Below are positions 1 to 57,499 of a DNA stretch of 57,499 nt, piece by piece. The number at the start of each line of letters is the position of its first letter. Positions within the stretch are counted from its first letter, which is position 1. A program made the translations under genes and the position numbers. The DNA is from a bacterium. Lineage in GTDB: Bacteria > Patescibacteriota > Minisyncoccia > UBA6257 > 02-FULL-45-10c. Under the pieces are notes generated by a model. The model was given only the letters and a program-made list of their open reading frames with translations, ran no database searches and was not told the origin of the DNA. Where the stretch lies: NCBI GenBank assembly GCA_030646555.1, contig JAUSKP010000010.1, positions 1 through 57,499 on the forward strand, read 5' to 3'.

Positions 1-332
1 CCGCCGGCATAACCAACCATCTCAAAAGAATACCAAGGCAAAACCTTGCCGTTTAAGTGAGTGTCTTCCCAATTCGGATCGGCATTATAAATGCTGTGCA
101 GGGCGGTAAAAATATTCTCCATTGCTTTCGGGGTCTTTAAAACATTGCCCGGGATTTTTATTTCCAAAAAAACCCACTTCATGTTTTTTATGAACATCTT
201 TTTTAAACCGGTAAGCCAAAAGTCGGAAAAAATAAAAAACAAAATAACCGGTAAAATGATCCACCAGCTAAACTTAAAAAATTCTAAAAGAATCTTGCCC
301 GCTCCGAATATAATTATCCAAGGATCTGCCAT
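1..332 (-). CDS. hypothetical membrane protein, N-terminal part only (continues past the left window edge)
   Basis: Uninterrupted minus-strand frame from ATG at 330-332 to position 1 (MADPWIIIFGAGKILLEFFKFSWWIILPVILFFIFSDFW...). Hydrophobic N-terminus. Absent from the ORF track because it has no stop in the window. Confidence 0.5.
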   Translation of the reverse strand, partial: MADPWIIIFGAGKILLEFFKFSWWIILPVILFFIFSDFWLTGLKKMFIKNMKWVFLEIKIPGNVLKTPKAMENIFTALHSIYNADPNWEDTHLNGKVLPWYSFEMVGYAG

Positions 333-397
333 ATCTAATTCAATGATCTTTATTAATGCCTACTTACATTTTACTAAAAAAACCGTAAATTTAAAAG

Positions 398-455
398 CCC
401 GTTAGAGATCCTCCGCAAGTAGCGGCGGTCATCACGACAACTTATCTCTAACGGG
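398..455. repeat. inverted-repeat element, family F (CCCGTTAGAGA ... TCTCTAACGGG)
   Basis: Arms cccgttagagat / atctctaacggg. Same arms and similar core (acgac motif) as 44716-44830. Confidence 0.7.
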
Positions 456-511
456 CTAAACCCCCTAAAAACAAAATCCGCCAACCGGCGGATAATGTTG
501 ATCTCATATAA

Positions 512-1558
512 TTAAGCTAAATTAACGGCATATCTTCCATCATCCAAACGATTAAAATGCTTTTTATTCTGCAAATTGATAAAAATGGTATTTTTCTTAA
601 ACACTCTTTCTTTCAAAACAAATTCCATCAAATCTCTCGGTTTAAGCGGTCCATTTTCTTTAAGAATTCTCATCATAACTTCTTTGGCGGTGCCGGGAGT
701 ATAGCCAAGCTCCTGAAGGCCATAAATACCGCGGCCAACCAAAACGAATTTTCCATCTTTAATAAGTTCATTATGAACAGTCTGCGCATTTATGCTTCTC
801 GCGGATTTTTTATAGTTTCCAATAGTTTTAGCTATTTCCGCGAAATGCAAAGGTTTCTTTTCTTTTTTAAGAACCATATATGCCCAGTCACGAATAGTTT
901 TAGGATTTACTTCGGACCAATCGGACAAGCCGAAATCACCGAAAGAATTGATATGAAAATCTTTTGAAAGAGAAATAAAGTTTAAAGCCACCAAATCTTT
1001 TAAATTATGCGGCTTGATCGCTTCGCTGAAAACTTTGTCTATGCTGGTATGGGAAAGAACTTTTTCTTTCTTGGTCGTCATATATTTAACAAGCCTAGAG
1101 ATAAAACTGACGATTTTTTTATCTTCGGATTCTTCCTGATACCAATAGGAATAAAACTTTTCGTTTTCACTGTGATATTTCGGGCAGCCGGCCATTTCCA
1201 ACAAGAACTTAACTTGGCTGTCAAAAATAGGAGAAGATTTTTCACCTAAAAGAAGCTGCAGATCAGCCAAGAGCAGGGCTTCGCGCCTAGCGCCTCCCAT
1301 ATTTTTAATATGCTCGTTAACGGTCTTTAAAAATTCATTCAAAATACCGCTCTTAATAAACCCTCTAAGATCTTTTATCGCCCCCGCCTCAATTTGCCTT
1401 ACTCTTTCTCTGGTAATACCGTGACCCTTGCCTAGTTCAGCCAAAGTAATAGCTTTCCCATCTCTTAATCCATAACGACGCTCAATAACCTCTCTTTGTC
1501 TTGGGGTTAAAATACTTAATATTTGATTCAACAATTTTTCAGTATTTGCTGGGGTCAT
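512..1558 (-). CDS. sigma-70 region-4 HTH protein with C-terminal HARE-HTH (RNAP delta-like) domain
   Basis: N-terminus LTPRQREVIERRYGL...TLAELG...GITRERVRQIE is a classic sigma region 4.2. C-terminal DWAYMVLKKEKKPLHFAEIAKTI resembles HARE-HTH. Confidence 0.7.
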   Translation of the reverse strand: MTPANTEKLLNQILSILTPRQREVIERRYGLRDGKAITLAELGKGHGITRERVRQIEAGAIKDLRGFIKSGILNEFLKTVNEHIKNMGGARREALLLADLQLLLGEKSSPIFDSQVKFLLEMAGCPKYHSENEKFYSYWYQEESEDKKIVSFISRLVKYMTTKKEKVLSHTSIDKVFSEAIKPHNLKDLVALNFISLSKDFHINSFGDFGLSDWSEVNPKTIRDWAYMVLKKEKKPLHFAEIAKTIGNYKKSARSINAQTVHNELIKDGKFVLVGRGIYGLQELGYTPGTAKEVMMRILKENGPLKPRDLMEFVLKERVFKKNTIFINLQNKKHFNRLDDGRYAVNLA

Positions 1559-1598
1559 ATTTTTGTAACTTCTTTAATTACAAATATAATACCATATC

Positions 1599-2486
1599 CT
1601 ATTTATTTTGTAAATAGGTCAAAAGCGGACTGGCCATAAAGATAGAAGAATAGGTTCCAATGATAGTTCCTATCAAAATTAACAATACGAAATAAGATAA
1701 AGTGGCGGCGCCGAACAAATACAAAGCCACCAAAACTATCACCAATGTAAGAGTCGTATTTATTGATCTGGCAAATGTTTGATTGATGCTAATGTTAATT
1801 ATTTCGCCAAGTTTTTTGCCTCTGTGAACAATTAAATTTTCCCTAATTCTGTCAAAGACTACAATCGTGTCGTGAACGGAAAAACCCATTATTGTTAAAA
1901 TGGCAACAATAAAATTTGTATCAATTTCTAATCCCTTCACGCTGCCCCACCACGCGTATAAACCGGCCGGGATAACGGCGTCATGGAAAAGGCAAATTAA
2001 AGTAGCTATGCCATATTTCCAAGAACTGACGGGATAAGAAACTTTTCTAAAAGCGAAAGCTATATAAAGCGAAATTCCGAAAAGCACTAAAATGAAAGCC
2101 CAAATTGCCTTGCTCTTTAATTCAGCGCCGATCACGGGACCAATGCTTTCAAAACGCAATTCTTCTACCTGGCCAAAATCTTGCTGTAATTTTGCGACAT
2201 ACTCTTGATGTTGATTTTCAGAAAGCTCATTGGTTCTGATCATCATTACTCCATTTTCGGATCCGGCTGTCACCAAAAGATTTTCTATGCCAAAATTTGT
2301 TTTAAAATAATTTTCTAATTCCGGAACAGAAACTTCCTGACCGGAAAAACGAACCTGCCATAAAGTTCCGCCGGAAAAATCAATTCCTTCTTTAAAGCCA
2401 TAAGTGAAAATGCTCACAAAAGCCAAGGCTAGCAAAACCAATGAAATACCGATAAATAAATTTTTATATTTTATTAAATCAAACAT
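1599..2486 (-). CDS. secF: protein translocase subunit SecF
   Basis: 295 aa polytopic protein with SecF-like GIDFSGGT and FSVHDTIVVFDRIREN motifs, directly downstream of secD. Confidence 0.9.
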   Translation of the reverse strand: MFDLIKYKNLFIGISLVLLALAFVSIFTYGFKEGIDFSGGTLWQVRFSGQEVSVPELENYFKTNFGIENLLVTAGSENGVMMIRTNELSENQHQEYVAKLQQDFGQVEELRFESIGPVIGAELKSKAIWAFILVLFGISLYIAFAFRKVSYPVSSWKYGIATLICLFHDAVIPAGLYAWWGSVKGLEIDTNFIVAILTIMGFSVHDTIVVFDRIRENLIVHRGKKLGEIINISINQTFARSINTTLTLVIVLVALYLFGAATLSYFVLLILIGTIIGTYSSIFMASPLLTYLQNK

Positions 2487-2500
2487 ATTATATGGTGTAA

Positions 2501-3781
2501 TTATTTTTTAACGACTAAATCTTTAGCATAAAAAATCCTCAGTAAATTTCTGGTAACTGTTATGGCGGTAAACATACTCACGAGAACACCGATAAGCAAT
2601 GTCAAAGCGAATCCTTTGACAAAGCCCGAGGTGAAGTTATAAAGAATAATTGTAGTTAAAATTGTAGTAAGATTTGAATCCCTGATAGAAGTCCAAGCTC
2701 GCCTGAATCCCTCATCTAAAGAAGTGGCCCTCTGCAAACCTTTCTTCATTTCTTCTTTGGTTCTTTCAAAGATAAGAACGTTGGCATCTACTGCCATACC
2801 AATAGATAGAATGAAGCCTGCAATACCGGCCAAAGACATTGTTACGGAAAAAACTTTAAATATGGCCAAAGTTAATGCTACATACATAAATAAGGCAATG
2901 GAAGCAAAGAAACCCAGGCCATGATAATAAAGAACCATAAACAACATTACGGCTAAAGTTCCTAAAAGACCCGCCCAAATAGTTTTCTGCAAAGAATCCT
3001 GCCCCAAAGAGGCGCTGACGGTTTGCTGATTTATCAATTTAATAGGAGCTGGCAAAGCGCCGGCGTTGAATCTCTCAACTAGTAATTTGGCTTCTTTCGC
3101 GTCATTAATACCGGTGATCTGAGCTCTGCCTCCGGAAATCGCTTCGTTTACTCTAGGAGCGCTGATAAGATTGTTGTCTAAAAATATTGCCAGCGGCTTT
3201 CCGATATTTTTCCTGGTCAATTCTTCAAATAATTTAGCACCTTCATCGTTGAATTCAATACTAACCAAGGGCTGTCCTAAATCACTGAGTGTAAGTTGGG
3301 CCCCCTTGATATATCTGCCGTTAAGCTCGCTCGGAATAAATTCTTGGGCTTGAGTAGCTGAAGTGGTGGCGGTGGCAGGAATTTCAACTTGATTTACTTC
3401 CGCAAATTGCAAAAATGGAGTTTCGCCGATCTGATTGATGGCTTCTTTCACATCTTTAATGCCGGCGAGTTCAACATTCAATCTGTAATTTTCTCCGGCT
3501 CTGGAAGTAGTAATTCTTGGCTCGGCCACGCCGAACAAGTTCACTCTTTTTTCAATAACATCTCTTAAGCCGTTAATTACTGAATCCTTATCGGCAGACG
3601 AAATACCGGACATATCAACTTCATAAACCAAATAACTTCCGCCAACCAAGTCTAATCCTAATTTCCAAGGCATATATTGGCTGATATATCCGCCAATTGG
3701 AGCTTTTGGATAAACAAAAAAGACCGCAAGAACTGTGAGCATTAATACTAATATGAACAGAGATAAATTTTTTGACTTCAT
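2501..3781 (-). CDS. secD: protein translocase subunit SecD
   Basis: 426 aa. LGLDLVGG, periplasmic domain, and C-terminal SecD/F TM bundle (GIAGFILSIGMAVDANVLIFER). Confidence 0.9.
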   Translation of the reverse strand: MKSKNLSLFILVLMLTVLAVFFVYPKAPIGGYISQYMPWKLGLDLVGGSYLVYEVDMSGISSADKDSVINGLRDVIEKRVNLFGVAEPRITTSRAGENYRLNVELAGIKDVKEAINQIGETPFLQFAEVNQVEIPATATTSATQAQEFIPSELNGRYIKGAQLTLSDLGQPLVSIEFNDEGAKLFEELTRKNIGKPLAIFLDNNLISAPRVNEAISGGRAQITGINDAKEAKLLVERFNAGALPAPIKLINQQTVSASLGQDSLQKTIWAGLLGTLAVMLFMVLYYHGLGFFASIALFMYVALTLAIFKVFSVTMSLAGIAGFILSIGMAVDANVLIFERTKEEMKKGLQRATSLDEGFRRAWTSIRDSNLTTILTTIILYNFTSGFVKGFALTLLIGVLVSMFTAITVTRNLLRIFYAKDLVVKK

Positions 3782-3789
3782 TTAATTTA

Positions 3790-3918
3790 CCCCGCACCTT
3801 TTAAGGATTGGGTTTTTAATTTTAATTATTTGTTAATTCAATAAACCAAACTCCATTTTTCACTTTTTAATATAATTTAGAATATTTTACAGACTAGTTA
3901 TCCTTAAAAGGTGCGGGG
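3790..3918. repeat. long-armed inverted-repeat element, family D2 (CCCCGCACCTTTTAAGGA arms)
   Basis: 18-bp arms ccccgcaccttttaagga / tccttaaaaggtgcgggg separated by about 93 bp. Abuts the secD start codon. Related copy at 13994-14079. Confidence 0.8.
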
Positions 3919-3983
3919 ATTAGTTTAATGATAAATTGATATTTATTATAGTAAGTTTCTAGTATTATGGCAAATTGTTTTTT

Positions 3984-4013
3984 GTCATTCCTGGCTTGAC
4001 CCGGAATCCAGAT
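3984..4013. repeat. half copy of family B repeat (GTCATTCC...GGAATCCAG)
   Basis: gtcattcctggcttgacccggaatccagatt matches the left half of 53267-53327. Confidence 0.7.
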
Positions 4014-4201
4014 TCTTCAAAAAACTCGCTCCGCCAATCATTTTCTCGGAAACAGCGTAATTTTTCCCTGCGAAAAATTCGCTTCGCTCTCAGAGTTTTG
4101 CCGCAGACGGACCGTGCCAAAACTCCTCCGAGACGTTCCTCAAAAAAGATTGATGTAGCACTCCGCTTGCTCATCTGCAAAAATTTCGGATAAAGATATT
4201 T

Positions 4202-4906
4202 TTAATAAAAAGACTCCGTAAAAATATTTTCTTCCGGAACACCACTTTCTTTAAGATCTTTCCAAATAGCATTCACAAACTGTATGGATCCGCAAAGATA
4301 ATAATTCCTCTTACCAAAAGAAACGAGGTGTTTTTTAAGCGACTCCTTATTCATTCGCGAATATTCTTGAACCAAAGGATGCTTACCTTTCTCCTGGGTT
4401 AAAAAATAAACCAATTTATCTATGCCTTTGTTTTTTGCTAAGTCATTCAATTCATCAAAAAAAGCTATGCCGGAAATTGTTTTGTTGCTGTAAAGCAATG
4501 TAAGCTTCGGCTTGGCTTTGGAATTTATTTTTTCTTTGATAACGCTAAAAAAAGGAGTGACGCCAATTCCTCCGGCTATAAATACTATGTCCTCGCAATT
4601 TTCTTCAGGATAAAACTTGCCGTATGGACCACCAAAAATTAATTTATCATTAATCGCGGTATCTATTAAAGCAGAAGAGAAAACTCCCTGCCTTTTGACG
4701 GTCAGACAAATTAATTTTTCATTTGGCGAACTTGAGATCGTATAACATTTAGAACGCCCAACTATTGATGGAACTTTAACGCTCACATATTGCCCGGCAA
4801 TAAAATTAAAACCAGCCCCATCCGCCGGCTTAAAAAATAGCGAAGCTATATTTTCCGCTTCGTCTTTTTTGCTTACCAATACAAATTCTCTATTTTTATT
4901 TTCCAT
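4202..4906 (-). CDS. FAD/NAD(P)-binding oxidoreductase (ferredoxin-reductase type)
   Basis: 234 aa. FR-type FAD-binding beta-barrel (GQYVSVKV, YTISS) followed by an NAD-binding GGIGVTPF motif. Overlaps the iscU stop. Confidence 0.75.
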   Translation of the reverse strand: MENKNREFVLVSKKDEAENIASLFFKPADGAGFNFIAGQYVSVKVPSIVGRSKCYTISSSPNEKLICLTVKRQGVFSSALIDTAINDKLIFGGPYGKFYPEENCEDIVFIAGGIGVTPFFSVIKEKINSKAKPKLTLLYSNKTISGIAFFDELNDLAKNKGIDKLVYFLTQEKGKHPLVQEYSRMNKESLKKHLVSFGKRNYYLCGSIQFVNAIWKDLKESGVPEENIFTESFY

Positions 4907-5336
4907 TTTTATTTAAATAATCTTCAACCGCTTCCCGCAGAGCTTCGTGCCCCAAAACCGAGCAATGAAATTTTCTGTCCGGCAAACCGCCAAGTCTTTC
5001 TACTATCTGCTGAGGTTTCAGTGTCTGCGCTGTTTTCAGATCCATTCCGCCCTTTTCAGTTGCCATCACGGACATCATTGAAGCCGAAGCAATGGCTGAG
5101 GCGCAGCCAAAAGTCCGCCATTTGCATTCCTTGATGCGTTCAGTCTTTTTATCAACTTTGATCCATGCGATCATAACGTCCCCGCATTCCGGACTGCCCA
5201 CAGTGCCCACTCCATCCGCTTTATAGCCGGTTTCGTCCAATAAAATATTTCTTGGATGAAAAAAATGATCTTTTATGGTTTCGCTATAGATCCAACCCGC
5301 TCCATCGGGAGAACACGATTTTTTTTGCTGTTTCAT
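4896..5336 (-). CDS. iscU: Fe-S cluster assembly scaffold, NifU/IscU N-terminal type
   Basis: Three conserved cysteines (GSPECGD, FGCASAIAS, FHCSVLG). Translationally coupled to the cysteine desulfurase gene. Confidence 0.9.
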   Translation of the reverse strand: MKQQKKSCSPDGAGWIYSETIKDHFFHPRNILLDETGYKADGVGTVGSPECGDVMIAWIKVDKKTERIKECKWRTFGCASAIASASMMSVMATEKGGMDLKTAQTLKPQQIVERLGGLPDRKFHCSVLGHEALREAVEDYLNKNGK

Positions 5337-6619
5337 TTTATCGAAGATATGCCTCTTATTTTTTTAACAGACTCTACTAAAACTTTCATAGTGTAGTCTA
5401 TGTCTCCTTTTTTAGTATATCGTCCAAGCGTAAAACGAACGCTGCAGTGAGCAAGTTCTAAAGGCAATCCTATGCTTAATAATACATAAGATGGGCTAAG
5501 ATCTAAGGATGAACAGGCTGATCCCGTAGAACAATAAATTCCGTACCTATCTAATAGAAGGAGCAGGGATTCCCCCTCAACTCCTTTTATAGATACATTT
5601 ATATTATTTGGCAGTCGCTGTTTTATGTCTCCGTTTACCAATACCCCATCAATTTCTTTTTGAATCCGTCTCAAAAAATAGTCTCGTAATTTTATTAATC
5701 GCTTGCTTTCTGAAACTCTTTTCTTTTCAGAAATTGAAAGAGCCTCGGAAAAACCTACAATCCCCGCCACATTTTCCGTTCCCGATCTTAATCCCCTTTC
5801 CTGTCCGCCGCCAAATATAATTGGCTCAATCTTAGCTTGTAGTGAGCCCGTCGAACTATATTTTTTATTTAAATAGAGGCACCCGATCCCTTTTGGCCCG
5901 TATATTTTTGAAGAGCTCATCGTGAGAGCATCTGCCCCTAATTCCTTAGCTTTAATTGGCAATGCGCTAGCGGCCTGGCAGGCATCCGTGTGAAATATTG
6001 GGAATAATGAATTGTTATTAAATCTGTCATTGTGAGGCAACCGAAGCAATCTATTTGTTTTCTCAGATTGCCGCGTCGCAGACTCCTCGCAATGACGGAC
6101 AGTTTTAAATTCCTGAATAATTTTAGCGATTTCCTTTATTGGTTGAATAGTTCCAATTTCGTTATTGGCATACATTATAGAAACCAAAATCGTATCCCGC
6201 CTTAAACTCAAACTCAACTTTTCTAAAGAAACCAAACCCTTTTTATCTACATCTAAATAAGTTATTTCAAAGCCTTCTTTTTCCAGTTTCTTGCAGGCAT
6301 CCAATATCGCTTTATGTTCAATACCCGAAACAATTACGTGCTTTCCTTTTTCTTTATAGGCGCGGGCAATGCCGAACATAGCCAAATTGTCGGATTCGGT
6401 TCCCCCGCTGGTAAATATAATTTCTTCCGGCTCCGCGCCAATATGTTTAGCGATATTTTTTCTTGCCGTTTCAATCGCATTCTTGCTTTCTCTGCCAAGA
6501 GCATGCAAAGAAGACGGGTTGCCATACCTTTCTTTAAAATAAGGCAACATTGCCTTTAATACCCTAGGATCAACGGGCGTCGTTGAAGCGTTATCTAAAT
6601 AGACTTGTTTAGATTTCAT
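5333..6619 (-). CDS. iscS: cysteine desulfurase (NifS/IscS class) carrying an in-frame repeat insertion
   Basis: YLDNASTTP, FTSGGTESDN, HTDACQA, SSSKIYGPKG and GSACSS motifs. About 30 extra residues are encoded by repeat 6026-6096. Confidence 0.9.
   Translation of the reverse strand: MKSKQVYLDNASTTPVDPRVLKAMLPYFKERYGNPSSLHALGRESKNAIETARKNIAKHIGAEPEEIIFTSGGTESDNLAMFGIARAYKEKGKHVIVSGIEHKAILDACKKLEKEGFEITYLDVDKKGLVSLEKLSLSLRRDTILVSIMYANNEIGTIQPIKEIAKIIQEFKTVRHCEESATRQSEKTNRLLRLPHNDRFNNNSLFPIFHTDACQAASALPIKAKELGADALTMSSSKIYGPKGIGCLYLNKKYSSTGSLQAKIEPIIFGGGQERGLRSGTENVAGIVGFSEALSISEKKRVSESKRLIKLRDYFLRRIQKEIDGVLVNGDIKQRLPNNINVSIKGVEGESLLLLLDRYGIYCSTGSACSSLDLSPSYVLLSIGLPLELAHCSVRFTLGRYTKKGDIDYTMKVLVESVKKIRGISSIK
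6026..6096. repeat. family A palindromic element (GTCATTG[CT]GAGG ... CCTCGCAATGAC) inside the iscS coding frame
   Basis: Same termini and core (ccgaagcaatct...agattgccgcgtcgcagactcctcgcaatgac) as the intergenic copies at 10499, 11326 and 11976. Confidence 0.85.
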
Positions 6620-6627
6620 AAAAAATA

Positions 6628-7467
6628 TTACTTTATTCTTCCATAACTATCGCTAAGCCTGATCACATCTTCAACTTCCGAAGTAGATATCTCAAAAAGC
6701 TTGACCGCATCTTTGCCGGCGGAAAATCTATGGACCGTTTTCGGAAGTATCACAATGCTTTTTCCGGCTTCCAATATCGTTTCTTTGCTGCCAATTCCTA
6801 CCTTCAATTTCCCTTCTAAAACATAAATAGTCTCATGTTTCATATTATGATATTGCTCGCTCAATTTCTGCCACGGATCTATAGAGATTATTTTGCCTGT
6901 ATACAATTTATTGTGCGCTACCCACTCTTCTTTTCCCCAAGGCTTTTTAACCACCTTGATCTTCCCCATCATTCCTTTTATTTTCTTGTCCGTATTCATC
7001 CGCTTTATTATCTCCGATTCGTTTTTAACGAGATTTGAAGAAGACTGGATCTTTTTGCCCAGCTTATCTATCATTTTTATTCCATATTTTTGGCACAGGC
7101 CTTTTTCCGGAATATTGCCAAGATTTCTATCTCCTCCCTTTGCAAATATATCCGGCATTATTTTTTCTATGGATCTGCAAACGCTCCCGTCCCGGTCTAT
7201 GCTTTCAAAAACTTCATCAACATATTTTAATGAGCCCACGATCTTCTTCCTTTCGTCGCAGCTCATAAAAACATACCCTTTTTTCATCTTCGCCTGATCA
7301 TCGTTGTTTACTATAACAACTAATTTGTCGCCCAATTTTTTCGCAAGTTTAAGATATTCTATATGTCCAGTATGAATGGGGTCAAAATATCCCGATGCCG
7401 CGACAATGATTTCTTTATTAGTTTTTTTATTCACCCCATTAGAATTTTTTTTTGTATTCATAACCAT
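6628..7467 (-). CDS. bifunctional-looking cytidylyl/adenylyltransferase (RfaE-II-like) fused to a cupin (type II phosphomannose-isomerase-like) domain
   Basis: SGYFDPIHTGHIEYL nucleotidyltransferase motif at the N-terminus. C-terminal cupin region KPWGKEEW...HETIYVLEGKL. Confidence 0.7.
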   Translation of the reverse strand: MVMNTKKNSNGVNKKTNKEIIVAASGYFDPIHTGHIEYLKLAKKLGDKLVVIVNNDDQAKMKKGYVFMSCDERKKIVGSLKYVDEVFESIDRDGSVCRSIEKIMPDIFAKGGDRNLGNIPEKGLCQKYGIKMIDKLGKKIQSSSNLVKNESEIIKRMNTDKKIKGMMGKIKVVKKPWGKEEWVAHNKLYTGKIISIDPWQKLSEQYHNMKHETIYVLEGKLKVGIGSKETILEAGKSIVILPKTVHRFSAGKDAVKLFEISTSEVEDVIRLSDSYGRIK

Positions 7468-7619
7468 TCATTACATTTACCCACGCAATCATTAGAAATA
7501 ATATTTAAGTAAATAACGCTTCTAATTCTAACGGGGTAAATTTTTTAAAAAATATATTGAATTAATAATATCACAGACAAACTAAAGAAAATATCAATGC
7601 TTCTGCTATAATAAATAAA

Positions 7620-7844
7620 ATGAATGGCCATCCCAATAATCCCCTGCAAGATAAAACGCTTGAATCAATATTAAAGTTTCTGGTAGAACAATATGGCTGG
7701 GTGGAGCTCGGCTCCCGCATTAAAATAAAATGCTTCGTAAACAACCCAAGCATTAAATCAAGTCTCGCTTTTTTACGCAAAACTCCCTGGGCAAGGGAAA
7801 AAGTAGAATCTTTATATCTAAACACAAAACAAAATGGATCTTAA
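7620..7844 (+). CDS. DUF2132 (VF530-like) small protein
   Basis: 74 aa. [56 protein letters not shown] matches the family pattern as recalled. TATAAT lies 11 nt before the ATG. Confidence 0.65.
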
Positions 7845-8841
7845 AAAATTTCAACAATCATTTGATGGCGAACCGAAATATCGCTTAAACCAAGCTCAAA
7901 AAAGTCTTTTCCAAGACTTAATTAAGAATTGGCAGGAAGCGATCGGACTCCCATTAGCGCTGAGAGAAAAAATAAACAAAGAATTCCCGATAGGTATACC
8001 GGCGGAGGCTTTTACTTCCAAAGATAAAAATACTGTAAAAACTCTTATAACTTTGGAGGATGGCCTAAAAGTTGAAACCGTTCTGATGCGACACGCCGAC
8101 AAAAGAAACACTATCTGTGTTTCTTCTCAGATTGGCTGTCCTATGAATTGCTCTTTCTGCGCCACCGGAAAAATGGGATTTAAAAGGAATCTTGAAACCT
8201 GGGAAATTCTTGAACAGATATTATTTTTCGCCCGCTATCTTAAATTAACGTCCTCGGAGGACGTTAATATAACCAATGTTGTTTTTATGGGTATGGGAGA
8301 GCCGTTTCTGAACTATGAAAATGTGATGGACGCCATAAAAATATTAAATGATAAAAATGGATTTAATTTGGGAGCCAGGCATATTTCTATTTCTACCTGC
8401 GGGGTAACTGAAGGAATTGAAAAATTGGCAGATGAGAATATTCAAATAAATTTAGCCATCTCTCTTCACGCGCCGGACAACAAGACCCGTTCAAAAATAA
8501 TGCCGGCAAATAAAAATTATCCTATTGAGAAAATTTTAAAGGCAGTAGATGAGTATATTAAGAAAACTAACCGCCAGGTGATGTTTGAATATATAATGCT
8601 GAAAAATGTGAATGATTCCGAAGAGCACGCTAGATCCCTAGCAAAATTATTAAAAAAACCGCTTTATATGGTCAACTTGATCGCATACAATCCAACAGGA
8701 ATATATGATCCATCCCCCGCTTCACAAATTAAAAAATTCAAAGAAATTCTGGAACACGAAGGAATTACAGTTACTCAAAGACACGAATTCGGACAAGACA
8801 TCGGAGGCGCTTGCGGACAACTGGCGACTTCGCCTCGTTAA
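7834..8841 (+). CDS. rlmN: 23S rRNA/tRNA adenine-C2 methyltransferase RlmN (radical SAM)
   Basis: [11 protein letters not shown] radical-SAM cluster motif, GMGEPFLNY, and C-terminal GGACGQL. Confidence 0.9.
8245..8267. repeat. perfect 23-bp palindrome inside the rlmN frame
   Basis: ttaacgtcctc-g-gaggacgttaa, encoding LTSSEDVN. Confidence 0.8.
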
Positions 8842-8860
8842 ATAATTTTTAAAAAATAAA

Positions 8861-8893
8861 ATCCCTGCGCTCTTACATAGAGAGCGCAGGGAT
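8861..8893. terminator. bidirectional rho-independent terminator (rlmN / small-gene unit 1)
   Basis: atccctgcgctc...gagcgcagggat hairpin flanked by A-run and T-run. Confidence 0.75.
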
Positions 8894-8943
8894 TGTGTGC
8901 CGCCACGACAAAGTCGAGCGAGCCTCGCCAAGGGCGGGAGGAC

Positions 8944-9150
8944 TTATTTGGGAGGAACCGGCTTATACACGATCACGAGCGTCAAGAATATGTCCGGACA
9001 GGCGGTTCCGGGAACTATGGTTATTTCCTGACTAACCGAAACGATCTCGGCGCCCTTATTTTTTTCATGCCATTTGTCTAATTCCCTATTGATATCTCTG
9101 ATCACAGCTTCTTCCCTAACGCTACAGGCATGCAACATTATAATTTTCAT
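8944..9150 (-). CDS. small soluble protein (68 aa), second gene of leader-cassette unit 1
   Basis: ATG preceded by aaggaaggg. Ends ...KPVPPK, sharing a 23-bp 3' block with the 9471-9845 gene. Confidence 0.6.
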   Translation of the reverse strand: MKIIMLHACSVREEAVIRDINRELDKWHEKNKGAEIVSVSQEITIVPGTACPDIFLTLVIVYKPVPPK

Positions 9151-9152
9151 AT

Positions 9153-9323
9153 TTACCCTTCCTTCTTTTTATTGATTTTTTTTGCCGTTTCCGAATCATC
9201 GCCCTTCATTGAGTAAAGAAAAAAGAAAAAAAGTGCCCATCCCGGATGGCCGCCTATGAAGGCCAAAAATGCCGCCCACCCCGGATGACCGCAGAACAAA
9301 CACACGAATGCTATAACAAGCAT
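9153..9323 (-). CDS. 56-aa membrane peptide (below the ORF-track size cut-off), first gene of unit 1
   Basis: Hand translation gives MLVIAFVCLFCGHPGWAAFLAFIGGHPGWALFFFFLYSMKGDDSETAKKINKKKEG. GGAGG lies 8 nt upstream. The stop is 2 nt before the next ATG. Confidence 0.5.
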   Translation of the reverse strand: MLVIAFVCLFCGHPGWAAFLAFIGGHPGWALFFFFLYSMKGDDSETAKKINKKKEG

Positions 9324-9410
9324 GTAATTATTCCTCCTTGCGTTTTACGTTCGCAAAAACGAATTAATGTTCTATTTAACATTAAACTATAGAACGATAT
9401 ATTAGTCAAA
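9324..9410 (-). promoter_or_regulatory. conserved promoter/operator/5' leader cassette, copy 1 of 3
   Basis: mRNA sense: TTGACT-17 nt-TTTAAT, then a palindrome GTTCTAT..ATAGAAC over the -10, then leader AATTCGTTTTTGCGAACGTAAAACGCAAGGAGG. Confidence 0.65.
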
Positions 9411-9420
9411 TAAAAAGAAA

Positions 9421-9446
9421 AGCCCCCCGACTGGTGTCGGGGGGCT
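9421..9446 (-). terminator. rho-independent terminator of unit 2
   Basis: AGCCCCCCGACACCAGTCGGGGGGCT followed by a T-run in minus sense. Confidence 0.8.
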
Positions 9447-9470
9447 TTTGCGCGTAAGCGCGTTGAGGAC

Positions 9471-9845
9471 TTATTTGGGAGGAACCGACAGATAATAGCC
9501 ATCCAGGACCGCAAACTTCTTAGGCGGATTATTGTCTAAGAGATAGGCGACTAAGTGGCCGCCCGGACCCCGGATAACCACTGCATACTTCATTGAGCCC
9601 GCGTTGTCGGGATTAACGAGCACCGAACTCATGGTCTCATAGATAGCATTGCGTTCAAAATCTGTGTCTACGAGTTTAAGTTTGCCGACGCCATCTCTAT
9701 ATACCATTGCTGAGCCTATCAGGATACATGCAATGGCCAAAATAAAATACGGTACCGGAGCACAATCGTCACCTTTTTCTATGGACACCCCAGCGAAAAT
9801 GGCGGCGAGAAGCCCCATCACTAACAGAATTATTGCAAGCGTCAT
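9471..9845 (-). CDS. 124-aa protein with two N-terminal TM helices and a soluble C-terminal domain (unit 2)
   Basis: ATG at 9843-9845 directly after leader cassette copy 2. Ends ...SVPPK. Confidence 0.65.
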   Translation of the reverse strand: MTLAIILLVMGLLAAIFAGVSIEKGDDCAPVPYFILAIACILIGSAMVYRDGVGKLKLVDTDFERNAIYETMSSVLVNPDNAGSMKYAVVIRGPGGHLVAYLLDNNPPKKFAVLDGYYLSVPPK

Positions 9846-9932
9846 ATTTCCTTCCCCCTTTGCGTTTTACGTTCGCAAAAACGAATTAACGATCTGTTTA
9901 GTATTAAACAGTAGAATGATAAGTTAGTCAAA
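9846..9932 (-). promoter_or_regulatory. conserved promoter/operator/5' leader cassette, copy 2 of 3
   Basis: Near-identical to 10229-10316. TTGACT, -10 TTTAAT overlapped by CTGTTTA-ATAC-TAAACAG, and the same GCGAACGTAAAACGCAAA leader. Confidence 0.65.
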
Positions 9933-9945
9933 CTTTTTAAAAAAC

Positions 9946-9974
9946 AAAGCCCCAAATGTGATGTCTGGGGCTTT
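9946..9974 (-). terminator. rho-independent terminator of unit 3
   Basis: AAAGCCCCAGACATCACATTTGGGGCTTT plus a T-run in minus sense. Confidence 0.75.
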
Positions 9975-9979
9975 TTGAT

Positions 9980-10228
9980 TTATGCTATTAACCAAACTTC
10001 TTTTACCATATCAGTTATTCCATTTTCGGGAGGTTCGAAATAAACCAAATTACCTATATTTAAATCGTTAGGATTAATTTCTCCGCAGCGCTTAATCCCT
10101 TCTTTATCTATCAAGCCAGCAAATAATCCAATTGTAAAAATATATGTTCTTTCATTTTCGTCAATAATAATTCCGTGACCAAAAGGCTTATGAATTTCAT
10201 TTAAACAAGCTATTTTCCCCTTCGGCAT
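9980..10228 (-). CDS. 82-aa small protein, possibly a divergent cold-shock/OB-like fold (unit 3)
   Basis: Start trimmed to the ATG at 10226-10228, preceded by AAAGGAGGAAGG. The longer track ORF runs through the leader cassette. The GKIACLNE..KPFGHGIIID....YIF pattern is loosely CSD-like. Confidence 0.55.
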   Translation of the reverse strand: MPKGKIACLNEIHKPFGHGIIIDENERTYIFTIGLFAGLIDKEGIKRCGEINPNDLNIGNLVYFEPPENGITDMVKEVWLIA

Positions 10229-10316
10229 ATTTCCTTCCTCCTTTTGCGTTTTACGTTCGCAAAAACGAATTAACGATCTGTTTAGTATTAAACAGTAGAA
10301 CGATATGTTAGTCAAT
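10229..10316 (-). promoter_or_regulatory. conserved promoter/operator/5' leader cassette, copy 3 of 3
   Basis: TTGACTAACATATCGTTCTACTGTTTAATACTAAACAGATCGTTAATTCGTTTTTGCGAACGTAAAACGCAAAAGGAGG in mRNA sense. Confidence 0.65.
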
Positions 10317-10352
10317 AGCAATATTTTTTAAGAAATAAAACGGGCTGGATTC

Positions 10353-10374
10353 CCCTGCCTGCCGGCAGGCAGGG
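10353..10374. repeat. family P palindrome (CCCTGCCTGCCGGCAGGCAGGG)
   Basis: Perfect palindrome. Copies at 10547, 14195, 21350, 36877 and 39176. Confidence 0.85.
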
Positions 10375-10388
10375 ATCTATCCGTTTTG

Positions 10389-10423
10389 AGATTGCCGCGC
10401 TCCCTCCGGTCGCTCGCAATGAC
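10389..10423. repeat. half copy of family A repeat
   Basis: agattgccgcgc...cgctcgcaatgac equals the right arm of family A. Confidence 0.7.
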
Positions 10424-10438
10424 AGACACAATTATAAA

Positions 10439-10465
10439 TTGGCAGTCTATTGACGAGAGTGCTAA
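10439..10465 (+). promoter_or_regulatory. CIRCE operator (HrcA binding site) upstream of hrcA
   Basis: TTGGCAGTC-N9-GAGTGCTAA versus consensus TTAGCACTC-N9-GAGTGCTAA. The right half is perfect and the left half matches 7/9. Confidence 0.75.
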
Positions 10466-10479
10466 TTGTGATTTATAAT
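10450..10479 (+). promoter_or_regulatory. sigma-70-type promoter of the hrcA operon
   Basis: TTGACG-18 nt-TATAAT, overlapped by CIRCE. Confidence 0.65.
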
Positions 10480-10498
10480 GGAATATAATTATTTTATC

Positions 10499-10578
10499 GT
10501 CATTGCGAGTGCCGCCGAAGCAATCTAGATTGCCGCGTCGCAGACTCCTGCCTACCGGCAGGCGGGCCTCGCAATGAC
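10499..10578. repeat. family A element with a nested family P palindrome, in the hrcA 5' UTR
   Basis: gtcattgcgagtgccgccgaagcaatctagattgccgcgtcgcagactc[ctgcctaccggcaggcggg]cctcgcaatgac. Confidence 0.85.
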
Positions 10579-10589
10579 AGAAAAATACT

Positions 10590-11318
10590 ATGGACGAACA
10601 AAATAGAACGCTTAAAATTTTAGAAGCCGCAATCCAGGAATTTATAAACGAGGGCGAACCGGTCAGTTCCAAGCAGATCGCCGAGAAATATAAATTTGGA
10701 GTAAAGGACGCGACTATCCGCTCTGAACTTAATGCTTTGACAGAGTCCGGTTTTTTGAACCAGCCGCACACTTCCGGAGGGCGCGTCCCCACCGACAAGG
10801 GCTATCAATTTTTAGCCAATCGAGTAATGCAGGACGTGCTTGATTCTATGGACAATTTCCATCAGCGCTTCAACAGAATGGTCAATCTGATGGGAAATAA
10901 CGGATTGGAAAATTTTGTGAGCCGAGTTTCGCAGGACACGAAACTTTTAAGCGCCGGGTTTAGCAATAAGGACAATGAGGCATATAAGATGGGTCTGGAC
11001 GAACTATTTGACCAGTTGGAAATAAGCAGCCGCGAAGATTTCTGCCAAGTGGCAAAAGATTTTGAGATGCTGGATGAAAGAATGGAAAATCTGCCACGAA
11101 TCATTGAAAAGTCAGATTCTCCGCAGATATTTATCGGCAAGAAAAGCCCTATCACTCAAAGCGAACATTTATCCGTAATAATTGATTCCTATGACATAAA
11201 CGGCAGTAAATTCTATCTCGCGTTGATTGGCCCCAAGAGAATGGATTATGAAAAAAATGTAAAATACCTAAAAAATATTAAAAATCAAAAAACGAAAGTT
11301 AAGAAAATAAATAATTAA
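10590..11318 (+). CDS. hrcA: heat-inducible transcription repressor HrcA (short form)
   Basis: N-terminal wHTH (EGEPVSSKQIAEKY...ATIRSELNALTESGFLNQPHTSGGRVPTDKGY). Position upstream of grpE-dnaK, with CIRCE upstream. Confidence 0.85.
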   Translation: MDEQNRTLKILEAAIQEFINEGEPVSSKQIAEKYKFGVKDATIRSELNALTESGFLNQPHTSGGRVPTDKGYQFLANRVMQDVLDSMDNFHQRFNRMVNLMGNNGLENFVSRVSQDTKLLSAGFSNKDNEAYKMGLDELFDQLEISSREDFCQVAKDFEMLDERMENLPRIIEKSDSPQIFIGKKSPITQSEHLSVIIDSYDINGSKFYLALIGPKRMDYEKNVKYLKNIKNQKTKVKKINN

Positions 11319-11325
11319 AATAGTT

Positions 11326-11385
11326 GTCATTGCGAGTGCCGCCGAAGCAATCTAGATTGCCACGTCGCAGACTCCTCGCAATGAC
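11326..11385. repeat. family A palindromic element (60 bp)
   Basis: gtcattgcgagtgccgccgaagcaatctagattgccacgtcgcagactcctcgcaatgac. Confidence 0.9.
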
Positions 11386-11408
11386 GGAAATTATTAAAAA
11401 TAAACGAA

Positions 11409-11957
11409 ATGGAAAAAAACAAAAACAATCCACAAAATAATAATCCTCCAGTAAATGAACCCATAGATGGTTCGACAGGCTCACCACTTAAGGAAATCGA
11501 AGAAAAGTTAATTAAATGCGAGAAGGAAAAAGAAGAATATTTGAACGGATGGAAGCGGGCGAAGGCAGATTCCATAAATCAGCAAAAGGACGAATTGAAA
11601 AGAATGGAAGAAATTATGAAATTCGCAAATGCGGATATTATAAAAGATCTGCTCTTGGTCCTGGACAGCTTTGAACTATCACTGCTTGCCACCAAAGATC
11701 CGGAAGCGAAAAATAGTTCGACAAGCTCACTACGAGAAGGAATTGAAATTATCTATTCCCAGCTTGAAAAAATATTGAACAAACAAGGACTGGAAAAGAT
11801 TAAGGCTTTGGGAGAAAAATTTGACCCGGCGCTCCACGAAGCCATGCTGCAGGAAGAGTCAGATAAAGAAAGCGGAACGATCTTGGAAGAAATGGTCAAA
11901 GGTTGGAAATTGAACGGAAAAGTAATACGGCCGACGAAAGTCAGAATAGCAAAATAA
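11409..11957 (+). CDS. grpE: nucleotide exchange factor GrpE
   Basis: Coiled-coil N-terminus. RAKADSINQQKD, DLLLVLDSFE and KFDPALHEAM motifs. Between hrcA and dnaK. Confidence 0.9.
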   Translation: MEKNKNNPQNNNPPVNEPIDGSTGSPLKEIEEKLIKCEKEKEEYLNGWKRAKADSINQQKDELKRMEEIMKFANADIIKDLLLVLDSFELSLLATKDPEAKNSSTSSLREGIEIIYSQLEKILNKQGLEKIKALGEKFDPALHEAMLQEESDKESGTILEEMVKGWKLNGKVIRPTKVRIAK

Positions 11958-11975
11958 AGTAATTAACGAATATCC

Positions 11976-12047
11976 GTCATTGCGAGGCAACCGAAGCAAT
12001 CTATCTAACTTTACTAGATTGCCACGTCGCGGACTCCTCGCAATGAC
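11976..12047. repeat. family A palindromic element
   Basis: gtcattgcgaggcaaccgaagcaatct...agattgccacgtcgcggactcctcgcaatgac. Confidence 0.9.
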
Positions 12048-12088
12048 AGACAAAGAATATAAATTATAAATAATAAATAAAAAAATAT

Positions 12089-13993
12089 ATGTCAAAAATA
12101 ATTGGAATAGACTTAGGAACAACTAATTCAGCGGTATCAGTGGTGGTTGATGGTCAGACAAAAATTTTAGAAAATGCCGAAGGAGCGCGCACAACGCCTT
12201 CCATCGTCGCCTTAAATAAAGCCAATGAAAGATTGAGTGGTCTTTTGGCTAAAAGACAGGCGGTAACCAATCCAAAGAATACGATTTTTTCGGTTAAGAG
12301 GCTTATCGGCAGAAAATTTTCCGACGCGGAAGTACAAAATGACAAGAAATGGCTCACTTATGATCTGCGCGCGTCATCTACCGGCGGAGTAGAGATAAAA
12401 ATGGGAGACAAGTGGTACACGCCGGAAGAAATTTCGGCCATGATTTTGGCCAAATTAAAAGCTGATGCCGAAGCCAAACTTGGAGAACAAATCACCGAAG
12501 CCATCATCACAGTCCCCGCTTATTTTGACGACAGCCAAAGACAGGCGACAAAAAATGCCGGTGAAATTGCCGGACTTAAGGTCAGAAGAATTATCAACGA
12601 ACCGACCGCGGCCGCGCTGGCTTATGGTTTAAACAAGCAAAAAAATGAGCAGGTCGCTGTTTACGATTTCGGCGGAGGAACTTTTGATATTTCCATTTTG
12701 GAAGTGGATTTTGACAAGCTTGGCGGAGATGTAAAAGTTTTAGCTACCGGCGGAGACACGCACCTTGGCGGCGATGACTTTGATAAGAAAATAAACGAAT
12801 ACCTTGTTTCTGAGTATAAAAAACGGGAAGGAATAGATCTTTCAAAAGATCCTTTGGCCATACAAAGACTTAAAGAAGCCGCCGAAAGAGCCAAGCACGA
12901 ACTTTCCACTTCTTTTGAAACAGAGATCAATCTTCCATATATCACTTCCGACGCAACGGGCCCAAAACATTTCTTGCTAAAACTTTCCAGGGCAAAACTG
13001 GAAGAATTGGTTAAAGACTATATTGATAGGTCTATTGAGCTCACTAAAAAAGCCGTAAAAGACGCGGGACTGGAAATAAAAGATATTGATGAAGTGGTAA
13101 TGGTCGGCGGACAAACAAGAATGCCGGCAATTCAAGAAGCTGTTAAAAAAGCTTTCGGAAAAGAACCCCATCAAGGCGTAAACCCGGACGAAGTCGTGGC
13201 TATCGGCGCCGGAATTCAAGGCGAAATTCTATCAGCCAAAGATGAAGGCAGAAAACCCGAGGGCGACATAAAAGACGTTCTTCTTTTGGACGTCACTCCC
13301 CTTTCTTTGGGCATAGAAACCATGGGCGGAGTGTTTACCAAAATCATTGAAAAAAATACCACAATCCCGACCGCAAAGTCCCAGGTATTTTCTACCGCCG
13401 CGGACAATCAAACCTCCGTTGAAATTCACATTTTACAGGGAGAAAGAGAAATGGCTTCCGGAAATAGAACTTTAGCTAAATTTATTTTAGACGGAATTCC
13501 GCCATCTCCAAGGGGTATGCCTCAAGTTGAAGTAAATTTTGATATAGACGCAAACGGTATTTTAAGCGTGTCGGCCAAAGACAAAGCTTCCGGCAAAGTT
13601 CAGTCTGTAAAAATTGAGGCCAGCACCAATCTTTCAAAAGAAGAAATTGAAAAATTAAAAAATGAGGCTGTTAAATATGCTGAAGAAGACAGAAAGAAAA
13701 AAGATCTCGCCGAAGCTCACAACCACGCAGAAACCCTGATCTATACCGCCGAAAAAGCTTTGAAGGAAGCCGGTGAAAAAGTGACTCAAGAAATTAAAGA
13801 TTCCGTCGGCAAGAAGATTGAGTCTTTGAAAGAATTAAAAACGGGCACCGATGCCGAAGCCATCAAAAAAGCCACCGAGGAGCTATCTTCTGAAATGCAA
13901 AAGATCGGCCAAGCTATGTATGAAAAAAATGGCTCGCAACAACCGAACGAAGATCAGAAACCAAATGAAAACCCCCAGACAAACGAAAAATAA
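12089..13993 (+). CDS. dnaK: molecular chaperone DnaK (Hsp70)
   Basis: [18 protein letters not shown] and [10 protein letters not shown] motifs. 634 aa. Confidence 0.97.
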
Positions 13994-14079
13994 ATCCCGC
14001 CACCTTTTGGTACGAATTGACAGCAATGGCAATGTTATCTAATCACTATTTGTAACTCATACACCAAAAGGTGCGGGAT
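13994..14079. repeat. inverted-repeat element, family D2
   Basis: Arms atcccgccaccttttggt / accaaaaggtgcgggat. Confidence 0.8.
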
Positions 14080-14125
14080 AAACAAGAATAATTTGTGATA
14101 TAATTTAAAGAGATGAAATCTCCTT

Positions 14126-14188
14126 ACCCTGTTAAATCTTTTGCTGAAAAGCAAAAGAAAATCAAAGATTTTATTTAACAGGGTGCTC
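14126..14188. repeat. family C MITE-like element (ACCCTGTTAAAT ... ATTTAACAGGGTGCTC)
   Basis: Same terminal inverted repeats as those bounding the GIY-YIG ORF at 43336-43625. Opposite orientation. Confidence 0.8.
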
Positions 14189-14194
14189 ATTTTT

Positions 14195-14215
14195 GCCTGC
14201 CTACCGCAGGCAGGC
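14195..14215. repeat. family P palindrome
   Basis: gcctgcctaccgcaggcaggc. Confidence 0.75.
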
Positions 14216-14268
14216 AGCTGATCGGGCTGCGTTAAATAAATTAACTTGCCCTCTCGGGCAAAAATGGC

Positions 14269-15216
14269 ATGTTCAACACAAACAATAATTCAAATTTGCT
14301 TCAGAAAAATGCAACCGCGGAAGTAGATACCTCCATCCTAAAAATTTCAATATTGTCTGGGATAGGCCTTCTTGCGGCTATTGCTTCAAGTTATTTTGCC
14401 GGTCTTACATATGAAGGACCGGGCGCCGGCAATTTTACTTGGGCAGCGGTATCTATCTTTATATTTATCATCGTTTTTTTTCTGCAAACTTTATTTGTTA
14501 AATCAAAAAATTTCAATTTGCTTATCGCTTTGGGCGAAACGCTTGGACTGGCCTCTTTTTTTATTTTAAAAAATTATTCTTTTATACTATTAATAGCAAT
14601 AGCCCTCACCTATCTGGCGCTTCACGTTTCAATCAAAAAAAGCCAGCAAGAGCTTAAAAATCAATTAGTACTTAATGTCGCCAAGATTGCTAAATTTTCA
14701 GTGCCAAAAATAGTTACCGCCGTTGTTATTCTAATCTCTATAACTTATTCCCAGCCGTTTTTCCCTGAGAATATTAATGTGTCTAAAAGCCTGATAAAGA
14801 GCCTCATAGCTCCGTCTGAAATGATCATTAAAATAGCCGACAATTATTTAAAAATGGGATTTAAAAATTTCTCGGTTGATATGACTATTCCCCAAATAGC
14901 CAAAGAAACTGGCTTGCCGAAAGAATTAATAGCGGCGCAATTTCAGGGCATAGGAATAAATATAAAATCCAATGAAAGCGTTCTTGACGGAGTTTATAAT
15001 TTTATAAATGAGAAAATAAAGAATCTTAATCAGACCGTAAGATGGATTATTTTTGTATCAATGTTCTTCTTGATATTTTTAACTATCAAAAGCTTTTTCT
15101 GGATGTTTTATTGGCTCATTTATCTTCTCATTTATCTTTTCTATGAAATACTCATGGCTCTGGGTTTCTGCAAGCTTACCTATCAACAGATCAGCAAGGA
15201 AATCATAGTCCTATAA
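14269..15216 (+). CDS. polytopic membrane protein of unknown function (between dnaK and dnaJ)
   Basis: 315-aa ORF with multiple long hydrophobic segments. No recognisable motif. Confidence 0.65.
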   Translation: MFNTNNNSNLLQKNATAEVDTSILKISILSGIGLLAAIASSYFAGLTYEGPGAGNFTWAAVSIFIFIIVFFLQTLFVKSKNFNLLIALGETLGLASFFILKNYSFILLIAIALTYLALHVSIKKSQQELKNQLVLNVAKIAKFSVPKIVTAVVILISITYSQPFFPENINVSKSLIKSLIAPSEMIIKIADNYLKMGFKNFSVDMTIPQIAKETGLPKELIAAQFQGIGINIKSNESVLDGVYNFINEKIKNLNQTVRWIIFVSMFFLIFLTIKSFFWMFYWLIYLLIYLFYEILMALGFCKLTYQQISKEIIVL

Positions 15217-15221
15217 TAATC

Positions 15222-15291
15222 AACGAATAACGAATTAGTACGAATGAGCGAATTCTTAATATCCCAATTATCTTTTATTCGTATATTCGTG
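15222..15291. repeat. family E inverted-repeat element (AACGAATAACGAATT.GTACGAATGAGCGAAT ... ATTCGTATATTCGT)
   Basis: Shares arms with 29031-29160. Confidence 0.75.
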
Positions 15292-15320
15292 ATTTTATTA
15301 GTTATTAGATGATTTAATTT

Positions 15321-16436
15321 ATGAAAAAAGATTACTACCAAATACTGGGGGTTAATAAAGACGCATCTTCAGAGCAACTGAAAGATGCCTATAGAAAACT
15401 CGCCCACAAGCATCATCCTGATAAATCAGGCGGAGATGAAAAAAAATTCAAAGAAATGAACGAAGCCTATCAAATCCTGTCCAACAAAGAAAAACGCGCG
15501 CAGTATGATCAATTTGGCGACTCCTTCAGCAATATGGGCCAGGGCGGAGGATACAGCCATTCCCAGGGCAATCCTTTTGCCGGTTTTGACTTCGGCGGAT
15601 TTAGCCAGGGAAATAGTATGGGCGGCGATTTTGGCGATTTAGGAGATATTTTTGAAACATTTTTTGGGGGCGGTTCCGGAAGAGGAAGATCTTCGGCTAG
15701 CAGAAAAAGAAGGGGGGCTGACCTAGAAACACTGCAAGAAATATCACTTGAGGATGCCTTTATGGGCGCAAATAAAGAATTAACTTTTCATGTATCTGTT
15801 AAATGTAAGACGTGTTCCGGATTAGGCCATATGGAAAAAGAAGGTTCTGAAAAATGCTCTACTTGCGATGGAAGGGGCGAAGTAAAAGAAATAAAGAAAA
15901 CTTTTTTTGGACAATTTGCGCAAGTAAGAGCGTGTCCAAAATGCGAAGGCGCTGGGCAAATACCCAAAAAAGCCTGCAAAGAATGTTCGGGTTCCGGAAA
16001 GATCAAAGAAAGAAAAACGATCGGTTTTTTTATTGCGCCTGGAATTAATGACGGACAGATTATTAAAATAGCCGGGGCCGGAGAAGCGGGAGAAAAAGGA
16101 GCTGAATCTGGAGATCTATATGTAAGAATTAAAATTCTCCCCCACCCCGTTTTTCAGAGAAAAGAAAATGGTCTTTACATCAAAAGAGAAGTTGGTTTAA
16201 CTGACTTGCTTTTGAATAAAAAAATAGAAATTCCCGTGATTTCCGGCGGAAAAATAAACATAGAAATACCCGAAGGATTTTATATCCAGGAAAAACTTAT
16301 TGTTCCAAACGAAGGCATGCCAAAATTTGAAGGAAGAGGCCGGGGCAATCTCTATGTAGAATTCAAAACCAAGACTCCTAAAAAATTAAGCTCGAAAGCT
16401 AAGAAGTTTTTAGAGGATCTGGAAAAAGAATTATAA
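15321..16436 (+). CDS. dnaJ: co-chaperone DnaJ
   Basis: J domain with HPD (KHHPDK), G/F-rich linker and four CxxCxGxG zinc-finger repeats. Confidence 0.95.
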   Translation: MKKDYYQILGVNKDASSEQLKDAYRKLAHKHHPDKSGGDEKKFKEMNEAYQILSNKEKRAQYDQFGDSFSNMGQGGGYSHSQGNPFAGFDFGGFSQGNSMGGDFGDLGDIFETFFGGGSGRGRSSASRKRRGADLETLQEISLEDAFMGANKELTFHVSVKCKTCSGLGHMEKEGSEKCSTCDGRGEVKEIKKTFFGQFAQVRACPKCEGAGQIPKKACKECSGSGKIKERKTIGFFIAPGINDGQIIKIAGAGEAGEKGAESGDLYVRIKILPHPVFQRKENGLYIKREVGLTDLLLNKKIEIPVISGGKINIEIPEGFYIQEKLIVPNEGMPKFEGRGRGNLYVEFKTKTPKKLSSKAKKFLEDLEKEL

Positions 16437-16448
16437 CCCCCATCTAAA

Positions 16449-17072
16449 ATGCGCTTCAAATTCGGCAAATTTCAATTTTTTGGAATGGCTCTTGTGGTCA
16501 TATTATTTGGCATCAGCATTTGGTATCCGCAAAACTACTATAAACAAGGCAAGGTCGTAGTGGCTTTTGGGGATAGTTTAACTAGGGGGTATGGAATGGT
16601 TCCTCCTGGTAAAAATTATGTGGTTTTTTTGTCTGAATACATTCATGTTCCGATCATCAATTCAGGAAAGACCGGAGACACTACTTCGGACGCGCTGGTA
16701 AGGCTCCAAGCTGATGTTTTAGACAAAAAACCGGACATCGTAATAGTATTTCTGGGAGGCAATGATTATTTCATGGGATATAATCCAGAAGTCATTAAGG
16801 CCAATTTAGCAACGATGATCAAAAAAATACGGGGCATTGGCGCAAAAGTAATTTTAATAGGCACTACTTCGCAAATACAGCCGGAATACGAAAGCGTGAT
16901 CAAGCAAGTGGCAACCGACGAAAAAGTTTTTGCCTATATCCCAGGAATTTTAGATGGCATACTTTTTAGAAAAGATCTGCTTTATGATACTATCCATCCC
17001 AATGATAAAGGACACGAACTGGTTGCCCAAAAAATATTACCAGTTCTACAAGGAGCGTTGAATGAAAATTAA
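16449..17072 (+). CDS. SGNH/GDSL-family hydrolase
   Basis: Block I VVAFGDSLTRGYG, block III GGND, block V DTIHPN. N-terminal TM or signal anchor. Confidence 0.8.
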   Translation: MRFKFGKFQFFGMALVVILFGISIWYPQNYYKQGKVVVAFGDSLTRGYGMVPPGKNYVVFLSEYIHVPIINSGKTGDTTSDALVRLQADVLDKKPDIVIVFLGGNDYFMGYNPEVIKANLATMIKKIRGIGAKVILIGTTSQIQPEYESVIKQVATDEKVFAYIPGILDGILFRKDLLYDTIHPNDKGHELVAQKILPVLQGALNEN

Positions 17073-17075
17073 ATT

Positions 17076-17103
17076 AAAAAGCCGGCCTTGATGCCGGTTT
17101 TTT
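17076..17103. terminator. bidirectional terminator hairpin
   Basis: aaaaa-gCCGGCcttgatGCCGGt-ttttt. Confidence 0.6.
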
Positions 17104-17108
17104 AATTG

Positions 17109-17173
17109 TGCCCCCACATGGAACCCCAGCACTACAGCCAAGCTGAGTGCGGGACACGGTCGGACCCATGGTT
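17109..17173 (-). pseudogene. duplicated tRNA-Lys 3' portion (T-arm plus acceptor) with a 36-nt hairpin insert in the T-loop
   Basis: Minus sense: AACCATGGGTCCGA[CCGTGTCCCGCACTCAGCTTGGCTGTAGTGCTGGGG]TTCCATGTGGGGGCA. 18 bp are identical to the tRNA-Lys 3' end. No D or anticodon arm. Confidence 0.7.
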
Positions 17174-17229
17174 AATGCTTTTGGTTGGCAGCGAGTTAAG
17201 AATAAAAACTGATTAAGTTCCGCACATTG

Positions 17230-17300
17230 TGCCCCCACATGGAATCGGACCATGGTCAATTGCTTAAAAGGCAACTGCTTTACCATTAAGCTATGGGGGC
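17230..17300 (-). tRNA. tRNA-Lys (anticodon TTT)
   Basis: Manual cloverleaf: GCCCCCA/TGGGGGC acceptor, anticodon arm GTTGC-CTTTTAA-GCAAT, T-arm CATGG-TCCGATT-CCATG. Confidence 0.9.
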
Positions 17301-17382
17301 AGGGATAATTTCTAATTATTAGATTACTTTACAATAAAAAATGTTAAAAATCAATCACTTTTGTGATATAATTAATCTATGA

Positions 17383-17514
17383 ATCCCGCACATAACAAAG
17401 ACCAATTTAAAATTATTTGTGCGAGAAAGTCGTATAATCTCAAAAACTTTTAAACAAATTAAGATAATAAAGTCAGAGAAAGCTTTGCTTTCCAGTCTTT
17501 GTTATGTGCGGGAT
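17383..17514. repeat. family D MITE-like element (18-bp TIR ATCCCGCACATAACAAAG)
   Basis: Arms atcccgcacataacaaag / ctttgttatgtgcgggat. The internal end aaagtcagagaaagctttgctttc is homologous to copy 27697-27830. The right TIR contains the first ATG of the CorA-like ORF. Confidence 0.85.
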
Positions 17515-18424
17515 GAAAATAATTAAAAATAAAAATATTACTTGGATAGATATCGCCAAGCCAACCAAACAAGATATTGAGTTTGTCGCAAAACAGCATA
17601 AATTTCATCCTATTATATTGGATGAACTGCTTCATGTTTCCGCCCATTCTAGAGTTGATATATATGACCAATACCTCTATCTAACCTATCATATTCCGGT
17701 TTATGATCCTGTTATGAAAACTTCCCGCAAGGCCGAAATAGATTGCCTTATAACAAAAAATAAAATAATAACCGTGCACTATGAAGAATTGGAGCCTATA
17801 AACAATTTCACTAGGAACTTGACCAATAATCCTCATTTCAAAGAAACCGCAATGGAAAACACGGGAAAATTGCTGTATTCAATCATTGAAGAAATTATCA
17901 ATTTCTCTATGCGACAATTAAAGCACATAGAAGAAAATGTAACCGGTTTAACTCAAGAATTATTCACCGGAAAAGAAGAAGCGATGCTTAGAAAAATATC
18001 GTATGTTAAAAGAGATCTTTTAGATTATAGGATCATCAGCCGCCCCCAAGAAATACTTCTGAAATCACTCAAAGAAACCTCCATAAAATTCTGGGGAGAG
18101 GGCATAGTTGTATATTTGTCAGATCTAGTAGGAGATCATCTGAAGGTTACACAGCATCTGGAAAATTACCAGCAAACCATTGAATCCTTAGAAGAAACCA
18201 ATGCCCAGCTTTTAAATGCCAAAACTAACTCGGTTATGCAAAAATTCAATATTTTGGCCTTTTTAACAATACCAATGGTTGTAGTTATACAACTTTTCTC
18301 TGTAGATTCCTTTAATTCATTATTAGGAGAAAATAATTTAAAATTATTTCTCGCCAGTATTATCACGGTGATTTCTATAACCACTATATCTCTTATGGTG
18401 TTTAAAAATAAAAAATGGCTGTAA
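17504..18424 (+). CDS. CorA-like divalent-cation transporter family protein lacking the GMN motif
   Basis: CorA-like N-terminal domain and two C-terminal TM helices. The position of YGMNF reads LFSVDSF. The true start may be the ATG at 17513 (MKIIKNK). Confidence 0.7.
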   Translation: MCGMKIIKNKNITWIDIAKPTKQDIEFVAKQHKFHPIILDELLHVSAHSRVDIYDQYLYLTYHIPVYDPVMKTSRKAEIDCLITKNKIITVHYEELEPINNFTRNLTNNPHFKETAMENTGKLLYSIIEEIINFSMRQLKHIEENVTGLTQELFTGKEEAMLRKISYVKRDLLDYRIISRPQEILLKSLKETSIKFWGEGIVVYLSDLVGDHLKVTQHLENYQQTIESLEETNAQLLNAKTNSVMQKFNILAFLTIPMVVVIQLFSVDSFNSLLGENNLKLFLASIITVISITTISLMVFKNKKWL

Positions 18425-19920
18425 AAATTTACGATTCTCTTTCCGGAATAAAACAAGATCTGCCAAATAGCCGACCAATTCGGCTATTTGTTTGCGGTCC
18501 GACCGTATATGATTTCCCGCATCTGGGACATGCGCGAACCTACATTGCCTTTGACACAATCGCCCGCTATTTAAAATCACAAAAAATAAAAATATTCTAC
18601 CTGCAAAATATTACCGACGTTGACGACAAGATCATTGAGCGAGCCAAAGAACAGAATATATCCCCGATTGAACTAGCCACGCAATTTGAACGCGAATATC
18701 ATATATTTGAAAAAAAACTTCGTATTAAAGGGATAAAATATGCCCGAGCCACTAAGCATATTCCGCAGATAGTAAAACAGATCCAAACCCTGATCAAAAA
18801 AGGCCATGCCTACAAGATAGACGGCGACGGCTATTACTTTGATATCTCCACCTTTCCCGAATACGGAAAGCTTTCAAAGCGAACCGTTCTCCAGGCCGAA
18901 GACGCCACATCCAGAATTGATGAAACTATAAACAAAAGAAATAAAGGAGATTTCGCGCTATGGAAATTTCCTACAGACAAATCCCTCACACAAGGATGTG
19001 TAAGGGACGAGAATATTCCCGAACTAAATCCGCCAGCTAGCGGAAATAAAAAAATAGCCTTTAAAATAGTCTTCGGCGAACCGCTTTGGCACACTTCACT
19101 GGGCTGGGGCCGTCCGGGCTGGCACATTGAAGATACAGCCATCACCGAACATTATTTCGGTCCGCAATATGATATTCACGGAGGTGGAGTGGATCTTAAA
19201 TTTCCGCACCATGAAGCCGAAATAACTCAGCAAGAATCCGCTTCGGGGAAAAAACCGATGGTTAAGATCTGGATGCATGCGGGATTCCTCCTGATCAACG
19301 GTAAAAAAATGTCCAAGTCTTTAAAAAACTTTATTACAATAAATGATTTTATTGGAAAATACCCGCCGGAAACATTAAGGCTTTTAATAAATCAAAACCA
19401 CTACCGCTCCCCTTTCAATTACATGGAAGCGTCCGCGGATCAAGCCAATAATACTTTGAAAAAAATACAAAAAATATTAAAAATATTTTCTATAATAAAA
19501 CAAAAAGGGTCTGTAAGCGCTGAAATTAAAAAAACACTGGGTATCGCTGAATTAAATTTCAAAGAAGCTATGGACGATGACTTTAATACTCCAAAAGCGC
19601 TGGCTTCTATTTTTGAATTGATAAATGCCTTAGAACCGAACATATGTCTCCCTGCGAGAGATGTCCCGAAGGGACAGAAATTAAATAAAAACGAAGCAAT
19701 CGCGGCTCAAAAATTCATAATTAGCAAGATGGAACTATTCCTGGGAATAGCCTTAAAAACGCCTAAAATGCCCCCAAATATCGCTAAATTAGCCAAGGAA
19801 CGTGAGTTATGCAGAAGTCATAAACAGTTTGCTCAATCCGACCTATTGAGAAATAAAATAGAAGGCTTAGGATATATAGTAGAGGACATGCCAATCGGCC
19901 AACTCGTAACTAAAAAGTAG
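18415..19920 (+). CDS. cysS: cysteine--tRNA ligase with in-frame insertions
   Basis: HLGHARTY (HIGH), GRPGWHIE and KMSKS motifs. About 30 extra residues lie before EPLWHTSLGWGRPGWH. Confidence 0.93.
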   Translation: MAVKIYDSLSGIKQDLPNSRPIRLFVCGPTVYDFPHLGHARTYIAFDTIARYLKSQKIKIFYLQNITDVDDKIIERAKEQNISPIELATQFEREYHIFEKKLRIKGIKYARATKHIPQIVKQIQTLIKKGHAYKIDGDGYYFDISTFPEYGKLSKRTVLQAEDATSRIDETINKRNKGDFALWKFPTDKSLTQGCVRDENIPELNPPASGNKKIAFKIVFGEPLWHTSLGWGRPGWHIEDTAITEHYFGPQYDIHGGGVDLKFPHHEAEITQQESASGKKPMVKIWMHAGFLLINGKKMSKSLKNFITINDFIGKYPPETLRLLINQNHYRSPFNYMEASADQANNTLKKIQKILKIFSIIKQKGSVSAEIKKTLGIAELNFKEAMDDDFNTPKALASIFELINALEPNICLPARDVPKGQKLNKNEAIAAQKFIISKMELFLGIALKTPKMPPNIAKLAKERELCRSHKQFAQSDLLRNKIEGLGYIVEDMPIGQLVTKK

Positions 19921-19937
19921 CTAGTCTCTAAAATATT

Positions 19938-21287
19938 ATGGCAACAAGCAAATTAAAACTACCGCCTCAAAATCTGGAAGCGGAACAATTTGTTTTAGGC
20001 GCTTTGATGATAGATAAAAACTCAATAATAAATGTTGCTGATGTTTTATCGCCGAATGATTTTTATAAGCCGGTAAACGAAAAAATATATGAAGCAATCT
20101 TGGAGCTTTATACAAAAAGAGAGCCGATAGATATTTTCACGGTCACAAATAAATTAAAAGACGCAGGCCTGTTAAAAGATATCGGCGGCGGCGCTTATTT
20201 AACTAAAATAATTGAATCAGTCCCCTCCGCCGCGCATGTCGGTCATTATGCCCAGATCGTAAAAGAGAAAAAAATATTAAGGGATCTGATCAGCGCCTCG
20301 GGAAATATTTCCGAAAAAGCCTTCAGCACCGGAATGGATATGGAAGAAATGATGGATGATATAGAAAAACAGATATTTTCAATTTCACAAAAATCCGTTC
20401 CCCAAAAATTTTCCAGCATCGGCGAAGGGCTTAAGGGCGCTTATGAAAGGATAGAAAGACTTCACAGCGGTGAAGGCGGTTTAAGGGGCGTTGCCTCCGG
20501 CTTCCTTGATCTGGACAACATACTTTCCGGTTTTCAACGTTCGGATTTAGTGGTTTTGGGCGCCAGGCCATCTATCGGCAAAACATCGTTGGCTTTAGAT
20601 ATCGCCAGAAGCGTAGCGGTAGACCGCAAGGAACCTGTTGGCATATTTTCTTTGGAAATGTCTAAGGAGCAAGTTATAGACAGAATTATTTCTTCTCAAG
20701 CCAACGTTCCGCTTTGGAATCTAAGAACCGGCAAGCTTAAAGAAGATGGCGCCTTTTCCTGTATTCAAGGAGCGCTGGACGAACTTTCCAAGGCCCCTAT
20801 TTTCATAGACGACACGCCGTCTCCAAACATTCTTCAAATGAGGTCTATGGCAAGACGACTCCAGTCGGAATCCGGATTAAGTCTGCTAGTGGTTGATTAT
20901 CTGCAACTCATACAGCCTCGCACAAATTCGGATAATATGGTCTCGCAAATCACAGAAATTTCCCGAGGCTTAAAGGGATTGGCCAGGGAATTAAATATTC
21001 CGGTCATTGCTCTTTCCCAGCTTTCCAGAGCCGTTGACCAAAGAGAAAATAAAAGACCGAGGCTTTCAGACTTGAGAGAAAGCGGATCCATTGAACAAGA
21101 TGCCGACGTCGTAATGTTTATTTATAGAAAAGACCACGAAAAAGCCAATCCTTCTCCGGAAGAAATGGGTATGACAGAAATTATTATAGCCAAACACAGA
21201 AACGGCCCAACAGGAACAATTAAATTAAGATTCAACCAAGAAAAGGCCAGCTTTATGAGTTTGGATAAATACCATACAGAAAATTAA
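19938..21287 (+). CDS. dnaB: replicative DNA helicase DnaB
   Basis: PPQNLEAEQFVLGA N-terminus, Walker A GARPSIGKTS, and SQLSR / ESGSIEQDAD motifs. Confidence 0.95.
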   Translation: MATSKLKLPPQNLEAEQFVLGALMIDKNSIINVADVLSPNDFYKPVNEKIYEAILELYTKREPIDIFTVTNKLKDAGLLKDIGGGAYLTKIIESVPSAAHVGHYAQIVKEKKILRDLISASGNISEKAFSTGMDMEEMMDDIEKQIFSISQKSVPQKFSSIGEGLKGAYERIERLHSGEGGLRGVASGFLDLDNILSGFQRSDLVVLGARPSIGKTSLALDIARSVAVDRKEPVGIFSLEMSKEQVIDRIISSQANVPLWNLRTGKLKEDGAFSCIQGALDELSKAPIFIDDTPSPNILQMRSMARRLQSESGLSLLVVDYLQLIQPRTNSDNMVSQITEISRGLKGLARELNIPVIALSQLSRAVDQRENKRPRLSDLRESGSIEQDADVVMFIYRKDHEKANPSPEEMGMTEIIIAKHRNGPTGTIKLRFNQEKASFMSLDKYHTEN

Positions 21288-21329
21288 AATTTAAAAATCA
21301 AAAATCAAAATTTAGGGAAACGAGATTTT

Positions 21330-21408
21330 GTCATTCCGCACTTGATGCGCCTGCCTGCCGGCAGGCAGGGAATCCAGAAACCTAGATTCCCGCTTTCGCG
21401 GGAATGAC
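21330..21408. repeat. family B element (GTCATTCCGCACTTGATGCG ... CGCGGGAATGAC) with a nested family P palindrome
   Basis: gtcattccgcacttgatgcg[cctgcctgccggcaggcaggg]aatccagaaacctagattcccgctttcgcgggaatgac. Confidence 0.85.
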
Positions 21409-21469
21409 AGAAAAGATTTTTAATTTTACATTGTCATTTTCCATTTTGATATTTACATTTTAAACTTTT

Positions 21470-22081
21470 ATGAATTTACCTGATCCAATTAAAAACTTTA
21501 TACATCACTTTTCTAAACTTCCATCAATAGGTCCACGACAGGCCACGAGGCTGGCCTTTCACGTAATTGGTTCCGGAAAAGATGAAATAGACGGAATAAT
21601 AAAATCCCTAGAAGGCTTAGAAGGTATGTCTATTTGTGAAAAATGTTTTTTTGTTTTCCTGCCTCAAGATAAAGATGACAAACTTTGTGAAATTTGCAGA
21701 GATAAAAAAAGAAACTCTAAGCTCATAGCCATAGTTGAAAAAGAGACCGATTTGATTTCAATAGAAAAAACAAATAAATTCAATGGTAATTATTTTATAA
21801 TTGGAAGCCTGCAAAAAAATGGAGTTCTGGGATCTGAACAAAAAAGACGGCTTGAAAAATTAAAAGCTGTCATAGAAAAAGAATTGGGAGGACAAGCCGA
21901 TGAAATAGTCATTGCCACTAATCCTACTACTTACGGCGATTTCAATGCCGCTATACTGGGCAAAGAATTAAAAGATCTCGCCAAAAAAATCACCAGACTC
22001 GGAAGAGGCATTCCGACCGGCGGTGAAATAGAATTCGCAGATGAAGACACGCTCGGCCAGGCGCTTGAAAGAAGAAATTAA
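21470..22081 (+). CDS. recR: recombination protein RecR
   Basis: LPSIGPRQATRLAFH HhH motif, C4 zinc finger and Toprim domain. Confidence 0.93.
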   Translation: MNLPDPIKNFIHHFSKLPSIGPRQATRLAFHVIGSGKDEIDGIIKSLEGLEGMSICEKCFFVFLPQDKDDKLCEICRDKKRNSKLIAIVEKETDLISIEKTNKFNGNYFIIGSLQKNGVLGSEQKRRLEKLKAVIEKELGGQADEIVIATNPTTYGDFNAAILGKELKDLAKKITRLGRGIPTGGEIEFADEDTLGQALERRN

Positions 22082-22136
22082 TTAGTCTATAGTTATACAC
22101 AGTTCTATTACAGTTCAAATAAAAAGGAGGTTTTAG

Positions 22137-22445
22137 ATGTCTAAAAAAGAAGAACTATGGATAGCAAGACGGGATTTTTATATCTTACTTATGCTATTCT
22201 TGATATCTTACAGGCGGAGCGGTTTCTATTACAGCGAAATTAAAGATCTACTAAACTTAAAAGATGGCCAGATGAATCGCGGCCTAAAATTATTGAACAA
22301 AAACTTCTGGATCGTCCCGCACGTAGTTCCCTATAAAGGAAGAGGTCGTATCCTCGTCAAGTACGAACTAACCAAGCGCGGCAAAGTCTTTGTAGAAATG
22401 TTTCCTTCTGTGATAAAAAAATATCCTTTAAGGATAACTAAATAA
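22137..22445 (+). CDS. small winged-helix-like putative DNA-binding protein
   Basis: Strong RBS (aaaggagg). 102 aa with a helix-rich core followed by a basic hairpin (KGRGRILVKYELTKRG). The fold call is inference only. Confidence 0.5.
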   Translation: MSKKEELWIARRDFYILLMLFLISYRRSGFYYSEIKDLLNLKDGQMNRGLKLLNKNFWIVPHVVPYKGRGRILVKYELTKRGKVFVEMFPSVIKKYPLRITK

Positions 22446-22451
22446 ACTATA

Positions 22452-22478
22452 AGCGGCTCTCAATGAGCCGCTTTTTTT
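22452..22478. terminator. rho-independent terminator between convergent genes
   Basis: AGCGGCTCtcaatGAGCCGCT followed by TTTTTTT. Confidence 0.8.
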
Positions 22479-22491
22479 ACAGAAACAATCT

Positions 22492-22803
22492 TTATTTGAT
22501 ACTGGTAATTTCCACTTCTGTCATTTGCTGTCTGTGTCCCTTTTTCTTTCTTCGTCTTGTTTTGGAATGATATTTAAAAACAATCTTTTTCTTGTCTTTG
22601 TAGGTATCCAGCAACTTGCCCTCTACTTTAACACCTTTTAAATATGGGGCGCCAACTTCAACGCTCTCGCCATCAACAACTAATAAAACTTTATCAAAAA
22701 CAACATCGGATCCAACTTCGTTATCTAATTTTTCAATATTCAGTTTGTCTCCAACGGCAACTTTATATTGCTTGCCTCCTGTTTCTATTACTGCTAATTT
22801 CAT
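22492..22803 (-). CDS. rplU: 50S ribosomal protein L21
   Basis: MKLAVIETGGKQYKV... is a typical L21 N-terminus. Basic C-terminus. Confidence 0.93.
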   Translation of the reverse strand: MKLAVIETGGKQYKVAVGDKLNIEKLDNEVGSDVVFDKVLLVVDGESVEVGAPYLKGVKVEGKLLDTYKDKKKIVFKYHSKTRRRKKKGHRQQMTEVEITSIK

Positions 22804-22824
22804 GCCAAATTTGTATTAATTTTA

Positions 22825-22924
22825 GAGCTCATCTTTGTAGCGATAAAATTTATCTACAAATTTGAGCACCCTGTTAAATGCTGCTTCGCAGCAATCCGTC
22901 GACTGACGGATTATTTAACGGGGT
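22825..22924. repeat. family C MITE-like element including the GIY-YIG 3'-end hairpin
   Basis: gagctcatctttgtagcgataaaatttatctacaaatttgagcACCCTGTTAAAT...ATTTAACgGGGT. The left part is near-identical to 55155-55210, downstream of an intact GIY-YIG ORF. Confidence 0.8.
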
Positions 22925-22967
22925 TAATGGTTTGTTAACTCAGACAAAAGCCCAAAGAACAAACACA

Positions 22968-23312
22968 TTAATTAATAGAAATAATAGCAAAAACCCCGAT
23001 TAAAATCAATACAGAGAGCGCTAAGCTGGAAAAAGAGAATAAATAGGCCAAAAATCTTTCTCTGAAATAAGTCCTGTTTGCCAACCAGGCATTTAAAATA
23101 ATCATAGTCGCCGATATCCCGATAAGGCTAAAAACGTCGCCCTTGTCCCCAAGAAAGTCTATACCTTTGTACCCATCATAGTGCATTATCAATAAATTAT
23201 TTATTTTATAAAAGTTTAAAACAGCAACGATTAAGGCTGTTAGAATCAACCCGCCACTTACTAAAAACGGGTAAAATAAAGGCTTGGTATTTTTGAATTC
23301 TTTTATTGTCAT
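22968..23312 (-). CDS. small membrane protein (3-4 TM)
   Basis: 114-aa hydrophobic ORF. No motif recognised. Confidence 0.55.
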   Translation of the reverse strand: MTIKEFKNTKPLFYPFLVSGGLILTALIVAVLNFYKINNLLIMHYDGYKGIDFLGDKGDVFSLIGISATMIILNAWLANRTYFRERFLAYLFSFSSLALSVLILIGVFAIISIN

Positions 23313-23326
23313 GGTATTTTTTTCTT

Positions 23327-23390
23327 GTCATTCCCGCGGAAGCGGGAATCCAGTCTTTTTTTCTAGATTCCGCATCAAGTGCGGAATGAC
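23327..23390. repeat. family B element
   Basis: gtcattcccgcggaagcgggaatccag...ctagattccgcatcaagtgcggaatgac. Confidence 0.85.
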
Positions 23391-23403
23391 AGAAATTCTC
23401 TGA

Positions 23404-24597
23404 CTAAAACCTATTTTCAAGTATATCTTTTCTTATCTTTTTCATCAATTTCTCCATAAAATAAAGATTGTGAATAGTTGTCAAAATCCCCGCCAACATT
23501 TCTCCGCTTTGGAATAAATGCCTTACATATCCCCTTGTAAAATTGGCACAGGTATAACACCCGCACCCTTTTTCAATTGGTTTCTTATCTAAAGCGAATT
23601 TACCGGACTTCATATTTAAATTTCCTTTTTCGGTTAAAGCAGTTCCGTTTCTGCCTAATCTGGTCGGAGTGACGCAGTCAAATGTATCAATGCCCCGTCT
23701 AACAGCCTCAACAATATCTTCAACTGATCCTATGCCAAGAAGATGTTTGGGTTTATTTTCAGGCAGATGTTCAACGGACCAGTCTAATTCATTTTTTGCA
23801 TTCTTCTTAAATTTTCCAAAAGCTCCGCCGATGCCAAACCCGTCAAAATCCATAGCGCCAATAAACTTAGAGCTTTCTAATCTTAAGTCTTTAAATTCAC
23901 CGCCCTGCACTATGCCGAACAATAACTGACGACCAACAACTGACGACCCACGACGAAATGCCTTTAAAGACCTTACCGCCCAACGATGAGTGCGTTCCAT
24001 TGCCTCTTTCGTATATTCATGGTCGGAATAAGGCGAAGTGCATTCATCAAAAGCAAAAATAATATCCGCCCCTAAATTTTCCTGAATCTTCATAGATTCT
24101 TCTGGGCCAATAAAATGTTTGGAGCCATCTAAAAATGATCTGAAATAAACCCCGTCTTCAGTTATCCTTGCAAATTTTCCTTCGCCCGCCATAGCTTTCT
24201 TGTCCGCCAAAGCTTTAGCGTCGGTGGAAGCGACGGCGGGTCTATTGCCCGCCTGGTTTTTACCGATAATCTTTGAGCATCCATGCTCCATTCCCAATCC
24301 CAAACTAAAAACCTGAAAACCGCCACTATCTGTAATGATCGGTTTTGGCCAATTCATAAATTTATGAAGTCCGCCAAATTTCTTTACCACCTTATCGCCT
24401 GGCCTTAGGAATAAATGGTATGTATTACATAAAACGGCCTCTATGCCCATATCGTTCAATTGCGCGGGCGTAATGCCCTTTACAGTCGCTTTGGTGCCAA
24501 CCGGATAGAAGGCCGGCGTATGGATCAAGCCGTGAGGCGTGCTAATAACCCCTGCTCGGGCTTGGCTTTTTTTAGATTTTTTTAGAATTTTAAACAC
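23404..24597 (-). CDS. tgt: queuine tRNA-ribosyltransferase (tRNA-guanine transglycosylase), start re-assigned to GTG
   Basis: TPAFYPVGT, DSGGFQ, and the zinc site CxCxxC...H (CGCYTCANFTRGYVRHL). The track ORF start (24630) lies inside tRNA-Glu. GTG at 24595-24597 aligns with the canonical Tgt N-terminus. Confidence 0.88.
   Translation of the reverse strand: MFKILKKSKKSQARAGVISTPHGLIHTPAFYPVGTKATVKGITPAQLNDMGIEAVLCNTYHLFLRPGDKVVKKFGGLHKFMNWPKPIITDSGGFQVFSLGLGMEHGCSKIIGKNQAGNRPAVASTDAKALADKKAMAGEGKFARITEDGVYFRSFLDGSKHFIGPEESMKIQENLGADIIFAFDECTSPYSDHEYTKEAMERTHRWAVRSLKAFRRGSSVVGRQLLFGIVQGGEFKDLRLESSKFIGAMDFDGFGIGGAFGKFKKNAKNELDWSVEHLPENKPKHLLGIGSVEDIVEAVRRGIDTFDCVTPTRLGRNGTALTEKGNLNMKSGKFALDKKPIEKGCGCYTCANFTRGYVRHLFQSGEMLAGILTTIHNLYFMEKLMKKIRKDILENRF
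24184..24242. repeat. GC-rich family H repeat (GCCCGCCATAGC... type) in-frame inside tgt
   Basis: gcccgccatagctttcttgtccgccaaagctttagcgtcggtggaagcgacggcggg encodes ...RPAVASTDAKALADKKAMAGEG. Related copies at 30781, 31605, 41791 and 57406. Confidence 0.7.
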
Positions 24598-24598
24598 G

Positions 24599-24670
24599 TA
24601 GCCCCAATGAGAATCGGACTCATGTTCCATCCTTGAGAAGGATGTGTCCTAGCCACTAGACGATGGGGCC
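24599..24670 (-). tRNA. tRNA-Glu (anticodon CTC)
   Basis: GGCCCCATCGTCTAGTGGCTAGGACACATCCTTCTCAAGGATGGAACATGAGTCCGATTCTCATTGGGGCTA folds as a canonical cloverleaf. The T-loop TCCGATT matches tRNA-Lys and tRNA-Val here. Confidence 0.9.
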
Positions 24671-24712
24671 GAAGATAGTACTTAGTAATTAGCCACTAGT
24701 AGTAGATTTGCT

Positions 24713-24744
24713 GGATTGCCACGTCGCAGACTCCTCGCAATGAC
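24713..24744. repeat. half copy of family A repeat
   Basis: ggattgccacgtcgcagactcctcgcaatgac. Confidence 0.75.
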
Positions 24745-24784
24745 AGATAATCAATCTCTAATCGCTAGTCGCTAATGACTAATC

Positions 24785-26044
24785 TTATACTATCTTTATT
24801 TCCTCCACAACCTTTTCCAGTTCCATAGCATGAGATCCTTTTATCAAGACCAGATCGCCTTTTTTCATCAGTTCCTGGACTTTAAGTTTGGCGTCATCGG
24901 CGGATTCAAAGCTGAAAATATTTTTTATAGGCATTCCTTTTTTGGAAGCCGCCTCGGCAATGAATTTTGATCTTGGACCAACCGTCACCAAAATACTGAA
25001 CACATCATTAATTAAATTTCCCACCTCAACATGGGCGTCAATTGTATATTTTCCAATTTCCAACATATCCCCCAAAACCGCAATCTTTCTTTTGAATTTC
25101 ATCGAGTCCGCTAATTCAATAGCCGCCTTCATAGACATCGGCGAAGCGTTATAACAATCATCAATCACGAAAGTATCTTTTATGCCGGGAATTACTTTGG
25201 TCCGTTGCGCGGGCGACTGATAAGATTGAAGCGCTTCGGACACTTTTACCAAATTCATGCTAAAAGCAAAACCTACGGCAGCTGCGGCCGCCGCGGCATA
25301 CACTTGGGGCTTCCCAAAACAACCGTCAATTTTAACAGGGACAAAAGATCCGCCGTAATTCAGCTTAAAACTTACACCAACAGGAATCCCTCCCTCCACT
25401 CTATTTTCAAAATTAGTTATTTGAATTGCAGACTCATCGCTAAAACCATACGTCATAACATAGGCCTTAGTTCTTAGTTTCATTTCCAAAACATATTTGT
25501 CATCCGCATTCAAAACAGCAAAGCCGGTACTGGGCAGAGCTTCTAATATTTTGGACTTCTCACGAGCCACCGCCTCCGGACCGCTATAGAACTCAACATG
25601 CGCCGGCACGTCTCCCACAGCAGTAATTACGCCTATCTGCGGCTTGGCAACGTCCAAAAGATCCTTGATATCCCCCGGCTTATCAGCCGCGTATTCCAAG
25701 ATCAATATTTCCGGATATTTTCCGCCAAAGGCGGACCAGCCTCTGGTTGGAAGCATAAGTCGAAGAACAGCCATAAAAATAACCTTAACCCAAAACATTT
25801 TGCCCGTGATCTTTTGATAATCTCCCAAAATGGTCAATGGCAAACCAAGTTCGTTATTAAAATTGCCATGAGTGGCTCTCACAAAACGGGATTCTTTTAA
25901 AACGCAAAGTATCGCTTCTTTCGTGGAAGTTTTTCCAACACTGCCTGTTACAGCTATGACTCCGGGCTGATATTTATTGATCGTCCAAATAGCTAATTTG
26001 CGTATGGTCACCCGCAAATATTGTTGTAATTTTTCTTTATTCAT
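24785..26044 (-). CDS. murF: UDP-N-acetylmuramoyl-tripeptide--D-alanyl-D-alanine ligase
   Basis: Mur ligase P-loop VTGSVGKTSTKE plus central and C-terminal Mur ligase domains. Position after ftsI in the dcw cluster. Confidence 0.85.
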   Translation of the reverse strand: MNKEKLQQYLRVTIRKLAIWTINKYQPGVIAVTGSVGKTSTKEAILCVLKESRFVRATHGNFNNELGLPLTILGDYQKITGKMFWVKVIFMAVLRLMLPTRGWSAFGGKYPEILILEYAADKPGDIKDLLDVAKPQIGVITAVGDVPAHVEFYSGPEAVAREKSKILEALPSTGFAVLNADDKYVLEMKLRTKAYVMTYGFSDESAIQITNFENRVEGGIPVGVSFKLNYGGSFVPVKIDGCFGKPQVYAAAAAAAVGFAFSMNLVKVSEALQSYQSPAQRTKVIPGIKDTFVIDDCYNASPMSMKAAIELADSMKFKRKIAVLGDMLEIGKYTIDAHVEVGNLINDVFSILVTVGPRSKFIAEAASKKGMPIKNIFSFESADDAKLKVQELMKKGDLVLIKGSHAMELEKVVEEIKIV

Positions 26045-27707
26045 TTAAGTAATCAGGCCTAATATTATAATAGTTAAGCAAAAAATCCGCCAGCTCTCTG
26101 AATGCCGGCACGACAGTTGTTCCGGCGAGCGGCGCGCCCTCCGGTTTATCCAGTTTTATTAAAATAACGAATTTCGGATCATAAGCCGGCGCAAAACCGA
26201 TATAGGTATGAATGTAGTCATTGGGCAAATAACCGCCGCGCTGAAAATCAGGTATCTGCGCAGTGCCGGTTTTTCCGGCTACATAATATCCGGGAATTCT
26301 CGCAACATACGCCTTATCAACCGCAGAAACCATCATCTTTATCGCTTCAACCGATGCTTCTTTTGAAATAACCCTGCGAACCACTTGCGGTTCAGTATCC
26401 GCAACAATGAAGGGCTTCATCAGCTCTCCGCCGTTAGCTATCACGGAAAAAGCATTGATCATAGCAATTGGAGAAATGGCCAGTCCTTGGCCGAAAGAAG
26501 CCGTGGCAAAATCAACATCCTTGGAACTGCTCTTGAGCTTTTTAATATCGCTCGTCACTTCCCCGGGCAATTCAATGCCGGTGGTCTGATTAAAACCAAA
26601 TTTAACTAAATAATTATAAAATATATCCTTGCCGATCAAAGATTCGGCGTAAGCCGCTCCGGTATTCAAAGAACCTTCTATAACGCCGGTCATAGTTGTT
26701 AAACCGTGCGCTCCCTTTTCTTCATAATCCCAATTTTTTATAGTTTTTCCGTTTAGCTTTATAAAACCCTTATCTACATAAGTGGTATCGGCTGTCAATT
26801 TGCCGCTATCAAGGCCGGTAGCCATAGTAATAACCTTAAAAACCGAACCTGGCTCGTAAATACTCTGCGTAACCGGATTAAGAAAATCCTTTATTTTATA
26901 TTCTGAATAATTATTCGGATCAAAATTAGGATAATTGCCAAGAGCGATTATCTTTCCGGTTTTTGGGTCCTGGACTATCACCGATCCGCCCGCAGCATTA
27001 TACTTTTTGATCAAATCCTGCAGCGCGGTTTCTGCTCTATTTTGTATAGTTGGATCTATGGTCAAAACTATATCCTTGCCGTTTTCCAGATCAATAACCT
27101 TATTGCCTTCCAGTTGACCGTTTTTACCGGTGAGTTCGTCATTAAAAAATAATTCCGTTCCATATTTTCCGGACAACGCGTTGTCATCGGAACTCGGCGA
27201 AACAAAACCCAAAACCTGCGAAGCCAAATTTCCAAGAGGATAATATCTGAAATTTTTATTTTCTATATAGATCCCTTTAATATCAAGATTTCTGATTCCA
27301 TTGACCTGTTCCTGCGTGGCCTTTTTTAAAATTGAATAGTACTGATTTGTCGGGCTGGAAAAAGCCGCAGCTAACTCTTCTTTATCTAGCTTAAATATTG
27401 AAGCGATTTGTTCAGCTGCCAGATTAACAACGTCCTCTCCGCCGGCATAAATTTCTTTAGGAACGGCAAAAATTATAAAGTATTCTTTATTTATCGCGGC
27501 GGGAGAATGATTTTCACTTCTATCCGTAAAATAAATATCTCCCCTCATAGCTTCCAAGAAACCGGAAAGCCTGTTTTGAGATTCGGCTTTGGCTAAATAA
27601 TAAGATCCTTTAGTGATCTGCAGATTATAAATATTGGAAATCAAACCAAAAAATAAGAAAATGAAGAAGCTAGAGATTAAAAAAATTCTTATTTTCATCC
27701 CACACAT
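26037..27707 (-). CDS. ftsI: penicillin-binding protein 2/3-type transpeptidase
   Basis: N-terminal TM, PBP dimerisation domain, and transpeptidase motifs (SVFK, SLN, KTG: AGKTGTAQ). The first ATG lies in the family D TIR, so the start may be 27698. Confidence 0.88.
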   Translation of the reverse strand: MCGMKIRIFLISSFFIFLFFGLISNIYNLQITKGSYYLAKAESQNRLSGFLEAMRGDIYFTDRSENHSPAAINKEYFIIFAVPKEIYAGGEDVVNLAAEQIASIFKLDKEELAAAFSSPTNQYYSILKKATQEQVNGIRNLDIKGIYIENKNFRYYPLGNLASQVLGFVSPSSDDNALSGKYGTELFFNDELTGKNGQLEGNKVIDLENGKDIVLTIDPTIQNRAETALQDLIKKYNAAGGSVIVQDPKTGKIIALGNYPNFDPNNYSEYKIKDFLNPVTQSIYEPGSVFKVITMATGLDSGKLTADTTYVDKGFIKLNGKTIKNWDYEEKGAHGLTTMTGVIEGSLNTGAAYAESLIGKDIFYNYLVKFGFNQTTGIELPGEVTSDIKKLKSSSKDVDFATASFGQGLAISPIAMINAFSVIANGGELMKPFIVADTEPQVVRRVISKEASVEAIKMMVSAVDKAYVARIPGYYVAGKTGTAQIPDFQRGGYLPNDYIHTYIGFAPAYDPKFVILIKLDKPEGAPLAGTTVVPAFRELADFLLNYYNIRPDYLNE

Positions 27708-27830
27708 AACAAAGATTGAAAGCGAAGCTTTCTTTGACTTTGTTTTTATATATTAATTAGCTACGACGTTAATTATTATTTAATACCACTCACGCATATT
27801 AAACCGGATTATCTTTGTTATGTGTGGGAT
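27697..27830. repeat. family D MITE-like element
   Basis: Arms atcccacacataacaaag / ctttgttatgtgtgggat. Same orientation and junction relative to the downstream gene as copy 17383-17514. Confidence 0.85.
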
Positions 27831-27839
27831 TCATGCAAC

Positions 27840-28145
27840 TTAATTTACAGCCAAAGATTTAGTTTCAAAATATTTCGGACTTTTATCTTTAACTAAATTA
27901 TTACTCTTAATAACATCGTTCAAATTGCTCAAGTCTGTCATTTTATAAAGCTTATTTTTAAATTCAGCGTTTACCACTTGAAGCTCCTGAAGATTTTTTG
28001 TTCCTTCAGAAATAGACTGTTTTAGAGTTACGTTTTTATTATAAATATATATATTTGAAAAAGCCAAACAAGCTAGTGAAAGAGACATTAATAAAACCGC
28101 TGAATTATAAGAATATTTTGATTTATTTGGTTCTATGATAGTCAT
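27840..28145 (-). CDS. FtsL-like cell-division protein (single TM plus coiled coil)
   Basis: 101 aa, one TM helix, position between rsmH and ftsI. Confidence 0.55.
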   Translation of the reverse strand: MTIIEPNKSKYSYNSAVLLMSLSLACLAFSNIYIYNKNVTLKQSISEGTKNLQELQVVNAEFKNKLYKMTDLSNLNDVIKSNNLVKDKSPKYFETKSLAVN

Positions 28146-28148
28146 TTT

Positions 28149-29021
28149 TTAGATTATTTTTAATCCCCTAAGCTTAGCCGACCTGCTTCTTGGATTATTT
28201 GAAATCTCGTCCCTTGAAGCGCTAATTATTTTTTTATTCAGAAGTTCTGCCTTGCCCGATTTTTTCAGATCCCTGAAAATATTTTTCACTATCCTGTCTT
28301 CTAAAGAATGGAATGATATAACCGCAACCCTTCCCCCGCTTTTCACAATACTTTCCAGATCGCCTAAAATCTTTTTAATATTTTCCAGCTCGCCGTTCAC
28401 ATATATCCTTAAAGCTTGGAATGTTCTGGTAGCAGGATCTATCCTCCCCTTTTCATAATTCCTCGGCAAAGCGCTTCGTATTATCCGCGCCAGCTGCAGG
28501 CTTGTTTTAATCGGTTCCTTTTGTCTGTTTTCCACGATCACCCTAGCAATTCTTCCAGGAAATCTTTCTTCGCCCAGCTCCTTTATAATCTCCAAGAGTT
28601 TTTCTTCTGAATAAGTATTCACCACTTCGTAAGCCGTCGGCCCGCTTTCTCCATAGGACATCACAAGTGGCTCATCTTTTTTGAAACTAAATCCTTTTCC
28701 GGAGTCTTCCAGCTGATCGGAAGAAAATCCCAGATCTAGAAGCAAGCCATCGGCTTTTGGCAAATTATTTTCTTGTAAGAACTTTTTTGCATTTGCGTAA
28801 TTAACGTTAGCGAATGTAAAATTTTTCTTTTCAAGAATGATAATATTTCGTTCTGAGGCTTTTGGATCCCAATCAAATGCAAGAAGTTTTCCCTTCTCCC
28901 CTATCGCTTCAAGAATTTTTTCAGAATGGCCTCCGGCGCCAAAAGTTCCATCAATAAAGAATTCACCTTTTTGCGGTTTCAATATTTCCATCACTTCATT
29001 TAAAAGAACTGGGATATGCAT
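28149..29021 (-). CDS. rsmH: 16S rRNA (cytosine1402-N4)-methyltransferase RsmH
   Basis: MHIPVLLNEV, DGTFGAGGHS, DLGFSS and SFHSLEDR motifs. Confidence 0.93.
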   Translation of the reverse strand: MHIPVLLNEVMEILKPQKGEFFIDGTFGAGGHSEKILEAIGEKGKLLAFDWDPKASERNIIILEKKNFTFANVNYANAKKFLQENNLPKADGLLLDLGFSSDQLEDSGKGFSFKKDEPLVMSYGESGPTAYEVVNTYSEEKLLEIIKELGEERFPGRIARVIVENRQKEPIKTSLQLARIIRSALPRNYEKGRIDPATRTFQALRIYVNGELENIKKILGDLESIVKSGGRVAVISFHSLEDRIVKNIFRDLKKSGKAELLNKKIISASRDEISNNPRSRSAKLRGLKII

Positions 29022-29030
29022 AAATCATCT

Positions 29031-29160
29031 AATAACGAATTGGTACGAATGAGCGAATAGTAGTCCACTGATTAATTTAAAATATTGGGCGAGTTTCCCT
29101 ACAAACCCTAATGTTTAATCAGTAAATATTTAATTCGTATATTCGTTGTAATTCGTTATT
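29031..29160. repeat. family E inverted-repeat element between mraZ and rsmH
   Basis: aataacgaattggtacgaatgagcgaata ... tattcgtatattcgttgtaattcgttatt, with an inner pair ccactgattaa / ttaatcagt. Confidence 0.8.
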
Positions 29161-29171
29161 GGTTGATTACT

Positions 29172-29603
29172 TTAAATACCGAGCTCCCCCAACTTTTCGG
29201 CTATCTCATCTGAAGAGGATTCGGTTTTTGATTTATACTCCTTCCACGATTCGCTGTTCCAAACTTCAATGCGGTTATAAAGTCCAGCGATCACGGTCTC
29301 TTTCTGGAGTCCGGCATATTCTCTCAAATAATCAGGGATTAAAATTCTCCCCTGTTTATCAAGTTCTACATCCATCGCTCCGGCAACCATTAAACGGACA
29401 AACGCTCTGGAGTTGGCCTGAACCAGTGGAAGGTTGATAAGTTTCTGCGCTAAAACTTCCCAATCTTTTGAAGTGAAAATAAAAAGACAGTGATCCAAAC
29501 CCTTTGTGATAATTGCGCCAGTTCCCACTTTTTGGCGGAATTTTACAGGAAGAGCGATTCTGCCCTTTGAATCTAAACTATGTTTGTATTCTCCGATGAA
29601 CAT
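29172..29603 (-). CDS. mraZ: transcriptional regulator MraZ
   Basis: MFIGEYKHSLDSKGRIALP... Two SpoVT/AbrB-like repeats. First gene of the dcw cluster. Confidence 0.93.
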   Translation of the reverse strand: MFIGEYKHSLDSKGRIALPVKFRQKVGTGAIITKGLDHCLFIFTSKDWEVLAQKLINLPLVQANSRAFVRLMVAGAMDVELDKQGRILIPDYLREYAGLQKETVIAGLYNRIEVWNSESWKEYKSKTESSSDEIAEKLGELGI

Positions 29604-29683
29604 ATGAAAATAATTTACAATTTACAATTTTAAATTTTTAAAAATATTACCGAACAATATATAGCGAGGCTGGATTTTCTTTT

Positions 29684-29811
29684 CTGTAGTTAAAAATTAA
29701 CTACAAAATTGAGCACCCTGTTAAATACTGCTTTGCAGTAACCCAGTTAAATAAAATCTTCGATTTTCTTTTGCCAAAAGCAAAAGATTTAATAGGGTTA
29801 TTTAACAGGGT
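29684..29811. repeat. family C MITE-like element / GIY-YIG gene remnant
   Basis: ctgtagttaaaaattaactacaaaattgagcACCCTGTTAAAT ... TATTTAACAGGGT. The reverse strand still encodes ...YLTGCSIL, the GIY-YIG C-terminus. Confidence 0.8.
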
Positions 29812-29857
29812 CCTCGATTTTACATCCAATCGTTTCACTCTTGGGTAAAATCGGGAC

Positions 29858-29959
29858 TTATCCCCAGAATCAAGGGTTATCCCCATAGTTATCCACTTCC
29901 CACCACATACATACATTCTACCCCACTAATTAGAGGTGGTCAAAGCAAAAAGTGGATAA
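29858..29959. promoter_or_regulatory. cluster of four DnaA-box-like 9-mers upstream of mraZ
   Basis: TTATCCCCA (29858), TTATCCCCA (29877), TTATCCACT (29889) and AGTGGATAA (29951). Each matches TTATCCACA at 8/9. Confidence 0.4.
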
Positions 29960-30092
29960 CTAAAAAAGCCCGCCTTTAACGGTGGGTCTTTATTTTTTTG
30001 TGTGCGCGCACCAGGAGTCCCCTCCTTCGCTGTAGCTACGGACGGGCAAAGGGACTCTGTGGTCTTTACGACTTGTCCCGCACTAAAATTTG

Positions 30093-30155
30093 TGGGCATT
30101 ACTGGAACCCCAGCACTACAGCAAAGCTGAGTGCGGGGCGCGGTTGGACCAGTGG
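30093..30155 (-). other. tRNA T-arm/acceptor-like minihelix with a 36-nt hairpin insert in the T-loop
   Basis: Minus sense: CCACTGGTCCAA[CCGCGCCCCGCACTCAGCTTTGCTGTAGTGCTGGGG]TTCCAGTAATGCCCA. The insert is 32/36 identical to the one at 17124-17159. Confidence 0.6.
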
Positions 30156-30164
30156 CCTATTTAG

Positions 30165-30236
30165 TGCACTCTACAGGAATCGGACCTGTAGCCTTTCCGA
30201 TGTGAACGGAACGCTCTACCATTGAGCTAAGAGTGC
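30165..30236 (-). tRNA. tRNA-Val (anticodon CAC)
   Basis: GCACTCT/AGAGTGC acceptor, anticodon arm TTCCG-TTCACAT-CGGAA, T-arm ACAGG-TCCGATT-CCTGT. Confidence 0.9.
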
Positions 30237-30260
30237 GACTTAAATATCATAAACAAAAAA

Positions 30261-30282
30261 CACGCCGAATTCAATCGGCGTG
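30261..30282 (-). terminator. rho-independent terminator of the rplJL unit
   Basis: CACGCCGAttgaatTCGGCGTG followed by TTTTTTG in minus sense. Confidence 0.8.
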
Positions 30283-30293
30283 TTTTTTAGTTA

Positions 30294-30332
30294 CTATTGC
30301 AATTCAACAGTAGCGCCGGCAGTTTCCAATTT
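30294..30332 (-). pseudogene. relic copy of the last 12 codons of rplL
   Basis: Encodes [12 protein letters not shown] versus the real C-terminus [12 protein letters not shown]. Differs at most synonymous positions. Lies between the live stop codon and the terminator. Confidence 0.7.
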
Positions 30333-30384
30333 TCCCGACGCTTCGGTCGAGGATCCACGACTCCAAAGGAGTCGGGACTTTTTA

Positions 30385-30759
30385 TTATTGTAACTCGACG
30401 GTCGCGCCCGCTGCCTCGAGTTTTTTCTTTAAGTCCTCAGCTTCATCTTTCTTCAATCCTTCTTTGACAGTTTTAGGAGCGGCATCAACCATATCCTTGG
30501 ATTCTTTAAGTCCAAGACCAGTGGCCTCTCTTATGGCTTTAATGACTTGGATCTTCTGAGAACCACCATCTTTTAATACAACTTTCCAAGCGGTCTTCTC
30601 TTCGGCCTCAGCGCCACCAGCGGCAGCACCGGCTCCGGCAGCCATCACCGGCATAGCGGCGGAAATACCAAACTTTTCTTCCATTGCTTTTACGAACTCG
30701 GCGAGTTCAACAACTTTCATTTCTCCTATTTTATCTAACAATTCTTTATATTTTTCCAT
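30385..30759 (-). CDS. rplL: 50S ribosomal protein L7/L12
   Basis: N-terminal dimerisation helix, Ala/Gly hinge, and C-terminal [19 protein letters not shown]...[14 protein letters not shown]. Confidence 0.95.
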
Positions 30760-30893
30760 AAATTTTTTACTGCGCCCGCCATAGCTTTAGCGAAGGCGGG
30801 TTTTTGTTAATTTTTATTGTGTTAACCTCCGACGCTTCGGTCGGAGCCCCGTACTTTGCCGACAGGCAAACGTCGGGGTTGTTATTTTATTTA

Positions 30894-31403
30894 TTACACA
30901 ACCTGCTTAGCTCTTTCGTTAAGCCCGATCATTATTTTCTTAATTGGCATAGTGAGCATCATAGCTATCTGAGACAGCAATACTTCCCTGGAAGGCAATG
31001 TGGCAACGAGATTGAACTCTTTGGCATCCACCACCCTCTTCTCCTTCATATCGTAAGCTCCCAATACTTCAAATTCGCCTTTCTTGGATTTCTTGATAAC
31101 TTTAGCAAATTTATTAATCGTGGCAGCTACCGAAGTCAGATCGCCTTTGGCAAAAACCGCGGCTATCTGAGATTTTGCGGTCATAGTATCAAAATTGATA
31201 CCGGAATTCTTTAAAGAAATATTCAATAATCTCTTTTTTACAACTTTCAGATCAGCTCCGGCTTTTTTGAGCTCTCTTTTGAGTTTCTTAAAATCCTCCA
31301 CCAAAACTCCGTTGAAACCGACGAAAACCGCAGTTTCATTTTCTTTTAATCTCTTTACGCTTTCGTCAACTAAAGAAATTTTTTGTTTTTTAGTTAATGA
31401 CAT
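30894..31403 (-). CDS. rplJ: 50S ribosomal protein L10
   Basis: 169 aa. L10-like NGVLVEDFKKLKRELKKAG pattern. Immediately upstream of rplL. Confidence 0.9.
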   Translation of the reverse strand: MSLTKKQKISLVDESVKRLKENETAVFVGFNGVLVEDFKKLKRELKKAGADLKVVKKRLLNISLKNSGINFDTMTAKSQIAAVFAKGDLTSVAATINKFAKVIKKSKKGEFEVLGAYDMKEKRVVDAKEFNLVATLPSREVLLSQIAMMLTMPIKKIMIGLNERAKQVV

Positions 31404-31560
31404 AATATTTGTTTTACTTTTCTATTAATCGACCCGGTCTATTATTAGTATTAAAAAAGACCACTAATGGTCCATAGTATCCGCCCTTTGGCAGATATTT
31501 ATTTCCTCGGCAGGTCTTATTCCTATTGGAAGCCCGCTGTCTATGGATACAGATAATATA
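31404..31560 (-). promoter_or_regulatory. possible L10-leader-type autoregulatory 5' UTR
   Basis: About 150 nt of structured, comparatively GC-rich untranslated sequence upstream of rplJ. Assigned by position only and not folded rigorously. Confidence 0.3.
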
Positions 31561-31674
31561 TATCAGATCACTTCGCCAGTCAATATTGGCGGCGAGATCT
31601 CAAAACCCGCCGTCGCCCCCGACTTCGCAAGGCTTCGACGGGCAAGAAGGCTATGGCGGGCGAAGAAAGAAAAA

Positions 31675-31701
31675 CCCCCTCACACTGTAAGTGTGAGGGG
31701 G
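31675..31701 (-). terminator. rho-independent terminator of the AAA+ gene
   Basis: CCCCCTCACACttacaGTGTGAGGGGG plus TTTTTC in minus sense. Confidence 0.85.
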
Positions 31702-31707
31702 CGTATT

Positions 31708-33030
31708 TTAATCTTTCTTTTCTTCTTCCACTTCTTCGTCCTTCTCAAAAACGACTTTGGACTTTTCATCAAGCGTGATATGCACTATATCATTCTTTTT
31801 GATCAATCCTTTGTTCTTGAGCCGGCAAAGAGGCTTGCGAAGGTACTTGTAAACCTTGTTTTTCACGAGCCTTGCTCCATTTTCAGGTTTATCGGTAGCT
31901 TCGTTAAGGATGAATTCTTTCACCTTTTCATCAAAAACAAGAACGATAGGAAGGTTTTTCAGGACTTTTTCCTGGAACTTGCGCAACTCAACATCTAATA
32001 TCTTGCGCAATATTTCCGGACCTAAGGGCCTGTAAGCGCTTATCCTATCCAGCCTTGCCAAGAATTCCGGAGGAAACACCAGCCTTACCTCTTCAAGCGC
32101 TATTTTGTAGATTTCTTTATCCTCGTCTACAACGGCATCGTCTTTTTTCTCCGGTACAAACCCAAGTTTTGGTTTCCGGAGCTCAGCCATTTTACGGGAA
32201 CCAGCATTGGTCGTCATCAGAATAACCGAATTTGAAAAATCGGTTACGATGCCGTTAGACAGCTGAAGCTGAGCCTTGTCTATAATATTCAGAAGAATAT
32301 TATGCAGGGCCGGATGAGCTTTTTCTATCTCGTCAAACAGAATGATAGATTTCGGCCTTTTATTCTGCATAAAAGGTTGCATATGCTCGAGCCTCTTTAC
32401 TTCTGCTATCATTTTTTCGCGCCTTATGATCAAAGGAAAAGACTCTTCAAGTTTTTTTCTGAGTTGGGGCCACTTTGCAATATCAAATGTGCCCCTATCA
32501 TCAAATAACCCAACAATCTTGTTTAGTTGTTCAGCAAGATCATTATTTACTTTAAGGATCTCTTCTACTCCGATCTCAATATTTTGGTTAATCTTAACCA
32601 AAACGGGATCGGCGCCTAAAGCAAACTGATCAATGTTGCCCTGCCATAAAATTGGCGGAGTCCCTGAATCCCTTTTATTGCACGGGTCCCAGTGGCCAAT
32701 ATAACCGGCAGGAGAGCCGATAAGCTTGGAAATGCTATGGCTTTCCGAATATGCCTCGCACGGAATTTTCGTGAAAGCATTTCTATCGCCAAACCAGAAT
32801 TCAGCCAGCAATTCAGCCGTTAGAGTCTTGCCGACACCGGAAGGTCCGCAGCACAAACCTACGTAAATAGGCTTGTTTTCAGTGAACATTTCCGATTCGA
32901 AAACCTCTATAGCGTCAGCTAAATCTTCAACTGCTTTATCCTGACCTTTGATAACGGACAACATAAACTCCAAAAGCTTAAAACCATTTTCGCTTGGTGT
33001 TTTTCCATCCAATCTTATTCTCTTTTTCAT
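31708..33030 (-). CDS. stand-alone ClpA/ClpB D2-like AAA+ ATPase with a large insertion after the pore loop
   Basis: Walker A GPSGVGKTLTAE, pore-loop-like GSPAGYIGH, Walker B/sensor ILFDEIEKAHPALHNILLNIID, MTTNAG, and a C-terminal D2-small-like domain. About 100 aa lie between GYIGH and ILFDEIEKAH. Confidence 0.8.
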   Translation of the reverse strand: MKKRIRLDGKTPSENGFKLLEFMLSVIKGQDKAVEDLADAIEVFESEMFTENKPIYVGLCCGPSGVGKTLTAELLAEFWFGDRNAFTKIPCEAYSESHSISKLIGSPAGYIGHWDPCNKRDSGTPPILWQGNIDQFALGADPVLVKINQNIEIGVEEILKVNNDLAEQLNKIVGLFDDRGTFDIAKWPQLRKKLEESFPLIIRREKMIAEVKRLEHMQPFMQNKRPKSIILFDEIEKAHPALHNILLNIIDKAQLQLSNGIVTDFSNSVILMTTNAGSRKMAELRKPKLGFVPEKKDDAVVDEDKEIYKIALEEVRLVFPPEFLARLDRISAYRPLGPEILRKILDVELRKFQEKVLKNLPIVLVFDEKVKEFILNEATDKPENGARLVKNKVYKYLRKPLCRLKNKGLIKKNDIVHITLDEKSKVVFEKDEEVEEEKKD

Positions 33031-33142
33031 AACGTTTCCCCCTTATATGTAATTTAAAAAGATGCTAATTTCAGATTAACTCTACCCAAAATAAAAAACA
33101 ACCCCCCTGTCGGGGAAGGTTAAAAACTATAAAAAGATTAAA

Positions 33143-33859
33143 TCAATCTTTGATTAGAGGCACAAAACTAAAACCAAAATATTCTTTTTTATCATACGCA
33201 TCTTTTGACTTCTTTTCTACCATCACAATGCTATTTTTGATAGGCGCGATAATTTTACCGCCAATTTTTAATTGCTCCAGCCAAGCGGCCGGAATTTCAT
33301 CGGCCGCGGCAGCGGCGATAATCTTGTCATAGGGCTCAAATTCCTTGCAGCCCAAAGAACCATCGCCCAAAACCAGCCTGACGATTCCCTGTTTTTCAAA
33401 TCCATACTTTATTAGATTTTCTTTGGCAAGTTTTTGAAGCTCTTCAATCCTTTCAACTGAAATGACCGAATATGAAATTGATGTCATTTCATTTTTAGCG
33501 ATAATTTCTTTATGAGTCTTGTCCTCGCTTCCGGAAAATTCCGCCTTTTGCTCTATCTCACGTTTCATATGGGTTAGAATATGAGCCATTAAAGCGGTTT
33601 TCCATCCGGAGCCGGTGCCAATTTCCAAAACACGTTCCCCTATTTTCAAATCCAAAAGCTCAAGCATAAAAGCCACAACCAACGGCTGGGAAATTGTCTG
33701 CCCATTACCGATAAGAAGCGGTTCATTCAGATAAGCCTTATCTTTGAACGCTTCCAAAACAAAATCTTTCCTGTCTACATTTTTAAAAGCTTCAATAATT
33801 ACGGGGTTTTTTAAATAGCCGTCTTTTTTTAAAAGCTCTATGAGTTCTTCATTTGTCAT
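33143..33859 (-). CDS. pcm: protein-L-isoaspartate O-methyltransferase
   Basis: GQTISQP and VLEIGTGSGW SAM motifs. Start trimmed to the ATG at 33857-33859 because upstream codons overlap the terminator hairpin of the preceding gene. Confidence 0.85.
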   Translation of the reverse strand: MTNEELIELLKKDGYLKNPVIIEAFKNVDRKDFVLEAFKDKAYLNEPLLIGNGQTISQPLVVAFMLELLDLKIGERVLEIGTGSGWKTALMAHILTHMKREIEQKAEFSGSEDKTHKEIIAKNEMTSISYSVISVERIEELQKLAKENLIKYGFEKQGIVRLVLGDGSLGCKEFEPYDKIIAAAAADEIPAAWLEQLKIGGKIIAPIKNSIVMVEKKSKDAYDKKEYFGFSFVPLIKD

Positions 33860-33884
33860 CTTCTTATTATAACAAAAAGAAAAA

Positions 33885-33915
33885 GCCCCCTCGCGCATAC
33901 AGCGCGCGAGGGGGC
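33885..33915 (-). terminator. rho-independent terminator of the 717-aa gene
   Basis: GCCCCCTCGCGCGCTGTATGCGCGAGGGGGC plus a T-run in minus sense. Confidence 0.85.
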
Positions 33916-33920
33916 AATTT

Positions 33921-36074
33921 TTACAGATGAGTCTCTTTGATGGCAGACTTCTTCATCAGCGGATAGTAGTTGCGGTAGTCGATGACCACCCGCGTGATGT
34001 TCTTGCCAGACTTATCAAGGAAGACTTCTGTGATGAACATTCCTATAAAAGGCAGTAAAGCATGCGTTTCGTGGAAAACATCTTCATCTTTGAGACAGGG
34101 CATCCTAATGCCTACCCTTGTGTCATAGAGAAAATATGCTGAATGGTAATGTCCGATATATACGATCTCGGGCAAACCACCGCTTTCCTTGCTTTCCCTG
34201 ACTTTCTTGAGGTGTTTTTCCACCACATTGGAGAGACAGCTTCCGGAACCGCCTTCCGGATGGACCAGTTTATGGTATATGCCGTCTACGGTCACACTTC
34301 CGACCAGATAGCCGACATACCTTATGCACTGGTTTAGCCGCATCGCAAGGGTTCTGACCATTCTCGTACCGATGGTTTTCTGGGCCCACCCGTCGTGGTT
34401 ACCCTCGATAGCATCAGTCTGAAGGATCACACTGCCCTCTTTGACGAGCTTTTCTTTGTAGCCTATTTTCCCATCAGGGAAGTTGATCATCTCTGAAACA
34501 AGCATCGGATGCTTGGGATCAACCTTCACCATGATGTCTTTAGGCCAATTGGCGACCATATAATCTCCGAGGTCGTCCAAAGAAACGCAGCCGGGTCTCA
34601 TGTCGTAGAGATGTCCTCTGTAACCGGTAGAACCGGCTCCTTCAGGGATGTCTCCCGCATTATAAACCCTTCTGCACCTCGCCTTGGCAGCATCCTCATA
34701 TGCTTTCCTAAGGATGGCAGGATTGTCCTTGTTGCTTCCGAGATGGGTATCGGAGATGCCCGCTTCTTTCGTCGCCCAGACGAAGACTTCTTCACCATTG
34801 AGCGATGTCGGAGCGAACTCCTTTTTCTGCCCCACCTCCAAATGCAACTGCTTTGTGGCAGTGTCGAATTTTGCGACGCAGCCGCATTTTTTCAATTCGG
34901 CGATAATTTTATCCACCGAACCCTTGTCTTCGCCGAGCCTGCGCGCCAACTCGCCTTTGGTCAAGGTAAAACCCTCTTCCTTAAGAAACCAGTCAAGAAC
35001 TTTCTGACCTTTCTGACTGAGCTTGGCCTTAGAAGCGAGATCCGCGCCATAGCAATCGTTCGGATCGGCATATTTCTCAAGTCCGATGTGATGGAGCTTG
35101 AGACCGCCGCCTCCGAGGTCTATGGACCAGTCCTCGTTGTAATTGAGTTCGATGATGGAACAGCCGATGTACGGAGTGACCGCTTTTCTTTCCTGGCGCT
35201 TCGTCTGCAGATGCAGAGAAGGCGTGGTCACTATATACATCCCATTGTAAGTCGGGATATAGGATCTCCTGTGCGTGCCACCTATTACGAATATGTCAGG
35301 CATCGGATCATCCTTCAGCTTATCCGCCATCTTTTGAGGGCCATACGAAACGCTCATGGGAGAATTATCGTCGAAGGGAGCTGACACCTTGATGTTCACA
35401 CCCTTGACGTTAAAGGTCCTTTCGAGATCCCCGGCCATCCTGAGGTCTTCCCTCTGTTTGCAGATTGCCGAGACGGTATCGACGCCTTTCTCGTTCTTCC
35501 AGGTGAGCTCCGCTCTGCCTGAAACGATATACGTTTTAAACTTCTTGGTCTTCGGGAAATGCTTGACCACGTACTTAATGAGCTCGTCTGGATCCGTTAT
35601 TAACGCATCCGGAAGAGTTCTGGTGGTAGGCTTTCCATTAACCAAGTCGCCCGTAACGATCACGAGGTCGACGTCCTCCTTCTCGAATATATCTTTATAT
35701 ATGCCGTGAAGAAGCGATATCTGGGACTTTTTTGATCCCATACGCGGGTCTGAAATGAGACCGATCTTGAACTTCTTGTTCAAAAATGAAATCGGAATCG
35801 CTTCCGTATTCACATTCTCGCCTCTTACAAGAGTGTAAATATTTTCATCACCCTTGTTAAAGACATGGATGTTATACCCACTCTCGCCCAGCTCCTGAGC
35901 CATATCCCGAAGAGTGATCTCATCCATTTGAAGTTCCGTCTTCAAGAACAGCTCTTTGCAATCACCCTTTATCAAAAGAGCGATAAGTTTGAGAGCTTTC
36001 TCAACCTTAGTTAAGGACTTTCTTTCCGGGACTTCTCCTTTGAGCTCATCCTGCTTCTTGTCTTTGCGTTTCAT
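33921..36074 (-). CDS. 717-aa protein with two tandem calcineurin-like metallophosphoesterase domains (first degenerate, second intact) and helix-rich linkers
   Basis: Domain 2 motifs: ISDTHLG, NAGDIPEG, EGNHDGW, GHYH. Domain 1 motifs: ISDPRMG, TGDLVNG, SGRAE (catalytic residues replaced). Visibly higher G+C than its neighbours. Confidence 0.75.
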   Translation of the reverse strand: MKRKDKKQDELKGEVPERKSLTKVEKALKLIALLIKGDCKELFLKTELQMDEITLRDMAQELGESGYNIHVFNKGDENIYTLVRGENVNTEAIPISFLNKKFKIGLISDPRMGSKKSQISLLHGIYKDIFEKEDVDLVIVTGDLVNGKPTTRTLPDALITDPDELIKYVVKHFPKTKKFKTYIVSGRAELTWKNEKGVDTVSAICKQREDLRMAGDLERTFNVKGVNIKVSAPFDDNSPMSVSYGPQKMADKLKDDPMPDIFVIGGTHRRSYIPTYNGMYIVTTPSLHLQTKRQERKAVTPYIGCSIIELNYNEDWSIDLGGGGLKLHHIGLEKYADPNDCYGADLASKAKLSQKGQKVLDWFLKEEGFTLTKGELARRLGEDKGSVDKIIAELKKCGCVAKFDTATKQLHLEVGQKKEFAPTSLNGEEVFVWATKEAGISDTHLGSNKDNPAILRKAYEDAAKARCRRVYNAGDIPEGAGSTGYRGHLYDMRPGCVSLDDLGDYMVANWPKDIMVKVDPKHPMLVSEMINFPDGKIGYKEKLVKEGSVILQTDAIEGNHDGWAQKTIGTRMVRTLAMRLNQCIRYVGYLVGSVTVDGIYHKLVHPEGGSGSCLSNVVEKHLKKVRESKESGGLPEIVYIGHYHSAYFLYDTRVGIRMPCLKDEDVFHETHALLPFIGMFITEVFLDKSGKNITRVVIDYRNYYPLMKKSAIKETHL

Positions 36075-36264
36075 AATTGCCTCCCCATACCAATATTTTT
36101 AAATCATGCTTTTATTCAGTTTTCAACGATCTACTTATAGCTTCATTATAAAGCCCTATCAAAATATAATGCAATAGGCCGAAATGATTTACGGCCAAAT
36201 ATTTATTGAATTTAACAACTGCAGGGGTTATAATTAAAATTTACACATCAAACGCTCTTAAAAT

Positions 36265-36335
36265 GGGGGCATCGGTTAATGGCAAACCAGCGGTCTCCAA
36301 AACCGCGACTGGGGGTTCAAGTCCCTCTGCCCCCG
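36265..36335 (+). tRNA. tRNA-Trp (anticodon CCA)
   Basis: GGGGGCA/TGCCCCC acceptor, anticodon arm GCGGT-CTCCAAA-ACCGC, T-loop TTCAAGT. Confidence 0.9.
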
Positions 36336-36412
36336 CCTTCGGTCGCCGTAGCGACCTTCGGCGGGTGAAACCCGCTCTTCGTCGCGAAGGAGACCTTCGC
36401 ATAAACAAATAT

Positions 36413-36649
36413 ATGTATTACGTTTATATTTTAAATTGTTCAGATAATCATCCATATACTGGATGCACTAACGATTTAAAAGAAAGACTAAAGCGACATC
36501 GGGATAAACAAGTTCTAGCAACTGCAAATAGACTTCCTATACAGCTAATCACATATATAGCATTTAAGAATAAATACACGGCTTACAATTTTGAAAAATA
36601 TTTAAAATCTGGTTCTGGACGAGCTTTCATAAATAAACATTTAATATAA
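36413..36649 (+). CDS. small GIY-YIG nuclease-family protein (copy 1)
   Basis: MYYVYILNCSDNHPYTGCTNDLKERLKRH... shows the GIY-YIG pattern. The upstream part of the track ORF overlaps tRNA-Trp and repeats, so the start was trimmed. Confidence 0.8.
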   Translation: MYYVYILNCSDNHPYTGCTNDLKERLKRHRDKQVLATANRLPIQLITYIAFKNKYTAYNFEKYLKSGSGRAFINKHLI

Positions 36650-36660
36650 TAAATCAAAAA

Positions 36661-36680
36661 ATCCCGCAAGCTTGCGGGAT
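36661..36680. terminator. bidirectional terminator hairpin
   Basis: aaaaaATCCCGCAAGCTTGCGGGATtttt. Confidence 0.8.
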
Positions 36681-36686
36681 TTTTAT

Positions 36687-36857
36687 TTATTTCTTTATTT
36701 CTTTGTGTATCTGATGCTTTCTGCATTTCTTGCAATATTTTTTTAACTCAATTTTCCTTTCAACTAATTTTTTATTTTTACGCGTATAATAATTAATCTC
36801 TTTGCAGATCGCACATCTCAATTTTATTAAACGCTCTCCAAATTTTCCTTGTGCCAT
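36687..36857 (-). CDS. rpmG: 50S ribosomal protein L33 (56 aa, below the ORF-track cut-off)
   Basis: Hand translation gives MAQGKFGERLIKLRCAICKEINYYTRKNKKLVERKIELKKYCKKCRKHQIHKEIKK. Zinc-ribbon C..C...C..C L33 pattern. Confidence 0.85.
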   Translation of the reverse strand: MAQGKFGERLIKLRCAICKEINYYTRKNKKLVERKIELKKYCKKCRKHQIHKEIKK

Positions 36858-36876
36858 ATTTTAAAATTTAATGATT

Positions 36877-36896
36877 CCTGCCTACCGGCAGGCAGG
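36877..36896. repeat. family P palindrome
   Basis: cctgcctaccggcaggcagg. Confidence 0.8.
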
Positions 36897-36960
36897 TAAG
36901 GTTTAATGATTATAAAACAGAAAATCTTTTTTTGCAATAATAACCCCCGCATCACTACTG

Positions 36961-37032
36961 AGCCGATGGTGAGAATTGAACTCACGACCTACTCCTTACC
37001 ATGGAGTTGCTCTACCTCTGAGCTACATCGGC
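36961..37032 (-). tRNA. tRNA-Thr (anticodon GGT)
   Basis: GCCGATG/CATCGGC acceptor, anticodon arm ACTCC-ATGGTAA-GGAGT, T-arm GTGAG-TTCAATT-CTCAC. Confidence 0.9.
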
Positions 37033-37053
37033 ATCGCTAATCTTTATTAGCTG

Positions 37054-37125
37054 AGCCACCTCCCGGACTTGAACCGGGGACCTTCACTTTACAAAAGTGT
37101 TGCTCTACCGCTGAGCTAAGGTGGC
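37054..37125 (-). tRNA. tRNA-Thr (anticodon TGT)
   Basis: GCCACCT/AGGTGGC acceptor, anticodon loop TTTGTAA, T-arm CCCGG-TTCAAGT-CCGGG. Confidence 0.88.
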
Positions 37126-37216
37126 TAAACAGTAGTTAGCTACTAGCTACTAGCGACTAGAGCCTAGAAACCAACTACTAAACACTAACACTCTAACAAC
37201 TAATCACTATTCTGTG

Positions 37217-37300
37217 TGGGCAGGGAGGGATTCGAACCCCCGAAGGCATAAAGCCAACGCGTCTACAGCGCGTCGCGTTTGACCGCTTCGCTACCTGCCC
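37217..37300 (-). tRNA. tRNA-Tyr (anticodon GTA), class II with long variable arm
   Basis: GGGCAGG/CCTGCCC acceptor, anticodon arm ACGCG-CTGTAGA-CGCGT, variable arm TGGCTTTATGCCTTC, T-loop TTCGAAT. Confidence 0.9.
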
Positions 37301-37317
37301 AATTACCTACTCTCTTA

Positions 37318-37728
37318 TTATTGCTTAGTTTCTTCTCGACCAGAATTAGAATTCTCTCCACCGGAGACAGATCCCTGCCCGTCCGACAAGCGGGCGCCTT
37401 CCGAGGAAAAGATATTGGGACGCGAATCTTTTTCGCTTGGAACTATCGGCTTAAAATCACTAAGTTTCCTGGTTAAAGCGTTGTCAGTTTTCATAACAAC
37501 GATCTTAAACTTCCTTAATATCTTTTCTAATAAATTATCAAACATTAAATCAATTTTCTCAAGTGGCAATTTGGAAAAAAAATTTTCTAAAAAAGATTTC
37601 TTAGTTTGACCCAAAAAAACATTCTCGTCAATTCTGGGAATTGTTCTGGCCACTAAATAAATTATGGCAGCTAAGCTGGCCATAATTAAGAATTGAAGGG
37701 TGAAACTATACATGTCATTTTTGCCCAA
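37318..37728 (-). CDS. single-pass membrane protein of unknown function
   Basis: 136-aa ORF with one N-terminal TM helix. The low-complexity C-terminus partly overlaps the tRNA-Tyr flank, so its real extent is uncertain. Confidence 0.5.
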   Translation of the reverse strand: MGKNDMYSFTLQFLIMASLAAIIYLVARTIPRIDENVFLGQTKKSFLENFFSKLPLEKIDLMFDNLLEKILRKFKIVVMKTDNALTRKLSDFKPIVPSEKDSRPNIFSSEGARLSDGQGSVSGGENSNSGREETKQ

Positions 37729-37750
37729 GAAGGCTAGTTAATTTATTAAC

Positions 37751-37837
37751 GCAGCCTGATTGGCTGCAAAACTGAACACCCTGTTAAATGATGCCCTGCA
37801 TCAATTTTACCATTTCGGTAAAATTATTTAACAGGGT
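37751..37837. repeat. family C MITE-like element
   Basis: gcagcctgattggctgc hairpin, then aaaactgaacACCCTGTTAAAT ... ATTTAACAGGGT. Confidence 0.8.
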
Positions 37838-37896
37838 AAAGGTTTACTATCTAAACTTTGTGCGTCCTTCAGACTTCAAAGTTCAGAGTAAGCCCT

Positions 37897-38340
37897 TTAC
37901 AACTCGTATCTCATAAACCTTTCAACCACCATATTTTCTCCAATCTTGCCAATTACCTGTTTTATCACGTCGCTTATATTTTTTGACGGATCCTTAACAA
38001 ATGGCTGAGCCAAAAGGGCCTCAACATTTTCCGGATTCATAGCGGCAATATGCATAGCCAAATCGTGAGCTAGATTTTTAAAATCTTCCGTCTTGGTCAC
38101 AAAATCTGTTTCACAGCGCAATTCCAAAAGCACGCCGACGCGGCCATTGTGGATATAAGATTCTAAAACTCCCGAACCGGTCTTTCTATCGGATTTTTTT
38201 TCAGCTTTCAATAATCCTTTTTCTTGTATTATTTTTTTTGCTTCTTCAACGTCGCCCTTGGCTTCCTGTAAAGCTCTCTTGCATTCCATTATGCCGGCGC
38301 CGGTTTCTTCCCTTAACTTTTTGACATCTTCAGCGTTCAT
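37897..38340 (-). CDS. tsf: elongation factor Ts (short form)
   Basis: [22 protein letters not shown]-like N-terminus. ELRCETDFV motif. Downstream of rpsB. Confidence 0.9.
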
Positions 38341-38355
38341 AATTTGCTTTAAAAA

Positions 38356-39132
38356 TTATTTCTTAACTTCTTTAACCTCAGGAATGGCGCTCTTAGCTTC
38401 GCCAACGGCTGTGGCCAGCTTTTCCATCACCCATTTAATTCCCTCTTTAGTGCGGTCATTGCACGGAATTGGAAATTCAACAATTTCAGGATTAAGATCA
38501 GTGTTCATCATGGCGATCACGGGAATTCCCATTTTCTTGCCTTCCCTAACAGCAATCATATTGTGAGTGGCGTCAACAACGAACATTGCCTGCGGCAAAA
38601 TAGCCATATTTTCCGTACCGCTGAATTTGGTATTTAATTTAACTATTTCCCTGTCAATGTCCAGTCTCTCTTTCTTGGTATATTTTTCCAATTTACCGGA
38701 AGCTTTATCGTCTTTTAACTTTTTAAAGTACGTGACTCTCTTTGAAAGAGTTTTGAAATTGGTTAATGTGCCGCCCAGCCATCTTTCAACAACATAAGGA
38801 AAACCCATTTTTTCCGCATATTCTTTAACGATCTCTTTAGCCACTGGAGTGGTGCCAACCATCATAATAAAACCGCCCTTGATCACCTTTGATTTAATAA
38901 ATTCCAAAGCTTTTTCTAAAGCATCCAAAGTCATATCCATATCAATGATCTCCATAGCATTTCTCGTGGTATGAATATACGGCTTCATTCTTGGATGGGT
39001 TTTGGACTTTCCATGTCCCATAAAAAGACCAACCCTCATCATTTCTTCGAGTACCGGCAATTTAACGGTATCAATAGGGGCTTCTTTTTCTGATTCTAAT
39101 TCTTTGATATTTGTTTCGTTTGTTTTAATCAT
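38356..39132 (-). CDS. rpsB: 30S ribosomal protein S2
   Basis: GLFMGHGKSKTHPRMKPYI and the S2 core. The track start is a TTG that is actually the -35 box, so the start was re-assigned to the ATG at 39130-39132. Confidence 0.92.
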   Translation of the reverse strand: MIKTNETNIKELESEKEAPIDTVKLPVLEEMMRVGLFMGHGKSKTHPRMKPYIHTTRNAMEIIDMDMTLDALEKALEFIKSKVIKGGFIMMVGTTPVAKEIVKEYAEKMGFPYVVERWLGGTLTNFKTLSKRVTYFKKLKDDKASGKLEKYTKKERLDIDREIVKLNTKFSGTENMAILPQAMFVVDATHNMIAVREGKKMGIPVIAMMNTDLNPEIVEFPIPCNDRTKEGIKWVMEKLATAVGEAKSAIPEVKEVKK

Positions 39133-39142
39133 ATAGATAGAA

Positions 39143-39171
39143 ATTATATACAATAATAATTTAAAAGTCAA
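39143..39171 (-). promoter_or_regulatory. sigma-70-type promoter of rpsB-tsf placed about 10 nt before the ATG
   Basis: TTGACT-17 nt-TATAAT, then ttctatctat, then ATG. Confidence 0.6.
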
Positions 39172-39175
39172 AAAT

Positions 39176-39196
39176 CCCTGCCTGCCGGTAGGCAGG
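39176..39196. repeat. family P palindrome
   Basis: ccctgcctgccggtaggcagg. Confidence 0.8.
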
Positions 39197-39216
39197 AAGG
39201 GTTAAAATTTAGGGGG

Positions 39217-39753
39217 TTAGTCATTAAAACAAACAACCTCTTCTATCTCAAAATCTTCCAGTAGTTCTTTCTGAAAAGGCCCATATTTAGGGCTCGCCTT
39301 TATTTTTTTGCCGCTTAACGCGATCGGCAGCCACTTTTTATCTGCTGGCATCATTTTTTCTAAAGGCAAATTCTCAATATCAAACCACGTTGGATTCAAC
39401 ATTTCCTCTGTTCCTTGAATTTCTCCTTGCCATTTTTTGACCAAATAAAAATGTACTTTGCAGACGAAATTCCTACCATCGCTTTTTGTATTATGAAAAT
39501 CAATTTCTGCTATCTTTTCAAGATCTTCAGGCAAAGCGATAACTCCGTTCGTTTCTTCTTTAAGTTCTCTAACAGCGGCCTCTTTCGGTTTTTCTCCGAC
39601 ATCAATACCTCCGCCATAACCATTCCAACAACCCTCCCCTATATGCCTGCCTTTGATCGCAAGAAGTATTTTATTTTCTTTCACTAAAAAACAAACAGTG
39701 GCATACGCCAATACTTTTTCTTTTTTAATATTATTTATTTTGTCTCCATTCAT
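39217..39753 (-). CDS. NUDIX hydrolase
   Basis: Nudix box GGGIDVGEKPKEAAVRELKEETNG. Confidence 0.85.
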   Translation of the reverse strand: MNGDKINNIKKEKVLAYATVCFLVKENKILLAIKGRHIGEGCWNGYGGGIDVGEKPKEAAVRELKEETNGVIALPEDLEKIAEIDFHNTKSDGRNFVCKVHFYLVKKWQGEIQGTEEMLNPTWFDIENLPLEKMMPADKKWLPIALSGKKIKASPKYGPFQKELLEDFEIEEVVCFND

Positions 39754-40393
39754 CTATTTTTTTATGATCGCCGGATAAAAGCACCTTGGGAACCGCCAGA
39801 GCTTTTGACTTTTGACCTTTGACATTCAACTTAAAGACTTCCGGCTTTGTATAAACCTTATAACTTCCCTTTATTTCTTCTAGAGATTCAAACTTTCCCA
39901 AAACGCCCGGAATAAATCTGGAAACTGCGTCAACCAAAACTCCCGCAGCCAATTCCCCGCCCGAAAGAACAAAATCCCCGATGGAGATCTCTTCATCGGC
40001 TATATATTCTGCCACCCTCTCATCTACTCCCTCATATCTTCCGCAGATCAAGATCAATTGATCATATTTTGATAATCTTTTGGCAGCCACAGAGTCAAAT
40101 TTCTTGCCACGCAAACTAAATAAAATTGTTCTGGATTTAATTTTCTTTTTTTTGTTCGCCGGCTGGCGAATTATTTTATTTACGGCTCTATCAATTACAT
40201 CCGCCTTAAGCACCATTCCTGGCCCCCCGCCATACGGAGTATCATCAACTTTATGATGCTTGTCCAAAGTAAAATCACGCAAATTATGCGCCTTAATAGA
40301 AATAAGTTTTTTAATTTGAGCGCGCTTTAAAATAGACTCATTAAAATAGGAATCCAGTATTTTAGGGAAGATTGTAATAATGTCGAATCTCAT
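39731..40393 (-). CDS. trmD: tRNA (guanine37-N1)-methyltransferase TrmD
   Basis: MRFDIITIFP, YGGGPGMV, ICGRYEGVDERV and LLSGDHKKIDEWR motifs. A short tandem-repeat insertion lies near the C-terminus (39801-39830). Confidence 0.93.
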   Translation of the reverse strand: MRFDIITIFPKILDSYFNESILKRAQIKKLISIKAHNLRDFTLDKHHKVDDTPYGGGPGMVLKADVIDRAVNKIIRQPANKKKKIKSRTILFSLRGKKFDSVAAKRLSKYDQLILICGRYEGVDERVAEYIADEEISIGDFVLSGGELAAGVLVDAVSRFIPGVLGKFESLEEIKGSYKVYTKPEVFKLNVKGQKSKALAVPKVLLSGDHKKIDEWRQNK

Positions 40394-40463
40394 GATATAT
40401 ACATTATAAATTAATTAGACAAAAAAATCCCTCACTGGATGGTAAGGGATCTTTTATTTGATT

Positions 40464-40784
40464 TTATAGTTTCAAATCCGTGTCAGAGAAGGAAGACGGC
40501 GCTGGTCTTTCAGCTCTCTGAAAGGTAGAACCCTCCGGCTCTTCAATCTTGAGATTAACTCTGGCATTATTTCTAATACCAACAATTCTCAAAAGAGATC
40601 GGATCGCGCTTGCGGTGGAACCTTGTCTGCCTACAACGAGACCCATATCCTTAGCATCCACTTTCAAAGTAAGCAAAACTCCCATCTCGTCTACTTTTCT
40701 AGTAATTTCCACTTTGTCCGGATTCTCAACTATAGACTTAACGAGAAATTCCAAAAAAGCCTGATCGTTTGTGTTGTTGTCCAT
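40464..40784 (-). CDS. KH-domain RNA-binding protein (YlqC/UPF0109-like)
   Basis: GLVVGRQGSTASAIRSLLRIVG KH motif. Position between rpsP and trmD. Confidence 0.8.
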   Translation of the reverse strand: MDNNTNDQAFLEFLVKSIVENPDKVEITRKVDEMGVLLTLKVDAKDMGLVVGRQGSTASAIRSLLRIVGIRNNARVNLKIEEPEGSTFQRAERPAPSSFSDTDLKL

Positions 40785-40829
40785 TTCTGCAAATCTTTTT
40801 AACTCTGGCGACCTTTCTTTATTTAAATT

Positions 40830-41144
40830 TTATTTAGCGGTTGGAGCAGGAGCGGCAGCTTTTTCTTCCACTTTCTTTTTAGCCTTTTTATGAGCTGCCA
40901 TCTTTTTACCGTCAATCACTTTGGCATTAACCAATAAATTATTAGTCGTTGCTGATAATTTAGCGCCAACTCCCAACCAATAGGAAATTCTTTCCTTATT
41001 AAATCCATTTGTGCCCTTTTGTGGATCGTACCAGCCCAAACTTTCTAATTGTTTACCTAAAAGCTTGCTTCTTTTTTCGCCGACAACCAACCTGTAATAA
41101 GGCTGATGCTTTTTTCCGTGGCGTTGTAGTCTAATCATTAACAT
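40830..41144 (-). CDS. rpsP: 30S ribosomal protein S16
   Basis: IRLQRHGKKHQPYYRLVV is a canonical S16 N-terminus. Confidence 0.93.
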   Translation of the reverse strand: MLMIRLQRHGKKHQPYYRLVVGEKRSKLLGKQLESLGWYDPQKGTNGFNKERISYWLGVGAKLSATTNNLLVNAKVIDGKKMAAHKKAKKKVEEKAAAPAPTAK

Positions 41145-41259
41145 AGGTAGTATTCTATATAAAAAAAATTAAATCGTCAAATCCCCTAAATCAAATTTGT
41201 GTGCAAATTTGATCGGGCGAACATCCGTCAATTGACGGATGTTTTAGCCAAATATATAA

Positions 41260-43308
41260 CTATCTAAGCTCTGCCCCCACCTTCTCTATTAAAACTTTTA
41301 TAATCTTTTGAAGTTCTTTGTCAACTTCCACATCGGTAAGAGTTTTGTCTTTAGCTTGAAAAACAATCCTGAAAGTCAGGCTTTTCTTTCCGCCGAATTT
41401 TTCATCTTCATAGAAATCCATCAAGTCAACATCGTCCACATGCTCCGGCTCAACGCTTTGAATGATATCTAGAATATCACCCACTCTGATATCACTAGCC
41501 ACCAACATAGAAATATCTCTATCTATAGAAGGAAACTTTGAGATTGGTTCATATTCTTTTTCTTCAACTATAGCTTTGACCAATCTTTCCATATCTAATT
41601 CAAGCACGGCGCCATTTTTAGAGCTTTTCAAAACTCCGATATAGCCCAACACAGAATGGTCGCCCATCTCAATTCTCACGGCGCCATTGTCTTCTAATAA
41701 ATTATTTTTTAAATTCAGATCCGGCATAAACCAATCCACCAAACCCAAATTACTAAATAATCCATCTACAATCCCCTTGAGCTCTAAAAATCCGCCTGCC
41801 CGTCCGACTTGCCCGTCCGAAGCCTTGCGAAGGAGGGAGCCTTGCGAAGGAGGGTCCTTTGCGTAAATGGCAATGCCCAAAACCGGTTTCTCTGATATTT
41901 TAGAAACCCCCTTCTGTTCAGAGGTATCTCCGAATACCCTGCCAATTTCAAAAATTCTAACTTCTTCATAAAATCTCAAGTTATCATTTAAATTCTTTTC
42001 CAGATATGGAGCCAAACTATTTCTTAAATAAGCAAAATCAACGCTTAATGGATTGGCCAAGCTTATTGGCCTTTTTATTCCAAAAACTTCGGCCGGAGCC
42101 AAATCTGTTTTTTCTTTTGATATAAAAGAATAATTATAAACCTCGCTATATCCGGCAGCGCACAAATATTTTCTAATTTTGTCCCTAATAATGACCGAGT
42201 CGTCTTCTGCCCCAATACCCAAAGAGATCTTCGGCGAAACCGCTGGCAATTTATTAAAATTTTTAAACCTTACTATTTCCTCGGCGACGTCTTCAATTAT
42301 CTCAATATCATTTCTGATCGCCGGAGCAGTGATCAAATTCTTTGAAACTTTAAAATCAAGTTTTGATAATATACTGACTACTTCTGATCTTTTTATTTTT
42401 ATGCCTATGATTCTTTCTATCTTGGGCAAATCCAATTTTATCGCTCTCTTCGGCTGTTTTTTTGGATAAACATCCTCGGTCTTATATATTTTGGCTCCGC
42501 AGATTTCCTTAAGAAGGACTAACGCCCTATTCATCCCTAATCCAACCAATTCCGGACTTAAATTATGCGAAAAAGCGATAGAGGCATCAGTTCGGAGATT
42601 AAGTTTTTTTGAATTTTTATAAATACCAACTCCCTCAAAATTAGCTGATTCTACTAATAGCCTATTGGTTTTCAATGAAACCTCGCTATATTTTCCGCCT
42701 TTAATTCCGGCGATAGCTAACGGCCGGTCTTCATCGGCAATCACTAGAGTATCTTCGGAAAGTTTGAATTTATTATTATCTATCGTTTCAATTTCTTCTC
42801 CATTTTTAGCCCTTCTTACTATTATTCCCCCCTTAACTTTATCCGCGTCAAAAGCGTGAAGCGGCTGTCCAATTTCCAACATAACGTAATTCATAATATC
42901 CACCACGTTATTGATAGATCTTAATCCTGAAGTTTCCAGAACATCTTTAAGCCATTCCGGAGAAGGACCAACTTTTACATCGGTCACGTAAGTGGCGCTA
43001 TATCGCGGGCATAAAACTTTTTCTTTGATATTAACTTTAAAAATGCCCTTATCCTTAAAATCAAACTTTGGATTCTTTAGGGTCGGATCAATAAACTCTG
43101 TATCAAAAATAGCCGAAGCTTCCCTAGCGATGCCTAAATGAGATGCCGCGCTGGAAAAACGCCTGGCAATAGAAGTATTCGGAACTTCCAAAATATCCCC
43201 TCCCAAATCAACGGCCTCAAAAGAATACGTATTCAAACCCTCAACCAAATCGGCTTTAGAATATTTTCCCGGCGCAAATTTTTTAATTAAAGAAAAACTA
43301 AATTTCAT
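41260..43308 (-). CDS. pheT: phenylalanine--tRNA ligase beta subunit (short form without the N-terminal tRNA-binding domain) with an in-frame repeat insertion
   Basis: B3/B4, B5, catalytic-like and FDX-ACB domains recognisable. Adjacent to pheS. Confidence 0.92.
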   Translation of the reverse strand: MKFSFSLIKKFAPGKYSKADLVEGLNTYSFEAVDLGGDILEVPNTSIARRFSSAASHLGIAREASAIFDTEFIDPTLKNPKFDFKDKGIFKVNIKEKVLCPRYSATYVTDVKVGPSPEWLKDVLETSGLRSINNVVDIMNYVMLEIGQPLHAFDADKVKGGIIVRRAKNGEEIETIDNNKFKLSEDTLVIADEDRPLAIAGIKGGKYSEVSLKTNRLLVESANFEGVGIYKNSKKLNLRTDASIAFSHNLSPELVGLGMNRALVLLKEICGAKIYKTEDVYPKKQPKRAIKLDLPKIERIIGIKIKRSEVVSILSKLDFKVSKNLITAPAIRNDIEIIEDVAEEIVRFKNFNKLPAVSPKISLGIGAEDDSVIIRDKIRKYLCAAGYSEVYNYSFISKEKTDLAPAEVFGIKRPISLANPLSVDFAYLRNSLAPYLEKNLNDNLRFYEEVRIFEIGRVFGDTSEQKGVSKISEKPVLGIAIYAKDPPSQGSLLRKASDGQVGRAGGFLELKGIVDGLFSNLGLVDWFMPDLNLKNNLLEDNGAVRIEMGDHSVLGYIGVLKSSKNGAVLELDMERLVKAIVEEKEYEPISKFPSIDRDISMLVASDIRVGDILDIIQSVEPEHVDDVDLMDFYEDEKFGGKKSLTFRIVFQAKDKTLTDVEVDKELQKIIKVLIEKVGAELR
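41791..41857. repeat. GC-rich family H repeat in-frame inside pheT
   Basis: tccgcctgcccgtccgacttgcccgtccgaagccttgcgaaggagggagccttgcgaaggaggg, with internal tandem units. Encodes PPSQGSLLRKASDGQVGRAGG. Confidence 0.75.
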
Positions 43309-43324
43309 GCGAGTGTTTAATTTA

Positions 43325-43591
43325 TTAAATCGAGCACCCTGTTAAATAAGATTTGAGGCGACTCTTTATAAACATTTTACCATGATAAGTTTTAAAATAT
43401 TTTTCTCTGTGCATAGCATCTTTTTTGTTTAAACAAGCTTCGGAATAAATTATTTTTAACGGTCTTCTATTTTTTGTCGAAATCACATAACCTTTTCGAT
43501 GTTCCTCAAATCTTAATTTCAAATTTTCGGTATAGCCTGCATAAAATTTATTATCTTTTAGCGATTGCAATATATAAACATAATAAAACAT
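43325..43591 (-). CDS. small GIY-YIG nuclease-family protein (copy 2)
   Basis: MFYYVYILQSLKDNKFYAGYTENLKLRFEEH...NRRPLKIIYSE. 88 aa. Confidence 0.85.
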   Translation of the reverse strand: MFYYVYILQSLKDNKFYAGYTENLKLRFEEHRKGYVISTKNRRPLKIIYSEACLNKKDAMHREKYFKTYHGKMFIKSRLKSYLTGCSI

Positions 43592-43625
43592 ATTCTATGG
43601 AAAATTTGAAATTATTTAACAGGGT
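43336..43625 (-). mobile_element. candidate TIR-bounded GIY-YIG element (290 bp)
   Basis: Perfect 13-bp inverted repeats ACCCTGTTAAATA (43336-43348) and TATTTAACAGGGT (43613-43625) enclose the whole ORF. The same TIRs bound four short ORF-less elements (family C). Confidence 0.6.
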
Positions 43626-43638
43626 AAGAGCTACGCTC

Positions 43639-44715
43639 TTAAAATTGATTTATAAATTTCAAATCCCCGCTATAAAACATTCTTATATCCGGAATATTGT
43701 ATTTAAGCATGGCCACTCTTTCGCAGCCCAAACCAAAAGCAAACCCCTGATATTCCCGAGGATCATATCCTCCAGCTTTTAATACGTTTGGGTGCACCAT
43801 ACCGGCGCCCATAATCTCAAGCCATCCGGATTCTTTGCAAATATTACATCCCTTTCCCCCGCACTTTACGCATTGGATATCAATCTCCAATCCCGGTTCC
43901 ACGAACGGAAAATAACTGGGTCGAAGCCTAACCTCTAATTTTTTCTTAAATAACCTGGTAAAAAATTCTTGAATAATATATTTAAAATTGGTCAGATTTA
44001 CATCCTTGCCGACCATTAAACACTCAATTTGATTAAAATTTATTTCGTGCGAAGCGTCCGTTGCTTCATAGCGAAAAACTCTGCCCGGCACCACTATTTG
44101 AAAAGGCGGCTTGTGGGTCTCCATATACCTTATTTGCATCGGGCTGGTGTGAGTCCTCAGTAATAACTTTTGACCTTTGACCTTTGACCTTTGACTCTCT
44201 GTCAATTGTTTAGTGTCATGTGTCAATTGTTTTTGGTTGTCTTGCAACCAGAATGTATCATGCATTTCCCTTGCCGGATGATTTTTAGGAATATTCAAAG
44301 CGTCAAAATTATAATACTCCGTCTCCACTTCCGGTCCGCCATCAATAATAGAAAAACTCATACTCCTAAAAATATCAATTATCTCATTTTCAATAATTGT
44401 TAACGGGTGCAAATGCCCTATTTTTATTTTCTTACCAGGACGGGTGACATCCAAAGAATTCCTGCTTTTTTTGGACAAAAATTCGTTCTTTTTATTTTCA
44501 ATTAAGACATCCAACTCATTTCTTAGTGATTGAGCCTTTGGCCCGATCACTTTTTTTTCTTCAAGCGAAAGATCGCCCAGTGAACGCAATATCTGATTTA
44601 GCTCTCCTTTTCTGCCTAAATATTTTATTTTTATGTCTTCAAGGGATTTTAAATCAGCGCAATTTTTTATTTCGCCTTCGGCCCTATTTTTAATCTCGTC
44701 TATTTTCTTATTCAT
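43639..44715 (-). CDS. pheS: phenylalanine--tRNA ligase alpha subunit with an in-frame tandem-repeat insertion
   Basis: HPAREMHDTFW, LLRTHTSPMQIR and FGLGCERVAML class II motifs. Confidence 0.93.
   Translation of the reverse strand: MNKKIDEIKNRAEGEIKNCADLKSLEDIKIKYLGRKGELNQILRSLGDLSLEEKKVIGPKAQSLRNELDVLIENKKNEFLSKKSRNSLDVTRPGKKIKIGHLHPLTIIENEIIDIFRSMSFSIIDGGPEVETEYYNFDALNIPKNHPAREMHDTFWLQDNQKQLTHDTKQLTESQRSKVKGQKLLLRTHTSPMQIRYMETHKPPFQIVVPGRVFRYEATDASHEINFNQIECLMVGKDVNLTNFKYIIQEFFTRLFKKKLEVRLRPSYFPFVEPGLEIDIQCVKCGGKGCNICKESGWLEIMGAGMVHPNVLKAGGYDPREYQGFAFGLGCERVAMLKYNIPDIRMFYSGDLKFINQF
44169..44236. repeat. short tandem repeats inside pheS (TGACCTTT x3, GTCAATTGTTT x2)
   Basis: ttttgacctttgacctttgacctttgactctctgtcaattgtttagtgtcatgtgtcaattgttt. 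A related tgac(c/t)ttt run occurs in trmD at 39801-39830. Confidence 0.8.
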
Positions 44716-44830
44716 CCCGTTAGAGACAGGTCGCCTTGGCGACCGTAATTACGACGACTGTGTTATTTGGATTATTTAGAAAATTTTTCATATTCATAAT
44801 AAATTATTTTATTTAGTTGTCTCTAACGGG
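44716..44830. repeat. family F inverted-repeat element
   Basis: Arms cccgttagagaca / tgtctctaacggg. Abuts the pheS start codon. Confidence 0.8.
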
Positions 44831-44840
44831 ATTCATTGTT

Positions 44841-45455
44841 CTAATTTAAAACCGAAATTGATACTTTGTAAATCTTTGTTCCTGCGGAATTAGTTATATT
44901 AAAATTTATTAAGTATTCCCCAGCATTAACCCATTTATGATTTAAAACAACTGATTGATCCTTTTTTGTTAATTCACCGGAATTGGAATTGCCATCAAGC
45001 CAATCAACTTTATATTTTAAAGTATCTTCTCCGCTATTTCTTATAATAAAAGAAGCGTTAATGCCCTTCTTTACAGGATAAACAATAGGATTATCTATCG
45101 CGGTGTCCGCACTATTTATATTAACACTAGTAATGCCGGCTTTCTCCCCTAGTTTGTTAACACCATCTTCTACTCCCTGTTTAAAAACATCAAAAACATA
45201 ATTTTTAGCATTGTTTATAGAAGACGATACCATTTCTTCTGCTTTAGTTTGCAACTCATCTGTAAATCCTGAAAAAGTATCAGAAACTCTATTTTTAATA
45301 TTCCCAACCGTGGTGGTAGCCATAGAAACTATATTATTCTCACTAAGTCCCAAATTAGGCATTTTATAGCTGAAAGTGTTGCTTTTTCCAAATAAAAAAT
45401 AACCGGCCGCGCCAACCAAGGCAATTCCCAAAACTATTCTAATAAGTATTTTCAT
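44841..45455 (-). CDS. secreted or membrane-anchored protein with a C-terminal PKD/Ig-like domain
   Basis: N-terminal signal anchor. The C-terminal beta-rich segment YKVDWLDGNSNSG...HKWVNAGEYLINFNITNSAG resembles a PKD domain. Confidence 0.6.
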   Translation of the reverse strand: MKILIRIVLGIALVGAAGYFLFGKSNTFSYKMPNLGLSENNIVSMATTTVGNIKNRVSDTFSGFTDELQTKAEEMVSSSINNAKNYVFDVFKQGVEDGVNKLGEKAGITSVNINSADTAIDNPIVYPVKKGINASFIIRNSGEDTLKYKVDWLDGNSNSGELTKKDQSVVLNHKWVNAGEYLINFNITNSAGTKIYKVSISVLN

Positions 45456-45534
45456 GAGCTACTCTTAAATTATAAGATATAGCGCCGATCTTAACAATTG
45501 CATTTAGCAACTCCGAAGCTTTAGCGAAGGATTG

Positions 45535-45607
45535 TGCCGACAGATGGAATCGAACCATCGACCTGAGCGTTATGAGTGCTCCGCTCTAACCACTGAGCTA
45601 TGCCGGC
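45535..45607 (-). tRNA. tRNA with anticodon CAT (elongator Met or lysidine-modified Ile2)
   Basis: GCCGGCA/TGTCGGC acceptor, anticodon loop CTCATAA, T-arm GATGG-TTCGATT-CCATC. Confidence 0.88.
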
Positions 45608-45697
45608 ATTAAAAAATTATATATTAAAATATAAAATATTAAAAGAGAAATAGCGCGTGATAAAAAAGCAACCTAAATGCTGCTTTTTTATTTTACG

Positions 45698-45772
45698 TGG
45701 TTGCGGGGGTTGGATTTGAACCAACGACCTTCTGGTTATGAGCCAGACGAGCTACCACTGCTCTACCCCGCG
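45698..45772 (-). tRNA. initiator tRNA-fMet (anticodon CAT), CCA encoded
   Basis: CGCGGGG...CCCCGCA gives the C1:A72 mismatch typical of bacterial initiators. Anticodon arm TCTGG-CTCATAA-CCAGA. 3' ACCA. Confidence 0.88.
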
Positions 45773-45898
45773 TTAGTATAATAAAACAAATTATCAAAAA
45801 TGGAAAGGGCTATTTTTTGACTACTATGATAAAAAGATGGTAAATTAATTAAAGAACATAAAAATAGTTCAGCGGGCTCACTATAAAGGAGAAAATTT

Positions 45899-46366
45899 AT
45901 GAACGAAAAAATAGCGCAAGCAATAATAGACAAGGCGAGATCTTTCTTAAACACGCCTTACGAGTACGGCGAGAACAAAACAACCGGCATAGATTGTTCC
46001 GCTATGGTACAACTTATCTTTTTAGAAACAATAAAAAAAGACATTGGCAGAAGCGCGATACTCCAAGCCGCCAACAAAGAAGGCTTTACCGTTTCCGAAA
46101 CCAGGATCGGAGCCGTTGTCTCTGAAAAAGACCTGCAACCCGCAGACCTAATTTTCTTCAGAGGCACAAAAGCGCATCTCAATGATGAGCTATTTCCCCC
46201 GGAAATATACGGCCTCAACATGATGATCGGACACGTCGGCATATACACCGGAAACGGAATGGTCATTCATGCGGCAGGAGGAAAAATAAAAAAAGTTGTA
46301 GAAGAGCCTTTGGAAAATGTAAAGAAACACGCCAAGGAAATAAAGATAATAAAAAGGTTTATTTAA
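45899..46366 (+). CDS. NlpC/P60-family cell-wall peptidase
   Basis: Catalytic Cys context GIDCSAMVQ and His context GHVGIYTGNGMVIHA. Confidence 0.85.
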   Translation: MNEKIAQAIIDKARSFLNTPYEYGENKTTGIDCSAMVQLIFLETIKKDIGRSAILQAANKEGFTVSETRIGAVVSEKDLQPADLIFFRGTKAHLNDELFPPEIYGLNMMIGHVGIYTGNGMVIHAAGGKIKKVVEEPLENVKKHAKEIKIIKRFI

Positions 46367-46407
46367 AACAAATTCCCCTTCTTAAAAAGGGGAATTTTTA
46401 ATTTAAG

Positions 46408-46436
46408 TTGACAAAATAATGATTATAGCTTATAAT
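46408..46436 (+). promoter_or_regulatory. consensus sigma-70 promoter
   Basis: TTGACA-17 nt-TATAAT, both hexamers perfect. About 40 nt upstream of a strong RBS (aaggag) and the ATG at 46476. Confidence 0.7.
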
Positions 46437-46475
46437 ATACAAATCTTTAAAAACTTAACAAGGAGATAAAAACAT

Positions 46476-46799
46476 ATGTCCAGAAAGATGTATTCGGTTT
46501 ATTTTGAGATCCAGTCCCACTCCATGGAGGACAGGCCCATAGGAAGAATAATTCAACTTCCTGATCCTGATATGTTCCCCGCCGAAAGCGATGACGAAGC
46601 CGTAAAAGAAGCCTGTCGCCTTGCGGAAGTAAACGAGCGCTTGAGATCACACAGGCTTACCAGAGGAGGGGGCAGTAAAAAAATACTGTTAAGAGTGAGA
46701 ATGATCAAAAAAGAACTTGAAGGCAGAATAATCTTCGCGCCGAGATACAAAAATGGAAGCTTCAACGAAACGCAAAACAGTAAGGTTGAAATAGCTTAA
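46476..46799 (+). CDS. orphan 107-aa protein
   Basis: Consensus promoter, strong RBS and own terminator. No recognisable motif. Confidence 0.6.
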   Translation: MSRKMYSVYFEIQSHSMEDRPIGRIIQLPDPDMFPAESDDEAVKEACRLAEVNERLRSHRLTRGGGSKKILLRVRMIKKELEGRIIFAPRYKNGSFNETQNSKVEIA

Positions 46800-46806
46800 A
46801 AAATAA

Positions 46807-46835
46807 AACCCGCCAGTTTAAAAACTGCGCGGGTT
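46807..46835. terminator. bidirectional terminator between convergent orphan genes
   Basis: AACCCGCcagtttaaaaactgcGCGGGTT flanked by A-run and T-run. Confidence 0.7.
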
Positions 46836-46837
46836 TT

Positions 46838-47236
46838 TTATTTCCCCTTCCCATAGCCATCGTCATCTTTAAAAAAATGCGATTCAAAAATGCTGTGGCA
46901 AGGAAACGGAGGAAAAAGGTGTTTTTTACTGCCCCTTTCTATATAATCGGCATAGCCATCGCTCGCCATAACCTTATTCCAACTTTTTCTAAATCCATCG
47001 CCATTTTTATGGAAAATACTGAAAGCATACATCGCCGAATATACTTCATCGTCGCTCATAGAGTTTGGTCTGAATTCTGCATTAAGCACGTTTGAAACGG
47101 CAGAGAATATGCTCATCCCCTTTTCAGAAACTTCGCACAAATAATTGAAACAAAGTATCGCGTTGTCTTTTTTCGCTTCTTGCATTGCCGCCTTCCATTT
47201 TCCGTATGCGTCAAGCATTTCATCCTTAATCTGCAT
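46838..47236 (-). CDS. orphan 132-aa protein, distant paralog of the 47391-47777 product
   Basis: Start set at the ATG preceded by GAGGAGG. Shares the motif H-x-x-G-[DE]-x-F-R-x-x-W-N with its neighbour. Confidence 0.6.
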   Translation of the reverse strand: MQIKDEMLDAYGKWKAAMQEAKKDNAILCFNYLCEVSEKGMSIFSAVSNVLNAEFRPNSMSDDEVYSAMYAFSIFHKNGDGFRKSWNKVMASDGYADYIERGSKKHLFPPFPCHSIFESHFFKDDDGYGKGK

Positions 47237-47390
47237 AACATCACCTCCTCGGGCGAACATTCTCACGGAATGTTTTAGCCCTAAATTTTCAAGCTCCTAA
47301 TTTAATGGTCAAACTTTAGCGGAAAAGAGTCAAGCCCGATTTTTTCGAATATCAAAAACAAAACGTCCCAATTTAATATCGGGACGTATT

Positions 47391-47777
47391 TTATCTTTTC
47401 ATATAGGGATTGAAAACATATCTTTTCCCCTCGGACTTTTTTATGGCCTCTATCATAAATGCATTGCCTTTCAGCCAATAAAAATTCTGCCAATAAAAAT
47501 TCCATAAAAGCCTAAACTCTTCACCCTTGTCGTGATATTCAATGACGGCTTTAATTGCTAAAATTATCCGGCATTTTTCACTTTCCAATATGCCGAACAT
47601 TTCATAAAGCTCCTTTGTGCGGCAAAAAATGTAAATGATGGAACTTATATCCAGTTTTCCCAGATTAATAAGATTAAAGAACCATGCCACCAAGCGAACG
47701 ATGGACCTCATGTTTTTTTCCAGCATGACTTTTTGCCAGATTTTGTATTCGCGCTCCCTATCTTTCCTTGCAGGCAT
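47391..47777 (-). CDS. orphan 128-aa protein
   Basis: ORF followed by the hairpin ACGTCCCgatattaaattGGGACGT plus a T-run. Motif IEYHDKGEEFRLLWN resembles IFHKNGDGFRKSWN in the neighbour. Confidence 0.6.
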   Translation of the reverse strand: MPARKDREREYKIWQKVMLEKNMRSIVRLVAWFFNLINLGKLDISSIIYIFCRTKELYEMFGILESEKCRIILAIKAVIEYHDKGEEFRLLWNFYWQNFYWLKGNAFMIEAIKKSEGKRYVFNPYMKR

Positions 47778-47854
47778 AAATGCCCCCTATTCATATATTT
47801 AAGTTCTGATTTAAGACTAAAACTTAAGCAGGGCATAGTCAATCAAACAATTTT

Positions 47855-47914
47855 AAATCATAAAACCGGCAACAAAATGCCGGTTTTATGATTTGTGCGC
47901 GGTAGATGGGATTT
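47855..47914. repeat. direct repeat copy A: duplicated tRNA-Asp 3' end plus its terminator hairpin
   Basis: aaatcataaaaccggcaa(caa)aatgccggttttatgatttgtgcgcggtagatgggattt is repeated at 48025-48081, where it is part of the intact tRNA-Asp locus. Confidence 0.85.
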
Positions 47915-48064
47915 CCCTACGGTAAATTTACTGACGTAAATTTCCTCCGGGCCGGCCCTCACAGCGCTCGCCTCGCCTTCAGCGAACTCGCGCTTTGCTC
48001 CGGGCTTCAAATCCCCCTACGTATAAATCATAAAACCGGCAAAATGCCGGTTTTATGATTTGTG

Positions 48065-48139
48065 CGCGGTAGATGGGATTTGAACCCACGGTCTCCTCCG
48101 TGACAGGGAGGCGCATTAGGCCAGCTATGCTACTACCGC
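48065..48139 (-). tRNA. tRNA-Asp (anticodon GTC)
   Basis: GCGGTAG/CTACCGC acceptor, anticodon arm CCTCC-CTGTCAC-GGAGG, T-arm GTGGG-TTCAAAT-CCCAT. A 14-bp-stem terminator follows. Confidence 0.9.
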
Positions 48140-48174
48140 ATATTTTATTTATCTTTCCATTGTCAATTAAACAA

Positions 48175-48229
48175 CACGGTCTGTCCGATGGTCATCGGAC
48201 CGCATAGGTGCCAGCTATGCTACTACCGC
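48175..48229 (-). pseudogene. truncated tRNA-Asp-like 5' fragment
   Basis: GCGGTAGTAGCATAGCTGGC is identical to the tRNA-Asp 5' end. It is followed by a non-canonical hairpin GTCCGATGACCATCGGAC and AGACCGTG. No T-arm. Confidence 0.7.
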
Positions 48230-48263
48230 AAATGTGTTCTGGATAAATATAATACAAAAACTC

Positions 48264-48800
48264 CTACTCTTCAAGCAAATTCAATTCTATAAAGGCTTTC
48301 TTGAAAGATTTAAGGGCAATAATTGCGTCTTCTTTTTTGAGCTCCATGCTCGGATCTTTCATGATTTTATCTGACAAAAAATGGGCTTTTTTTATTTCAT
48401 CTAAATTAGACAAGTTTTCTTTGGTCAGTATCTCCAATTTTTTATTCAGATCAGTGCCGAGATAGCCTGCCATTTTCAAAATTTCATTCATTATTTTGTC
48501 GGCCTCTAAAACGGCTAATTTCCAATCTTGCTGGAGCGGAGAAGCAATCCTTTTTTTGATCTGCTCCCAACCCTTTAATGATCTTCTCTTGGTAAGATTT
48601 CCGAAGCCTAAAATGTCCATATAGTTCTCAACTTTTCCATTGAAATAACTAGTCTTGGTGATTATATATACTATCCCCCAAATAAATAATCCCGAAAGCA
48701 ATATGGAGACTAACTGAAACCAAACCAAACTTGACCCAAACCAATTATTGATTAATATCCTTAACTCTACTGCTTTATTTATAATTTCATTTATATCCAT
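48264..48800 (-). CDS. membrane-anchored protein of unknown function
   Basis: 178-aa ORF with one TM helix near the N-terminus and a helical remainder. Confidence 0.6.
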   Translation of the reverse strand: MDINEIINKAVELRILINNWFGSSLVWFQLVSILLSGLFIWGIVYIITKTSYFNGKVENYMDILGFGNLTKRRSLKGWEQIKKRIASPLQQDWKLAVLEADKIMNEILKMAGYLGTDLNKKLEILTKENLSNLDEIKKAHFLSDKIMKDPSMELKKEDAIIALKSFKKAFIELNLLEE

Positions 48801-48838
48801 AGATTGATTATACCAAGTAATAATTTAAGATTTACTCT

Positions 48839-48900
48839 GTCATTCCGCACTTGATGCGGAATCTAGGTTTTCTGGATTCCGGCTCGTTGGCCGGAATGAC
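48839..48900. repeat. family B element
   Basis: gtcattccgcacttgatgcggaatctaggttttctggattccggctcgttggccggaatgac. Confidence 0.9.
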
Positions 48901-48963
48901 GAGAATTTATTTTCTTAAATTTTAACATTTTTATCTGTCATTTTGATCTTTGATATTTACATT

Positions 48964-50391
48964 TTACATTTTCTCATACAACTGTCCGATACCCAAAATA
49001 TCCGCCTCCCTGAAATGCTTTCCGATCAGCTGAAAACCTATCGGCAGTCCGGTATTATTCTTTACTGGAATTGATATCGCGGGTACGCCGGCCAAATTTA
49101 CCGGAATGGTAAAAATATCAGACAGATACATAGCCAGCGGGTCATCTGTTTTCTCACCGATCTTAAATGCCGTGGTGGGAGTAACGGGAGTTAAAATAAC
49201 ATCCACTTTTTTAAAAGCTTCGTCAAAATCTTGCTTTATTAGAGCTCTCACTTTTTGGGCCCTGCCATAATAAGCATCGTAATATCCGGAAGAAAGCACA
49301 AATGTACCAAGCAATATTCTTCTTTTAGATTCAGGACCAAAGCCAAAATCCCTGTTCTTTTTATATAATTCAATTAAATTGTCCGCCTTTTCTCTGGTGC
49401 CATAACGAATGCCGTCAAAGCGGGATAAATTGGAACTGACTTCCGCCGGCATAATGATGTAATAGCAAAAAAGCGCGTATTTTGTATGAGGCAGACTGAT
49501 CTTTTTAGTTTTAATGCCTAACTTCTCCAGATCTTTTACCACTTCATTTATTTTATTGGCGACATTTTTATCTAAACCATCCACAAAATACTCCTCGGGA
49601 ATACCTACTGTCAATTTTTTGATATCTTCAATTTTTGGATTTAAAAGTTCGTCTCCATAAGACACCGGAGCGCTGGTAGAATCCATAATATCCTGTCCAC
49701 TCAATTCTTTGAACAAGATTGCGGCGTCTTCAACTGTTTTAGTGAACGGGCCAATTTGATCCAGGCTTGAAGCCATAGCCATCACGCCATACCTTGAAAC
49801 AGCCCCATAAGTAGGCTTTAGACCAACTGTGCCGCAAAATGCGGCCGGTTGGCGAATAGACCCGCCGGTATCAGAACCAAGCGCTGCCACAGCCATTTCC
49901 GAAGCAACGGCTGCGGCTGAACCGCCGGATGATCCTCCCGGAACCCTTTCCAGATCATGCGGATTATGAGTGATCTTAAAAGCCGAATTTTCCGTGGAAG
50001 AACCCATGGCAAACTCGTCCATATTTGTTTTTCCAAGAAAAACAGCTCCCGATGCTTTCAATTTATTTATAACCGTGGCGTTGTAGCTCGCCTTATAATC
50101 CCTTAAAAGCTTGGAGGCCGCCGTGCATTTTAATCCTTCTATCAAAATATTATCTTTTATCGCCATTGGCACTCCGCCCAAAACTCCCAATCCTTTTCCG
50201 CCGGCAATATTTTTATCCACTTCCCCGGCCTGCGACATAGCCATTTCTTCGGACAAACTAAGAAAAGCGCCGATTTTTTCATCTTCTTTTTTAATAAAAT
50301 CAAAATATTCTTTAGCCAATTCTTTGGCAGAATATTCTTTTTTCACCAGATCGTGGTGAATCTTTTTGATTGTAAGTCCTTTAATGTCCAT
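48964..50391 (-). CDS. gatA: Glu/Asp-tRNA amidotransferase subunit A
   Basis: Amidase signature GGSSGGSAAAVA...GSDTGGSIRQPA. Confidence 0.95.
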   Translation of the reverse strand: MDIKGLTIKKIHHDLVKKEYSAKELAKEYFDFIKKEDEKIGAFLSLSEEMAMSQAGEVDKNIAGGKGLGVLGGVPMAIKDNILIEGLKCTAASKLLRDYKASYNATVINKLKASGAVFLGKTNMDEFAMGSSTENSAFKITHNPHDLERVPGGSSGGSAAAVASEMAVAALGSDTGGSIRQPAAFCGTVGLKPTYGAVSRYGVMAMASSLDQIGPFTKTVEDAAILFKELSGQDIMDSTSAPVSYGDELLNPKIEDIKKLTVGIPEEYFVDGLDKNVANKINEVVKDLEKLGIKTKKISLPHTKYALFCYYIIMPAEVSSNLSRFDGIRYGTREKADNLIELYKKNRDFGFGPESKRRILLGTFVLSSGYYDAYYGRAQKVRALIKQDFDEAFKKVDVILTPVTPTTAFKIGEKTDDPLAMYLSDIFTIPVNLAGVPAISIPVKNNTGLPIGFQLIGKHFREADILGIGQLYEKM

Positions 50392-50430
50392 ATTTTTATT
50401 TTGTGTTCTTTTGCTATTTTACTTCCCTTT

Positions 50431-50501
50431 GTCATTCCGTACTTGATACGGAATCCAGAATCATGGATCCCCGGGTCTCGCTTCGTTCGCCCGAGGATGA
50501 C
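50431..50501. repeat. family B element
   Basis: gtcattccgtacttgatacggaatccagaatcatggatccccgggtctcgcttcgttcgcccgaggatgac. Confidence 0.85.
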
Positions 50502-50539
50502 AGATGCCCTTTGTTTTTCTAGTGGCTAGTCGCTAATTA

Positions 50540-50830
50540 CTATTCAAACACCGGTGGCACCTTAAGATATCCATCCTTTGATTCGGGAAATCCTTCTACG
50601 CCCTTGCCCTGGTCTTCATTTTCATTAAAATCATCTTCTCTTGTGATATTTTCCAAGCTAGTTCCTCCGGTCATTGGAACTACTCCGGAAGTATCCAAAT
50701 TCGCCAATTCTTCAAAATGGCCAAGAATACTTTTAAAATCAGCCAGAAATTTATCCTCTTTTTTTGGATCTATTTCTATCCTTGCCAGTTCGGCGAGATG
50801 TTTTAATATTTTTTTATTTATTTCTGCCAT
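50540..50830 (-). CDS. gatC: Glu/Asp-tRNA amidotransferase subunit C
   Basis: ILKHLAELARIEI...LANLDTSGV pattern. Start trimmed to MAEINKK because upstream codons come from repeat 50855-50946. Confidence 0.88.
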   Translation of the reverse strand: MAEINKKILKHLAELARIEIDPKKEDKFLADFKSILGHFEELANLDTSGVVPMTGGTSLENITREDDFNENEDQGKGVEGFPESKDGYLKVPPVFE

Positions 50831-50854
50831 AGAAGTAATATTACTATAAAATCT

Positions 50855-50946
50855 GTCATTCCGCACTTGATGCGGAATCTAGATCTTCTGGATTCCCGCT
50901 TTCCCTCCTTCGCCGAGGCTTCGGACGGGCAAAGCGCGGGAATGAC
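50855..50946. repeat. family B element with a nested GC-rich insert
   Basis: gtcattccgcacttgatgcggaatctagatcttctggattcccgctt[tccctccttcgccgaggcttcggacgggcaaa]gcgcgggaatgac. Confidence 0.85.
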
Positions 50947-51028
50947 AAGGAATAGATATTATTTACTTATTTTAATATCGCAAGAAACTCTTTTTCATTA
51001 AGTATTTTTACTCCTAACTTTTTCGTCA

Positions 51029-51089
51029 CCGCACCAGAACACCTCAGCACCAGAACTAAGTTCAATGCTGGGTATAAGTTCGGTGCGGG
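51029..51089. repeat. family G double-hairpin element (CCGCACCAG.. / ..CGGTGCGGG)
   Basis: ccgcaccagaacacctcagcaccagaactaagttcaatgctgggtataagttcggtgcggg. Confidence 0.75.
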
Positions 51090-51117
51090 ACTCCGCTCAT
51101 TATTGTTTAAATTATTA

Positions 51118-53247
51118 CTATCTTAACATAGCAATAAACTCCTTTTCGTTTATCGTCCTTATTCCTAATCGCTCCGCTTTCTCGGCTTTAGAACCAGGCT
51201 CAGCGCCAACCACTACATAGGAAGTATTTTTGGAAACAGATTCGCTCACGTCCCCGCCCAATTCTCTGACTTTATCTTTGGCGTCTCCACGCTCCAATGC
51301 TTTCAACGTTCCCGTGAAAACAAAAGAGAGCCCCTTCAACTTTAAACTTTTTCCGCTGGAGGCGGATCCACCTTTGGCGGAAACTTTTATTCTCACGCCG
51401 ACTTCTTCCATTTTCTGCAAAAGCTTCAAATTCCTGCTTTCACGGAACCAATCATATACGCTTTGCGCCACCTTCGGGCCGACATCCGGAAGTTCTTGTA
51501 GATCTTCCATTGTCATTTTTTCAAAGGCCCTAATAACATCCTTCGGCTTTGAAATTTGAAACCCCGCACCAGAAACTTTGTTTCGGTGCGGGACTAGTCC
51601 AGCACCGAGCCTTGCTCTGGTGCTGGGTTGTAAATTCTGCGCTAAGAGCGCAGCGGTTTCCTCTCCAATATGCAATATTCCCAAACTATAAATAAATTTG
51701 CTTAAAGAAATTTCTTTTTTTAAATTAACTTCCCAGACTATATTTTCAGCTGATTTCTTGCCAAATCTCTCAAGGGTCAAAATATCCCCTTCTTTTAATG
51801 TAAAAATATCGGCCGCGTCATTAATGAGCCCCTCGTCTATAAAACGGTCAATTATTTTAGGTCCAAGCCCCTCAAGATTAAATGCTCCGCGCGAAACAAA
51901 ATGATAAAGTTTTTCTTTATGGACTCCGCCGCAATTTTTATTACCGCATTTATAAAAAACTCCATCTTTAACCACTTTTCCGCCGTCAACAGGGCAAAGC
52001 TTGGGCATCTCAAAATCCTTAGTATGTTTAGGTCGCAGATCCTTTAAAACTTTTAAAATTTTAGGAATGACATCGCCCGCCCTGCTCACAATGACCGTGT
52101 CTCCTATCCTCGCTCCCAATCGCTGAATCTCGTCAAAATTATGAAGCGTGGCATGAGTAATTGTAATGCCCGCAACCTGGACCGGTCTTAGAGTTGCCAC
52201 GGGAGTTAAAACTCCGGTCCGTCCAACTTGAATTTTTATGTCTTCAATGACCGTCGTGGCTTCTTTTGGAGAAAATTTAAAAGCGATTCCGGCACGAGGC
52301 GCTTTGCCTATGACGCCGGCTCTTTCGTATTCTTTATTATCGTTTACAAACACCACGATCCCGTCAATTTCGTATGGAAGATTATCTCGTTTTTTGCCGG
52401 TCCAATAATCTTGAAGCCTAAAAATATCTTCCAAACTATCCACTCTTTTATTATGAGGGTTTATCTTAAAGCCCCAAGACTTCAAAAGCTCGTGCTCTTC
52501 TTCATGTTTTGTTATGCCCCATTTTTCCAGATCTTTAGACGGCATAATGATGTCATATTCAAAAGAATCCAGTTTTCTGCCGGCGGTAATTTTTGGATCC
52601 AGCTGACGGACAGAACCGGCCGCGATATTGCGAGGATTGGCATACGGCTTTAAACCTTTCATTTCCTGCTCCTTATTCATTCTTTCAAATTCTTTTTTAT
52701 TCACGAAAACCTCTCCCCTCACCACTATTTTTTTAGGGATTTTTATCTTTGCCTTGCTATCGTCCAATACCAAGGGCACCGCCTCCACGGTTTTAATATT
52801 TTGAGTGATGTCTTCCCCTACTAAACCATTGCCGCGGGTAGACGCCTGTTTTAAAATTTTATTTTCATAAAGAAGTTCAACGGCAAATCCGTCAAGTTTT
52901 AATTCGCAATAGAAATCTGAATTAACTTTCCGTCCCAAAAAATTTTCAAGCTTCTCCAGCCAATCATTCATATCTTCCGCGGAAAAAGCATCATTGAGAG
53001 ATATCATCGGCTGTTCATGTCCGACTTTTTTAAATTCTTTAAGAGGTTCCCCGCCCACTCTCTGTGTTGGCGAATCAGAAGTAATAAATTCCGGATACTG
53101 ATTCTCTAAGTCAAAAAGCTCCTTTTTTAAGGAGTCTAGCGCTTCGTCGGAAATGAGCGACTTATCCAAAACGTGATAAGCATAACGATATTTTTCTATA
53201 ACCTTTTTCAGTTCTATTATTCTTTTTTTAGCCGCCTGTTTATCCAT
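51118..53247 (-). CDS. ligA: NAD-dependent DNA ligase LigA with an in-frame repeat insertion
   Basis: Adenylation motif CELKLDG, OB fold, Zn finger (CPVDGG...CGNKNC), HhH and BRCT domains. Confidence 0.95.
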   Translation of the reverse strand: MDKQAAKKRIIELKKVIEKYRYAYHVLDKSLISDEALDSLKKELFDLENQYPEFITSDSPTQRVGGEPLKEFKKVGHEQPMISLNDAFSAEDMNDWLEKLENFLGRKVNSDFYCELKLDGFAVELLYENKILKQASTRGNGLVGEDITQNIKTVEAVPLVLDDSKAKIKIPKKIVVRGEVFVNKKEFERMNKEQEMKGLKPYANPRNIAAGSVRQLDPKITAGRKLDSFEYDIIMPSKDLEKWGITKHEEEHELLKSWGFKINPHNKRVDSLEDIFRLQDYWTGKKRDNLPYEIDGIVVFVNDNKEYERAGVIGKAPRAGIAFKFSPKEATTVIEDIKIQVGRTGVLTPVATLRPVQVAGITITHATLHNFDEIQRLGARIGDTVIVSRAGDVIPKILKVLKDLRPKHTKDFEMPKLCPVDGGKVVKDGVFYKCGNKNCGGVHKEKLYHFVSRGAFNLEGLGPKIIDRFIDEGLINDAADIFTLKEGDILTLERFGKKSAENIVWEVNLKKEISLSKFIYSLGILHIGEETAALLAQNLQPSTRARLGAGLVPHRNKVSGAGFQISKPKDVIRAFEKMTMEDLQELPDVGPKVAQSVYDWFRESRNLKLLQKMEEVGVRIKVSAKGGSASSGKSLKLKGLSFVFTGTLKALERGDAKDKVRELGGDVSESVSKNTSYVVVGAEPGSKAEKAERLGIRTINEKEFIAMLR
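51562..51627. repeat. family G double-hairpin element in-frame inside ligA
   Basis: ccccgcaccagaaactttgtttcggtgcgggactagtccagcaccgagccttgctctggtgctggg encodes ...PSTRARLGAGLVPHRNKVSGAG... in the HhH region. Confidence 0.8.
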
Positions 53248-53266
53248 TTTTTTATCCTTCTACTCT

Positions 53267-53327
53267 GTCATTCCGGGCTTGACCCGGAATCCAGAAATTC
53301 TGGATCCCGCATCAAGTGCGGGATGAC
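53267..53327. repeat. family B element
   Basis: gtcattccgggcttgacccggaatccagaaattctggatcccgcatcaagtgcgggatgac. Confidence 0.9.
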
Positions 53328-53339
53328 AAAAATAATTTT

Positions 53340-53756
53340 CTATTTAATAACTCTTATTTCTTGATTAAAAACATATGAGGTTTTTGCATATTTAGCGGTA
53401 GAAGTTATTGCAAAATAATCATAATCCGCATCTGAACCAGTTTGGACACAAGTTGTTTTTAAAATATCGTCGCCAACGCCAAAAGAAGGTTTTTCGTTGC
53501 AAACAACTCCGTCATCCGAACAATTTTCCGCTTTACACGAATTTTCATCCTTAAGAAATTTATAAAGCCTCCATTCCAGCCCGGCATCGGCGGCAAAAAT
53601 AGCTTTAGAAAAAGACCCCGCGTCAGCGCTTTGTCTAGTCTGCCGGGAAGTTAAAAGACCCCCGACTGCTACGGCGCCGATCATCACCGCGGATAGGACC
53701 ATAACAACAATCATCATTGCTTGTCCGTTATTATTTTTATCTTGTATTTTTTTCAT
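53340..53756 (-). CDS. pilin-like/pseudopilin-like protein (hydrophobic N-terminal helix)
   Basis: Start trimmed to MKKIQDKNNNGQAMMIVVMVLSAVMIGAVAV. The upstream part of the track ORF is translated family B repeat. Confidence 0.55.
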   Translation of the reverse strand: MKKIQDKNNNGQAMMIVVMVLSAVMIGAVAVGGLLTSRQTRQSADAGSFSKAIFAADAGLEWRLYKFLKDENSCKAENCSDDGVVCNEKPSFGVGDDILKTTCVQTGSDADYDYFAITSTAKYAKTSYVFNQEIRVIK

Positions 53757-53766
53757 ATCTTTTTTT

Positions 53767-53826
53767 GTCATTCCGCACTCGATGCGGAATCTAGGCTCTC
53801 TGGATTCCCGCCTTCGCGGGAATGAC
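53767..53826. repeat. family B element
   Basis: gtcattccgcactcgatgcggaatctaggctctctggattcccgccttcgcgggaatgac. Confidence 0.9.
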
Positions 53827-53838
53827 GAATGTTTTAGT

Positions 53839-54507
53839 TTAATATCGCAGATCATTTCTCACGCTCACAGTATTCTGCAAATTAGTAAAAGGCATAGTAG
53901 AAAGCTGAGTGTTTCTCGTACTCACCCTTAAAAGAATGGTTATTTTGGGATAATCCGTATCGCTTTCAAAACAAACCGAGTTTTCACACTGCATCAAAAA
54001 ATCGGCAAATTCCACCCGCAAATTCTCGCTGATTATTCCGCTGAAAAGATTGGAATCGGCGCAATTGGCAAAAACAGCCGGACCGACATTCCATTCCAAA
54101 GATTTACCCGCTCTATTCCAGCGATAGGTAATATAATCATTGCCGTACTTAAATTTTAAACATTTAAAATCACTATCCACTCCGTTATCCGCTAAAATTC
54201 TTTCAGAAATAAAGCTCTGGCCTAAACCCTTCCTGATCATCCTGGACATTTGATCTAGGGTTAGAGAGGCGTCTGAATTGGCCGTTATTAAAGCCACCGC
54301 AAGCCGGTTGGAGCGAAGAGAGCTTATAAATATTCCTGAAGCCACGGCTACAATAACAGAAAAAACCGATATAGCTATTAAAAGCTCTATCATCGTAAAT
54401 CCCCGCACCAGAGCATAGCTCGGTGCGGGACTAGTCCAGTACCGAAACGAAGTTTCTGGTACTGGGCCCCCTTTATCACCTATTTTAAATTTATTTTTCT
54501 GTATCAT
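53839..54507 (-). CDS. type IV pilin-like protein with prepilin N-terminal cleavage/methylation motif
   Basis: RGFTMIELLIAISVFSVIVA matches G|FT.IELL. The leader peptide is unusually long because it contains repeat 54401-54467. Confidence 0.75.
   Translation of the reverse strand: MIQKNKFKIGDKGGPVPETSFRYWTSPAPSYALVRGFTMIELLIAISVFSVIVAVASGIFISSLRSNRLAVALITANSDASLTLDQMSRMIRKGLGQSFISERILADNGVDSDFKCLKFKYGNDYITYRWNRAGKSLEWNVGPAVFANCADSNLFSGIISENLRVEFADFLMQCENSVCFESDTDYPKITILLRVSTRNTQLSTMPFTNLQNTVSVRNDLRY
54401..54467. repeat. family G double-hairpin element inside the prepilin leader-peptide codons
   Basis: ccccgcaccagagcatagctcggtgcgggactagtccagtaccgaaacgaagtttctggtactggg. Confidence 0.8.
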
Positions 54508-54512
54508 ATTTA

Positions 54513-55139
54513 TTAGCGCAACTTAAGATTCAAATTATATTTATAAAAACTGCCCTTAAAATCATAAAAATGGTCCTCTACGAAAAAACTTAATCTGGAT
54601 CCATCCTTGTCATTCCAGGAAACCGTGGAAGTAACTTTTATGTGTTCAAGATTGATATTTTCAATTGCTATAATTCTTTTTATCTTTTGCTTGGTCTCTT
54701 TATAGATATTCAAATCTAAGCCATCCTCATCGTAAGCATAATAACCACTGCCCGTTTCACTAAAAAATAAGGTTCTTTCATCTCCGTTGACAGATTTTAA
54801 TCCTGAATCATTATAATCAATTTCATAATTTCCCGGTGAAACTCCGGCATTCCACGCAACATTCTCGGGTTCAACGAGCATTATATTTTGGTCAATTATA
54901 TTTTTCGCCAGTTCAATTCCCTCGCCAGCCAAATTTACCGCGATATATCTATCCGCGGCAGTCCTATTTAAACCAATGGAACTGGAAGACAAGGCAAAAG
55001 CCCCTAAAAGACCGACGACAATAACAGACATTGCCACCATGGCTTCCACCATTGCCTGCCCAGCATCGAACTTGTTCTGGTGCTGGGCTTGCCCCTTCGA
55101 CAAGCTCAGGACTTCGCCTTTTTTAATTTCGTTATTCAT
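54513..55139 (-). CDS. type IV pilin-like protein
   Basis: AGQAMVEAMVAMSVIVVGLLGAF has G|Q...E at +5 and a hydrophobic helix. The leader contains repeat-derived codons. Confidence 0.65.
   Translation of the reverse strand: MNNEIKKGEVLSLSKGQAQHQNKFDAGQAMVEAMVAMSVIVVGLLGAFALSSSSIGLNRTAADRYIAVNLAGEGIELAKNIIDQNIMLVEPENVAWNAGVSPGNYEIDYNDSGLKSVNGDERTLFFSETGSGYYAYDEDGLDLNIYKETKQKIKRIIAIENINLEHIKVTSTVSWNDKDGSRLSFFVEDHFYDFKGSFYKYNLNLKLR
55059..55118. repeat. family G-like hairpin plus TTCGACAAGCTCAGG-type repeat within leader-peptide codons
   Basis: cccagcatcgaacttgttctggtgctggg and ccccttcgacaagctcaggacttcgcc. The latter motif also occurs in grpE (11466-11482, 11716-11733). Confidence 0.7.
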
Positions 55140-55186
55140 GCCAAGTTTGTATAATTTTTTAAGCTCATTTTTGTAGCGATTAAAAA

Positions 55187-55447
55187 TTATCTACAAACTT
55201 GAGCACCCGCCAAAATTTTATTTAAATAATTCCTGCCCCAACCTGTTTTTAAATACTTTTCTCGTTTCATAGCCATTAATTTATTTTTATGACCTTCAAA
55301 ATATACAAGTTCTAACGGACGTCTATTTTTAGTCGAAATTACCAATCCCTTACCGTGTTCCAATACTCTTCTTTTTATATTATCAGTATAACCGACATAA
55401 AACCCATTGTCTTTTTTACATAATAAAACGTAAGTATAATAAAACAT
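55187..55447 (-). CDS. small GIY-YIG nuclease-family protein (copy 3)
   Basis: MFYYTYVLLCKKDNGFYVGYTDNIKRRVLEH...NRRPLELVYFE. Start trimmed to the ATG at 55445-55447. Confidence 0.8.
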   Translation of the reverse strand: MFYYTYVLLCKKDNGFYVGYTDNIKRRVLEHGKGLVISTKNRRPLELVYFEGHKNKLMAMKREKYLKTGWGRNYLNKILAGAQVCR

Positions 55448-55462
55448 AAAATTTAGGCGGGT
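55205..55462 (-). mobile_element. candidate TIR-bounded GIY-YIG element, second copy with different but again complementary ends
   Basis: ACCCGCCAAAATTT (55205-55218) versus AAATTTAGGCGGGT (55449-55462), 13/14 complementary. Same positions relative to the ORF as in 43336-43625. Confidence 0.55.
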
Positions 55463-55621
55463 TAAAGGTTTTGTACCTGAAATTTGTTTGTTGAAACAAC
55501 TCCAAATTTCAGACAAAACTCTTTATTTAATTATATCAGAAATACAACAAAAAATGCTTTAAAAATAGAAATGGAAACAAAATTTTATTTGTATTATATG
55601 CTATAGTAAAATAAATATTTT

Positions 55622-56353
55622 ATGCAGACGATCATAATCAAAAAAAGCAAGGGAGTGGCAAAGAAATATTTTATAGAAGCACTCAATCAACCAGAGCTTG
55701 ATTTTGTTTTAAAAGACTTAGAACTTCCAATGGAACTGGCATCGAGACGAAAAAAAATTAACACCTCGTGGAAAAGATTTTTTTCATATTCAGAATATAA
55801 GCTAACCCACTTAGCCTATAAAACTTTTAATAAATACTATAAACGCGCAAGTGATGATATTAAAATCATTTATGAATGGCTTAATAAAAATAATTCTCTA
55901 TGGGATACTGCCCACTCAATAATTCCAACTATCACAAAAATTCCTTGGAAAAGAACTGTAATTATCAACGTCGTTTTTGGTCGTTGGGCCGCCGCAGATA
56001 AAAATCAAGTTTATATAGGAATGCGGCCATTTTCTTTTTTAGAAAATCCTCAGAGCAGTATCGTTTTACACGAAATGTTGCACGTAAATATTGAAGGACG
56101 AATGCCATCGTATTTATCACACCCTCATAAAACAGAAGAGTTGGTGGTAACATTATTCACGCGGCAATTGATAAAAACTCTCCAAGAAAAAAATAATATA
56201 ATAATTCCGGATCACACCCCAGATGCTTCTTATGGTGATTTTTCTGTAAAAATCATGGACAACATTGAAGAATTTGATGCTTTGGCCAAACAATCGGAAT
56301 CTATCTTTGATCTAGCAAGAAAAATCGATAAATATTTCTATAAAAGCAATTAA
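55622..56353 (+). CDS. hypothetical protein with an HExxH motif (putative zinc metallopeptidase-like)
   Basis: SIVLHEMLHVNIEG. No other recognisable features. Confidence 0.55.
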   Translation: MQTIIIKKSKGVAKKYFIEALNQPELDFVLKDLELPMELASRRKKINTSWKRFFSYSEYKLTHLAYKTFNKYYKRASDDIKIIYEWLNKNNSLWDTAHSIIPTITKIPWKRTVIINVVFGRWAAADKNQVYIGMRPFSFLENPQSSIVLHEMLHVNIEGRMPSYLSHPHKTEELVVTLFTRQLIKTLQEKNNIIIPDHTPDASYGDFSVKIMDNIEEFDALAKQSESIFDLARKIDKYFYKSN

Positions 56354-56356
56354 AAA

Positions 56357-56380
56357 AGAGGGGCTTATTTCATCCCCTCT
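56357..56380. terminator. bidirectional terminator hairpin
   Basis: AGAGGGGcttatttcatCCCCTCT flanked by A-run and T-run. Confidence 0.8.
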
Positions 56381-56402
56381 TTTTGCTTCTAAAAAACCTA
56401 GA

Positions 56403-56621
56403 TCACTTTCCGGAATCTCCTCCGTCTGATGTCTTGGTTTTATTACCATCGCTATCAGTTTTCCACCAGCTCCCGTCACCATGCTGGGTTGTGTGAGGAT
56501 TATTATTGCCCTCATAACCATGGAATGTTCTCGTGCTGCCCTCATCGGACTTGGAAACACGAAAACCCACACTGTCTCCGTCTTGATCCTTCCCCGTCGC
56601 GCGTTCGGTACTCTCGCCCAT
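56403..56621 (-). CDS. 72-aa highly hydrophilic Gly/Asp/Ser/Thr/Lys-rich protein
   Basis: GGAGG lies 8 nt before the ATG. 38 nt downstream of the GNAT gene. No hydrophobic core. Local G+C is higher than the surroundings. Confidence 0.55.
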   Translation of the reverse strand: MGESTERATGKDQDGDSVGFRVSKSDEGSTRTFHGYEGNNNPHTTQHGDGSWWKTDSDGNKTKTSDGGDSGK

Positions 56622-56659
56622 TATTATTCCTCCGTCCTTTTTTTATTTTTCTTCGGCAA

Positions 56660-57226
56660 CTAAATATTTCGCTTAAGTCGCCCAAGAAATATTTCGATTC
56701 GCGATAGATCTCGTTCTTTGTATATCGCGTATCTTAGCAGATCATATCGAATTCCATTGAATAATCTATGTCCGCCAAAACAGCCCTCTTGAGAAAATCC
56801 AGCTCCGCGAATACAGGAAAGTGATTGAGTATTATACTCATATACTTCCATATAAATCTTAAATATAGGAAACTCACTGAATAAGTGATGTAAAAATAAT
56901 GCTATGGCTTCAGCGCCATATCCACTAGTACGGTATGATTCAGAAAGAAAGATGGTAATAAAAGCATATCCGTCTACTTTTTTATAACCATAAGAATATA
57001 TTGTGCCTATGGATTTTCCATCTTTTTTTCTTATGATCATCATTTGGATATGTCTATCTCTTTTAAAATCCTCTTTCAATTCTTCTCTGAAATCATCCAA
57101 ATTTGTTTCATCTCTGCGAACGGAACAATTTTTTCTAAAATCGTTATCATTGCGCCATTGGAACAACAATGGAATATCTTGTTCACTGCAACAACGAAGA
57201 TAAACATGCCTTCCTTGTAAACCCAT
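56660..57226 (-). CDS. GNAT-family N-acetyltransferase (RimJ/RimL-like)
   Basis: 188 aa. Typical acetyl-CoA binding region (RTSGYGAEAIALFLHHLF) and RimJ-like N-terminus (LRCCSEQDIPLLFQWRND). Confidence 0.85.
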   Translation of the reverse strand: MGLQGRHVYLRCCSEQDIPLLFQWRNDNDFRKNCSVRRDETNLDDFREELKEDFKRDRHIQMMIIRKKDGKSIGTIYSYGYKKVDGYAFITIFLSESYRTSGYGAEAIALFLHHLFSEFPIFKIYMEVYEYNTQSLSCIRGAGFSQEGCFGGHRLFNGIRYDLLRYAIYKERDLSRIEIFLGRLKRNI

Positions 57227-57405
57227 ACAGTTGACCTCCTTTTTTATTTTTCAAAGATCCGTTCGTAGTTTTTAACTACGAAACACCATAAAAATAACGA
57301 TTTTTTGATGTTTTGTCAAATAAAAATGGGTTAGATTCAAGTCCTTGGCGCATTTTTTACCATTTGACAATTTTGGGAAAGCGTGCTATCATAAAAACAT
57401 AGTAT

Positions 57406-57499
57406 CCGCCTTCGCATCCTGCCGTCGTTTCCTCCTTCGCCAATGCTATGGCGGACGAAGAAAACTATGGCGGGCGAGGAAAGCTATGGCGGACGAAGT
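57406..57499. repeat. GC-rich family H repeats (CCTTCGC / CTATGGCGG[AG]CGA[AG]GAAA tandem units) running to the window edge
   Basis: ccgccttcgc...cctccttcgccaatgctatggcggacgaagaaaactatggcgggcgaggaaagctatggcggacgaagt. Confidence 0.75.

Follow-up and report, generated by a model that had tools for sequence, protein, structure and literature searches.

Co-resident families of small mobile hairpin repeats in a Patescibacteria genome and their probable mobilization by GIY-YIG nucleases

We interpret the stretch of DNA analyzed here (the window, 57,499 nucleotides) as recording a burst of small mobile DNA hairpins that is specific to its lineage and involves several families residing together in one Patescibacteria (Paceibacteria-type) genome, and we consider it probable that, as a whole, the repeats are best explained by such a burst mobilized by small GIY-YIG nucleases. 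The genome under study (G000) is a small groundwater metagenome-assembled genome (707 kb in 68 contigs, 89% complete) with about 10 families of short palindromic repeats. The presence of several miniature palindromic and terminal inverted repeat (TIR) families is confirmed, and the interpretation of the initial annotation, a mobile-repeat expansion, is supported. The families do not form a single class but fall into two or more that differ in mechanism, being tied in part to known REP/Ssn repeats and in part to a mini-transposon type for which we found no published match.

The repeats are not confined to the window. Genome-wide, 199 paired elements are spread over 34 of the 68 contigs, among the 39 contigs of 5 kb or longer, 29 bear elements, and repeats make up 23 to 32% of the intergenic DNA. 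Copies number 38 for family A, about 87 for B, 28 for C, 16 each for D, G, and P, and 7 for F. These numbers far exceed chance expectation: the published SRM (Ssn-related motif) pattern matches 32 times in G000 and 0 to 2 times in Markov shuffles, and 153 GTC-tagged hairpins were found, compared to 0 matches of a reversed-pattern control. That count is the highest among 201 genomes sampled from the order. The load had been called unexpected for a reduced genome, and the SRM-type hairpin load does rank first of the 201, but reduced genomes rich in repeats have been described before, in Rickettsia, Wolbachia, and Neisseria (PMC3733652, PMC11893778).

Within the window, all of the family motifs named in the initial annotation were found where it had placed them. 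Its copy numbers hold for families A (six, as four dimers and two solo halves), B (eight), E (two), F (two), and H (at least six), as well as for D and D2 together (four, as two D and two G-type TIR elements). Its D2 is our family G, and its G is referred to here as the double hairpin. For family C, the two ORF-bearing copies stand, with five short copies (one nested inside another) rather than four. Two of the at least four double hairpins are copies of that element, the other two being related copies adjoining tRNA genes, and five of the six P palindromes are exact or near-exact, the sixth being a variant. The statement that almost every spacer contains an element was too strong, as a multicopy repeat occurs in 25 of the 51 spacers that are 40 nt or longer, or in about 30 when low-copy families are included.

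It is very improbable that assembly or binning produced the repeats artificially, through collapsed repeats, chimeric joins, or contaminating contigs. An artefact would fit a metagenome-assembled genome in 68 contigs, and the independent Logan contigs of the source run break only inside repeats. However, the same Logan contigs cover the sequence at about 25 to 30x, with even depth over unique sequence, and of the 136 contig ends, only 11 fall within repeats. Across the repeats, the window is collinear with congener G004, and also with G002, indicating that the contig is not chimeric. Besides the spread of the elements over 34 contigs, the same families occur in the independent assemblies G003, G005, and L023.

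The repeats are real and recently mobile. Among 95 elements whose flanks could be placed in G004, 78 are absent there, and 12 window elements were also absent at orthologous sites by local alignment. In two dnaK spacers, a closer relative (L023) holds different elements. The nesting described earlier is exact. In the family A dimer at 10499-10578, which is 98% identical to 11326-11376 up to the insertion, a P palindrome lies at 10547-10566, and in the family B dimer at 21330-21408 (absent in G001, G003, G004, and G005) another lies at 21350-21369. Both are clean 20-nt insertions relative to the P-free copies at 11326-11385 (A, 60 bp) and 48839-48900 (B). Further nesting was found in the B dimer at 50855-50946, where a 32-nt H unit (about 50900-50931) occupies the loop of the second hairpin, and in the C element at 29715-29811, with a second C at 29741-29798 and the same composite at C51:3152. 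The clean nesting and in-frame insertions, the sites empty in G004, and the G000 target duplications that are single-copy in G004 confirm successive insertion events.

On their sequence, families A and B consist of GTC-tagged hairpins, paired head to head as dimers, of the known CGTC-REP, Neisseria NTS (dRS3-NTS), or Ssn-related-motif kind. Hairpins of family B conform to the published SRM pattern; three of the copies in G000 match the Neisseria NTS consensus exactly, including the right arm (53800-53827, minus strand) of the dimer at 53767-53827. Other B elements are the dimers at 23327-23390 and 53267-53327, a variant dimer at 50431-50502 that is absent in G004, and a solo B-type GTC-tagged hairpin at 3984-4012 (plus strand). 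One A dimer (6026-6096) lies inside a cysteine desulfurase gene (5333-6619, minus strand), where the ORF stays open and the Aminotran_5 match is split into two stretches. Another, between grpE and dnaK (11976-12047), is missing from G004, and in L023 another element occupies the spacer. Solo A halves adjoin a P palindrome (10391-10423, beside P at 10354-10373) and tRNA-Glu (24715-24744, minus strand; absent in G002, G004, and G005). In one A loop, a nested 28-nt CCCC hairpin duplicates CACG relative to the A consensus. The arms of A dimers are conserved and their spacers nearly always unique, which simple copying and decay do not predict and which hints at selection or gene conversion on the arms. 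Like CGTC-REPs, including Neisseria dRS3 and Rickettsia RPE-4/-6, these families have a (C/T)GTC tag, an AT-starting stem, head-to-head dimers, copies inside genes, and several families per genome without a RAYT. They differ in the short (5-bp) outer stem and long loops of family A, compared to an 8- to 9-bp stem and a 4- to 5-nt loop in the four defined families; that study found no dedicated enzyme, and the phyla it gives lack Patescibacteria (Di Nocera et al. 2013, PMC3733652).

Families D, F, and G have CCC(C)-type TIRs of 12 to 20 bp and make true target duplications of 4 to 6 bp (TTGA, TTTA, TAAA, TCAA, and TGAA). Within G000, identical 4-mers lie on both sides of 15 of 16 G copies, and each of the 16 D copies is flanked at both ends by ATGAA or ATGGA, the flanks covarying in the ATGGA case. 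The target is single-copy at the G004 empty sites corresponding to C37:17165 (TTTA), C45:10235 (TAAA), C62:4308 (TTTA), C53:8989 (ATTCAT), C62:3004 (TTCAT), and window position 44716. The last is a 115-bp F element (44716-44830) on the start codon of the minus-strand gene 43639-44715, with ATTCAT duplicated and a single ATCCAT at the empty site; the second F element has a CCCGTTAGAG TIR (398-455, 58 bp). The G elements are a 129-bp copy with a CCCCGCACCTTTT TIR and flanks TTTA/ATTA (3790-3918) and an 82-bp variant, CCCGCCACC..GGTGCGGG, with flanks ATAAAT/ATAAAC (13996-14077). A 130-bp D element (27699-27828, minus strand; flanks TTTCAT/ATTCAT) on the start codon of the minus-strand gene 26037-27707 is absent in G002, G004, and G005. 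The 128-bp D element at 17385-17512 (plus strand; flanks ATGAAT and ATGAAA) terminates precisely at the start codon of the gene beginning at 17513 and is absent in G003, G004, and G005, but this locus is not a simple insertion, as the leader is about 20 bases longer in G003 and G004.

Gene-less copies in this second class are 48 to 131 bp, and D and G also have one copy each of 293 to 296 bp whose sole gene encodes an 85- to 86-aa GIY-YIG nuclease; the gene-bearing G copy, C20:14205-14500, shares its TIR with 3790-3918. Such gene-bearing elements are of a mini-transposon type. Bacterial MITEs such as the Correia elements of Neisseria likewise have TIRs, short target duplications, a size of 50 to 130 bp, a longer same-ended copy, and insertions near promoters and gene starts. 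In contrast to these, the longer copy here is about 295 bp and carries a GIY-YIG nuclease instead of a DDE-type transposase. Family C inserts without duplication, often in the loop of another hairpin, and has a GIY-YIG paralogue of 86 to 88 aa. Its short copies include a 59-bp element (14126-14184) followed by a P-like palindrome (about 14190-14215), one with outer hairpin flanks (22868-22924; absent in G001 to G004, with unrelated sequence at the site in G005), and one at 37778-37837 (absent in G004 and G002). Family E consists of an element with CGAAT-rich arms (15213-15314; absent in G004 and G002) and a partial copy (29130-29176).

The P, H, and double-hairpin units, the smallest of all, have no cognate gene here and insert in other repeats and in frame in genes. 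Genes with in-frame insertions encode tRNA-guanine transglycosylase (TGT), PheT, LigA, cysteine desulfurase, and a pilin-like protein. H-type GC-rich inserts add about 14 residues to TGT relative to five congeners (24175-24245) and 20 residues (60 nt) to PheT (41797-41856), where the insert is absent in G004 and G002, the latter having another insert nearby. A double hairpin, CCCCGCACC / CCAGCACC, adds 18 residues to LigA relative to G004 (51559-51627), and a second lies inside the pilin-like gene 53839-54507 (54398-54466). Further H-type units were found at 30736-30818 (CCCGCCATAGC..GGCGGG, then a T run), at 31602-31673, and as an array of CCTTCGC / CTATGGCGG units at the contig end (57394-57498); further P palindromes lie at 36877-36896 and 39177-39196. 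Ogata and coworkers reportedly described in 2000 that Rickettsia palindromic elements lie in frame in essential genes of a small genome, tolerated as extra loops. The repeats here resemble them in this respect but belong to another phylum and to several unrelated sequence families, with empty alleles available from congeners. The Rickettsia elements are also mentioned in PMC3733652.

It is unlikely that the hairpins are mainly useful to the host rather than selfish. CPR bacteria depend on DNA uptake, and the hairpins could be recognition sites at which Ssn-type nucleases police or modulate incoming single-stranded DNA, or structural RNA or DNA elements such as terminators or mRNA stabilizers, maintained by selection and spread by recombination. 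SsnA/NTS modulates transformation in Neisseria, pilin-like genes lie within the window, the conserved arms and unique spacers of A dimers fit selection on a binding site, and some H units are terminator-like (GC hairpin, then a T run, at 30770-30805). However, the T run is missing from most A and B copies, no Rfam family matched any of the repeats, and placement relative to flanking gene orientation equals the background, without any excess where genes converge. Moreover, congener G004 lacks nearly all of the hairpins, insertions lie inside essential genes, and target duplications and nesting are signs of insertion rather than of conserved sites.

Mobilization by GIY-YIG nucleases is suggested by the gene-carrying copies. 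Families B, C, D, and G each include an ORF-bearing copy in G000, bracketed by the family's own ends and encoding only an 85- to 95-aa GIY-YIG nuclease (about 290 to 296 bp for C, D, and G). In the GTC-hairpin class, the gene-carrying form is a hairpin, a GIY-YIG gene of 95 to 101 aa, and an inverted hairpin. Ten small GIY-YIG ORFs in the genome lie above the Pfam cutoff, and nuclease clades match repeat classes one to one, each bracketed by a different family's ends. The window contains two C-type cassettes, at 43336-43625 (minus strand, 290 bp; 88-aa ORF 43325-43591; the gap in G004 is 2 nt) and, as a variant of the family, 55205-55462 (minus strand, ACCCGCCAAAAT arms, 86-aa ORF), whose proteins are 56% identical. 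Directly after tRNA-Trp, H-type units precede a 78-aa GIY-YIG ORF (36338-36649, plus strand; ORF about 36413-36649), where G004 has an unrelated gene. The predicted nuclease structure has a pLDDT of 93, with the stand-alone GIY-YIG protein BH0048, Slx1, and UvrC as the nearest solved structures.

Part of this arrangement is known from the Ssn nucleases and their NTS/SRM repeats, which share the single-domain gene of about 95 aa between inverted hairpins, the SRM pattern and NTS consensus, and the strong enrichment over shuffles (Chenal et al. 2025, Nat Commun, PMC11893778). These GIY-YIG proteins cut single-stranded DNA beside hairpins of this kind, and the resemblance of the hairpin-gene-hairpin layout to an IS has been pointed out (PMC11893778). 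Here, however, at least four predicted nuclease paralogue clades share one genome, and each is paired with a different type of end; three of these types (C, D/F, and G) are not GTC-tagged SRMs, and two of the three make target duplications. The Ssn literature describes neither co-resident end-specific clades nor target duplications (PMC11893778). REP/REPIN elements with RAYT (Y1, IS200/IS605-like), discussed in PMC3733652 and PMC11893778, similarly combine inverted hairpin pairs with one gene, present in a single copy between hairpins, whose product is a small nuclease that acts on single strands, but their tag is GTAG rather than GTC, and a Y1 transposase was not found here. The class with CCC(C)-type TIRs also differs from them in making target duplications. 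IS200/IS605-type elements are not known to make any.

The initial annotation had seen no autonomous transposase apart from the GIY-YIG ORFs. In agreement, no Y1/RAYT transposase and no multicopy IS-like repeats were found in the genome, and the scanned nonsyntenic ORFs of the window contain no transposase domains, leaving the GIY-YIG ORFs as the sole plausible element-encoded enzyme. An enzyme outside the cassettes, such as a transposase or integrase in unassembled DNA, a phage, a plasmid, or the episymbiont's host, with the GIY-YIG proteins as passengers or homing endonucleases riding in the same hairpins, is quite unlikely. Completeness of the genome is 89%; it contains no ORF-bearing copy of families A, E, F, H, and P or of the double hairpin; and tRNA-linked cassettes that have duplicated tRNA halves are reminiscent of homing or integrative behavior. 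To our knowledge, GIY-YIG enzymes are homing or repair nucleases and none is a transposase, and we know of no strand-transfer activity for a bare GIY-YIG domain of about 85 aa. G004 has a B-type cassette and three other GIY-YIG matches yet almost no repeats, indicating that the nuclease alone is insufficient for expansion. Against an outside enzyme, besides the lack of Y1/RAYT and IS-like sequences in the genome, nuclease clade and end type covary, both in G000 and across 30 loci of the order.

Of the 201 genomes, 127 encode homologues of the G/D-type protein. Most of the 30 inspected loci lie between CCCC-type TIRs and show TTGA or TGAA duplications (elements of 281 to 310 bp). Genome G194 carries three cassette copies, 97 to 99% identical, each after a different tRNA gene, and the identity ends exactly at the TIRs enclosing the nuclease gene alone. 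These copies represent recent movement of the gene-carrying form and also argue against an outside enzyme. We infer that the small GIY-YIG nucleases would be the mobilizing enzymes, acting in trans on hairpin or TIR ends to start copying or moving. Their substrate would probably be single-stranded or cruciform DNA, as with Ssn, and insertion would be completed by host repair. Selection may then leave copies only in spacers, tolerant protein loops, start codons, or -35 boxes, where the target duplication would restore the start codon or -35 box. In 8 of the 30 inspected loci, the right flank reads TTGAC(A/T)-N16-18 followed by a -10-like hexamer.

The genome under study (G000), a MAG from a groundwater metagenome run, comprised 707 kb in 68 contigs, of which the window is C24, with 40.7% GC, 89% completeness, and 1.2% contamination, and its DnaK relatives were Patescibacteria of Paceibacteria-type lineages. 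Whole-genome self-BLAST yielded 5,692 repeat pairs; 8.1% of all bases had at least one further copy and 4.45% had at least two. Repeats accounted for 23-32% of the sequence between genes and 1.5-4% of that in crude ORFs. A paired-end search recovered 38 A, about 87 B, 28 C, 16 D, 16 G, and 7 F elements, and paired elements numbered 199 (281 per Mb), spread over 34 of the 68 contigs. The 20-nt palindrome P had 16 genomic copies at up to three mismatches to the 20-mer and seven by exact-arm search, while BLAST coverage suggested approximately five copies of the double hairpin, for which a strict pattern search gave one. Within the window, the motifs of all named families were present where the initial annotation had placed them. 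Its statement that almost every spacer carries such an element was too strong, since a multi-copy repeat was found in 25 of the 51 window spacers of at least 40 nt. Rfam matched ten tRNAs in the window and nothing else.

We considered whether the repeats could be assembly artefacts. The window was collinear almost end to end, repeats included, with two congeners, G002 and G004 (the latter assembled into three contigs, 99.4% complete), indicating that the repeats are real; a chimeric assembly was rejected on the same collinearity of gene order. Logan contigs of the source run covered unique sequence at approximately 25-30x and broke inside repeats only, and 11 of the 136 contig ends of G000 lay within repeats. 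Logan contigs from the source and related runs displayed repeat-induced breaks and copies from elsewhere, with no within-population presence/absence polymorphism; because rare variants are dropped from such contigs, this absence is uninformative.

The repeats were gained recently and in a lineage-specific manner. Complete A elements numbered 23 in G000, 19 in G003, 8 in G005, and 1 in G002, with none in G001 or G004, and were nearly missing from the remaining family and order. Hairpins of the Ssn-related motif (SRM) type, searched as GTCATTSC-N6-24-GSAATC (the reversed-pattern control gave 0), were most numerous in G000 (153) among 201 sampled genomes of the order, followed by 113, 87, 62, and 45; most genomes had 0-2, and G004 had 3. 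The whole genome of G004 contained 336 repeat pairs versus 5,692 in G000, and sequence present in at least 10 copies accounted for 0.01% versus 1.37%. The two 400-nt flanks of 95 G000 elements mapped adjacently in G004, where 78 of these sites were unoccupied (A, 16/20; B, 33/44; C, 17/18; D, 4/5; G, 6/6; F, 2/2). Local alignment likewise identified empty sites for twelve window elements, and the D element at window position 17385 was missing in G003. In L023, a closer relative with 87% identical dnaK, other elements occupied the same two dnaK-flanking spacers. These results support the interpretation of the initial annotation that the repeats are mobile, and its observation was confirmed.

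Successive insertion was also evident from nesting. At least 8 of the 38 A elements contained inserts (P, H units, a B dimer, or other hairpins), and one held three. In A, B, and E copies, P was a clean 20-nt insertion free of duplication. Protein-coding genes were also affected, with in-frame gains relative to congeners of 14 amino acids in TGT, 20 in PheT, and 18 in LigA, and with further inserts in cysteine desulfurase and a pilin-like gene. Such in-frame insertion into protein genes is shared with the Rickettsia-type palindromic elements.

Two structural classes were distinguished. In the first, an A element consists of two (C/T)GTC-tagged hairpins arranged head-to-head, with a 5-bp outer stem and 13-20 nt between the arms. 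B has the same layout with ATTCC..GGAAT stems, its monomers having 8-bp stems starting ATTCC, loops of 4-7 nt, and C/T-GTC in front. Family B, and probably A, belongs to a known kind, the CGTC-tagged REPs described by Di Nocera et al. in 2013 (PMC3733652), which are defined by a terminal tag (CGTC/TGTC), a stem of 8-9 bp that opens with AT, a loop of 4-5 nt, and a short tail, as found in family B. Head-to-head dimers predominate in that group, as they do here in the parsed A copies and among the paired elements (38 A and about 87 B). The group includes dRS3 and RPE-4/-6, and no dedicated transposase was known for it in 2013 (PMC3733652). A and B are also of the Ssn-related motif kind described by Chenal et al. 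in 2025 (PMC11893778), a system of single-strand GIY-YIG nucleases whose SRM/NTS-consensus hairpins occur above shuffle level, a feature present in part of B. The published SRM pattern had 32 matches in G000 versus 0-2 in ten Markov shuffles, and the fit was limited to part of B, with A and many B variants falling outside the strict pattern. Three G000 copies, one of them at window 53800-53827, matched the Neisseria NTS consensus exactly.

The arms of A were 90-100% conserved, while the AT-rich spacer of 2-17 nt was unique in almost every one of the 38 parsed copies (e.g., window 11326-11385 versus 11976-12047). This combination of conserved arms and unique spacers is not explained by simple copying or by neutral decay of copied dimers. 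No target duplication was seen for A, B, C, or P, and in the empty-site alignments of A and B the divergence of the spacers prevented exact placement of the insertion point and a ruling on duplication. A general role as terminators was set aside, as the positions of the elements had no bias in orientation or toward convergent gene ends, which argues against it, and most A and B copies had no T run.

The second class, families D, F, and G, had terminal inverted repeats (TIRs) of 12-20 bp starting CCC(C). Identical 4-mers (TTGA, TTTA, TAAA, or TCAA) flanked 15 of the 16 G copies. All 16 D copies had ATGAA, once ATGGA, on both sides and ended precisely at a start codon in constant orientation. 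At six D/F/G-type sites, the target was single-copy in G004 (TTTA, TAAA, TTTA, ATTCAT, TTCAT, and AT(T/C)CAT), indicating that the flanking repeats are true target-site duplications. In L023, a 28-nt CCCC hairpin lay within the loop of an A element, with CACG duplicated relative to the A consensus. In combining TIRs with target-site duplications, D, F, and G resemble MITEs; they differ in that no autonomous partner with a recognised transposase was found for the G000 elements. Same-ended partners exist (C20:14205-14500 and C54:21258-21550 on other contigs, and window 43336-43625), encoding a GIY-YIG nuclease only. A GIY-YIG nuclease is not a recognised transposase. At C20:14205-14704, the ORF-bearing G element lay within a promoter -35 box (TTGACA-N16-TATAAT) and the downstream gene had a D MITE at its start codon, so that two insertion classes occupied the signals of one gene.

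G000 encoded ten stand-alone GIY-YIG ORFs of 78-101 amino acids above the Pfam cut-off and an eleventh, shortened 44-amino-acid copy below it. Outside the window, a 95-amino-acid gene (C54:26459) was situated between inverted B hairpins, and a 101-amino-acid gene (C7:4206) between GTCATTCCGAG-type (GAG-type GTC) hairpins, accompanied by one A hairpin. The Pfam GIY-YIG E-value was 1.9e-18, and both genes match the Ssn/SRM arrangement of a single-domain gene of approximately 90-100 amino acids with the motif on both sides (PMC11893778). ORFs with C ends were found at window 43325-43591, near window 55244 (a variant), and at C61:3979 (the internally deleted 44-amino-acid copy), while D ends bounded the ORF at C54:21281 and G ends that at C20:14228. 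Two ORFs of 78-79 amino acids, one at window 36413-36649, were located behind tRNA genes and H-type GC-rich units. C, D, and G each had one ORF copy of 290-296 bp versus 15-27 short copies, and the nuclease protein clades tracked the repeat end type.

The B-type protein was predicted to adopt a GIY-YIG fold (pLDDT 93), for which the nearest solved structures in a fold search were BH0048 (UPF0213), Slx1, and the UvrC N-terminal domain, and it had over 4,300 homologues, which were found in several phyla with 65-75% identity. For the nucleases, NCBIfam gave no specific family, with sub-threshold intron-endonuclease matches alone, and a PDB sequence search returned nothing but spurious WD40 matches. 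Some GIY-YIG ORFs adjoined partial tRNA genes. At C61:14962-15174, the ORF lay between a truncated 5' copy of the tRNA-Pro gene and the intact gene. At L136, in another genome (G192:C8), a unit of the 5' half of tRNA-Glu and a GIY-YIG ORF was tandemly duplicated with 99.5% identity, and the break was at the anticodon loop.

Of the 201 genomes of the order, 127 contained homologues of the G/D-type protein. CCCC-type repeats bracketed most of 30 inspected loci; the resulting elements measured 281-310 bp and usually had TTGA/TGAA duplications. In eight of the 30, the right flank carried TTGAC(A/T)-N16-18 and then a -10-like hexamer, indicating that the element lies within a -35 box that was restored by the duplication. 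At others, the element was positioned on an ATGAAA start codon or the end of a tRNA gene. G194, another genome, had three copies that were 97-99% identical, each behind a different tRNA gene; their identity began and ended at the repeats, with 4-5-bp duplications in two of the three.

We also examined which enzyme could move the repeats. A REP/RAYT (REPIN) explanation was rejected, as PF01797 had no match in G000 at an E value of ≤0.01 and control genomes did match. No IS-like multi-copy sequence was found in G000, and, as the initial annotation had proposed, no transposase domain was detected among the window ORFs scanned. Our tentative reading, which we hold at somewhat less than an even chance, is that the ~295-bp units with CCC(C) TIRs transpose autonomously and form a class absent from the literature, with a stand-alone GIY-YIG nuclease of approximately 85 amino acids as their sole protein and MITE offspring of 50-130 bp, and that the GTC-tagged REP/SRM hairpins are non-autonomous partners of a sister branch within this nuclease family. 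Such units would duplicate 4 bp of target, would favor TTGA(CA) -35 boxes, (A)TGAA(A) start codons, and the ends of tRNA genes, and would restore the signal into which they insert. Several points speak against the nuclease being sufficient on its own. G004 has four GIY-YIG matches, including one B-type cassette, yet is nearly repeat-free, several families have no ORF copy in G000, and the spacers of the A dimers also count against sufficiency. A literature search yielded no description of prokaryotic TIR/target-duplication elements encoding a GIY-YIG nuclease alone; the TIR/target-duplication families with their ~295-bp nuclease-only cassettes are such a variant, and we infer that they move by this mechanism. 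For NTS-ssnA-NTS, a likeness to an insertion sequence has been mentioned as a remark only (Chenal et al., PMC11893778).

The usual picture of ultra-small CPR genomes is one of streamlining and little mobile DNA. In the present case, young repeat DNA made up about one-quarter to one-third of the intergenic DNA of one species and was nearly lacking in a congener, indicating that genome streamlining can be undone quickly. The hairpin families beside matching paralogues of a tiny nuclease provide a natural experiment on how REP-like repeats are moved, an issue that the 2013 work on CGTC REPs did not settle and that came up once more in 2025 with Ssn. Should the nuclease prove to be the mover, no smaller self-encoding transposons would be known, and their enzymatic route to transposition would be new; each would couple a compact enzyme to its particular DNA site, a pairing of interest for tools. 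The repeats also matter for CPR annotation, as they break up MAG assemblies, insert extra loops in essential proteins, and occupy promoters and start codons.

Additional features of the window were recorded. An ORF of 102 amino acids amid conserved genes (22137-22445) had no Pfam match, was missing in G004, and was replaced by other genes in G003. A metallophosphoesterase-like ORF of 717 amino acids (33921-36074) coincided with the GC peak of the window (48.5%) and was too diverged from G004 for DNA-level alignment; no relatives emerged from a pattern search of species genomes. A 53-nt repeat, 89% identical between 17119-17171 and 30103-30155, adjoined tRNA-Lys and tRNA-Val, respectively; a duplicated piece of the tRNA-Lys 3' end preceded the former copy, and neither ARAGORN nor Rfam called a tRNA there. 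A perfect 42-nt direct repeat (47873-47914 and 48040-48081) comprised a terminator hairpin and the 3' end of tRNA-Asp, its two copies being separated by 125 nt of GC-rich, H-like sequence, and may be a pseudo-tRNA or a scar of integration at tRNA-Asp. A 6.8-kb stretch (3787-10602), missing from G004 and G002 and partly present in G005, had G and B elements at its left border and P and A elements at its right border. Its content included genes for an FAD/NAD oxidoreductase, NifU, cysteine desulfurase, a cytidylyltransferase/mannose-6-P isomerase, a radical SAM protein, and three small paralogous ORFs. This repeat-flanked variable island is similar to the NIME-flanked units of Neisseria. Three 85-nt direct repeats (9325-10315; 79-100% identical) ahead of small ORFs (9471-9845 and 9980-10321) are a tandem promoter and gene duplication rather than a palindromic element.

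Follow-up and report, generated by a model that had tools for sequence, protein, structure and literature searches.

We report here a 71-nt palindrome in frame within the iscS gene of a member of the Patescibacteria (CPR), a real and tolerated selfish insertion of the kind known from the Rickettsia palindromic elements (RPEs), for which a route of mobilization can be proposed. Our observations are probably best explained by a non-coding selfish palindrome that inserted into a permissive surface loop of the cysteine desulfurase IscS and is translated with the enzyme. The palindrome would be a gene-less cassette, spread in trans by a nuclease of the Ssn type.

The window, that is, the whole 57,499-nt stretch of DNA analysed, belongs to a metagenome-derived contig, and the protein cluster of its IscS has a single member. 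Our view of the genome is this 57-kb window, and a second, insert-free desulfurase may be encoded elsewhere. The iscS region contains the following features.

4896 to 5336, minus strand: NifU_N scaffold gene, directly downstream of iscS, in the same operon in insert-free relatives.
5333 to 6619, minus strand: intact IscS/NifS-type cysteine desulfurase of 428 aa (Aminotran_5, Pfam E=2e-79).
5834 to 5857, minus strand: another short in-frame insert of 24 nt, SSTGSLQA, common only to the relative P0002 and of low pLDDT.
6002 to 6109, minus strand: lineage-specific IscS segment, aa 171-206, without counterpart in solved IscS/NFS1 or in 105 of 120 homologues.
6026 to 6096, no strand assigned: family-A palindrome within iscS; the minus (gene) strand translates as (R)HCEESATRQSEKTNRLLRLPHND.

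The first-pass annotation had described an uninterrupted reading frame of 428 aa that passes through the element as ...EFKTVRHCEESATRQSEKTNRLLRLPHNDRFNNNSLFPIFHTDACQ..., and both the frame and the peptide were recovered exactly as claimed. All residues that are invariant in 120 homologues are kept in this IscS (H102, D212, Q215, K238, C369, and R395). Based on the intact frame and these conserved residues, we infer that the insert is translated and that the enzyme is functional. The insert follows a helix ending ...IAKIIQ and precedes the strand FHTDACQ, where only a short turn had been expected. Indeed, the IAKII-to-FH loop comprises 15-16 aa in 105 of the 120 closest homologues and at least 47 aa in only 7, solved IscS/NFS1 chains run continuously at this site (176 to 181), and both Pfam and PDB alignments are interrupted at query residues ~170 and 207. 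An ortholog alignment agrees with the earlier estimate of about 25-30 lineage-specific residues and refines it: ~24 of roughly 31 extra residues derive from the 71-nt element, and the others (FNNNSLF and others) constitute a lineage-specific longer loop flanking it.

Structure prediction, which the first-pass annotation had proposed as a check, gave an AlphaFold model in which the IscS fold is kept and its core unchanged (mean pLDDT 88.9; TM-score to IscS/NFS1 0.90-0.96, normalised to target). The two inserts have the lowest confidence, with pLDDT <50 at 193-201 and 257-261 only. In the model, the preceding helix is prolonged into the insert (H161-189) and residues 190-203 are of low confidence, so that the insert is predicted to form a low-confidence helix extension plus a loop. 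The insert site, a helix-strand junction occupied by a short turn in 105 of 120 homologues, is compatible with the protein fold as modelled.

The 71-nt palindrome at positions 6026-6096 has the termini GTCATTGYGAGG/CCTCGCAATGAC; it starts GTCATTGTGAGG and ends CCTCGCAATGAC, and its terminal arms are complementary at 11 of 12 positions. Family A is built from an inverted pair of modules, YGTCATTGCGAG-(variable)-GCAATCT. Folded as RNA, the mRNA strand of the iscS element reaches -26.1 kcal/mol (z -3.8), beating every shuffle, and four of the six reading frames of this copy are free of stops. The terminus motif GTCATTGYGAGG, with at most one mismatch, has 11 matches in the window, including the paired copies at 10499, 11326, and 11976; the expectation given by 100 shuffles is 0.24, and no shuffle had as many as 11. 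Family A is represented in the 57 kb by four full and two half copies, the latter and the full copies other than that in iscS being as follows.

10388 to 10423, plus strand: family-A solo right half, diverged.
10499 to 10578, no strand assigned: intergenic family-A copy upstream of hrcA; a GC-rich hairpin, CCTGCCTACCGGCAGGCGGG, is nested within it.
11326 to 11385, no strand assigned: family-A short form, hrcA/grpE intergenic, halves abutting at CTAG.
11976 to 12047, no strand assigned: family-A copy, grpE/dnaK intergenic, with the layout of the iscS copy (central spacer), 64/70 identical.
24707 to 24744, plus strand: family-A solo right half (…GATTGCCACGTCGCAGACTCCTCGCAATGAC), intergenic, adjoining a tRNA gene.

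The first-pass annotation had recognized the same termini and core in the iscS element and in the paired copies at 10499, 11326, and 11976. This holds: the identity is 91-95% (plus orientation), and the positions of all three copies upstream of hrcA and in the hrcA/grpE and grpE/dnaK gaps are intergenic. The copy at 11976 has perfect termini (12/12) and the strongest fold. In-frame repeats are present also in Tgt and LigA of the same window. An Rfam scan of the whole window at gathering thresholds returned tRNAs only, and the palindromes match no RNA family.

At other loci, family-A modules bracket a small nuclease gene. The L082 cassette (Berkelbacteria) is composed of a family-A left half, a 95-aa GIY-YIG ORF, and a family-A right half, the right end of which is identical to the iscS copy at 32 of 32 nt. 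Among metagenomic homologues of the L082 nuclease, GTCAT[TC] is found at most 165 nt upstream in 33 of 40 (distal control, 4/40) and [GA]ATGAC downstream in 32 of 40 (control, 6/40); strict family-A termini on both sides are present in only 6 of 65 nuclease homologues. Since family-A modules elsewhere bracket a single-domain GIY-YIG gene of ~90 aa, the palindrome corresponds to the architecture of this cassette minus the gene, and the iscS palindrome appears to be a version, lacking the gene, of a small nuclease cassette that occurs in many bacterial phyla. Judged by the published description, the GIY-YIG genes flanked by family-A ends resemble the Ssn family. A family-A-flanked GIY-YIG cassette was not found inside the window, which contains three GIY-YIG genes assigned by Pfam PF01541.

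36413 to 36649, plus strand: single-domain GIY-YIG nuclease gene, 78 aa.
43325 to 43591, minus strand: single-domain GIY-YIG nuclease gene, 88 aa, with ATTTAACAGGGT inverted repeats, and not family A, at its borders.
55187 to 55447, minus strand: single-domain GIY-YIG nuclease gene, 86 aa.

The inverted repeat flanking these three genes is ATTTAACAGGGT, not family A, and their products share 31-38% identity with the L082 nuclease. The product of 43325-43591 is of the candidate class for an enzyme acting in trans.

No target-site duplication (TSD) was detected in 63 paired copies of the element, in which junction repeats of 2-9 nt were no commoner than in shuffled pairings; the flanks of these 63 copies lengthen the inverted repeat by one base, Y...R. 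The 20 unassigned ORFs of the window that were scanned contain no transposase domain. Pairs of termini 1.3-2.0 kb apart at other loci enclose ordinary host genes and no transposase, and the GIY-YIG nuclease is the sole gene found to be bounded by family-A ends. A classical MITE was considered and rejected: inverted termini are present (11-12/12), but 63 copies show no TSD, and no parent transposase sharing the ends was found at the loci and ORFs scanned.

We propose that a surface loop of IscS, being permissive, received a copy of the palindrome, which would since be carried through transcription and translation with the rest of iscS and add ~24 residues. Copies may be spread in trans by a GIY-YIG nuclease of the Ssn kind, along a route that leaves no TSD, which could be either ssDNA cut-and-paste or copying mediated by repair or recombination. 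Insertions with an open frame in a tolerant loop would survive purifying selection. Repeated hits and re-modelling of the loop are best explained by structural tolerance, with an A/T-rich target and recombination at the shared GTCATT/AATGAC ends as possible contributing factors. The insert itself is most probably baggage, either neutral or mildly deleterious, and no adaptation.

The same loop was compared among relatives that share ~74-85% nucleotide identity at the site and are nearly equidistant; these relatives stem from groundwater data sets, Hainich (ERZ1292616) being one. The empty site that the first-pass annotation expected in sister genomes is present in P0007 and P0012, among others, and repeat-free relatives have no homologous segment at this position. 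By contrast, P0004 carries the same element at the same junction (with junctions marked by slashes, TTTAAAACTGTCC/GTCATT...AATGAC/AGA). P0003 has the junctions of the window around an inverted interior with two nested GC hairpins. The loop of P0002 and P0010 contains an NTS-like hairpin pair (TGTCATTCCGC...GCGGGAATGACA), and that of P0005 and P0006 a third, unrelated palindromic sequence, which was not found in the window. The iscS loop is an insertion hotspot, with at least three unrelated palindromes among close relatives.

Between the window and P0004, the element differs by 17%, equal to the flanking gene, which fits inheritance followed by decay; the P0004 palindrome has decayed to a DNA fold of z -1.4. 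Simple vertical inheritance cannot explain everything, however, because the pattern of inserts does not match gene similarity. P0003, which shares family-A junctions with the window and P0004, has its highest overall similarity to P0007, which carries no insert (85% versus 81% and 77% nucleotide identity). The rare 8-aa indel SSTGSLQA, the 24-nt segment of which occurs once in the window and is no repeat there, is common to the window and P0002, yet these two carry families A and B, respectively. The right junctions of the window and of P0002 all but coincide in position, and both elements end AATGACAGA. Finally, the iscS copy is 91-95% identical to the paralogous copies of its own genome compared to 83% for the orthologous P0004 copy.

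These incongruent characters could also reflect a patch of recombination or gene conversion, whereby segments were swapped between related alleles or same-genome copies via the GTCATT...AATGAC ends, possibly once ssDNA has been cleaved in the course of DNA uptake, a scenario put forward for NTS/SsnA in Neisseria (PMC11893778). Such swapping would account for identical junctions in non-sister genes, for the inverted interior, and for the replacement of one family by another. It would likewise agree with the lack of a TSD and with the finding that SsnA modulates the integration of transforming DNA (PMC11893778). However, sliding-window identities, noisy at roughly 80% divergence, gave no clear recombination breakpoints around the insert. 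The near equidistance of the sequences (74-85%) means that the tree is poorly resolved, the contrast of 91% versus 83% is weak on a 71-nt sequence, and the first arrival of the element would still require an insertion event. We regard exchange of this kind as an unlikely source of the insert.

Beyond iscS, an exact 21-mer of family A occurs in CPR and in non-CPR phyla, and in-frame copies were found in ten proteins of other genomes: AlaRS, a class-I aaRS, PolA, XseA, TatD, TrmD, PheT, Sua5/TsaC, ATP synthase gamma, and UvrB. In all ten cases, which were verified with Pfam, the host domain resumes in the same frame past the element; the PheT insertion is a candidate, the region being only ~8 aa longer than in solved PheT. 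The repeat is mostly intergenic, and its reading frame varies between host proteins. Element length modulo 3 is uniform among 63 pairs (24/21/18), and the same is true of the 20 pairs located within long ORFs; these lengths thus give no sign that the copies in ORFs form a subclass selected by length. The first-pass annotation knew of no such feature in CPR-type genomes. Our literature searches (DNA motif, peptides, and palindromes or MITEs in CPR) found no description of in-frame elements in CPR bacteria, in keeping with this part of the claim; the element itself, being present in many phyla, is not specific to CPR. The nearest relevant literature is the Ssn paper (PMC11893778) and a general MITE review.

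Alternatively, the insert might be functional, having been exapted either to give IscS a new surface feature or, at the mRNA level, as a hairpin controlling translation or stability of the iscS-nifU operon. An open-frame insert is kept in at least three lineages, the predicted hairpin of the mRNA strand is strong, and the AlphaFold model extends the preceding helix into the insert. Against this stand close relatives with a wholly different sequence, or nothing, at the site, and a peptide dictated by a mostly intergenic repeat that is read in varying frames and is found in at least ten unrelated enzymes. The decay of the P0004 palindrome and the low model confidence of residues 190-203 also argue against a function, which we consider improbable.

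Less probable still is a loss of the insert on the way to the mature protein, by intron-like excision, translational bypass, or as an intein. CPR rRNA insertions that are excised offer a precedent for removal. Bypass encoded by a mobile element has been described as well, of the T4 gene 60 type (bioRxiv 10.1101/2022.08.31.505936). However, the segment preserves an open, continuous reading frame, a state that removal would make needless; group I/II introns and inteins are far larger than its 71 nt, it contains no intein motifs, there is no Rfam match, Pfam identifies Aminotran_5 only, and the host domain continues in frame in the ten cases from other genomes. We rejected an intein, a self-splicing intron, and bypass on these grounds. 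That the assembly went wrong at a repeat, or that the gene is a decaying pseudogene, is scarcely credible: the contig is metagenome-derived and the protein cluster has one member, but a sequencing read is longer than the element, which lies between collinear gene halves, the same insert and junction are present in independent ENA and JGI assemblies (P0003 in two, P0004 in another), the ORF is intact with its invariant residues and the nifU operon conserved, and model confidence is high outside the inserts. The assembly error that the first-pass annotation had raised as an objection is accordingly not a likely one.

A tolerated selfish insertion into IscS, our preferred explanation, has consequences beyond this gene. 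To our knowledge, in-frame selfish DNA in essential genes has for 25 years been largely a matter of Rickettsia, with no enzyme known behind it. The same phenomenon is now seen in CPR/Patescibacteria and some other phyla, and sequence-identical counterparts of the palindrome bracket a nuclease gene, a homologous enzyme family having recently been shown to cut ssDNA beside such repeats. The occurrence in CPR, the nuclease-bracketing counterparts, and three palindromes in one loop together open the question of how RPE-like elements arise and move to experiment. Peptides derived from the repeats (HCEESATRQS..., VIASEAKQS...SQTPRND, ...LAMT) inflate and distort protein families, alignments, and gene calls of CPR, and they can mark permissive insertion sites in enzymes. 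More tentatively, palindromes tied to Ssn-type GIY-YIG nucleases might systematically colonise surface loops of essential proteins across phyla, especially in CPR, and be exchanged, flipped, and replaced in situ without a TSD. We consider this broader proposition possible, though doubtful; if true, it would constitute a previously undescribed mode of mobility and a continuous source of loop diversity in core enzymes.

Among known systems, MITEs occur in frame in genes, examples being ERIC/IRU, Coxiella QMITE1, pneumococcal BOX, and Anabaena MITEs (reviewed in PMC10969869). Like these, family A comprises small, non-autonomous inverted-repeat elements able to make in-frame ORF fusions or insertions; unlike classical MITEs, which derive from DDE-type insertion sequences and have a TSD, family A has none in 63 copies and is associated with GIY-YIG genes. 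REP/BIME-RAYT systems are similar in their hairpin repeats flanking one associated enzyme gene, in lacking a TSD, and in a presumed ssDNA biology. RAYTs are IS200/IS605-like Y1 transposases, and REPs are essentially extragenic. By contrast, family-A elements are often intragenic, the enzyme class is GIY-YIG, and the window yielded no Y1 transposase.

RPEs are palindromic repeats that occur both between genes and in frame in housekeeping genes (Ogata et al. 2000 Science 290:347; PMC10969869). Family A shares with them short palindromes located between genes and in frame in unrelated housekeeping genes, translation, predicted in the case of family A, as an extra peptide judged compatible with the fold, hosts that are host-dependent bacteria with reduced genomes, and several families per genome. 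The hosts differ, RPEs being known from Rickettsia and family A from Patescibacteria/CPR and many other phyla, as do the sizes (60-120 nt for the elements described here versus about 100-150 bp), and the two are likened by description, not by sequence. Family-A ends, moreover, coincide with the flanks of GIY-YIG genes. We know of no mobilising enzyme established for RPEs. The first-pass annotation had called the element RPE-like. An in-frame palindrome in an essential enzyme makes it an analogue, but membership of the RPE family does not follow, since the host belongs to the Patescibacteria, judged by the source names of its closest homologues.

Ssn-type nucleases are not known to mobilise their repeats. 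SsnA is a GIY-YIG ssDNA nuclease associated with NTS and Ssn-related motifs (SRMs), and Ssn-type nucleases cut ssDNA next to NTS hairpins; mobility of the NTS-ssnA-NTS unit is a hypothesis in that work (Chenal et al. 2025, PMC11893778). The published SRM pattern, HGTCWYN(0-2)YYVSBRHN(0-5)WNVSBRGN(0-2)RNCYNB, has four matches in the window (21382, 50471, 53300, and 53800), of which three are family-B (NTS-like) hairpins and none overlaps any family-A copy. The halves of family A in the window do not form a stable autonomous hairpin (-2.8 and -0.5 kcal/mol, z about +1), whereas family-B halves and the gene-flanking family-A variants of L126 and L082 do (z -2.9 to -4.6). Family A fails the SRM pattern and its window halves do not fold on their own, and for the latter reason we do not file it as a bona fide SRM. 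A further difference is that a text search of PMC11893778 returned neither gene-less inverted pairs nor in-frame intragenic copies. The likeness nevertheless extends to several features: family A and the Ssn/NTS repeats have the conserved frame CGTCATT...AATCYRG in common, family B of the window and the P0002 insert are NTS-like hairpins, and in both systems inverted repeats that are widespread across phyla flank small single-domain GIY-YIG genes.

The element at 6026-6096 is an imperfect palindrome of 71 nt, GTCATTGTGAGGCAACCGAAGCAATCTATTTGTTTTCTCAGATTGCCGCGTCGCAGACTCCTCGCAATGAC, lying within iscS. As the first-pass annotation had held, it belongs to palindromic repeat family A, being 91-95% identical in + orientation to the three intergenic paired copies. 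At ≤1 mismatch, the 12-nt terminus motif of the family has 11 matches in the window, against a mean of 0.24 in dinucleotide-preserving shuffles (0/100 reach 11).

Family A and the iscS region
5333-6619, minus strand: iscS cysteine desulfurase ORF, 428 aa, class-V aminotransferase fold (Pfam Aminotran_5, E=2e-79)
Downstream of iscS: NifU_N scaffold gene, its start overlapped by 4 nt by the iscS ORF
10499-10578, 11326-11385, 11976-12047: paired family A copies in the hrcA-grpE-dnaK intergenic spacers
24707-24744, 10388-10423: solo right halves of family A

The ORF is intact and carries the element in frame, and the first-pass description of element and gene, an uninterrupted 428-aa ORF, was accurate throughout. 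Read on the gene strand, the element yields (R)HCEESATRQSEKTNRLLRLPHND. Four of the six frames of this copy are free of stops, and the third frame at the right terminus of family A closes with a TGA stop.

The extra segment was compared with the 120 most similar proteins of a 5.8-billion-protein collection, which are 57-84% identical to the window IscS (BLASTP) and which, where the source names a lineage, come from Patescibacteria, Minisyncoccota or Paceibacterota. From the IAKII helix as far as FH there are 15-16 residues in 105 of these homologues and at least 47 in only 7, so that the proposed lineage specificity of the segment is upheld. Relatives such as P0007, P0012 and P0013 show the empty site: these proteins, 389 aa long and insert-free, have an ordinary turn (…NNKLSDPIFH…); the same iscS-nifU-FNR-like operon is common to relatives of this type where the contig is long enough.

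DNA was compared for seven relatives of about 74-85% nucleotide identity. P0004 has the same element, orientation and junctions as the window (TTTAAAACTGTCC / GTCATT…AATGAC / AGA), and its element is 83% identical to the window copy, which equals the divergence of the surrounding gene. P0003, present in two independent assemblies, has identical junctions around an interior that is flipped with respect to the gene and contains two nested GC-rich hairpins. In P0002 and P0010 the loop holds an inverted hairpin pair of another family (TGTCATTCCGCACTTGATGCGGAATCCAGA…TGGATTCCCGCTTTCGCGGGAATGACA), which is also abundant in the window; a third palindrome, 109 nt long and unrelated, is present in P0005 and P0006, and P0041, P0086, P0110 and P0011 have yet other loop extensions. 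The distribution of inserts is at odds with overall gene similarity: P0003 is nearest to the insert-free P0007 (85%), and among the 120 homologues only P0002, bearer of the other family, has the rare 8-aa indel (SSTGSLQA) of the window IscS. The IscS loop, with its different palindromes distributed unlike gene similarity, is thus a hotspot where elements have repeatedly arrived, been inverted or been replaced, whether by successive insertion or by allelic recombination. The main rival reading, which differs about the route and not about what the element is, is patch-wise recombination between alleles or copies via their shared ends. It would account for the incongruent distribution, the flipped interior in P0003 and the replacement between families A and B; we consider it unlikely.

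A GC palindrome, CCTGCCTGCCGGCAGGCAGG, occurs five times in perfect or near-perfect form in the window (10354-10373, 10547-10566, 21350-21369, 36877-36896 and 39177-39196), one copy being nested within the family A copy 10499-10578. Such nested small hairpins, similar to those in the P0003 element, suggest that elements insert into elements.

Pfam and PDB alignments of the window IscS are interrupted between query residues ~170 and 207, a position at which solved IscS/NFS1 chains are continuous (e.g. 176 to 181). All columns invariant in the 120 homologues are kept, including H102, D212 and Q215 of the FHTDACQ strand, K238, which is the PLP lysine by alignment, and the catalytic cysteine C369. 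In the structure prediction suggested by the first-pass annotation (AlphaFold2 with the 120-sequence alignment; mean pLDDT 88.9, pTM 0.89), the IscS fold is kept, with target-normalised TM-scores of 0.90-0.96 to IscS/NFS1 structures in Foldseek, and low confidence is confined to two inserts. Means for 10-residue blocks over residues 171-210 are 80, 62, 46 and 77, and pLDDT values under 50 are limited to 193-201 and 257-261, the latter in the second insert, SSTGSLQA (5834-5857, minus strand; 24 nt in frame, found once in the window). The model continues the preceding helix into the insert (H161-189) and then has a disordered stretch. The strand with D212 at its C-terminal end has the insert ahead of its N-terminal end, so that, given the general geometry of this fold, the insert should lie away from the PLP site. 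With the host fold preserved in the model and the universally conserved residues kept, the insert-bearing enzyme looks intact. Survival of the element in IscS would reflect tolerance of the loop, the insert being neutral baggage; an adaptive role finds little support and seems improbable. That the insert is removed before translation, or that it is an artefact or part of a pseudogene, also finds little support, and we regard either as extremely improbable.

An exact 21-mer of the right arm, TCGCRGACTCCTCGCAATGAC, was found at a minimum of 109 loci in species-representative genomes. The matches listed include CPR lineages (Saccharibacteria, Berkel-, Davies-, Uhr-, Kerfeld-, Doudna-, Collier-, Falkow- and Kuenenbacteria) and others (Desulfovibrionales, Dehalococcoidia, Nitrospirales, Gammaproteobacteria, Fibrobacteres, Rhodothermales, Actinomycetota, Sulfurimonas and more), and many of the copies among them lie inside long open frames.

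Loci with in-frame family A, CPR and Gammaproteobacteria among them (others exist)
L036, 1-1848, minus strand
L045, 4629-6638, minus strand
L034, 1918-4188, minus strand
L081, 3759-5822, plus strand

In ten of ten in-frame copies checked with Pfam, the host domain spans the element. The hosts are alanyl-tRNA synthetase, a class-I aminoacyl-tRNA synthetase, PheT, TrmD and Sua5/TsaC, and DNA polymerase I, exonuclease VII large subunit, UvrB, TatD and ATP synthase gamma; the copy in PolA adjoins the MILQVHDE motif. The peptides fall into three frame classes, VIA(S/R)…PRND, (R/C)HCEE… and SLRG…LAMT. In-frame insertion of such repeats is a general phenomenon.

The window holds further repeats within genes.

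Further in-frame inserts
23404-24630, minus strand: Tgt ORF, repeat insert at ~24177-24245 (…NQAGNRPAVASTDAKALADKKAMAGEG…)
51118-53247, minus strand: NAD-dependent DNA ligase (LigA) ORF, 71-nt insert at 51562-51632

Tgt has ~41 extra residues where solved Tgt structures have 4, and the insert DNA is homologous to intergenic repeats at ~31600-31668, 30766-30799 and 57431-57499. The ligase has ~30 extra residues between regions aligned to E. coli LigA residues 529 and 535; a pilin-like ORF (53839-54507) holds in its 5' portion an inverted copy of this insert (54396-54466; 85% identity). These are the second and third in-frame repeat insertions of the window, both in essential genes and from families other than A. 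In the PheT ORF (41260-43308, minus strand), a GC-rich stretch at 41771-41874 (…DPPSQGSLLRKASDGQVGRAGG…) has CTTCGCAAGGCTTCG(G)ACGGGCAAG in common with the intergenic repeat at ~31620; the region, only ~8 aa longer than in a solved PheT, is a tentative candidate for an insertion. A protein-L-isoaspartate O-methyltransferase ORF (33143-33898, minus strand) places 236 residues over a 210-position Pfam profile, ~30 aa longer, and may hold another insertion.

Other repeats were also observed. An 85-nt sequence occurs three times at 79-92% identity (9325-9409, 9847-9931 and 10231-10315; spacing 522 and 384 nt), alternating with small ORFs lacking Pfam matches (9471-9845, 9980-10321), and looks like a tandemly duplicated small-gene unit. 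A 42-nt direct repeat (47873-47914, 48040-48081; 100% identity, 167 nt apart), whose second copy overlaps the 3' end of a tRNA gene (48065-48139, minus strand), could be an attachment-site remnant. A 53-nt GC-rich repeat (17119-17171, 30103-30155; 89% identity) adjoins tRNA genes at 17230-17300 and 30165-30236 and has no Rfam match at the gathering threshold.

At the level of sequence, the ends of family A elements were shown to be the ends of GIY-YIG cassettes. On a Berkelbacteria contig (L082), a 95-aa single-domain GIY-YIG ORF lies between the two family A arms, in the order GTCATTGCGAG…GCAATCTATCA, GIY-YIG ORF, TGATAGATTGCCGCGTCGCAGACTCCTCGCAATGAC; over 32 nt, the right end matches the iscS copy exactly. 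Among metagenomic homologues of this nuclease with enough flanking DNA, GTCAT[TC] occurs within 165 nt upstream of the gene in 33/40 (distal control 4/40) and [GA]ATGAC within ~170 nt downstream in 32/40 (distal control 6/40); 6 of 65 homologues have strict family A termini on both sides. We propose that an Ssn-type nuclease acting in trans would spread family A copies by way of ssDNA or of repair, a link suggested by architecture and end identity. No target-site duplication was detectable in 63 paired copies, and the flanking bases simply add one further position (Y…R) to the inverted repeat. None of 20 unassigned window ORFs scanned has a transposase domain, and no family A cassette lies within the 57-kb window.

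GIY-YIG genes and NTS-like repeats of the window
36413-36649, plus strand: intact single-domain GIY-YIG gene
43325-43591, minus strand: intact single-domain GIY-YIG gene
55187-55447, minus strand: intact single-domain GIY-YIG gene
Near 22844, 29704, 37754: several GIY-YIG C-terminal remnants
3971-4016, 21382-21414, 23321-23393, 48825-48900, 50417-50502, 50841-50946, 53253-53344, 53753-53827: NTS-like hairpin repeats, TGTCATTCCGC…GCGGAATC(T/C)AG

This is an unusually high density of GIY-YIG genes and remnants for 57 kb. The genes are bounded by an inverted repeat, ATTTAACAGGGT, unlike family A, and their proteins share only 31-38% identity with the L082 enzyme; ATTTAACAGGGT(G) has 9 matches in the window and at 43335/43614 brackets one of the genes in inverted orientation. 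The NTS-like hairpins, the second repeat family of the window, lie in intergenic spacers, either solitary or arranged in inverted pairs, with a cluster at 48.8-53.9 kb; four copies fit the published SRM pattern. ORF calls at 50540-50866 and 53340-53855 appear to begin inside such hairpins.

Beyond the works cited here, we found no literature on the family A motif, its peptides or palindromic elements and MITEs of CPR bacteria, most subscription-journal papers being outside the search; within that scope, nothing contradicts the first-pass view that in-frame palindromes are not established for CPR genomes. Family A differs from classical MITEs and REP/RAYT systems in features that define these, namely target-site duplication and the DDE or Y1 enzyme. 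In anatomy, the closest system is NTS/SRM-Ssn. Neisseria NTS repeats (CGTCATTCCCGCGMAVGCGGGAATCYRG), as published in 2025, are paired with the GIY-YIG nuclease SsnA, which cleaves single-stranded DNA beside the NTS hairpin and whose gene, "IS-like" according to the authors, is typically bracketed by its own repeats (PMC11893778); that paper makes no mention of intragenic copies or CPR bacteria. Likenesses are the repeat-bracketed GIY-YIG gene, as in L082-type cassettes, and the outer boxes YGTCATT…AATCT, common to family A and NTS. However, family A fails the strict published SRM pattern and its halves in the window form no stable hairpins alone, and we therefore regard it as a relative of the NTS/Ssn system in architecture, not a demonstrated member. 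The in-frame cases given in a review of MITEs are confined to Rickettsia, enterobacterial ERIC, Coxiella, pneumococcus and Anabaena (PMC10969869). In behaviour, the Rickettsia palindromic elements are the closest analogue of family A, as the first-pass annotation had proposed.

Follow-up and report, generated by a model that had tools for sequence, protein, structure and literature searches.

A probable family of compact mobile elements in Patescibacteria, with an ~85-residue GIY-YIG nuclease gene enclosed in a split hairpin

The GIY-YIG nucleases termed Ssn bind a directional hairpin repeat in single-stranded DNA and cleave next to it, and such repeats stand on both sides of their genes (Chenal et al., Nat Commun 2025, PMC11893778). 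The cutting characteristic of this system is strand-specific, double-stranded DNA and RNA being left intact. The authors remarked that the order NTS-ssnA-NTS is IS-like, drew a parallel to REP/RAYT and hypothesised domestication of Ssn/NTS; Patescibacteria are absent from their paper (PMC11893778). Here we describe a patescibacterial locus for which Ssn/NTS is the closest known system. It was found in a window of 57,499 nt, the whole stretch of DNA that was analysed, and these 57 kb hold three GIY-YIG paralogues. As in Ssn with its NTS/SRM repeats (CDD cd10448), a single-domain GIY-YIG protein of ~90 aa is encoded between inverted copies of a hairpin-forming repeat, of which further copies are scattered between genes, and a conserved non-palindromic flank makes the repeat directional. 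What sets this locus apart is a gene placed within its hairpin, a UPF0213-like protein and direct evidence of mobility; the mechanism is what we infer. The initial annotation spoke of an unusual type of bacterial mobile element. The word has to be tempered in view of the Ssn genes with their cognate flanking hairpin repeats, reported in 2025 (PMC11893778), and no description of the present element was found in the literature.

Four other groups deserve comparison. REP/REPIN-RAYT and IS200/IS605 likewise have a nuclease gene between inverted palindromic repeats, abundant short nonautonomous palindromic derivatives between genes, a substrate that is probably a single-stranded hairpin, and no classical target duplication. 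RAYT and TnpA are HUH/Y1 enzymes with covalent intermediates, whereas the enzyme considered here is a hydrolytic GIY-YIG nuclease of ~85 aa; Pfam finds the GIY-YIG domain only and no HUH Y1 transposase in the element. Further, RAYTs are typically single-copy and domesticated. Free-standing GIY-YIG homing genes of phages (Seg, I-TevI type) are also selfish, sit between conserved host genes and are present or absent among relatives. Their products carry C-terminal DNA-binding modules and measure at least 200 aa against 88 aa here, the genes come without flanking inverted repeats and miniature derivatives, and their homing is directed to allelic sites instead of many unrelated ones. MITEs with a TIR-bearing parent (IS630/Tc1-derived, Correia) share arm-bounded short derivatives, intergenic position and insertion polymorphism. 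They differ from our elements, which have no DDE transposase, no fixed target-site duplication and an inner part made of variable hairpins instead of parental remnants; no recognised transposase (DDE, HUH, serine or tyrosine recombinase) is encoded, the sole ORF being the GIY-YIG domain. The closest sequence match, with the same minimal single-domain architecture, is the UPF0213/YhbQ/YazA family ("prokaryotic Slx1-like"; PDB 1zg2, 1ywl). Its members are described as vertically inherited repair-type proteins (PMC1564403), in contrast to the genes presented here, which occur in several copies, show insertion polymorphism and stand between inverted repeats.

The main unit occupies positions 43309-43638 (minus strand) between the pheS stop codon (43639-43641) and the pheT start (43308), in place of a spacer of 4-5 nt in relatives. 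Its ORF (43325-43591, minus strand) encodes an 88-aa single-domain GIY-YIG nuclease (PF01541, E 5e-14) nearest to UPF0213/YazA. The perfect 13-bp inverted repeat noticed initially around this ORF is confirmed. The right arm at 43336-43348, ACCCTGTTAAATA on the plus strand, falls within the Y-L-T-G codons at the very end of the gene (..KSYLTGCSI*), and its exact reverse complement, the left arm at 43613-43625, stands 21 nt upstream of the ATG. In the family as a whole, judged from sequence, the gene stands between inverted arms of 13-20 bp and forms, in effect, the loop of a putative split hairpin. The repeat was taken for the limits of the unit as well. This part does not hold, as the conserved unit runs past both arms and the 43309-43638 insert overshoots them by 13 nt and 27 nt. 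When up to two mismatches are allowed, the 13-mer arm occurs 13 times in the window against 2.24 expected, a count equalled by none of 100 shuffles. Twelve of the 13 matches form convergent pairs: 14126/14172, 22868/22912, 29715/29799, 29741/29786 (nested), 37778/37825 and 43336/43613.

The other two paralogues differ from each other in this respect. The second ORF (55187-55447, minus strand; 86 aa, 52% identical to the 88-aa protein) belongs to another subfamily. It was proposed to have different yet complementary ends, and indeed its right arm ACCCGCCAAAATTT (55205-55218, inside the 3´ end of the ORF) matches its left arm ACCCGCCTAAATTT (minus strand; 55449-55462, 1 nt from the ATG) at 13/14 positions. 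To the right lies a module at 55140-55204 (minus strand) with a hairpin and a segment pairing with the last ORF codons. It stops at the ATG of the host gene 54513-55139 and is 86% identical to 22799-22848; its RNA fold and covariation were examined together with the short element at 22804-22924. A left-hand hairpin module (55463-55528, minus strand, the end being approximate) is homologous to the left flank of a short element in the related locus L165. The second arm type (ACCCGCC..) has no ORF-less copies in the window. The third ORF (36413-36649, plus strand, 78 aa) stands beside tRNA-Trp and belongs to a different subfamily. As noted from the start it has no obvious flanking inverted repeat, its score of 8 being not significant, and it is a relative outside the repeat-bounded family.

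Compared with Ssn, each flank is here half of a stem: the arms pair across the ORF, and one of them coincides with conserved codons of the C terminus. As half-sites the arms are not palindromic, and their sequence is unrelated to the SRM/NTS consensus (GTCATTCC..GGAATC). SRM-like hairpins do occur in the window (e.g. at 3984, 48835 and 53763), none of them flanking a GIY-YIG ORF.

The arm type of the 88-aa ORF also bounds five ORF-less elements. In sequence terms, these miniature versions combine the arms with one or two short GC-rich hairpins and are scattered in intergenic spacers. The element at 14126-14189 (plus strand), downstream of dnaK, consists of arms, two inner hairpins and GCTCA, and is predicted to fold as single-stranded DNA with -19.9 kcal/mol (z -8.5). 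At 22804-22924 (minus strand), the right-hand module runs to the ATG of rplU (22803); the inner hairpin of this element, ATCCGTCAGTCGACGGAT, is found again in the deleted pheS/pheT element of L081, and the hairpin ATCCGTCA(A/G)T(T/C)GACGGAT is common to the L081 ORF derivative and window positions 22881-22898. Upstream of mraZ lies a composite insert (29604-29856, minus strand), in which an outer short element (arms 29715-29727 and 29799-29811) is accompanied by a nested inner element (29741-29798) and a right-hand hairpin (29684-29714). The insert at 37714-37896 (minus strand) reaches from the tsf stop to the ATG of the next gene (37713) and contains a short element with arms 37778-37790 and 37825-37837. 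As single-stranded DNA, the short elements are predicted to form three-way junctions (z -6.9 to -9.3). Rfam gave no match on any element, either at the gathering threshold or at E up to 1. The junctions have no conserved unpaired nucleotides, which makes a ribozyme or riboswitch unlikely.

Several links connect these copies with the ORF-bearing ones. The 3´ hairpin GCTCA..TTTGTAG..CTACAAA..TGAGC is common to 22825-22867, 29684-29714 and 55163-55204; the claim that two short elements keep the hairpin found 3´ of the intact ORF is therefore borne out at the first two of these places. The stretch 29684-29811 still reads YLTGCSIL*, as had been seen. The flanks past the arms are common to ORF-less and ORF-bearing copies, and the conserved GCTCA flank is present on one side of the stem only. 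Two earlier proposals need revision. Four short elements with the first arm pair had been listed; the pairs are real, but 29684-29811 is not a single element, as it holds two nested ones. The short elements had also been read as internal-deletion derivatives of the nuclease unit. They do belong to the same family, and intermediates exist (L081, L009, L015), but simple internal deletion is an incomplete account because the inner hairpins are exchanged between copies and are not ORF remnants. From the alignments, exchange of segments between ORF-bearing and ORF-less copies is apparent.

Is the pairing of the arms itself maintained? The initial annotation had argued so, and a survey of 95 homologous ORFs agrees. 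A flanking inverted repeat with a score of at least 10 accompanies 30.5% of them, against 1.1-1.2% in three controls; at a score of at least 12, the values are 21% and 0-0.2%. About 70% of the 95 ORFs have no detectable flanking repeat. Clade-wide there are at least eight unrelated arm sequences, which differ by protein subfamily, each being complementary to its own partner and the subfamily-specific arms covarying. In all 12 of the 12 family members, a Leu(TTA)/Phe(TTC) codon in the right arm covaries with T/G of the upstream arm. Synonymous divergence is 10.6% in the arm codons and 42.7% in the remaining ORF. Several divergent copies, each with its own arms, are present per locus or genome, where "same genome" depends on metagenome bins. 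Wobble-pair asymmetry, which would distinguish RNA from DNA pairing, was inspected by eye, and the mismatches are too few for it to show.

The protein itself looks functional. Pfam GIY-YIG (PF01541) matches all three window ORFs with E 1e-12 to 5e-14 and is their sole domain. Residues Y6, Y17, R27, H31 and E63 are invariant among homologues, so the catalytic set is intact. The 88-aa protein matches UPF0213 structures (1zg2, E 3.8e-6; 1ywl, 5.8e-5), unlike the SRM-flanked canonical-type homologue L012:448-735, which has no PDB match and to which it is 35% identical (E 1e-9). It shares 41% identity with B. subtilis YazA, and TIGR01453 scores 17.9 bits on it against a cut-off of 56. No record of the exact protein sequence was found, and in phage and plasmid collections only distant UPF0213-type matches (33-41%) appeared. 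With dN/dS of 0.03-0.24 (median 0.147), the ORF is kept under purifying selection. High protein identity across lineages might suggest recent horizontal transfer. We rejected this, since dS is saturated between most pairs and the identity reflects purifying selection.

Comparison of relatives supports mobility of the units, in the form of gain and loss at specific sites. At pheS/pheT, the insert is present in the window, L001, L082 and L083, and absent from L084 (TAA-CCAAA-ATG), L086 (TAA-AGAC-ATG), L161 and L163 as well as from nearly all relatives at 50-63% identity; L081 carries a 180-nt internally deleted derivative at the same site. At tsf, L163/L164 have an empty site with a spacer of 14 nt, and L165/L166 carry the element with another inner hairpin, the sole differences between orthologous copies being one inner hairpin and the left module. 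At mraZ, L163 is empty, its MraZ boxes being followed by 15 nt and ATG. Presence and absence are seen among relatives with 80-95% protein identity, and genomic contexts of the GIY-YIG ORFs vary between genomes. These genes are accordingly not single-copy syntenic housekeeping orthologues of the YhbQ/UPF0213 kind, an option considered at the outset. Two copies in one MAG are ~94% identical, and the limits of identity are exactly the arms plus ATGA. Nested insertions and decaying copies occur in L015 and L009. For Ssn, neither empty and filled sites nor nested or decayed copies nor docking at start codons were reported. The identical protein P0022 on many contigs might be taken for recent spread. 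This was rejected, as all ten places have the same context, and this widely sampled copy, always at the same site, gives no evidence of ongoing movement.

Target-site duplications had been suggested as a further check, and no fixed-length one was found. None is convincing at pheS/pheT, tsf or mraZ, the sites with empty alleles. Inserts of the window family overshoot the arms by 13-100 nt (60-100 nt at sites other than pheS/pheT). Because the insert exceeds the inverted repeat in length, the arms are not termini in this family, nor are they demonstrably cleavage sites. In compact subfamilies (L024/L027), by contrast, the arms are the termini of the repeated unit, and a direct repeat of 3-5 nt containing ATG flanks it (L024/L027, L025, L041, L052, L066, L020, L017). 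For one compact-subfamily insertion at an iPGM gene, a relative at 86% identity is without the element, its 5´ UTR being strongly diverged.

The insertions are placed with striking regularity. They adjoin the 5´ side of co-directional host genes, frequently with an ATGA stop/start overlap. A co-directional host ORF lies within 400 nt of repeat-bearing ORFs in 27/29 cases, within 30 nt in 17/29 and within 5 nt in 10/29. The left arm touches the start codon or overlaps it in several subfamilies. In four elements, the last codons of the ORF are predicted to form a helix with the host-start region, and this helix comes in three sequence variants that covary. All copies, ORF-bearing and ORF-less, are co-oriented with local transcription, so that roles of the stem at the RNA and the DNA level are not separable.

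We think it probable that these units form a compact family of selfish elements of Patescibacteria, in which a ~85-aa GIY-YIG gene resides in a split hairpin, ORF-less miniatures accompany it and movement relies on nicking at the hairpin. By analogy with Ssn, the arms would pair whenever DNA becomes single-stranded, that is in replication, transformation or repair. The nuclease would recognise the directional stem with its GCTCA flank on one side and nick beside it, and host repair or replication would then copy or move the unit. Short hairpins might similarly be cut, with an ORF-bearing copy serving as repair template by way of the common flanks, which would amount to repeat-targeted homing; the reverse conversion would remove the ORF. 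Expression of the nuclease may ride on the host operon, either through the ATGA overlap or through the helix at the host start codon, the latter tying translation of the host gene to that of the nuclease. Carrying over the single-strand specificity of Ssn to this protein is an analogy only, because it matches UPF0213/YazA better than canonical Ssn. GIY-YIG enzymes hydrolyse DNA without a covalent intermediate, so joining steps must be supplied by the host. More tentatively, and with some doubt, we suggest that this is an unclassified autonomous prokaryotic mobile element whose only protein is the ~85-aa GIY-YIG nuclease, and which would combine hairpin-directed cleavage of single-stranded DNA and host repair with homing and with start-codon docking coupled to translation.

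If the GIY-YIG protein were instead a transposase acting on double-stranded terminal repeats, the units would be classical cut-and-paste transposons and the short elements MITEs moved in trans. Empty and filled sites, arms common to the short derivatives, and compact-subfamily units that end at the arms beside an ATG-containing direct repeat would all fit. That repeat, however, varies between 3 and 5 nt and always includes the host start codon, and so resembles a duplicated or functional ATG more than the trace of a staggered cut of fixed length. No duplication is present at the three sites of the window that have empty alleles, inserts of the window family run 13-100 nt past the arms, and an 85-aa hydrolytic nuclease is without strand-transfer chemistry. 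We know of no bacterial IS family with a GIY-YIG enzyme, and none was found in the literature. Our sequence comparisons thus gave no evidence for a classical TIR transposon, and we regard this explanation as unlikely. The uniform orientation of the copies, the arm at the start codon, the second covarying helix, which connects the last codons of the ORF with the host start codon, and the frequent stop/start overlaps direct attention to RNA. An mRNA stem could control translation, stability or processing of the nuclease ORF and keep host genes coupled, with spread by ordinary homing, in which a double-strand break made at an empty site is repaired, or by recombination, independently of the arms. 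Such a role does not predict that copies in one MAG are delimited by the outer ends of the arms. Nor does it account for arms in ORF-less elements, where there is no ORF to regulate. Copies precede unrelated genes that have only ATG(A) in common, and allelic homing cannot explain multiple sites; Rfam, again, recognises no family. We find it improbable that the inverted repeat is mainly an RNA device.

Domestication has also to be weighed. A host system of the Ssn/NTS type could, for example, restrict or shape the way in which single-stranded DNA entering by natural transformation recombines, and the polymorphism would then mark recombination hot spots. Competence machinery is common in Patescibacteria, SRM/NTS-like repeats are found in the window and at many related loci, and strong purifying selection with saturated dS speaks for long-term retention; the Ssn precedent and its authors' own domestication hypothesis point the same way. 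Presence and absence at 80-95% protein identity together with decayed and nested copies rather indicate gain-and-loss dynamics, however, several divergent copies per locus or genome each have their own arms, and placement exactly at host start codons resembles harm-minimising parasitism. To us a domesticated system is quite improbable, and the selfish, hairpin-nicking element remains our preferred reading.

If it is true, a hydrolytic GIY-YIG domain of ~85 residues would suffice for a mobile element with its miniatures, and this element would be among the smallest autonomous ones known, outside the recognised IS families. The empty, filled, decayed and nested sites would provide direct comparative evidence for a mobility merely hypothesised for systems of the Ssn/NTS type, and Ssn-like architecture would extend to the UPF0213-like branch, so far regarded as housekeeping. 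The nuclease/arm pair of each subfamily is a candidate sequence-specific reagent for cutting single-stranded DNA, as proposed for Ssn. For the streamlined genomes of Patescibacteria, these elements would explain part of the density of hairpin repeats and of the strain-level variation of spacers.

The window is AT-rich (G+C about 38%). It belongs to a genome of the Patescibacteria (CPR); the EF-Ts encoded in it is 89-92% identical to Minisyncoccota/Patescibacteria MAG proteins. The first GIY-YIG ORF (43325-43591, minus strand; 88 aa, a single GIY-YIG domain, Pfam E 5e-14) lies between the co-directional genes pheS (43639-44715, minus) and pheT (41260-43308, minus). Two arms of an inverted repeat enclose it: the right arm, ACCCTGTTAAATA, lies within the YLTG codons (43336-43348) and the left arm, its exact complement, 21 nt upstream of the ATG (43613-43625). 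With up to two mismatches, this 13-mer occurs 13 times in the window (2.2 expected; 0/100 shuffles), and 12 of the 13 occurrences form convergent pairs. Such pairs stand without an ORF at 14126-14184, 22868-22924 and 37778-37837, and as a nested double pair at 29715-29811. The second ORF (55187-55447) has arms of another sequence, which match each other at 13/14 positions, and no flanking arms were found at the third (36413-36649). The initial annotation had described this arrangement of arms correctly.

On one side of every copy, a non-palindromic GCTCA (or GTTCA, GCTCG) is conserved beside the arm, so that the unit has a direction. Conservation between copies reaches past the arms on both sides. 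In the window's family the insert is longer than in the compact subfamilies, whose unit ends at the arms: a left hairpin module ending AACCTT(T) precedes the left arm, and a right module fills the stretch between the right arm and the ATG of the host gene. Inside the first ORF, AAATTAAGATTTGAGG (43474-43500, KLRFEE codons) resembles the complement of the ORF's 3´ end, CCTCAAATCTTATTT (43349-43363, RLKSYL).

The units are gained and lost at defined sites. Among pheS loci retrieved from relatives (loci from other genomes and metagenomes carry the prefix L), the pheS/pheT insert is shared by L001, L082 and L083 (pheS 87%, pheT 93-100% identical) and absent in L084 (86% and 90%; TAA-CCAAA-ATG), in L086 (80% and 95%; TAA-AGAC-ATG) and in L161 and L163. 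Because nearly all relatives at 50-63% identity have a pheS-pheT gap of only 4-12 nt, the empty site must be the ancestral one. Between tsf and the next gene, the insert (37714-37896) gives way to a 14-nt spacer in L163/L164; the site is filled in L165/L166, with identical arms, second hairpin and right flank and a different first hairpin and left module. Upstream of mraZ, where the window has a composite insert (29604-29856), L163 has just 15 nt. One MAG contains two copies (L024, L027), about 94% identical and placed before unrelated genes; their identity starts and stops exactly at the outer arm ends plus ATGA, and the arms are the boundaries of these compact forms. L015 is a truncated ORF element with a short element nested inside, L009 is an ORF copy in decay, and the genomic contexts of window-family members vary between genomes. 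Empty and filled sites, the two-copy MAG, nested and decayed copies and varied contexts therefore exclude single-copy syntenic orthologues, the scenario which the initial annotation had set against its own proposal.

Other, unrelated insertions were seen at the same junctions: about 350 nt between pheS (84%) and pheT in L085:2380-2733, encoding a small ORF that is not a GIY-YIG gene, and 150 nt downstream of tsf in L161/L162. It seems that both operon junctions are hot spots for insertions in general. A further window-family member, encoding protein P0022 (L171-L180; about 1400-1860 in L171), occupies one fixed site in many groundwater samples, with a set of type IV secretion genes (PrgI/TraC-like/VirB4-like) just downstream of it; this site is possibly on a conjugative element.

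The short ORF-less elements consist of two arms around one or two short GC-rich hairpins, the sequences of which vary freely from copy to copy. Folded as single-stranded DNA, they give three-way junctions with energies between -18 and -28 kcal/mol (z -6.9 to -9.3, either strand). Flanks outside the arms are common to short elements and ORF-bearing copies; the left flank 37838-37870 matches that of L003, and the right module 22804-22867 matches 55140-55204, L003, L004 and the P0022 element. The short elements had been proposed to be internal-deletion derivatives of the nuclease unit. This is borne out in part, since the intermediates L081, L009 and L015 show ORF-bearing units in decay towards short forms. 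L081 (pheS 92%) carries a 180-nt derivative at the pheS/pheT site: the left arm is followed by a hairpin (ATCCGTCAATTGACGGAT) and an ORF fragment (KLRFE), and beyond an internal deletion the last third of the ORF is intact and retains the right arm. In L081 as in L015, the deletion or insertion breakpoints coincide with the internal AAATTAAGATTTGAGG site. The L081 hairpin is that of the ORF-less element at window positions 22881-22898. Segments are thus exchanged among copies, and the inner hairpins are swapped rather than being ORF remnants; recombination or gene conversion between family members is therefore part of the process.

The arms themselves are constrained. From 80 loci of relatives in species-representative genomes and further metagenome loci, 95 non-identical complete ORFs were scored for a gapless inverted repeat with one arm in the 60 nt preceding the start codon and the other around the stop codon. 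A score of at least 10 was reached by 30.5% of them versus 1.1-1.2% in three controls (upstream sequence shuffled, downstream sequence reversed, upstream window shifted by 100 nt), and a score of at least 12 by 21% versus 0-0.2%. Between protein subfamilies the arms are wholly different, and each still matches its own partner: ACCCTGTTAAATAA in L001-L009, TCCCGATAGTTCT in L017, ATCCCGTTAGAGCT in L020, TACCCCGTTAGAAATT in L019, CCCAGTAATACAACCGCTT in L024 and L027, CCAGGTAGTGAAAATTCGAT in L025, L041, L052 and L066, and GCCCCTCACCTAAAAAGATT (20/20) in L030. Within the window's family, where dS is mostly saturated, synonymous differences in same-residue comparisons amount to 10.6% in the five arm codons versus 42.7% in the rest of the ORF. 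Phe (TTC) replaces Leu (TTA) in three members, all with a compensating G in the upstream arm, and covariation holds in 12/12 members; the three look like one clade, and the Leu/Phe change may be a single event. Low divergence of arm codons, covariation and the excess of repeats over controls show that selection acts at nucleotide level on arm pairing, as had been claimed, or on the identity of both arms.

Repeat-bearing ORFs dock at host gene starts. A co-directional host ORF begins within 400 nt of 27 of the 29, within 30 nt of 17 and within 5 nt of 10, the close starts being usually ATGA stop/start overlaps. In compact subfamilies an ATG (ATGA, TATG or TTATG) also stands immediately before the left arm, and several of these ATGs share the reading frame of the nuclease ORF; the compact unit thus seems to take over the start codon of the host gene and to provide a replacement. 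The second ATG may stem from a target duplication; at the iPGM site, the sole relative found without an insertion is too diverged upstream for a comparison. In four window-family elements, a predicted helix joins the segment just after the right arm (the final codons of the ORF, GCUCAAAUUUGUAG) to a segment ending at the host AUG, in three covarying sequence variants, which suggests that host-gene translation may be coupled to that of the nuclease. The ORF has a median dN/dS of 0.147 (0.031 between the window ORF and L001, at dS 0.48; 0.048 between two copies in one MAG), values indicative of purifying selection. The catalytic residues (Tyr, Tyr, Arg, His, Glu) do not vary, and the nuclease is conserved and probably active.

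The best matches of the window protein are the UPF0213 proteins BH0048 and EF2693 and B. subtilis YazA (41%), members of the "prokaryotic Slx1-like" minimal GIY-YIG group, which is seen as vertically inherited repair proteins (PMC1564403). Among described systems, Ssn comes closest. The Ssn nucleases (CDD cd10448) have about 94 aa and a single GIY-YIG domain; on ssDNA they bind to a directional hairpin repeat (NTS/SRM) and cleave next to it. Such repeats stand on both sides of 42% of ssn homologue genes, a layout likened by the authors to an insertion sequence and to the REP/RAYT pair (PMC11893778). This 2025 work lowers the novelty of the present elements. Whereas the Ssn repeat flanks the gene, however, our arms are half-sites pairing across it; one arm overlaps coding sequence, the arm sequence is unrelated to SRM, and the protein, only 35% identical to an SRM-flanked homologue, matches UPF0213 structures, which that homologue does not. 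A canonical SRM-gene-SRM unit occurs in L012. Membership in other families was ruled out: classical TIR transposons by the absence of transposase type and fixed duplication, RAYT/IS200-IS605 by the lack of a HUH domain, phage-type homing endonucleases by the lack of a DNA-binding domain.

The window holds further repeats. An SRM-like hairpin, (T)GTCATTCCGCACTTGATGCGGAATCTAG, closely like the NTS/SRM motif (CGTCATTCCCGCG..GCGGGAATCYRG) recognised by Ssn nucleases, has seven copies (3984-4008, 21326-21349, 48835-48858, 50427-50450, 50851-50874, 53263-53286, 53763-53786), 0/7 of which flank a GIY-YIG ORF in the window; those at 3984, 48835, 50427, 50851, 53263 and 53763 are examples of GTCATTCC..GGAATC. 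A second abundant palindromic family, GTCATTGCGAG...CTCGCAATGAC (6066-6096, 10390-10423, 10499-10525, 10543-10578, 11326-11385, 11976-12058, 24707-24755), often in head-to-head pairs, may likewise be SRM-like and served by a separate nuclease. The GC-rich palindrome CCTGCCTGCCGGCAGGCAGG is intergenic (10345-10375, 10538-10568, 21341-21371, 36868-36898, 39168-39198), with one copy in the right flank of a short element (14195-14215). A perfect 42-nt direct repeat occurs at 47873-47914 and 48040-48081 (spacing 167 nt), and its latter copy overlaps tRNA-Asp (48064-48139, minus) at the 3´ end; it resembles the partly duplicated tRNA genes that integration events leave behind. A 53-nt repeat (17119-17171 and 30103-30155, 89% identical) lies just downstream of tRNA-Lys and of tRNA-Val, both minus. 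An 85-nt sequence present three times (9325-9409, 9847-9931, 10231-10315; 79-92% identical) beside small minus-strand ORFs could represent a leader or promoter in several copies, or else the duplication of a small cassette.

GIY-YIG subfamilies without flanking inverted repeats often form tandems of 2-3 co-oriented copies, frequently beside tRNA genes (L070:10004-11039, L075:3256-3785, L030:2985-3665, L051:3430-4039, L063). L165:2886-3128 holds an 80-aa ORF of another subfamily upstream of tRNA-Met, preceded by two direct copies of a tRNA 3´ end-like sequence; the window, L161 and L163 have no GIY-YIG ORF at this position. In L030:3388-3700 a perfect 20-bp inverted repeat lies tight around a GIY-YIG ORF directly before a tRNA gene (by eye tRNA-Ala). 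The 11-nt direct repeat GGGCCAGTAGC (tRNA 5´ end) on both sides suggests that the unit was inserted into the tRNA gene's 5´ end and that this end was restored.

By analogy with Ssn, our preferred proposal is that the nuclease would recognise the stem of paired arms in single-stranded DNA and nick beside it. Copying or relocation of the unit would then be finished by host functions, ORF-bearing copies could convert ORF-less hairpins and vice versa, and nuclease expression would be coupled to the host operon. A cut-and-paste transposon acting on duplex DNA is an unlikely alternative reading of the gains and losses at sites; the "TIR transposon" mechanics of the initial annotation are unsupported in detail. 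We give similarly low odds to a stem that acts at the RNA level, with homing unrelated to it; a domesticated Ssn-like host system is more doubtful still.

In its main lines, the proposal of an autonomous and non-autonomous pair of elements centred on a minimal GIY-YIG nuclease stands. The association of GIY-YIG genes with their arms is real, and it reaches beyond a local curiosity.
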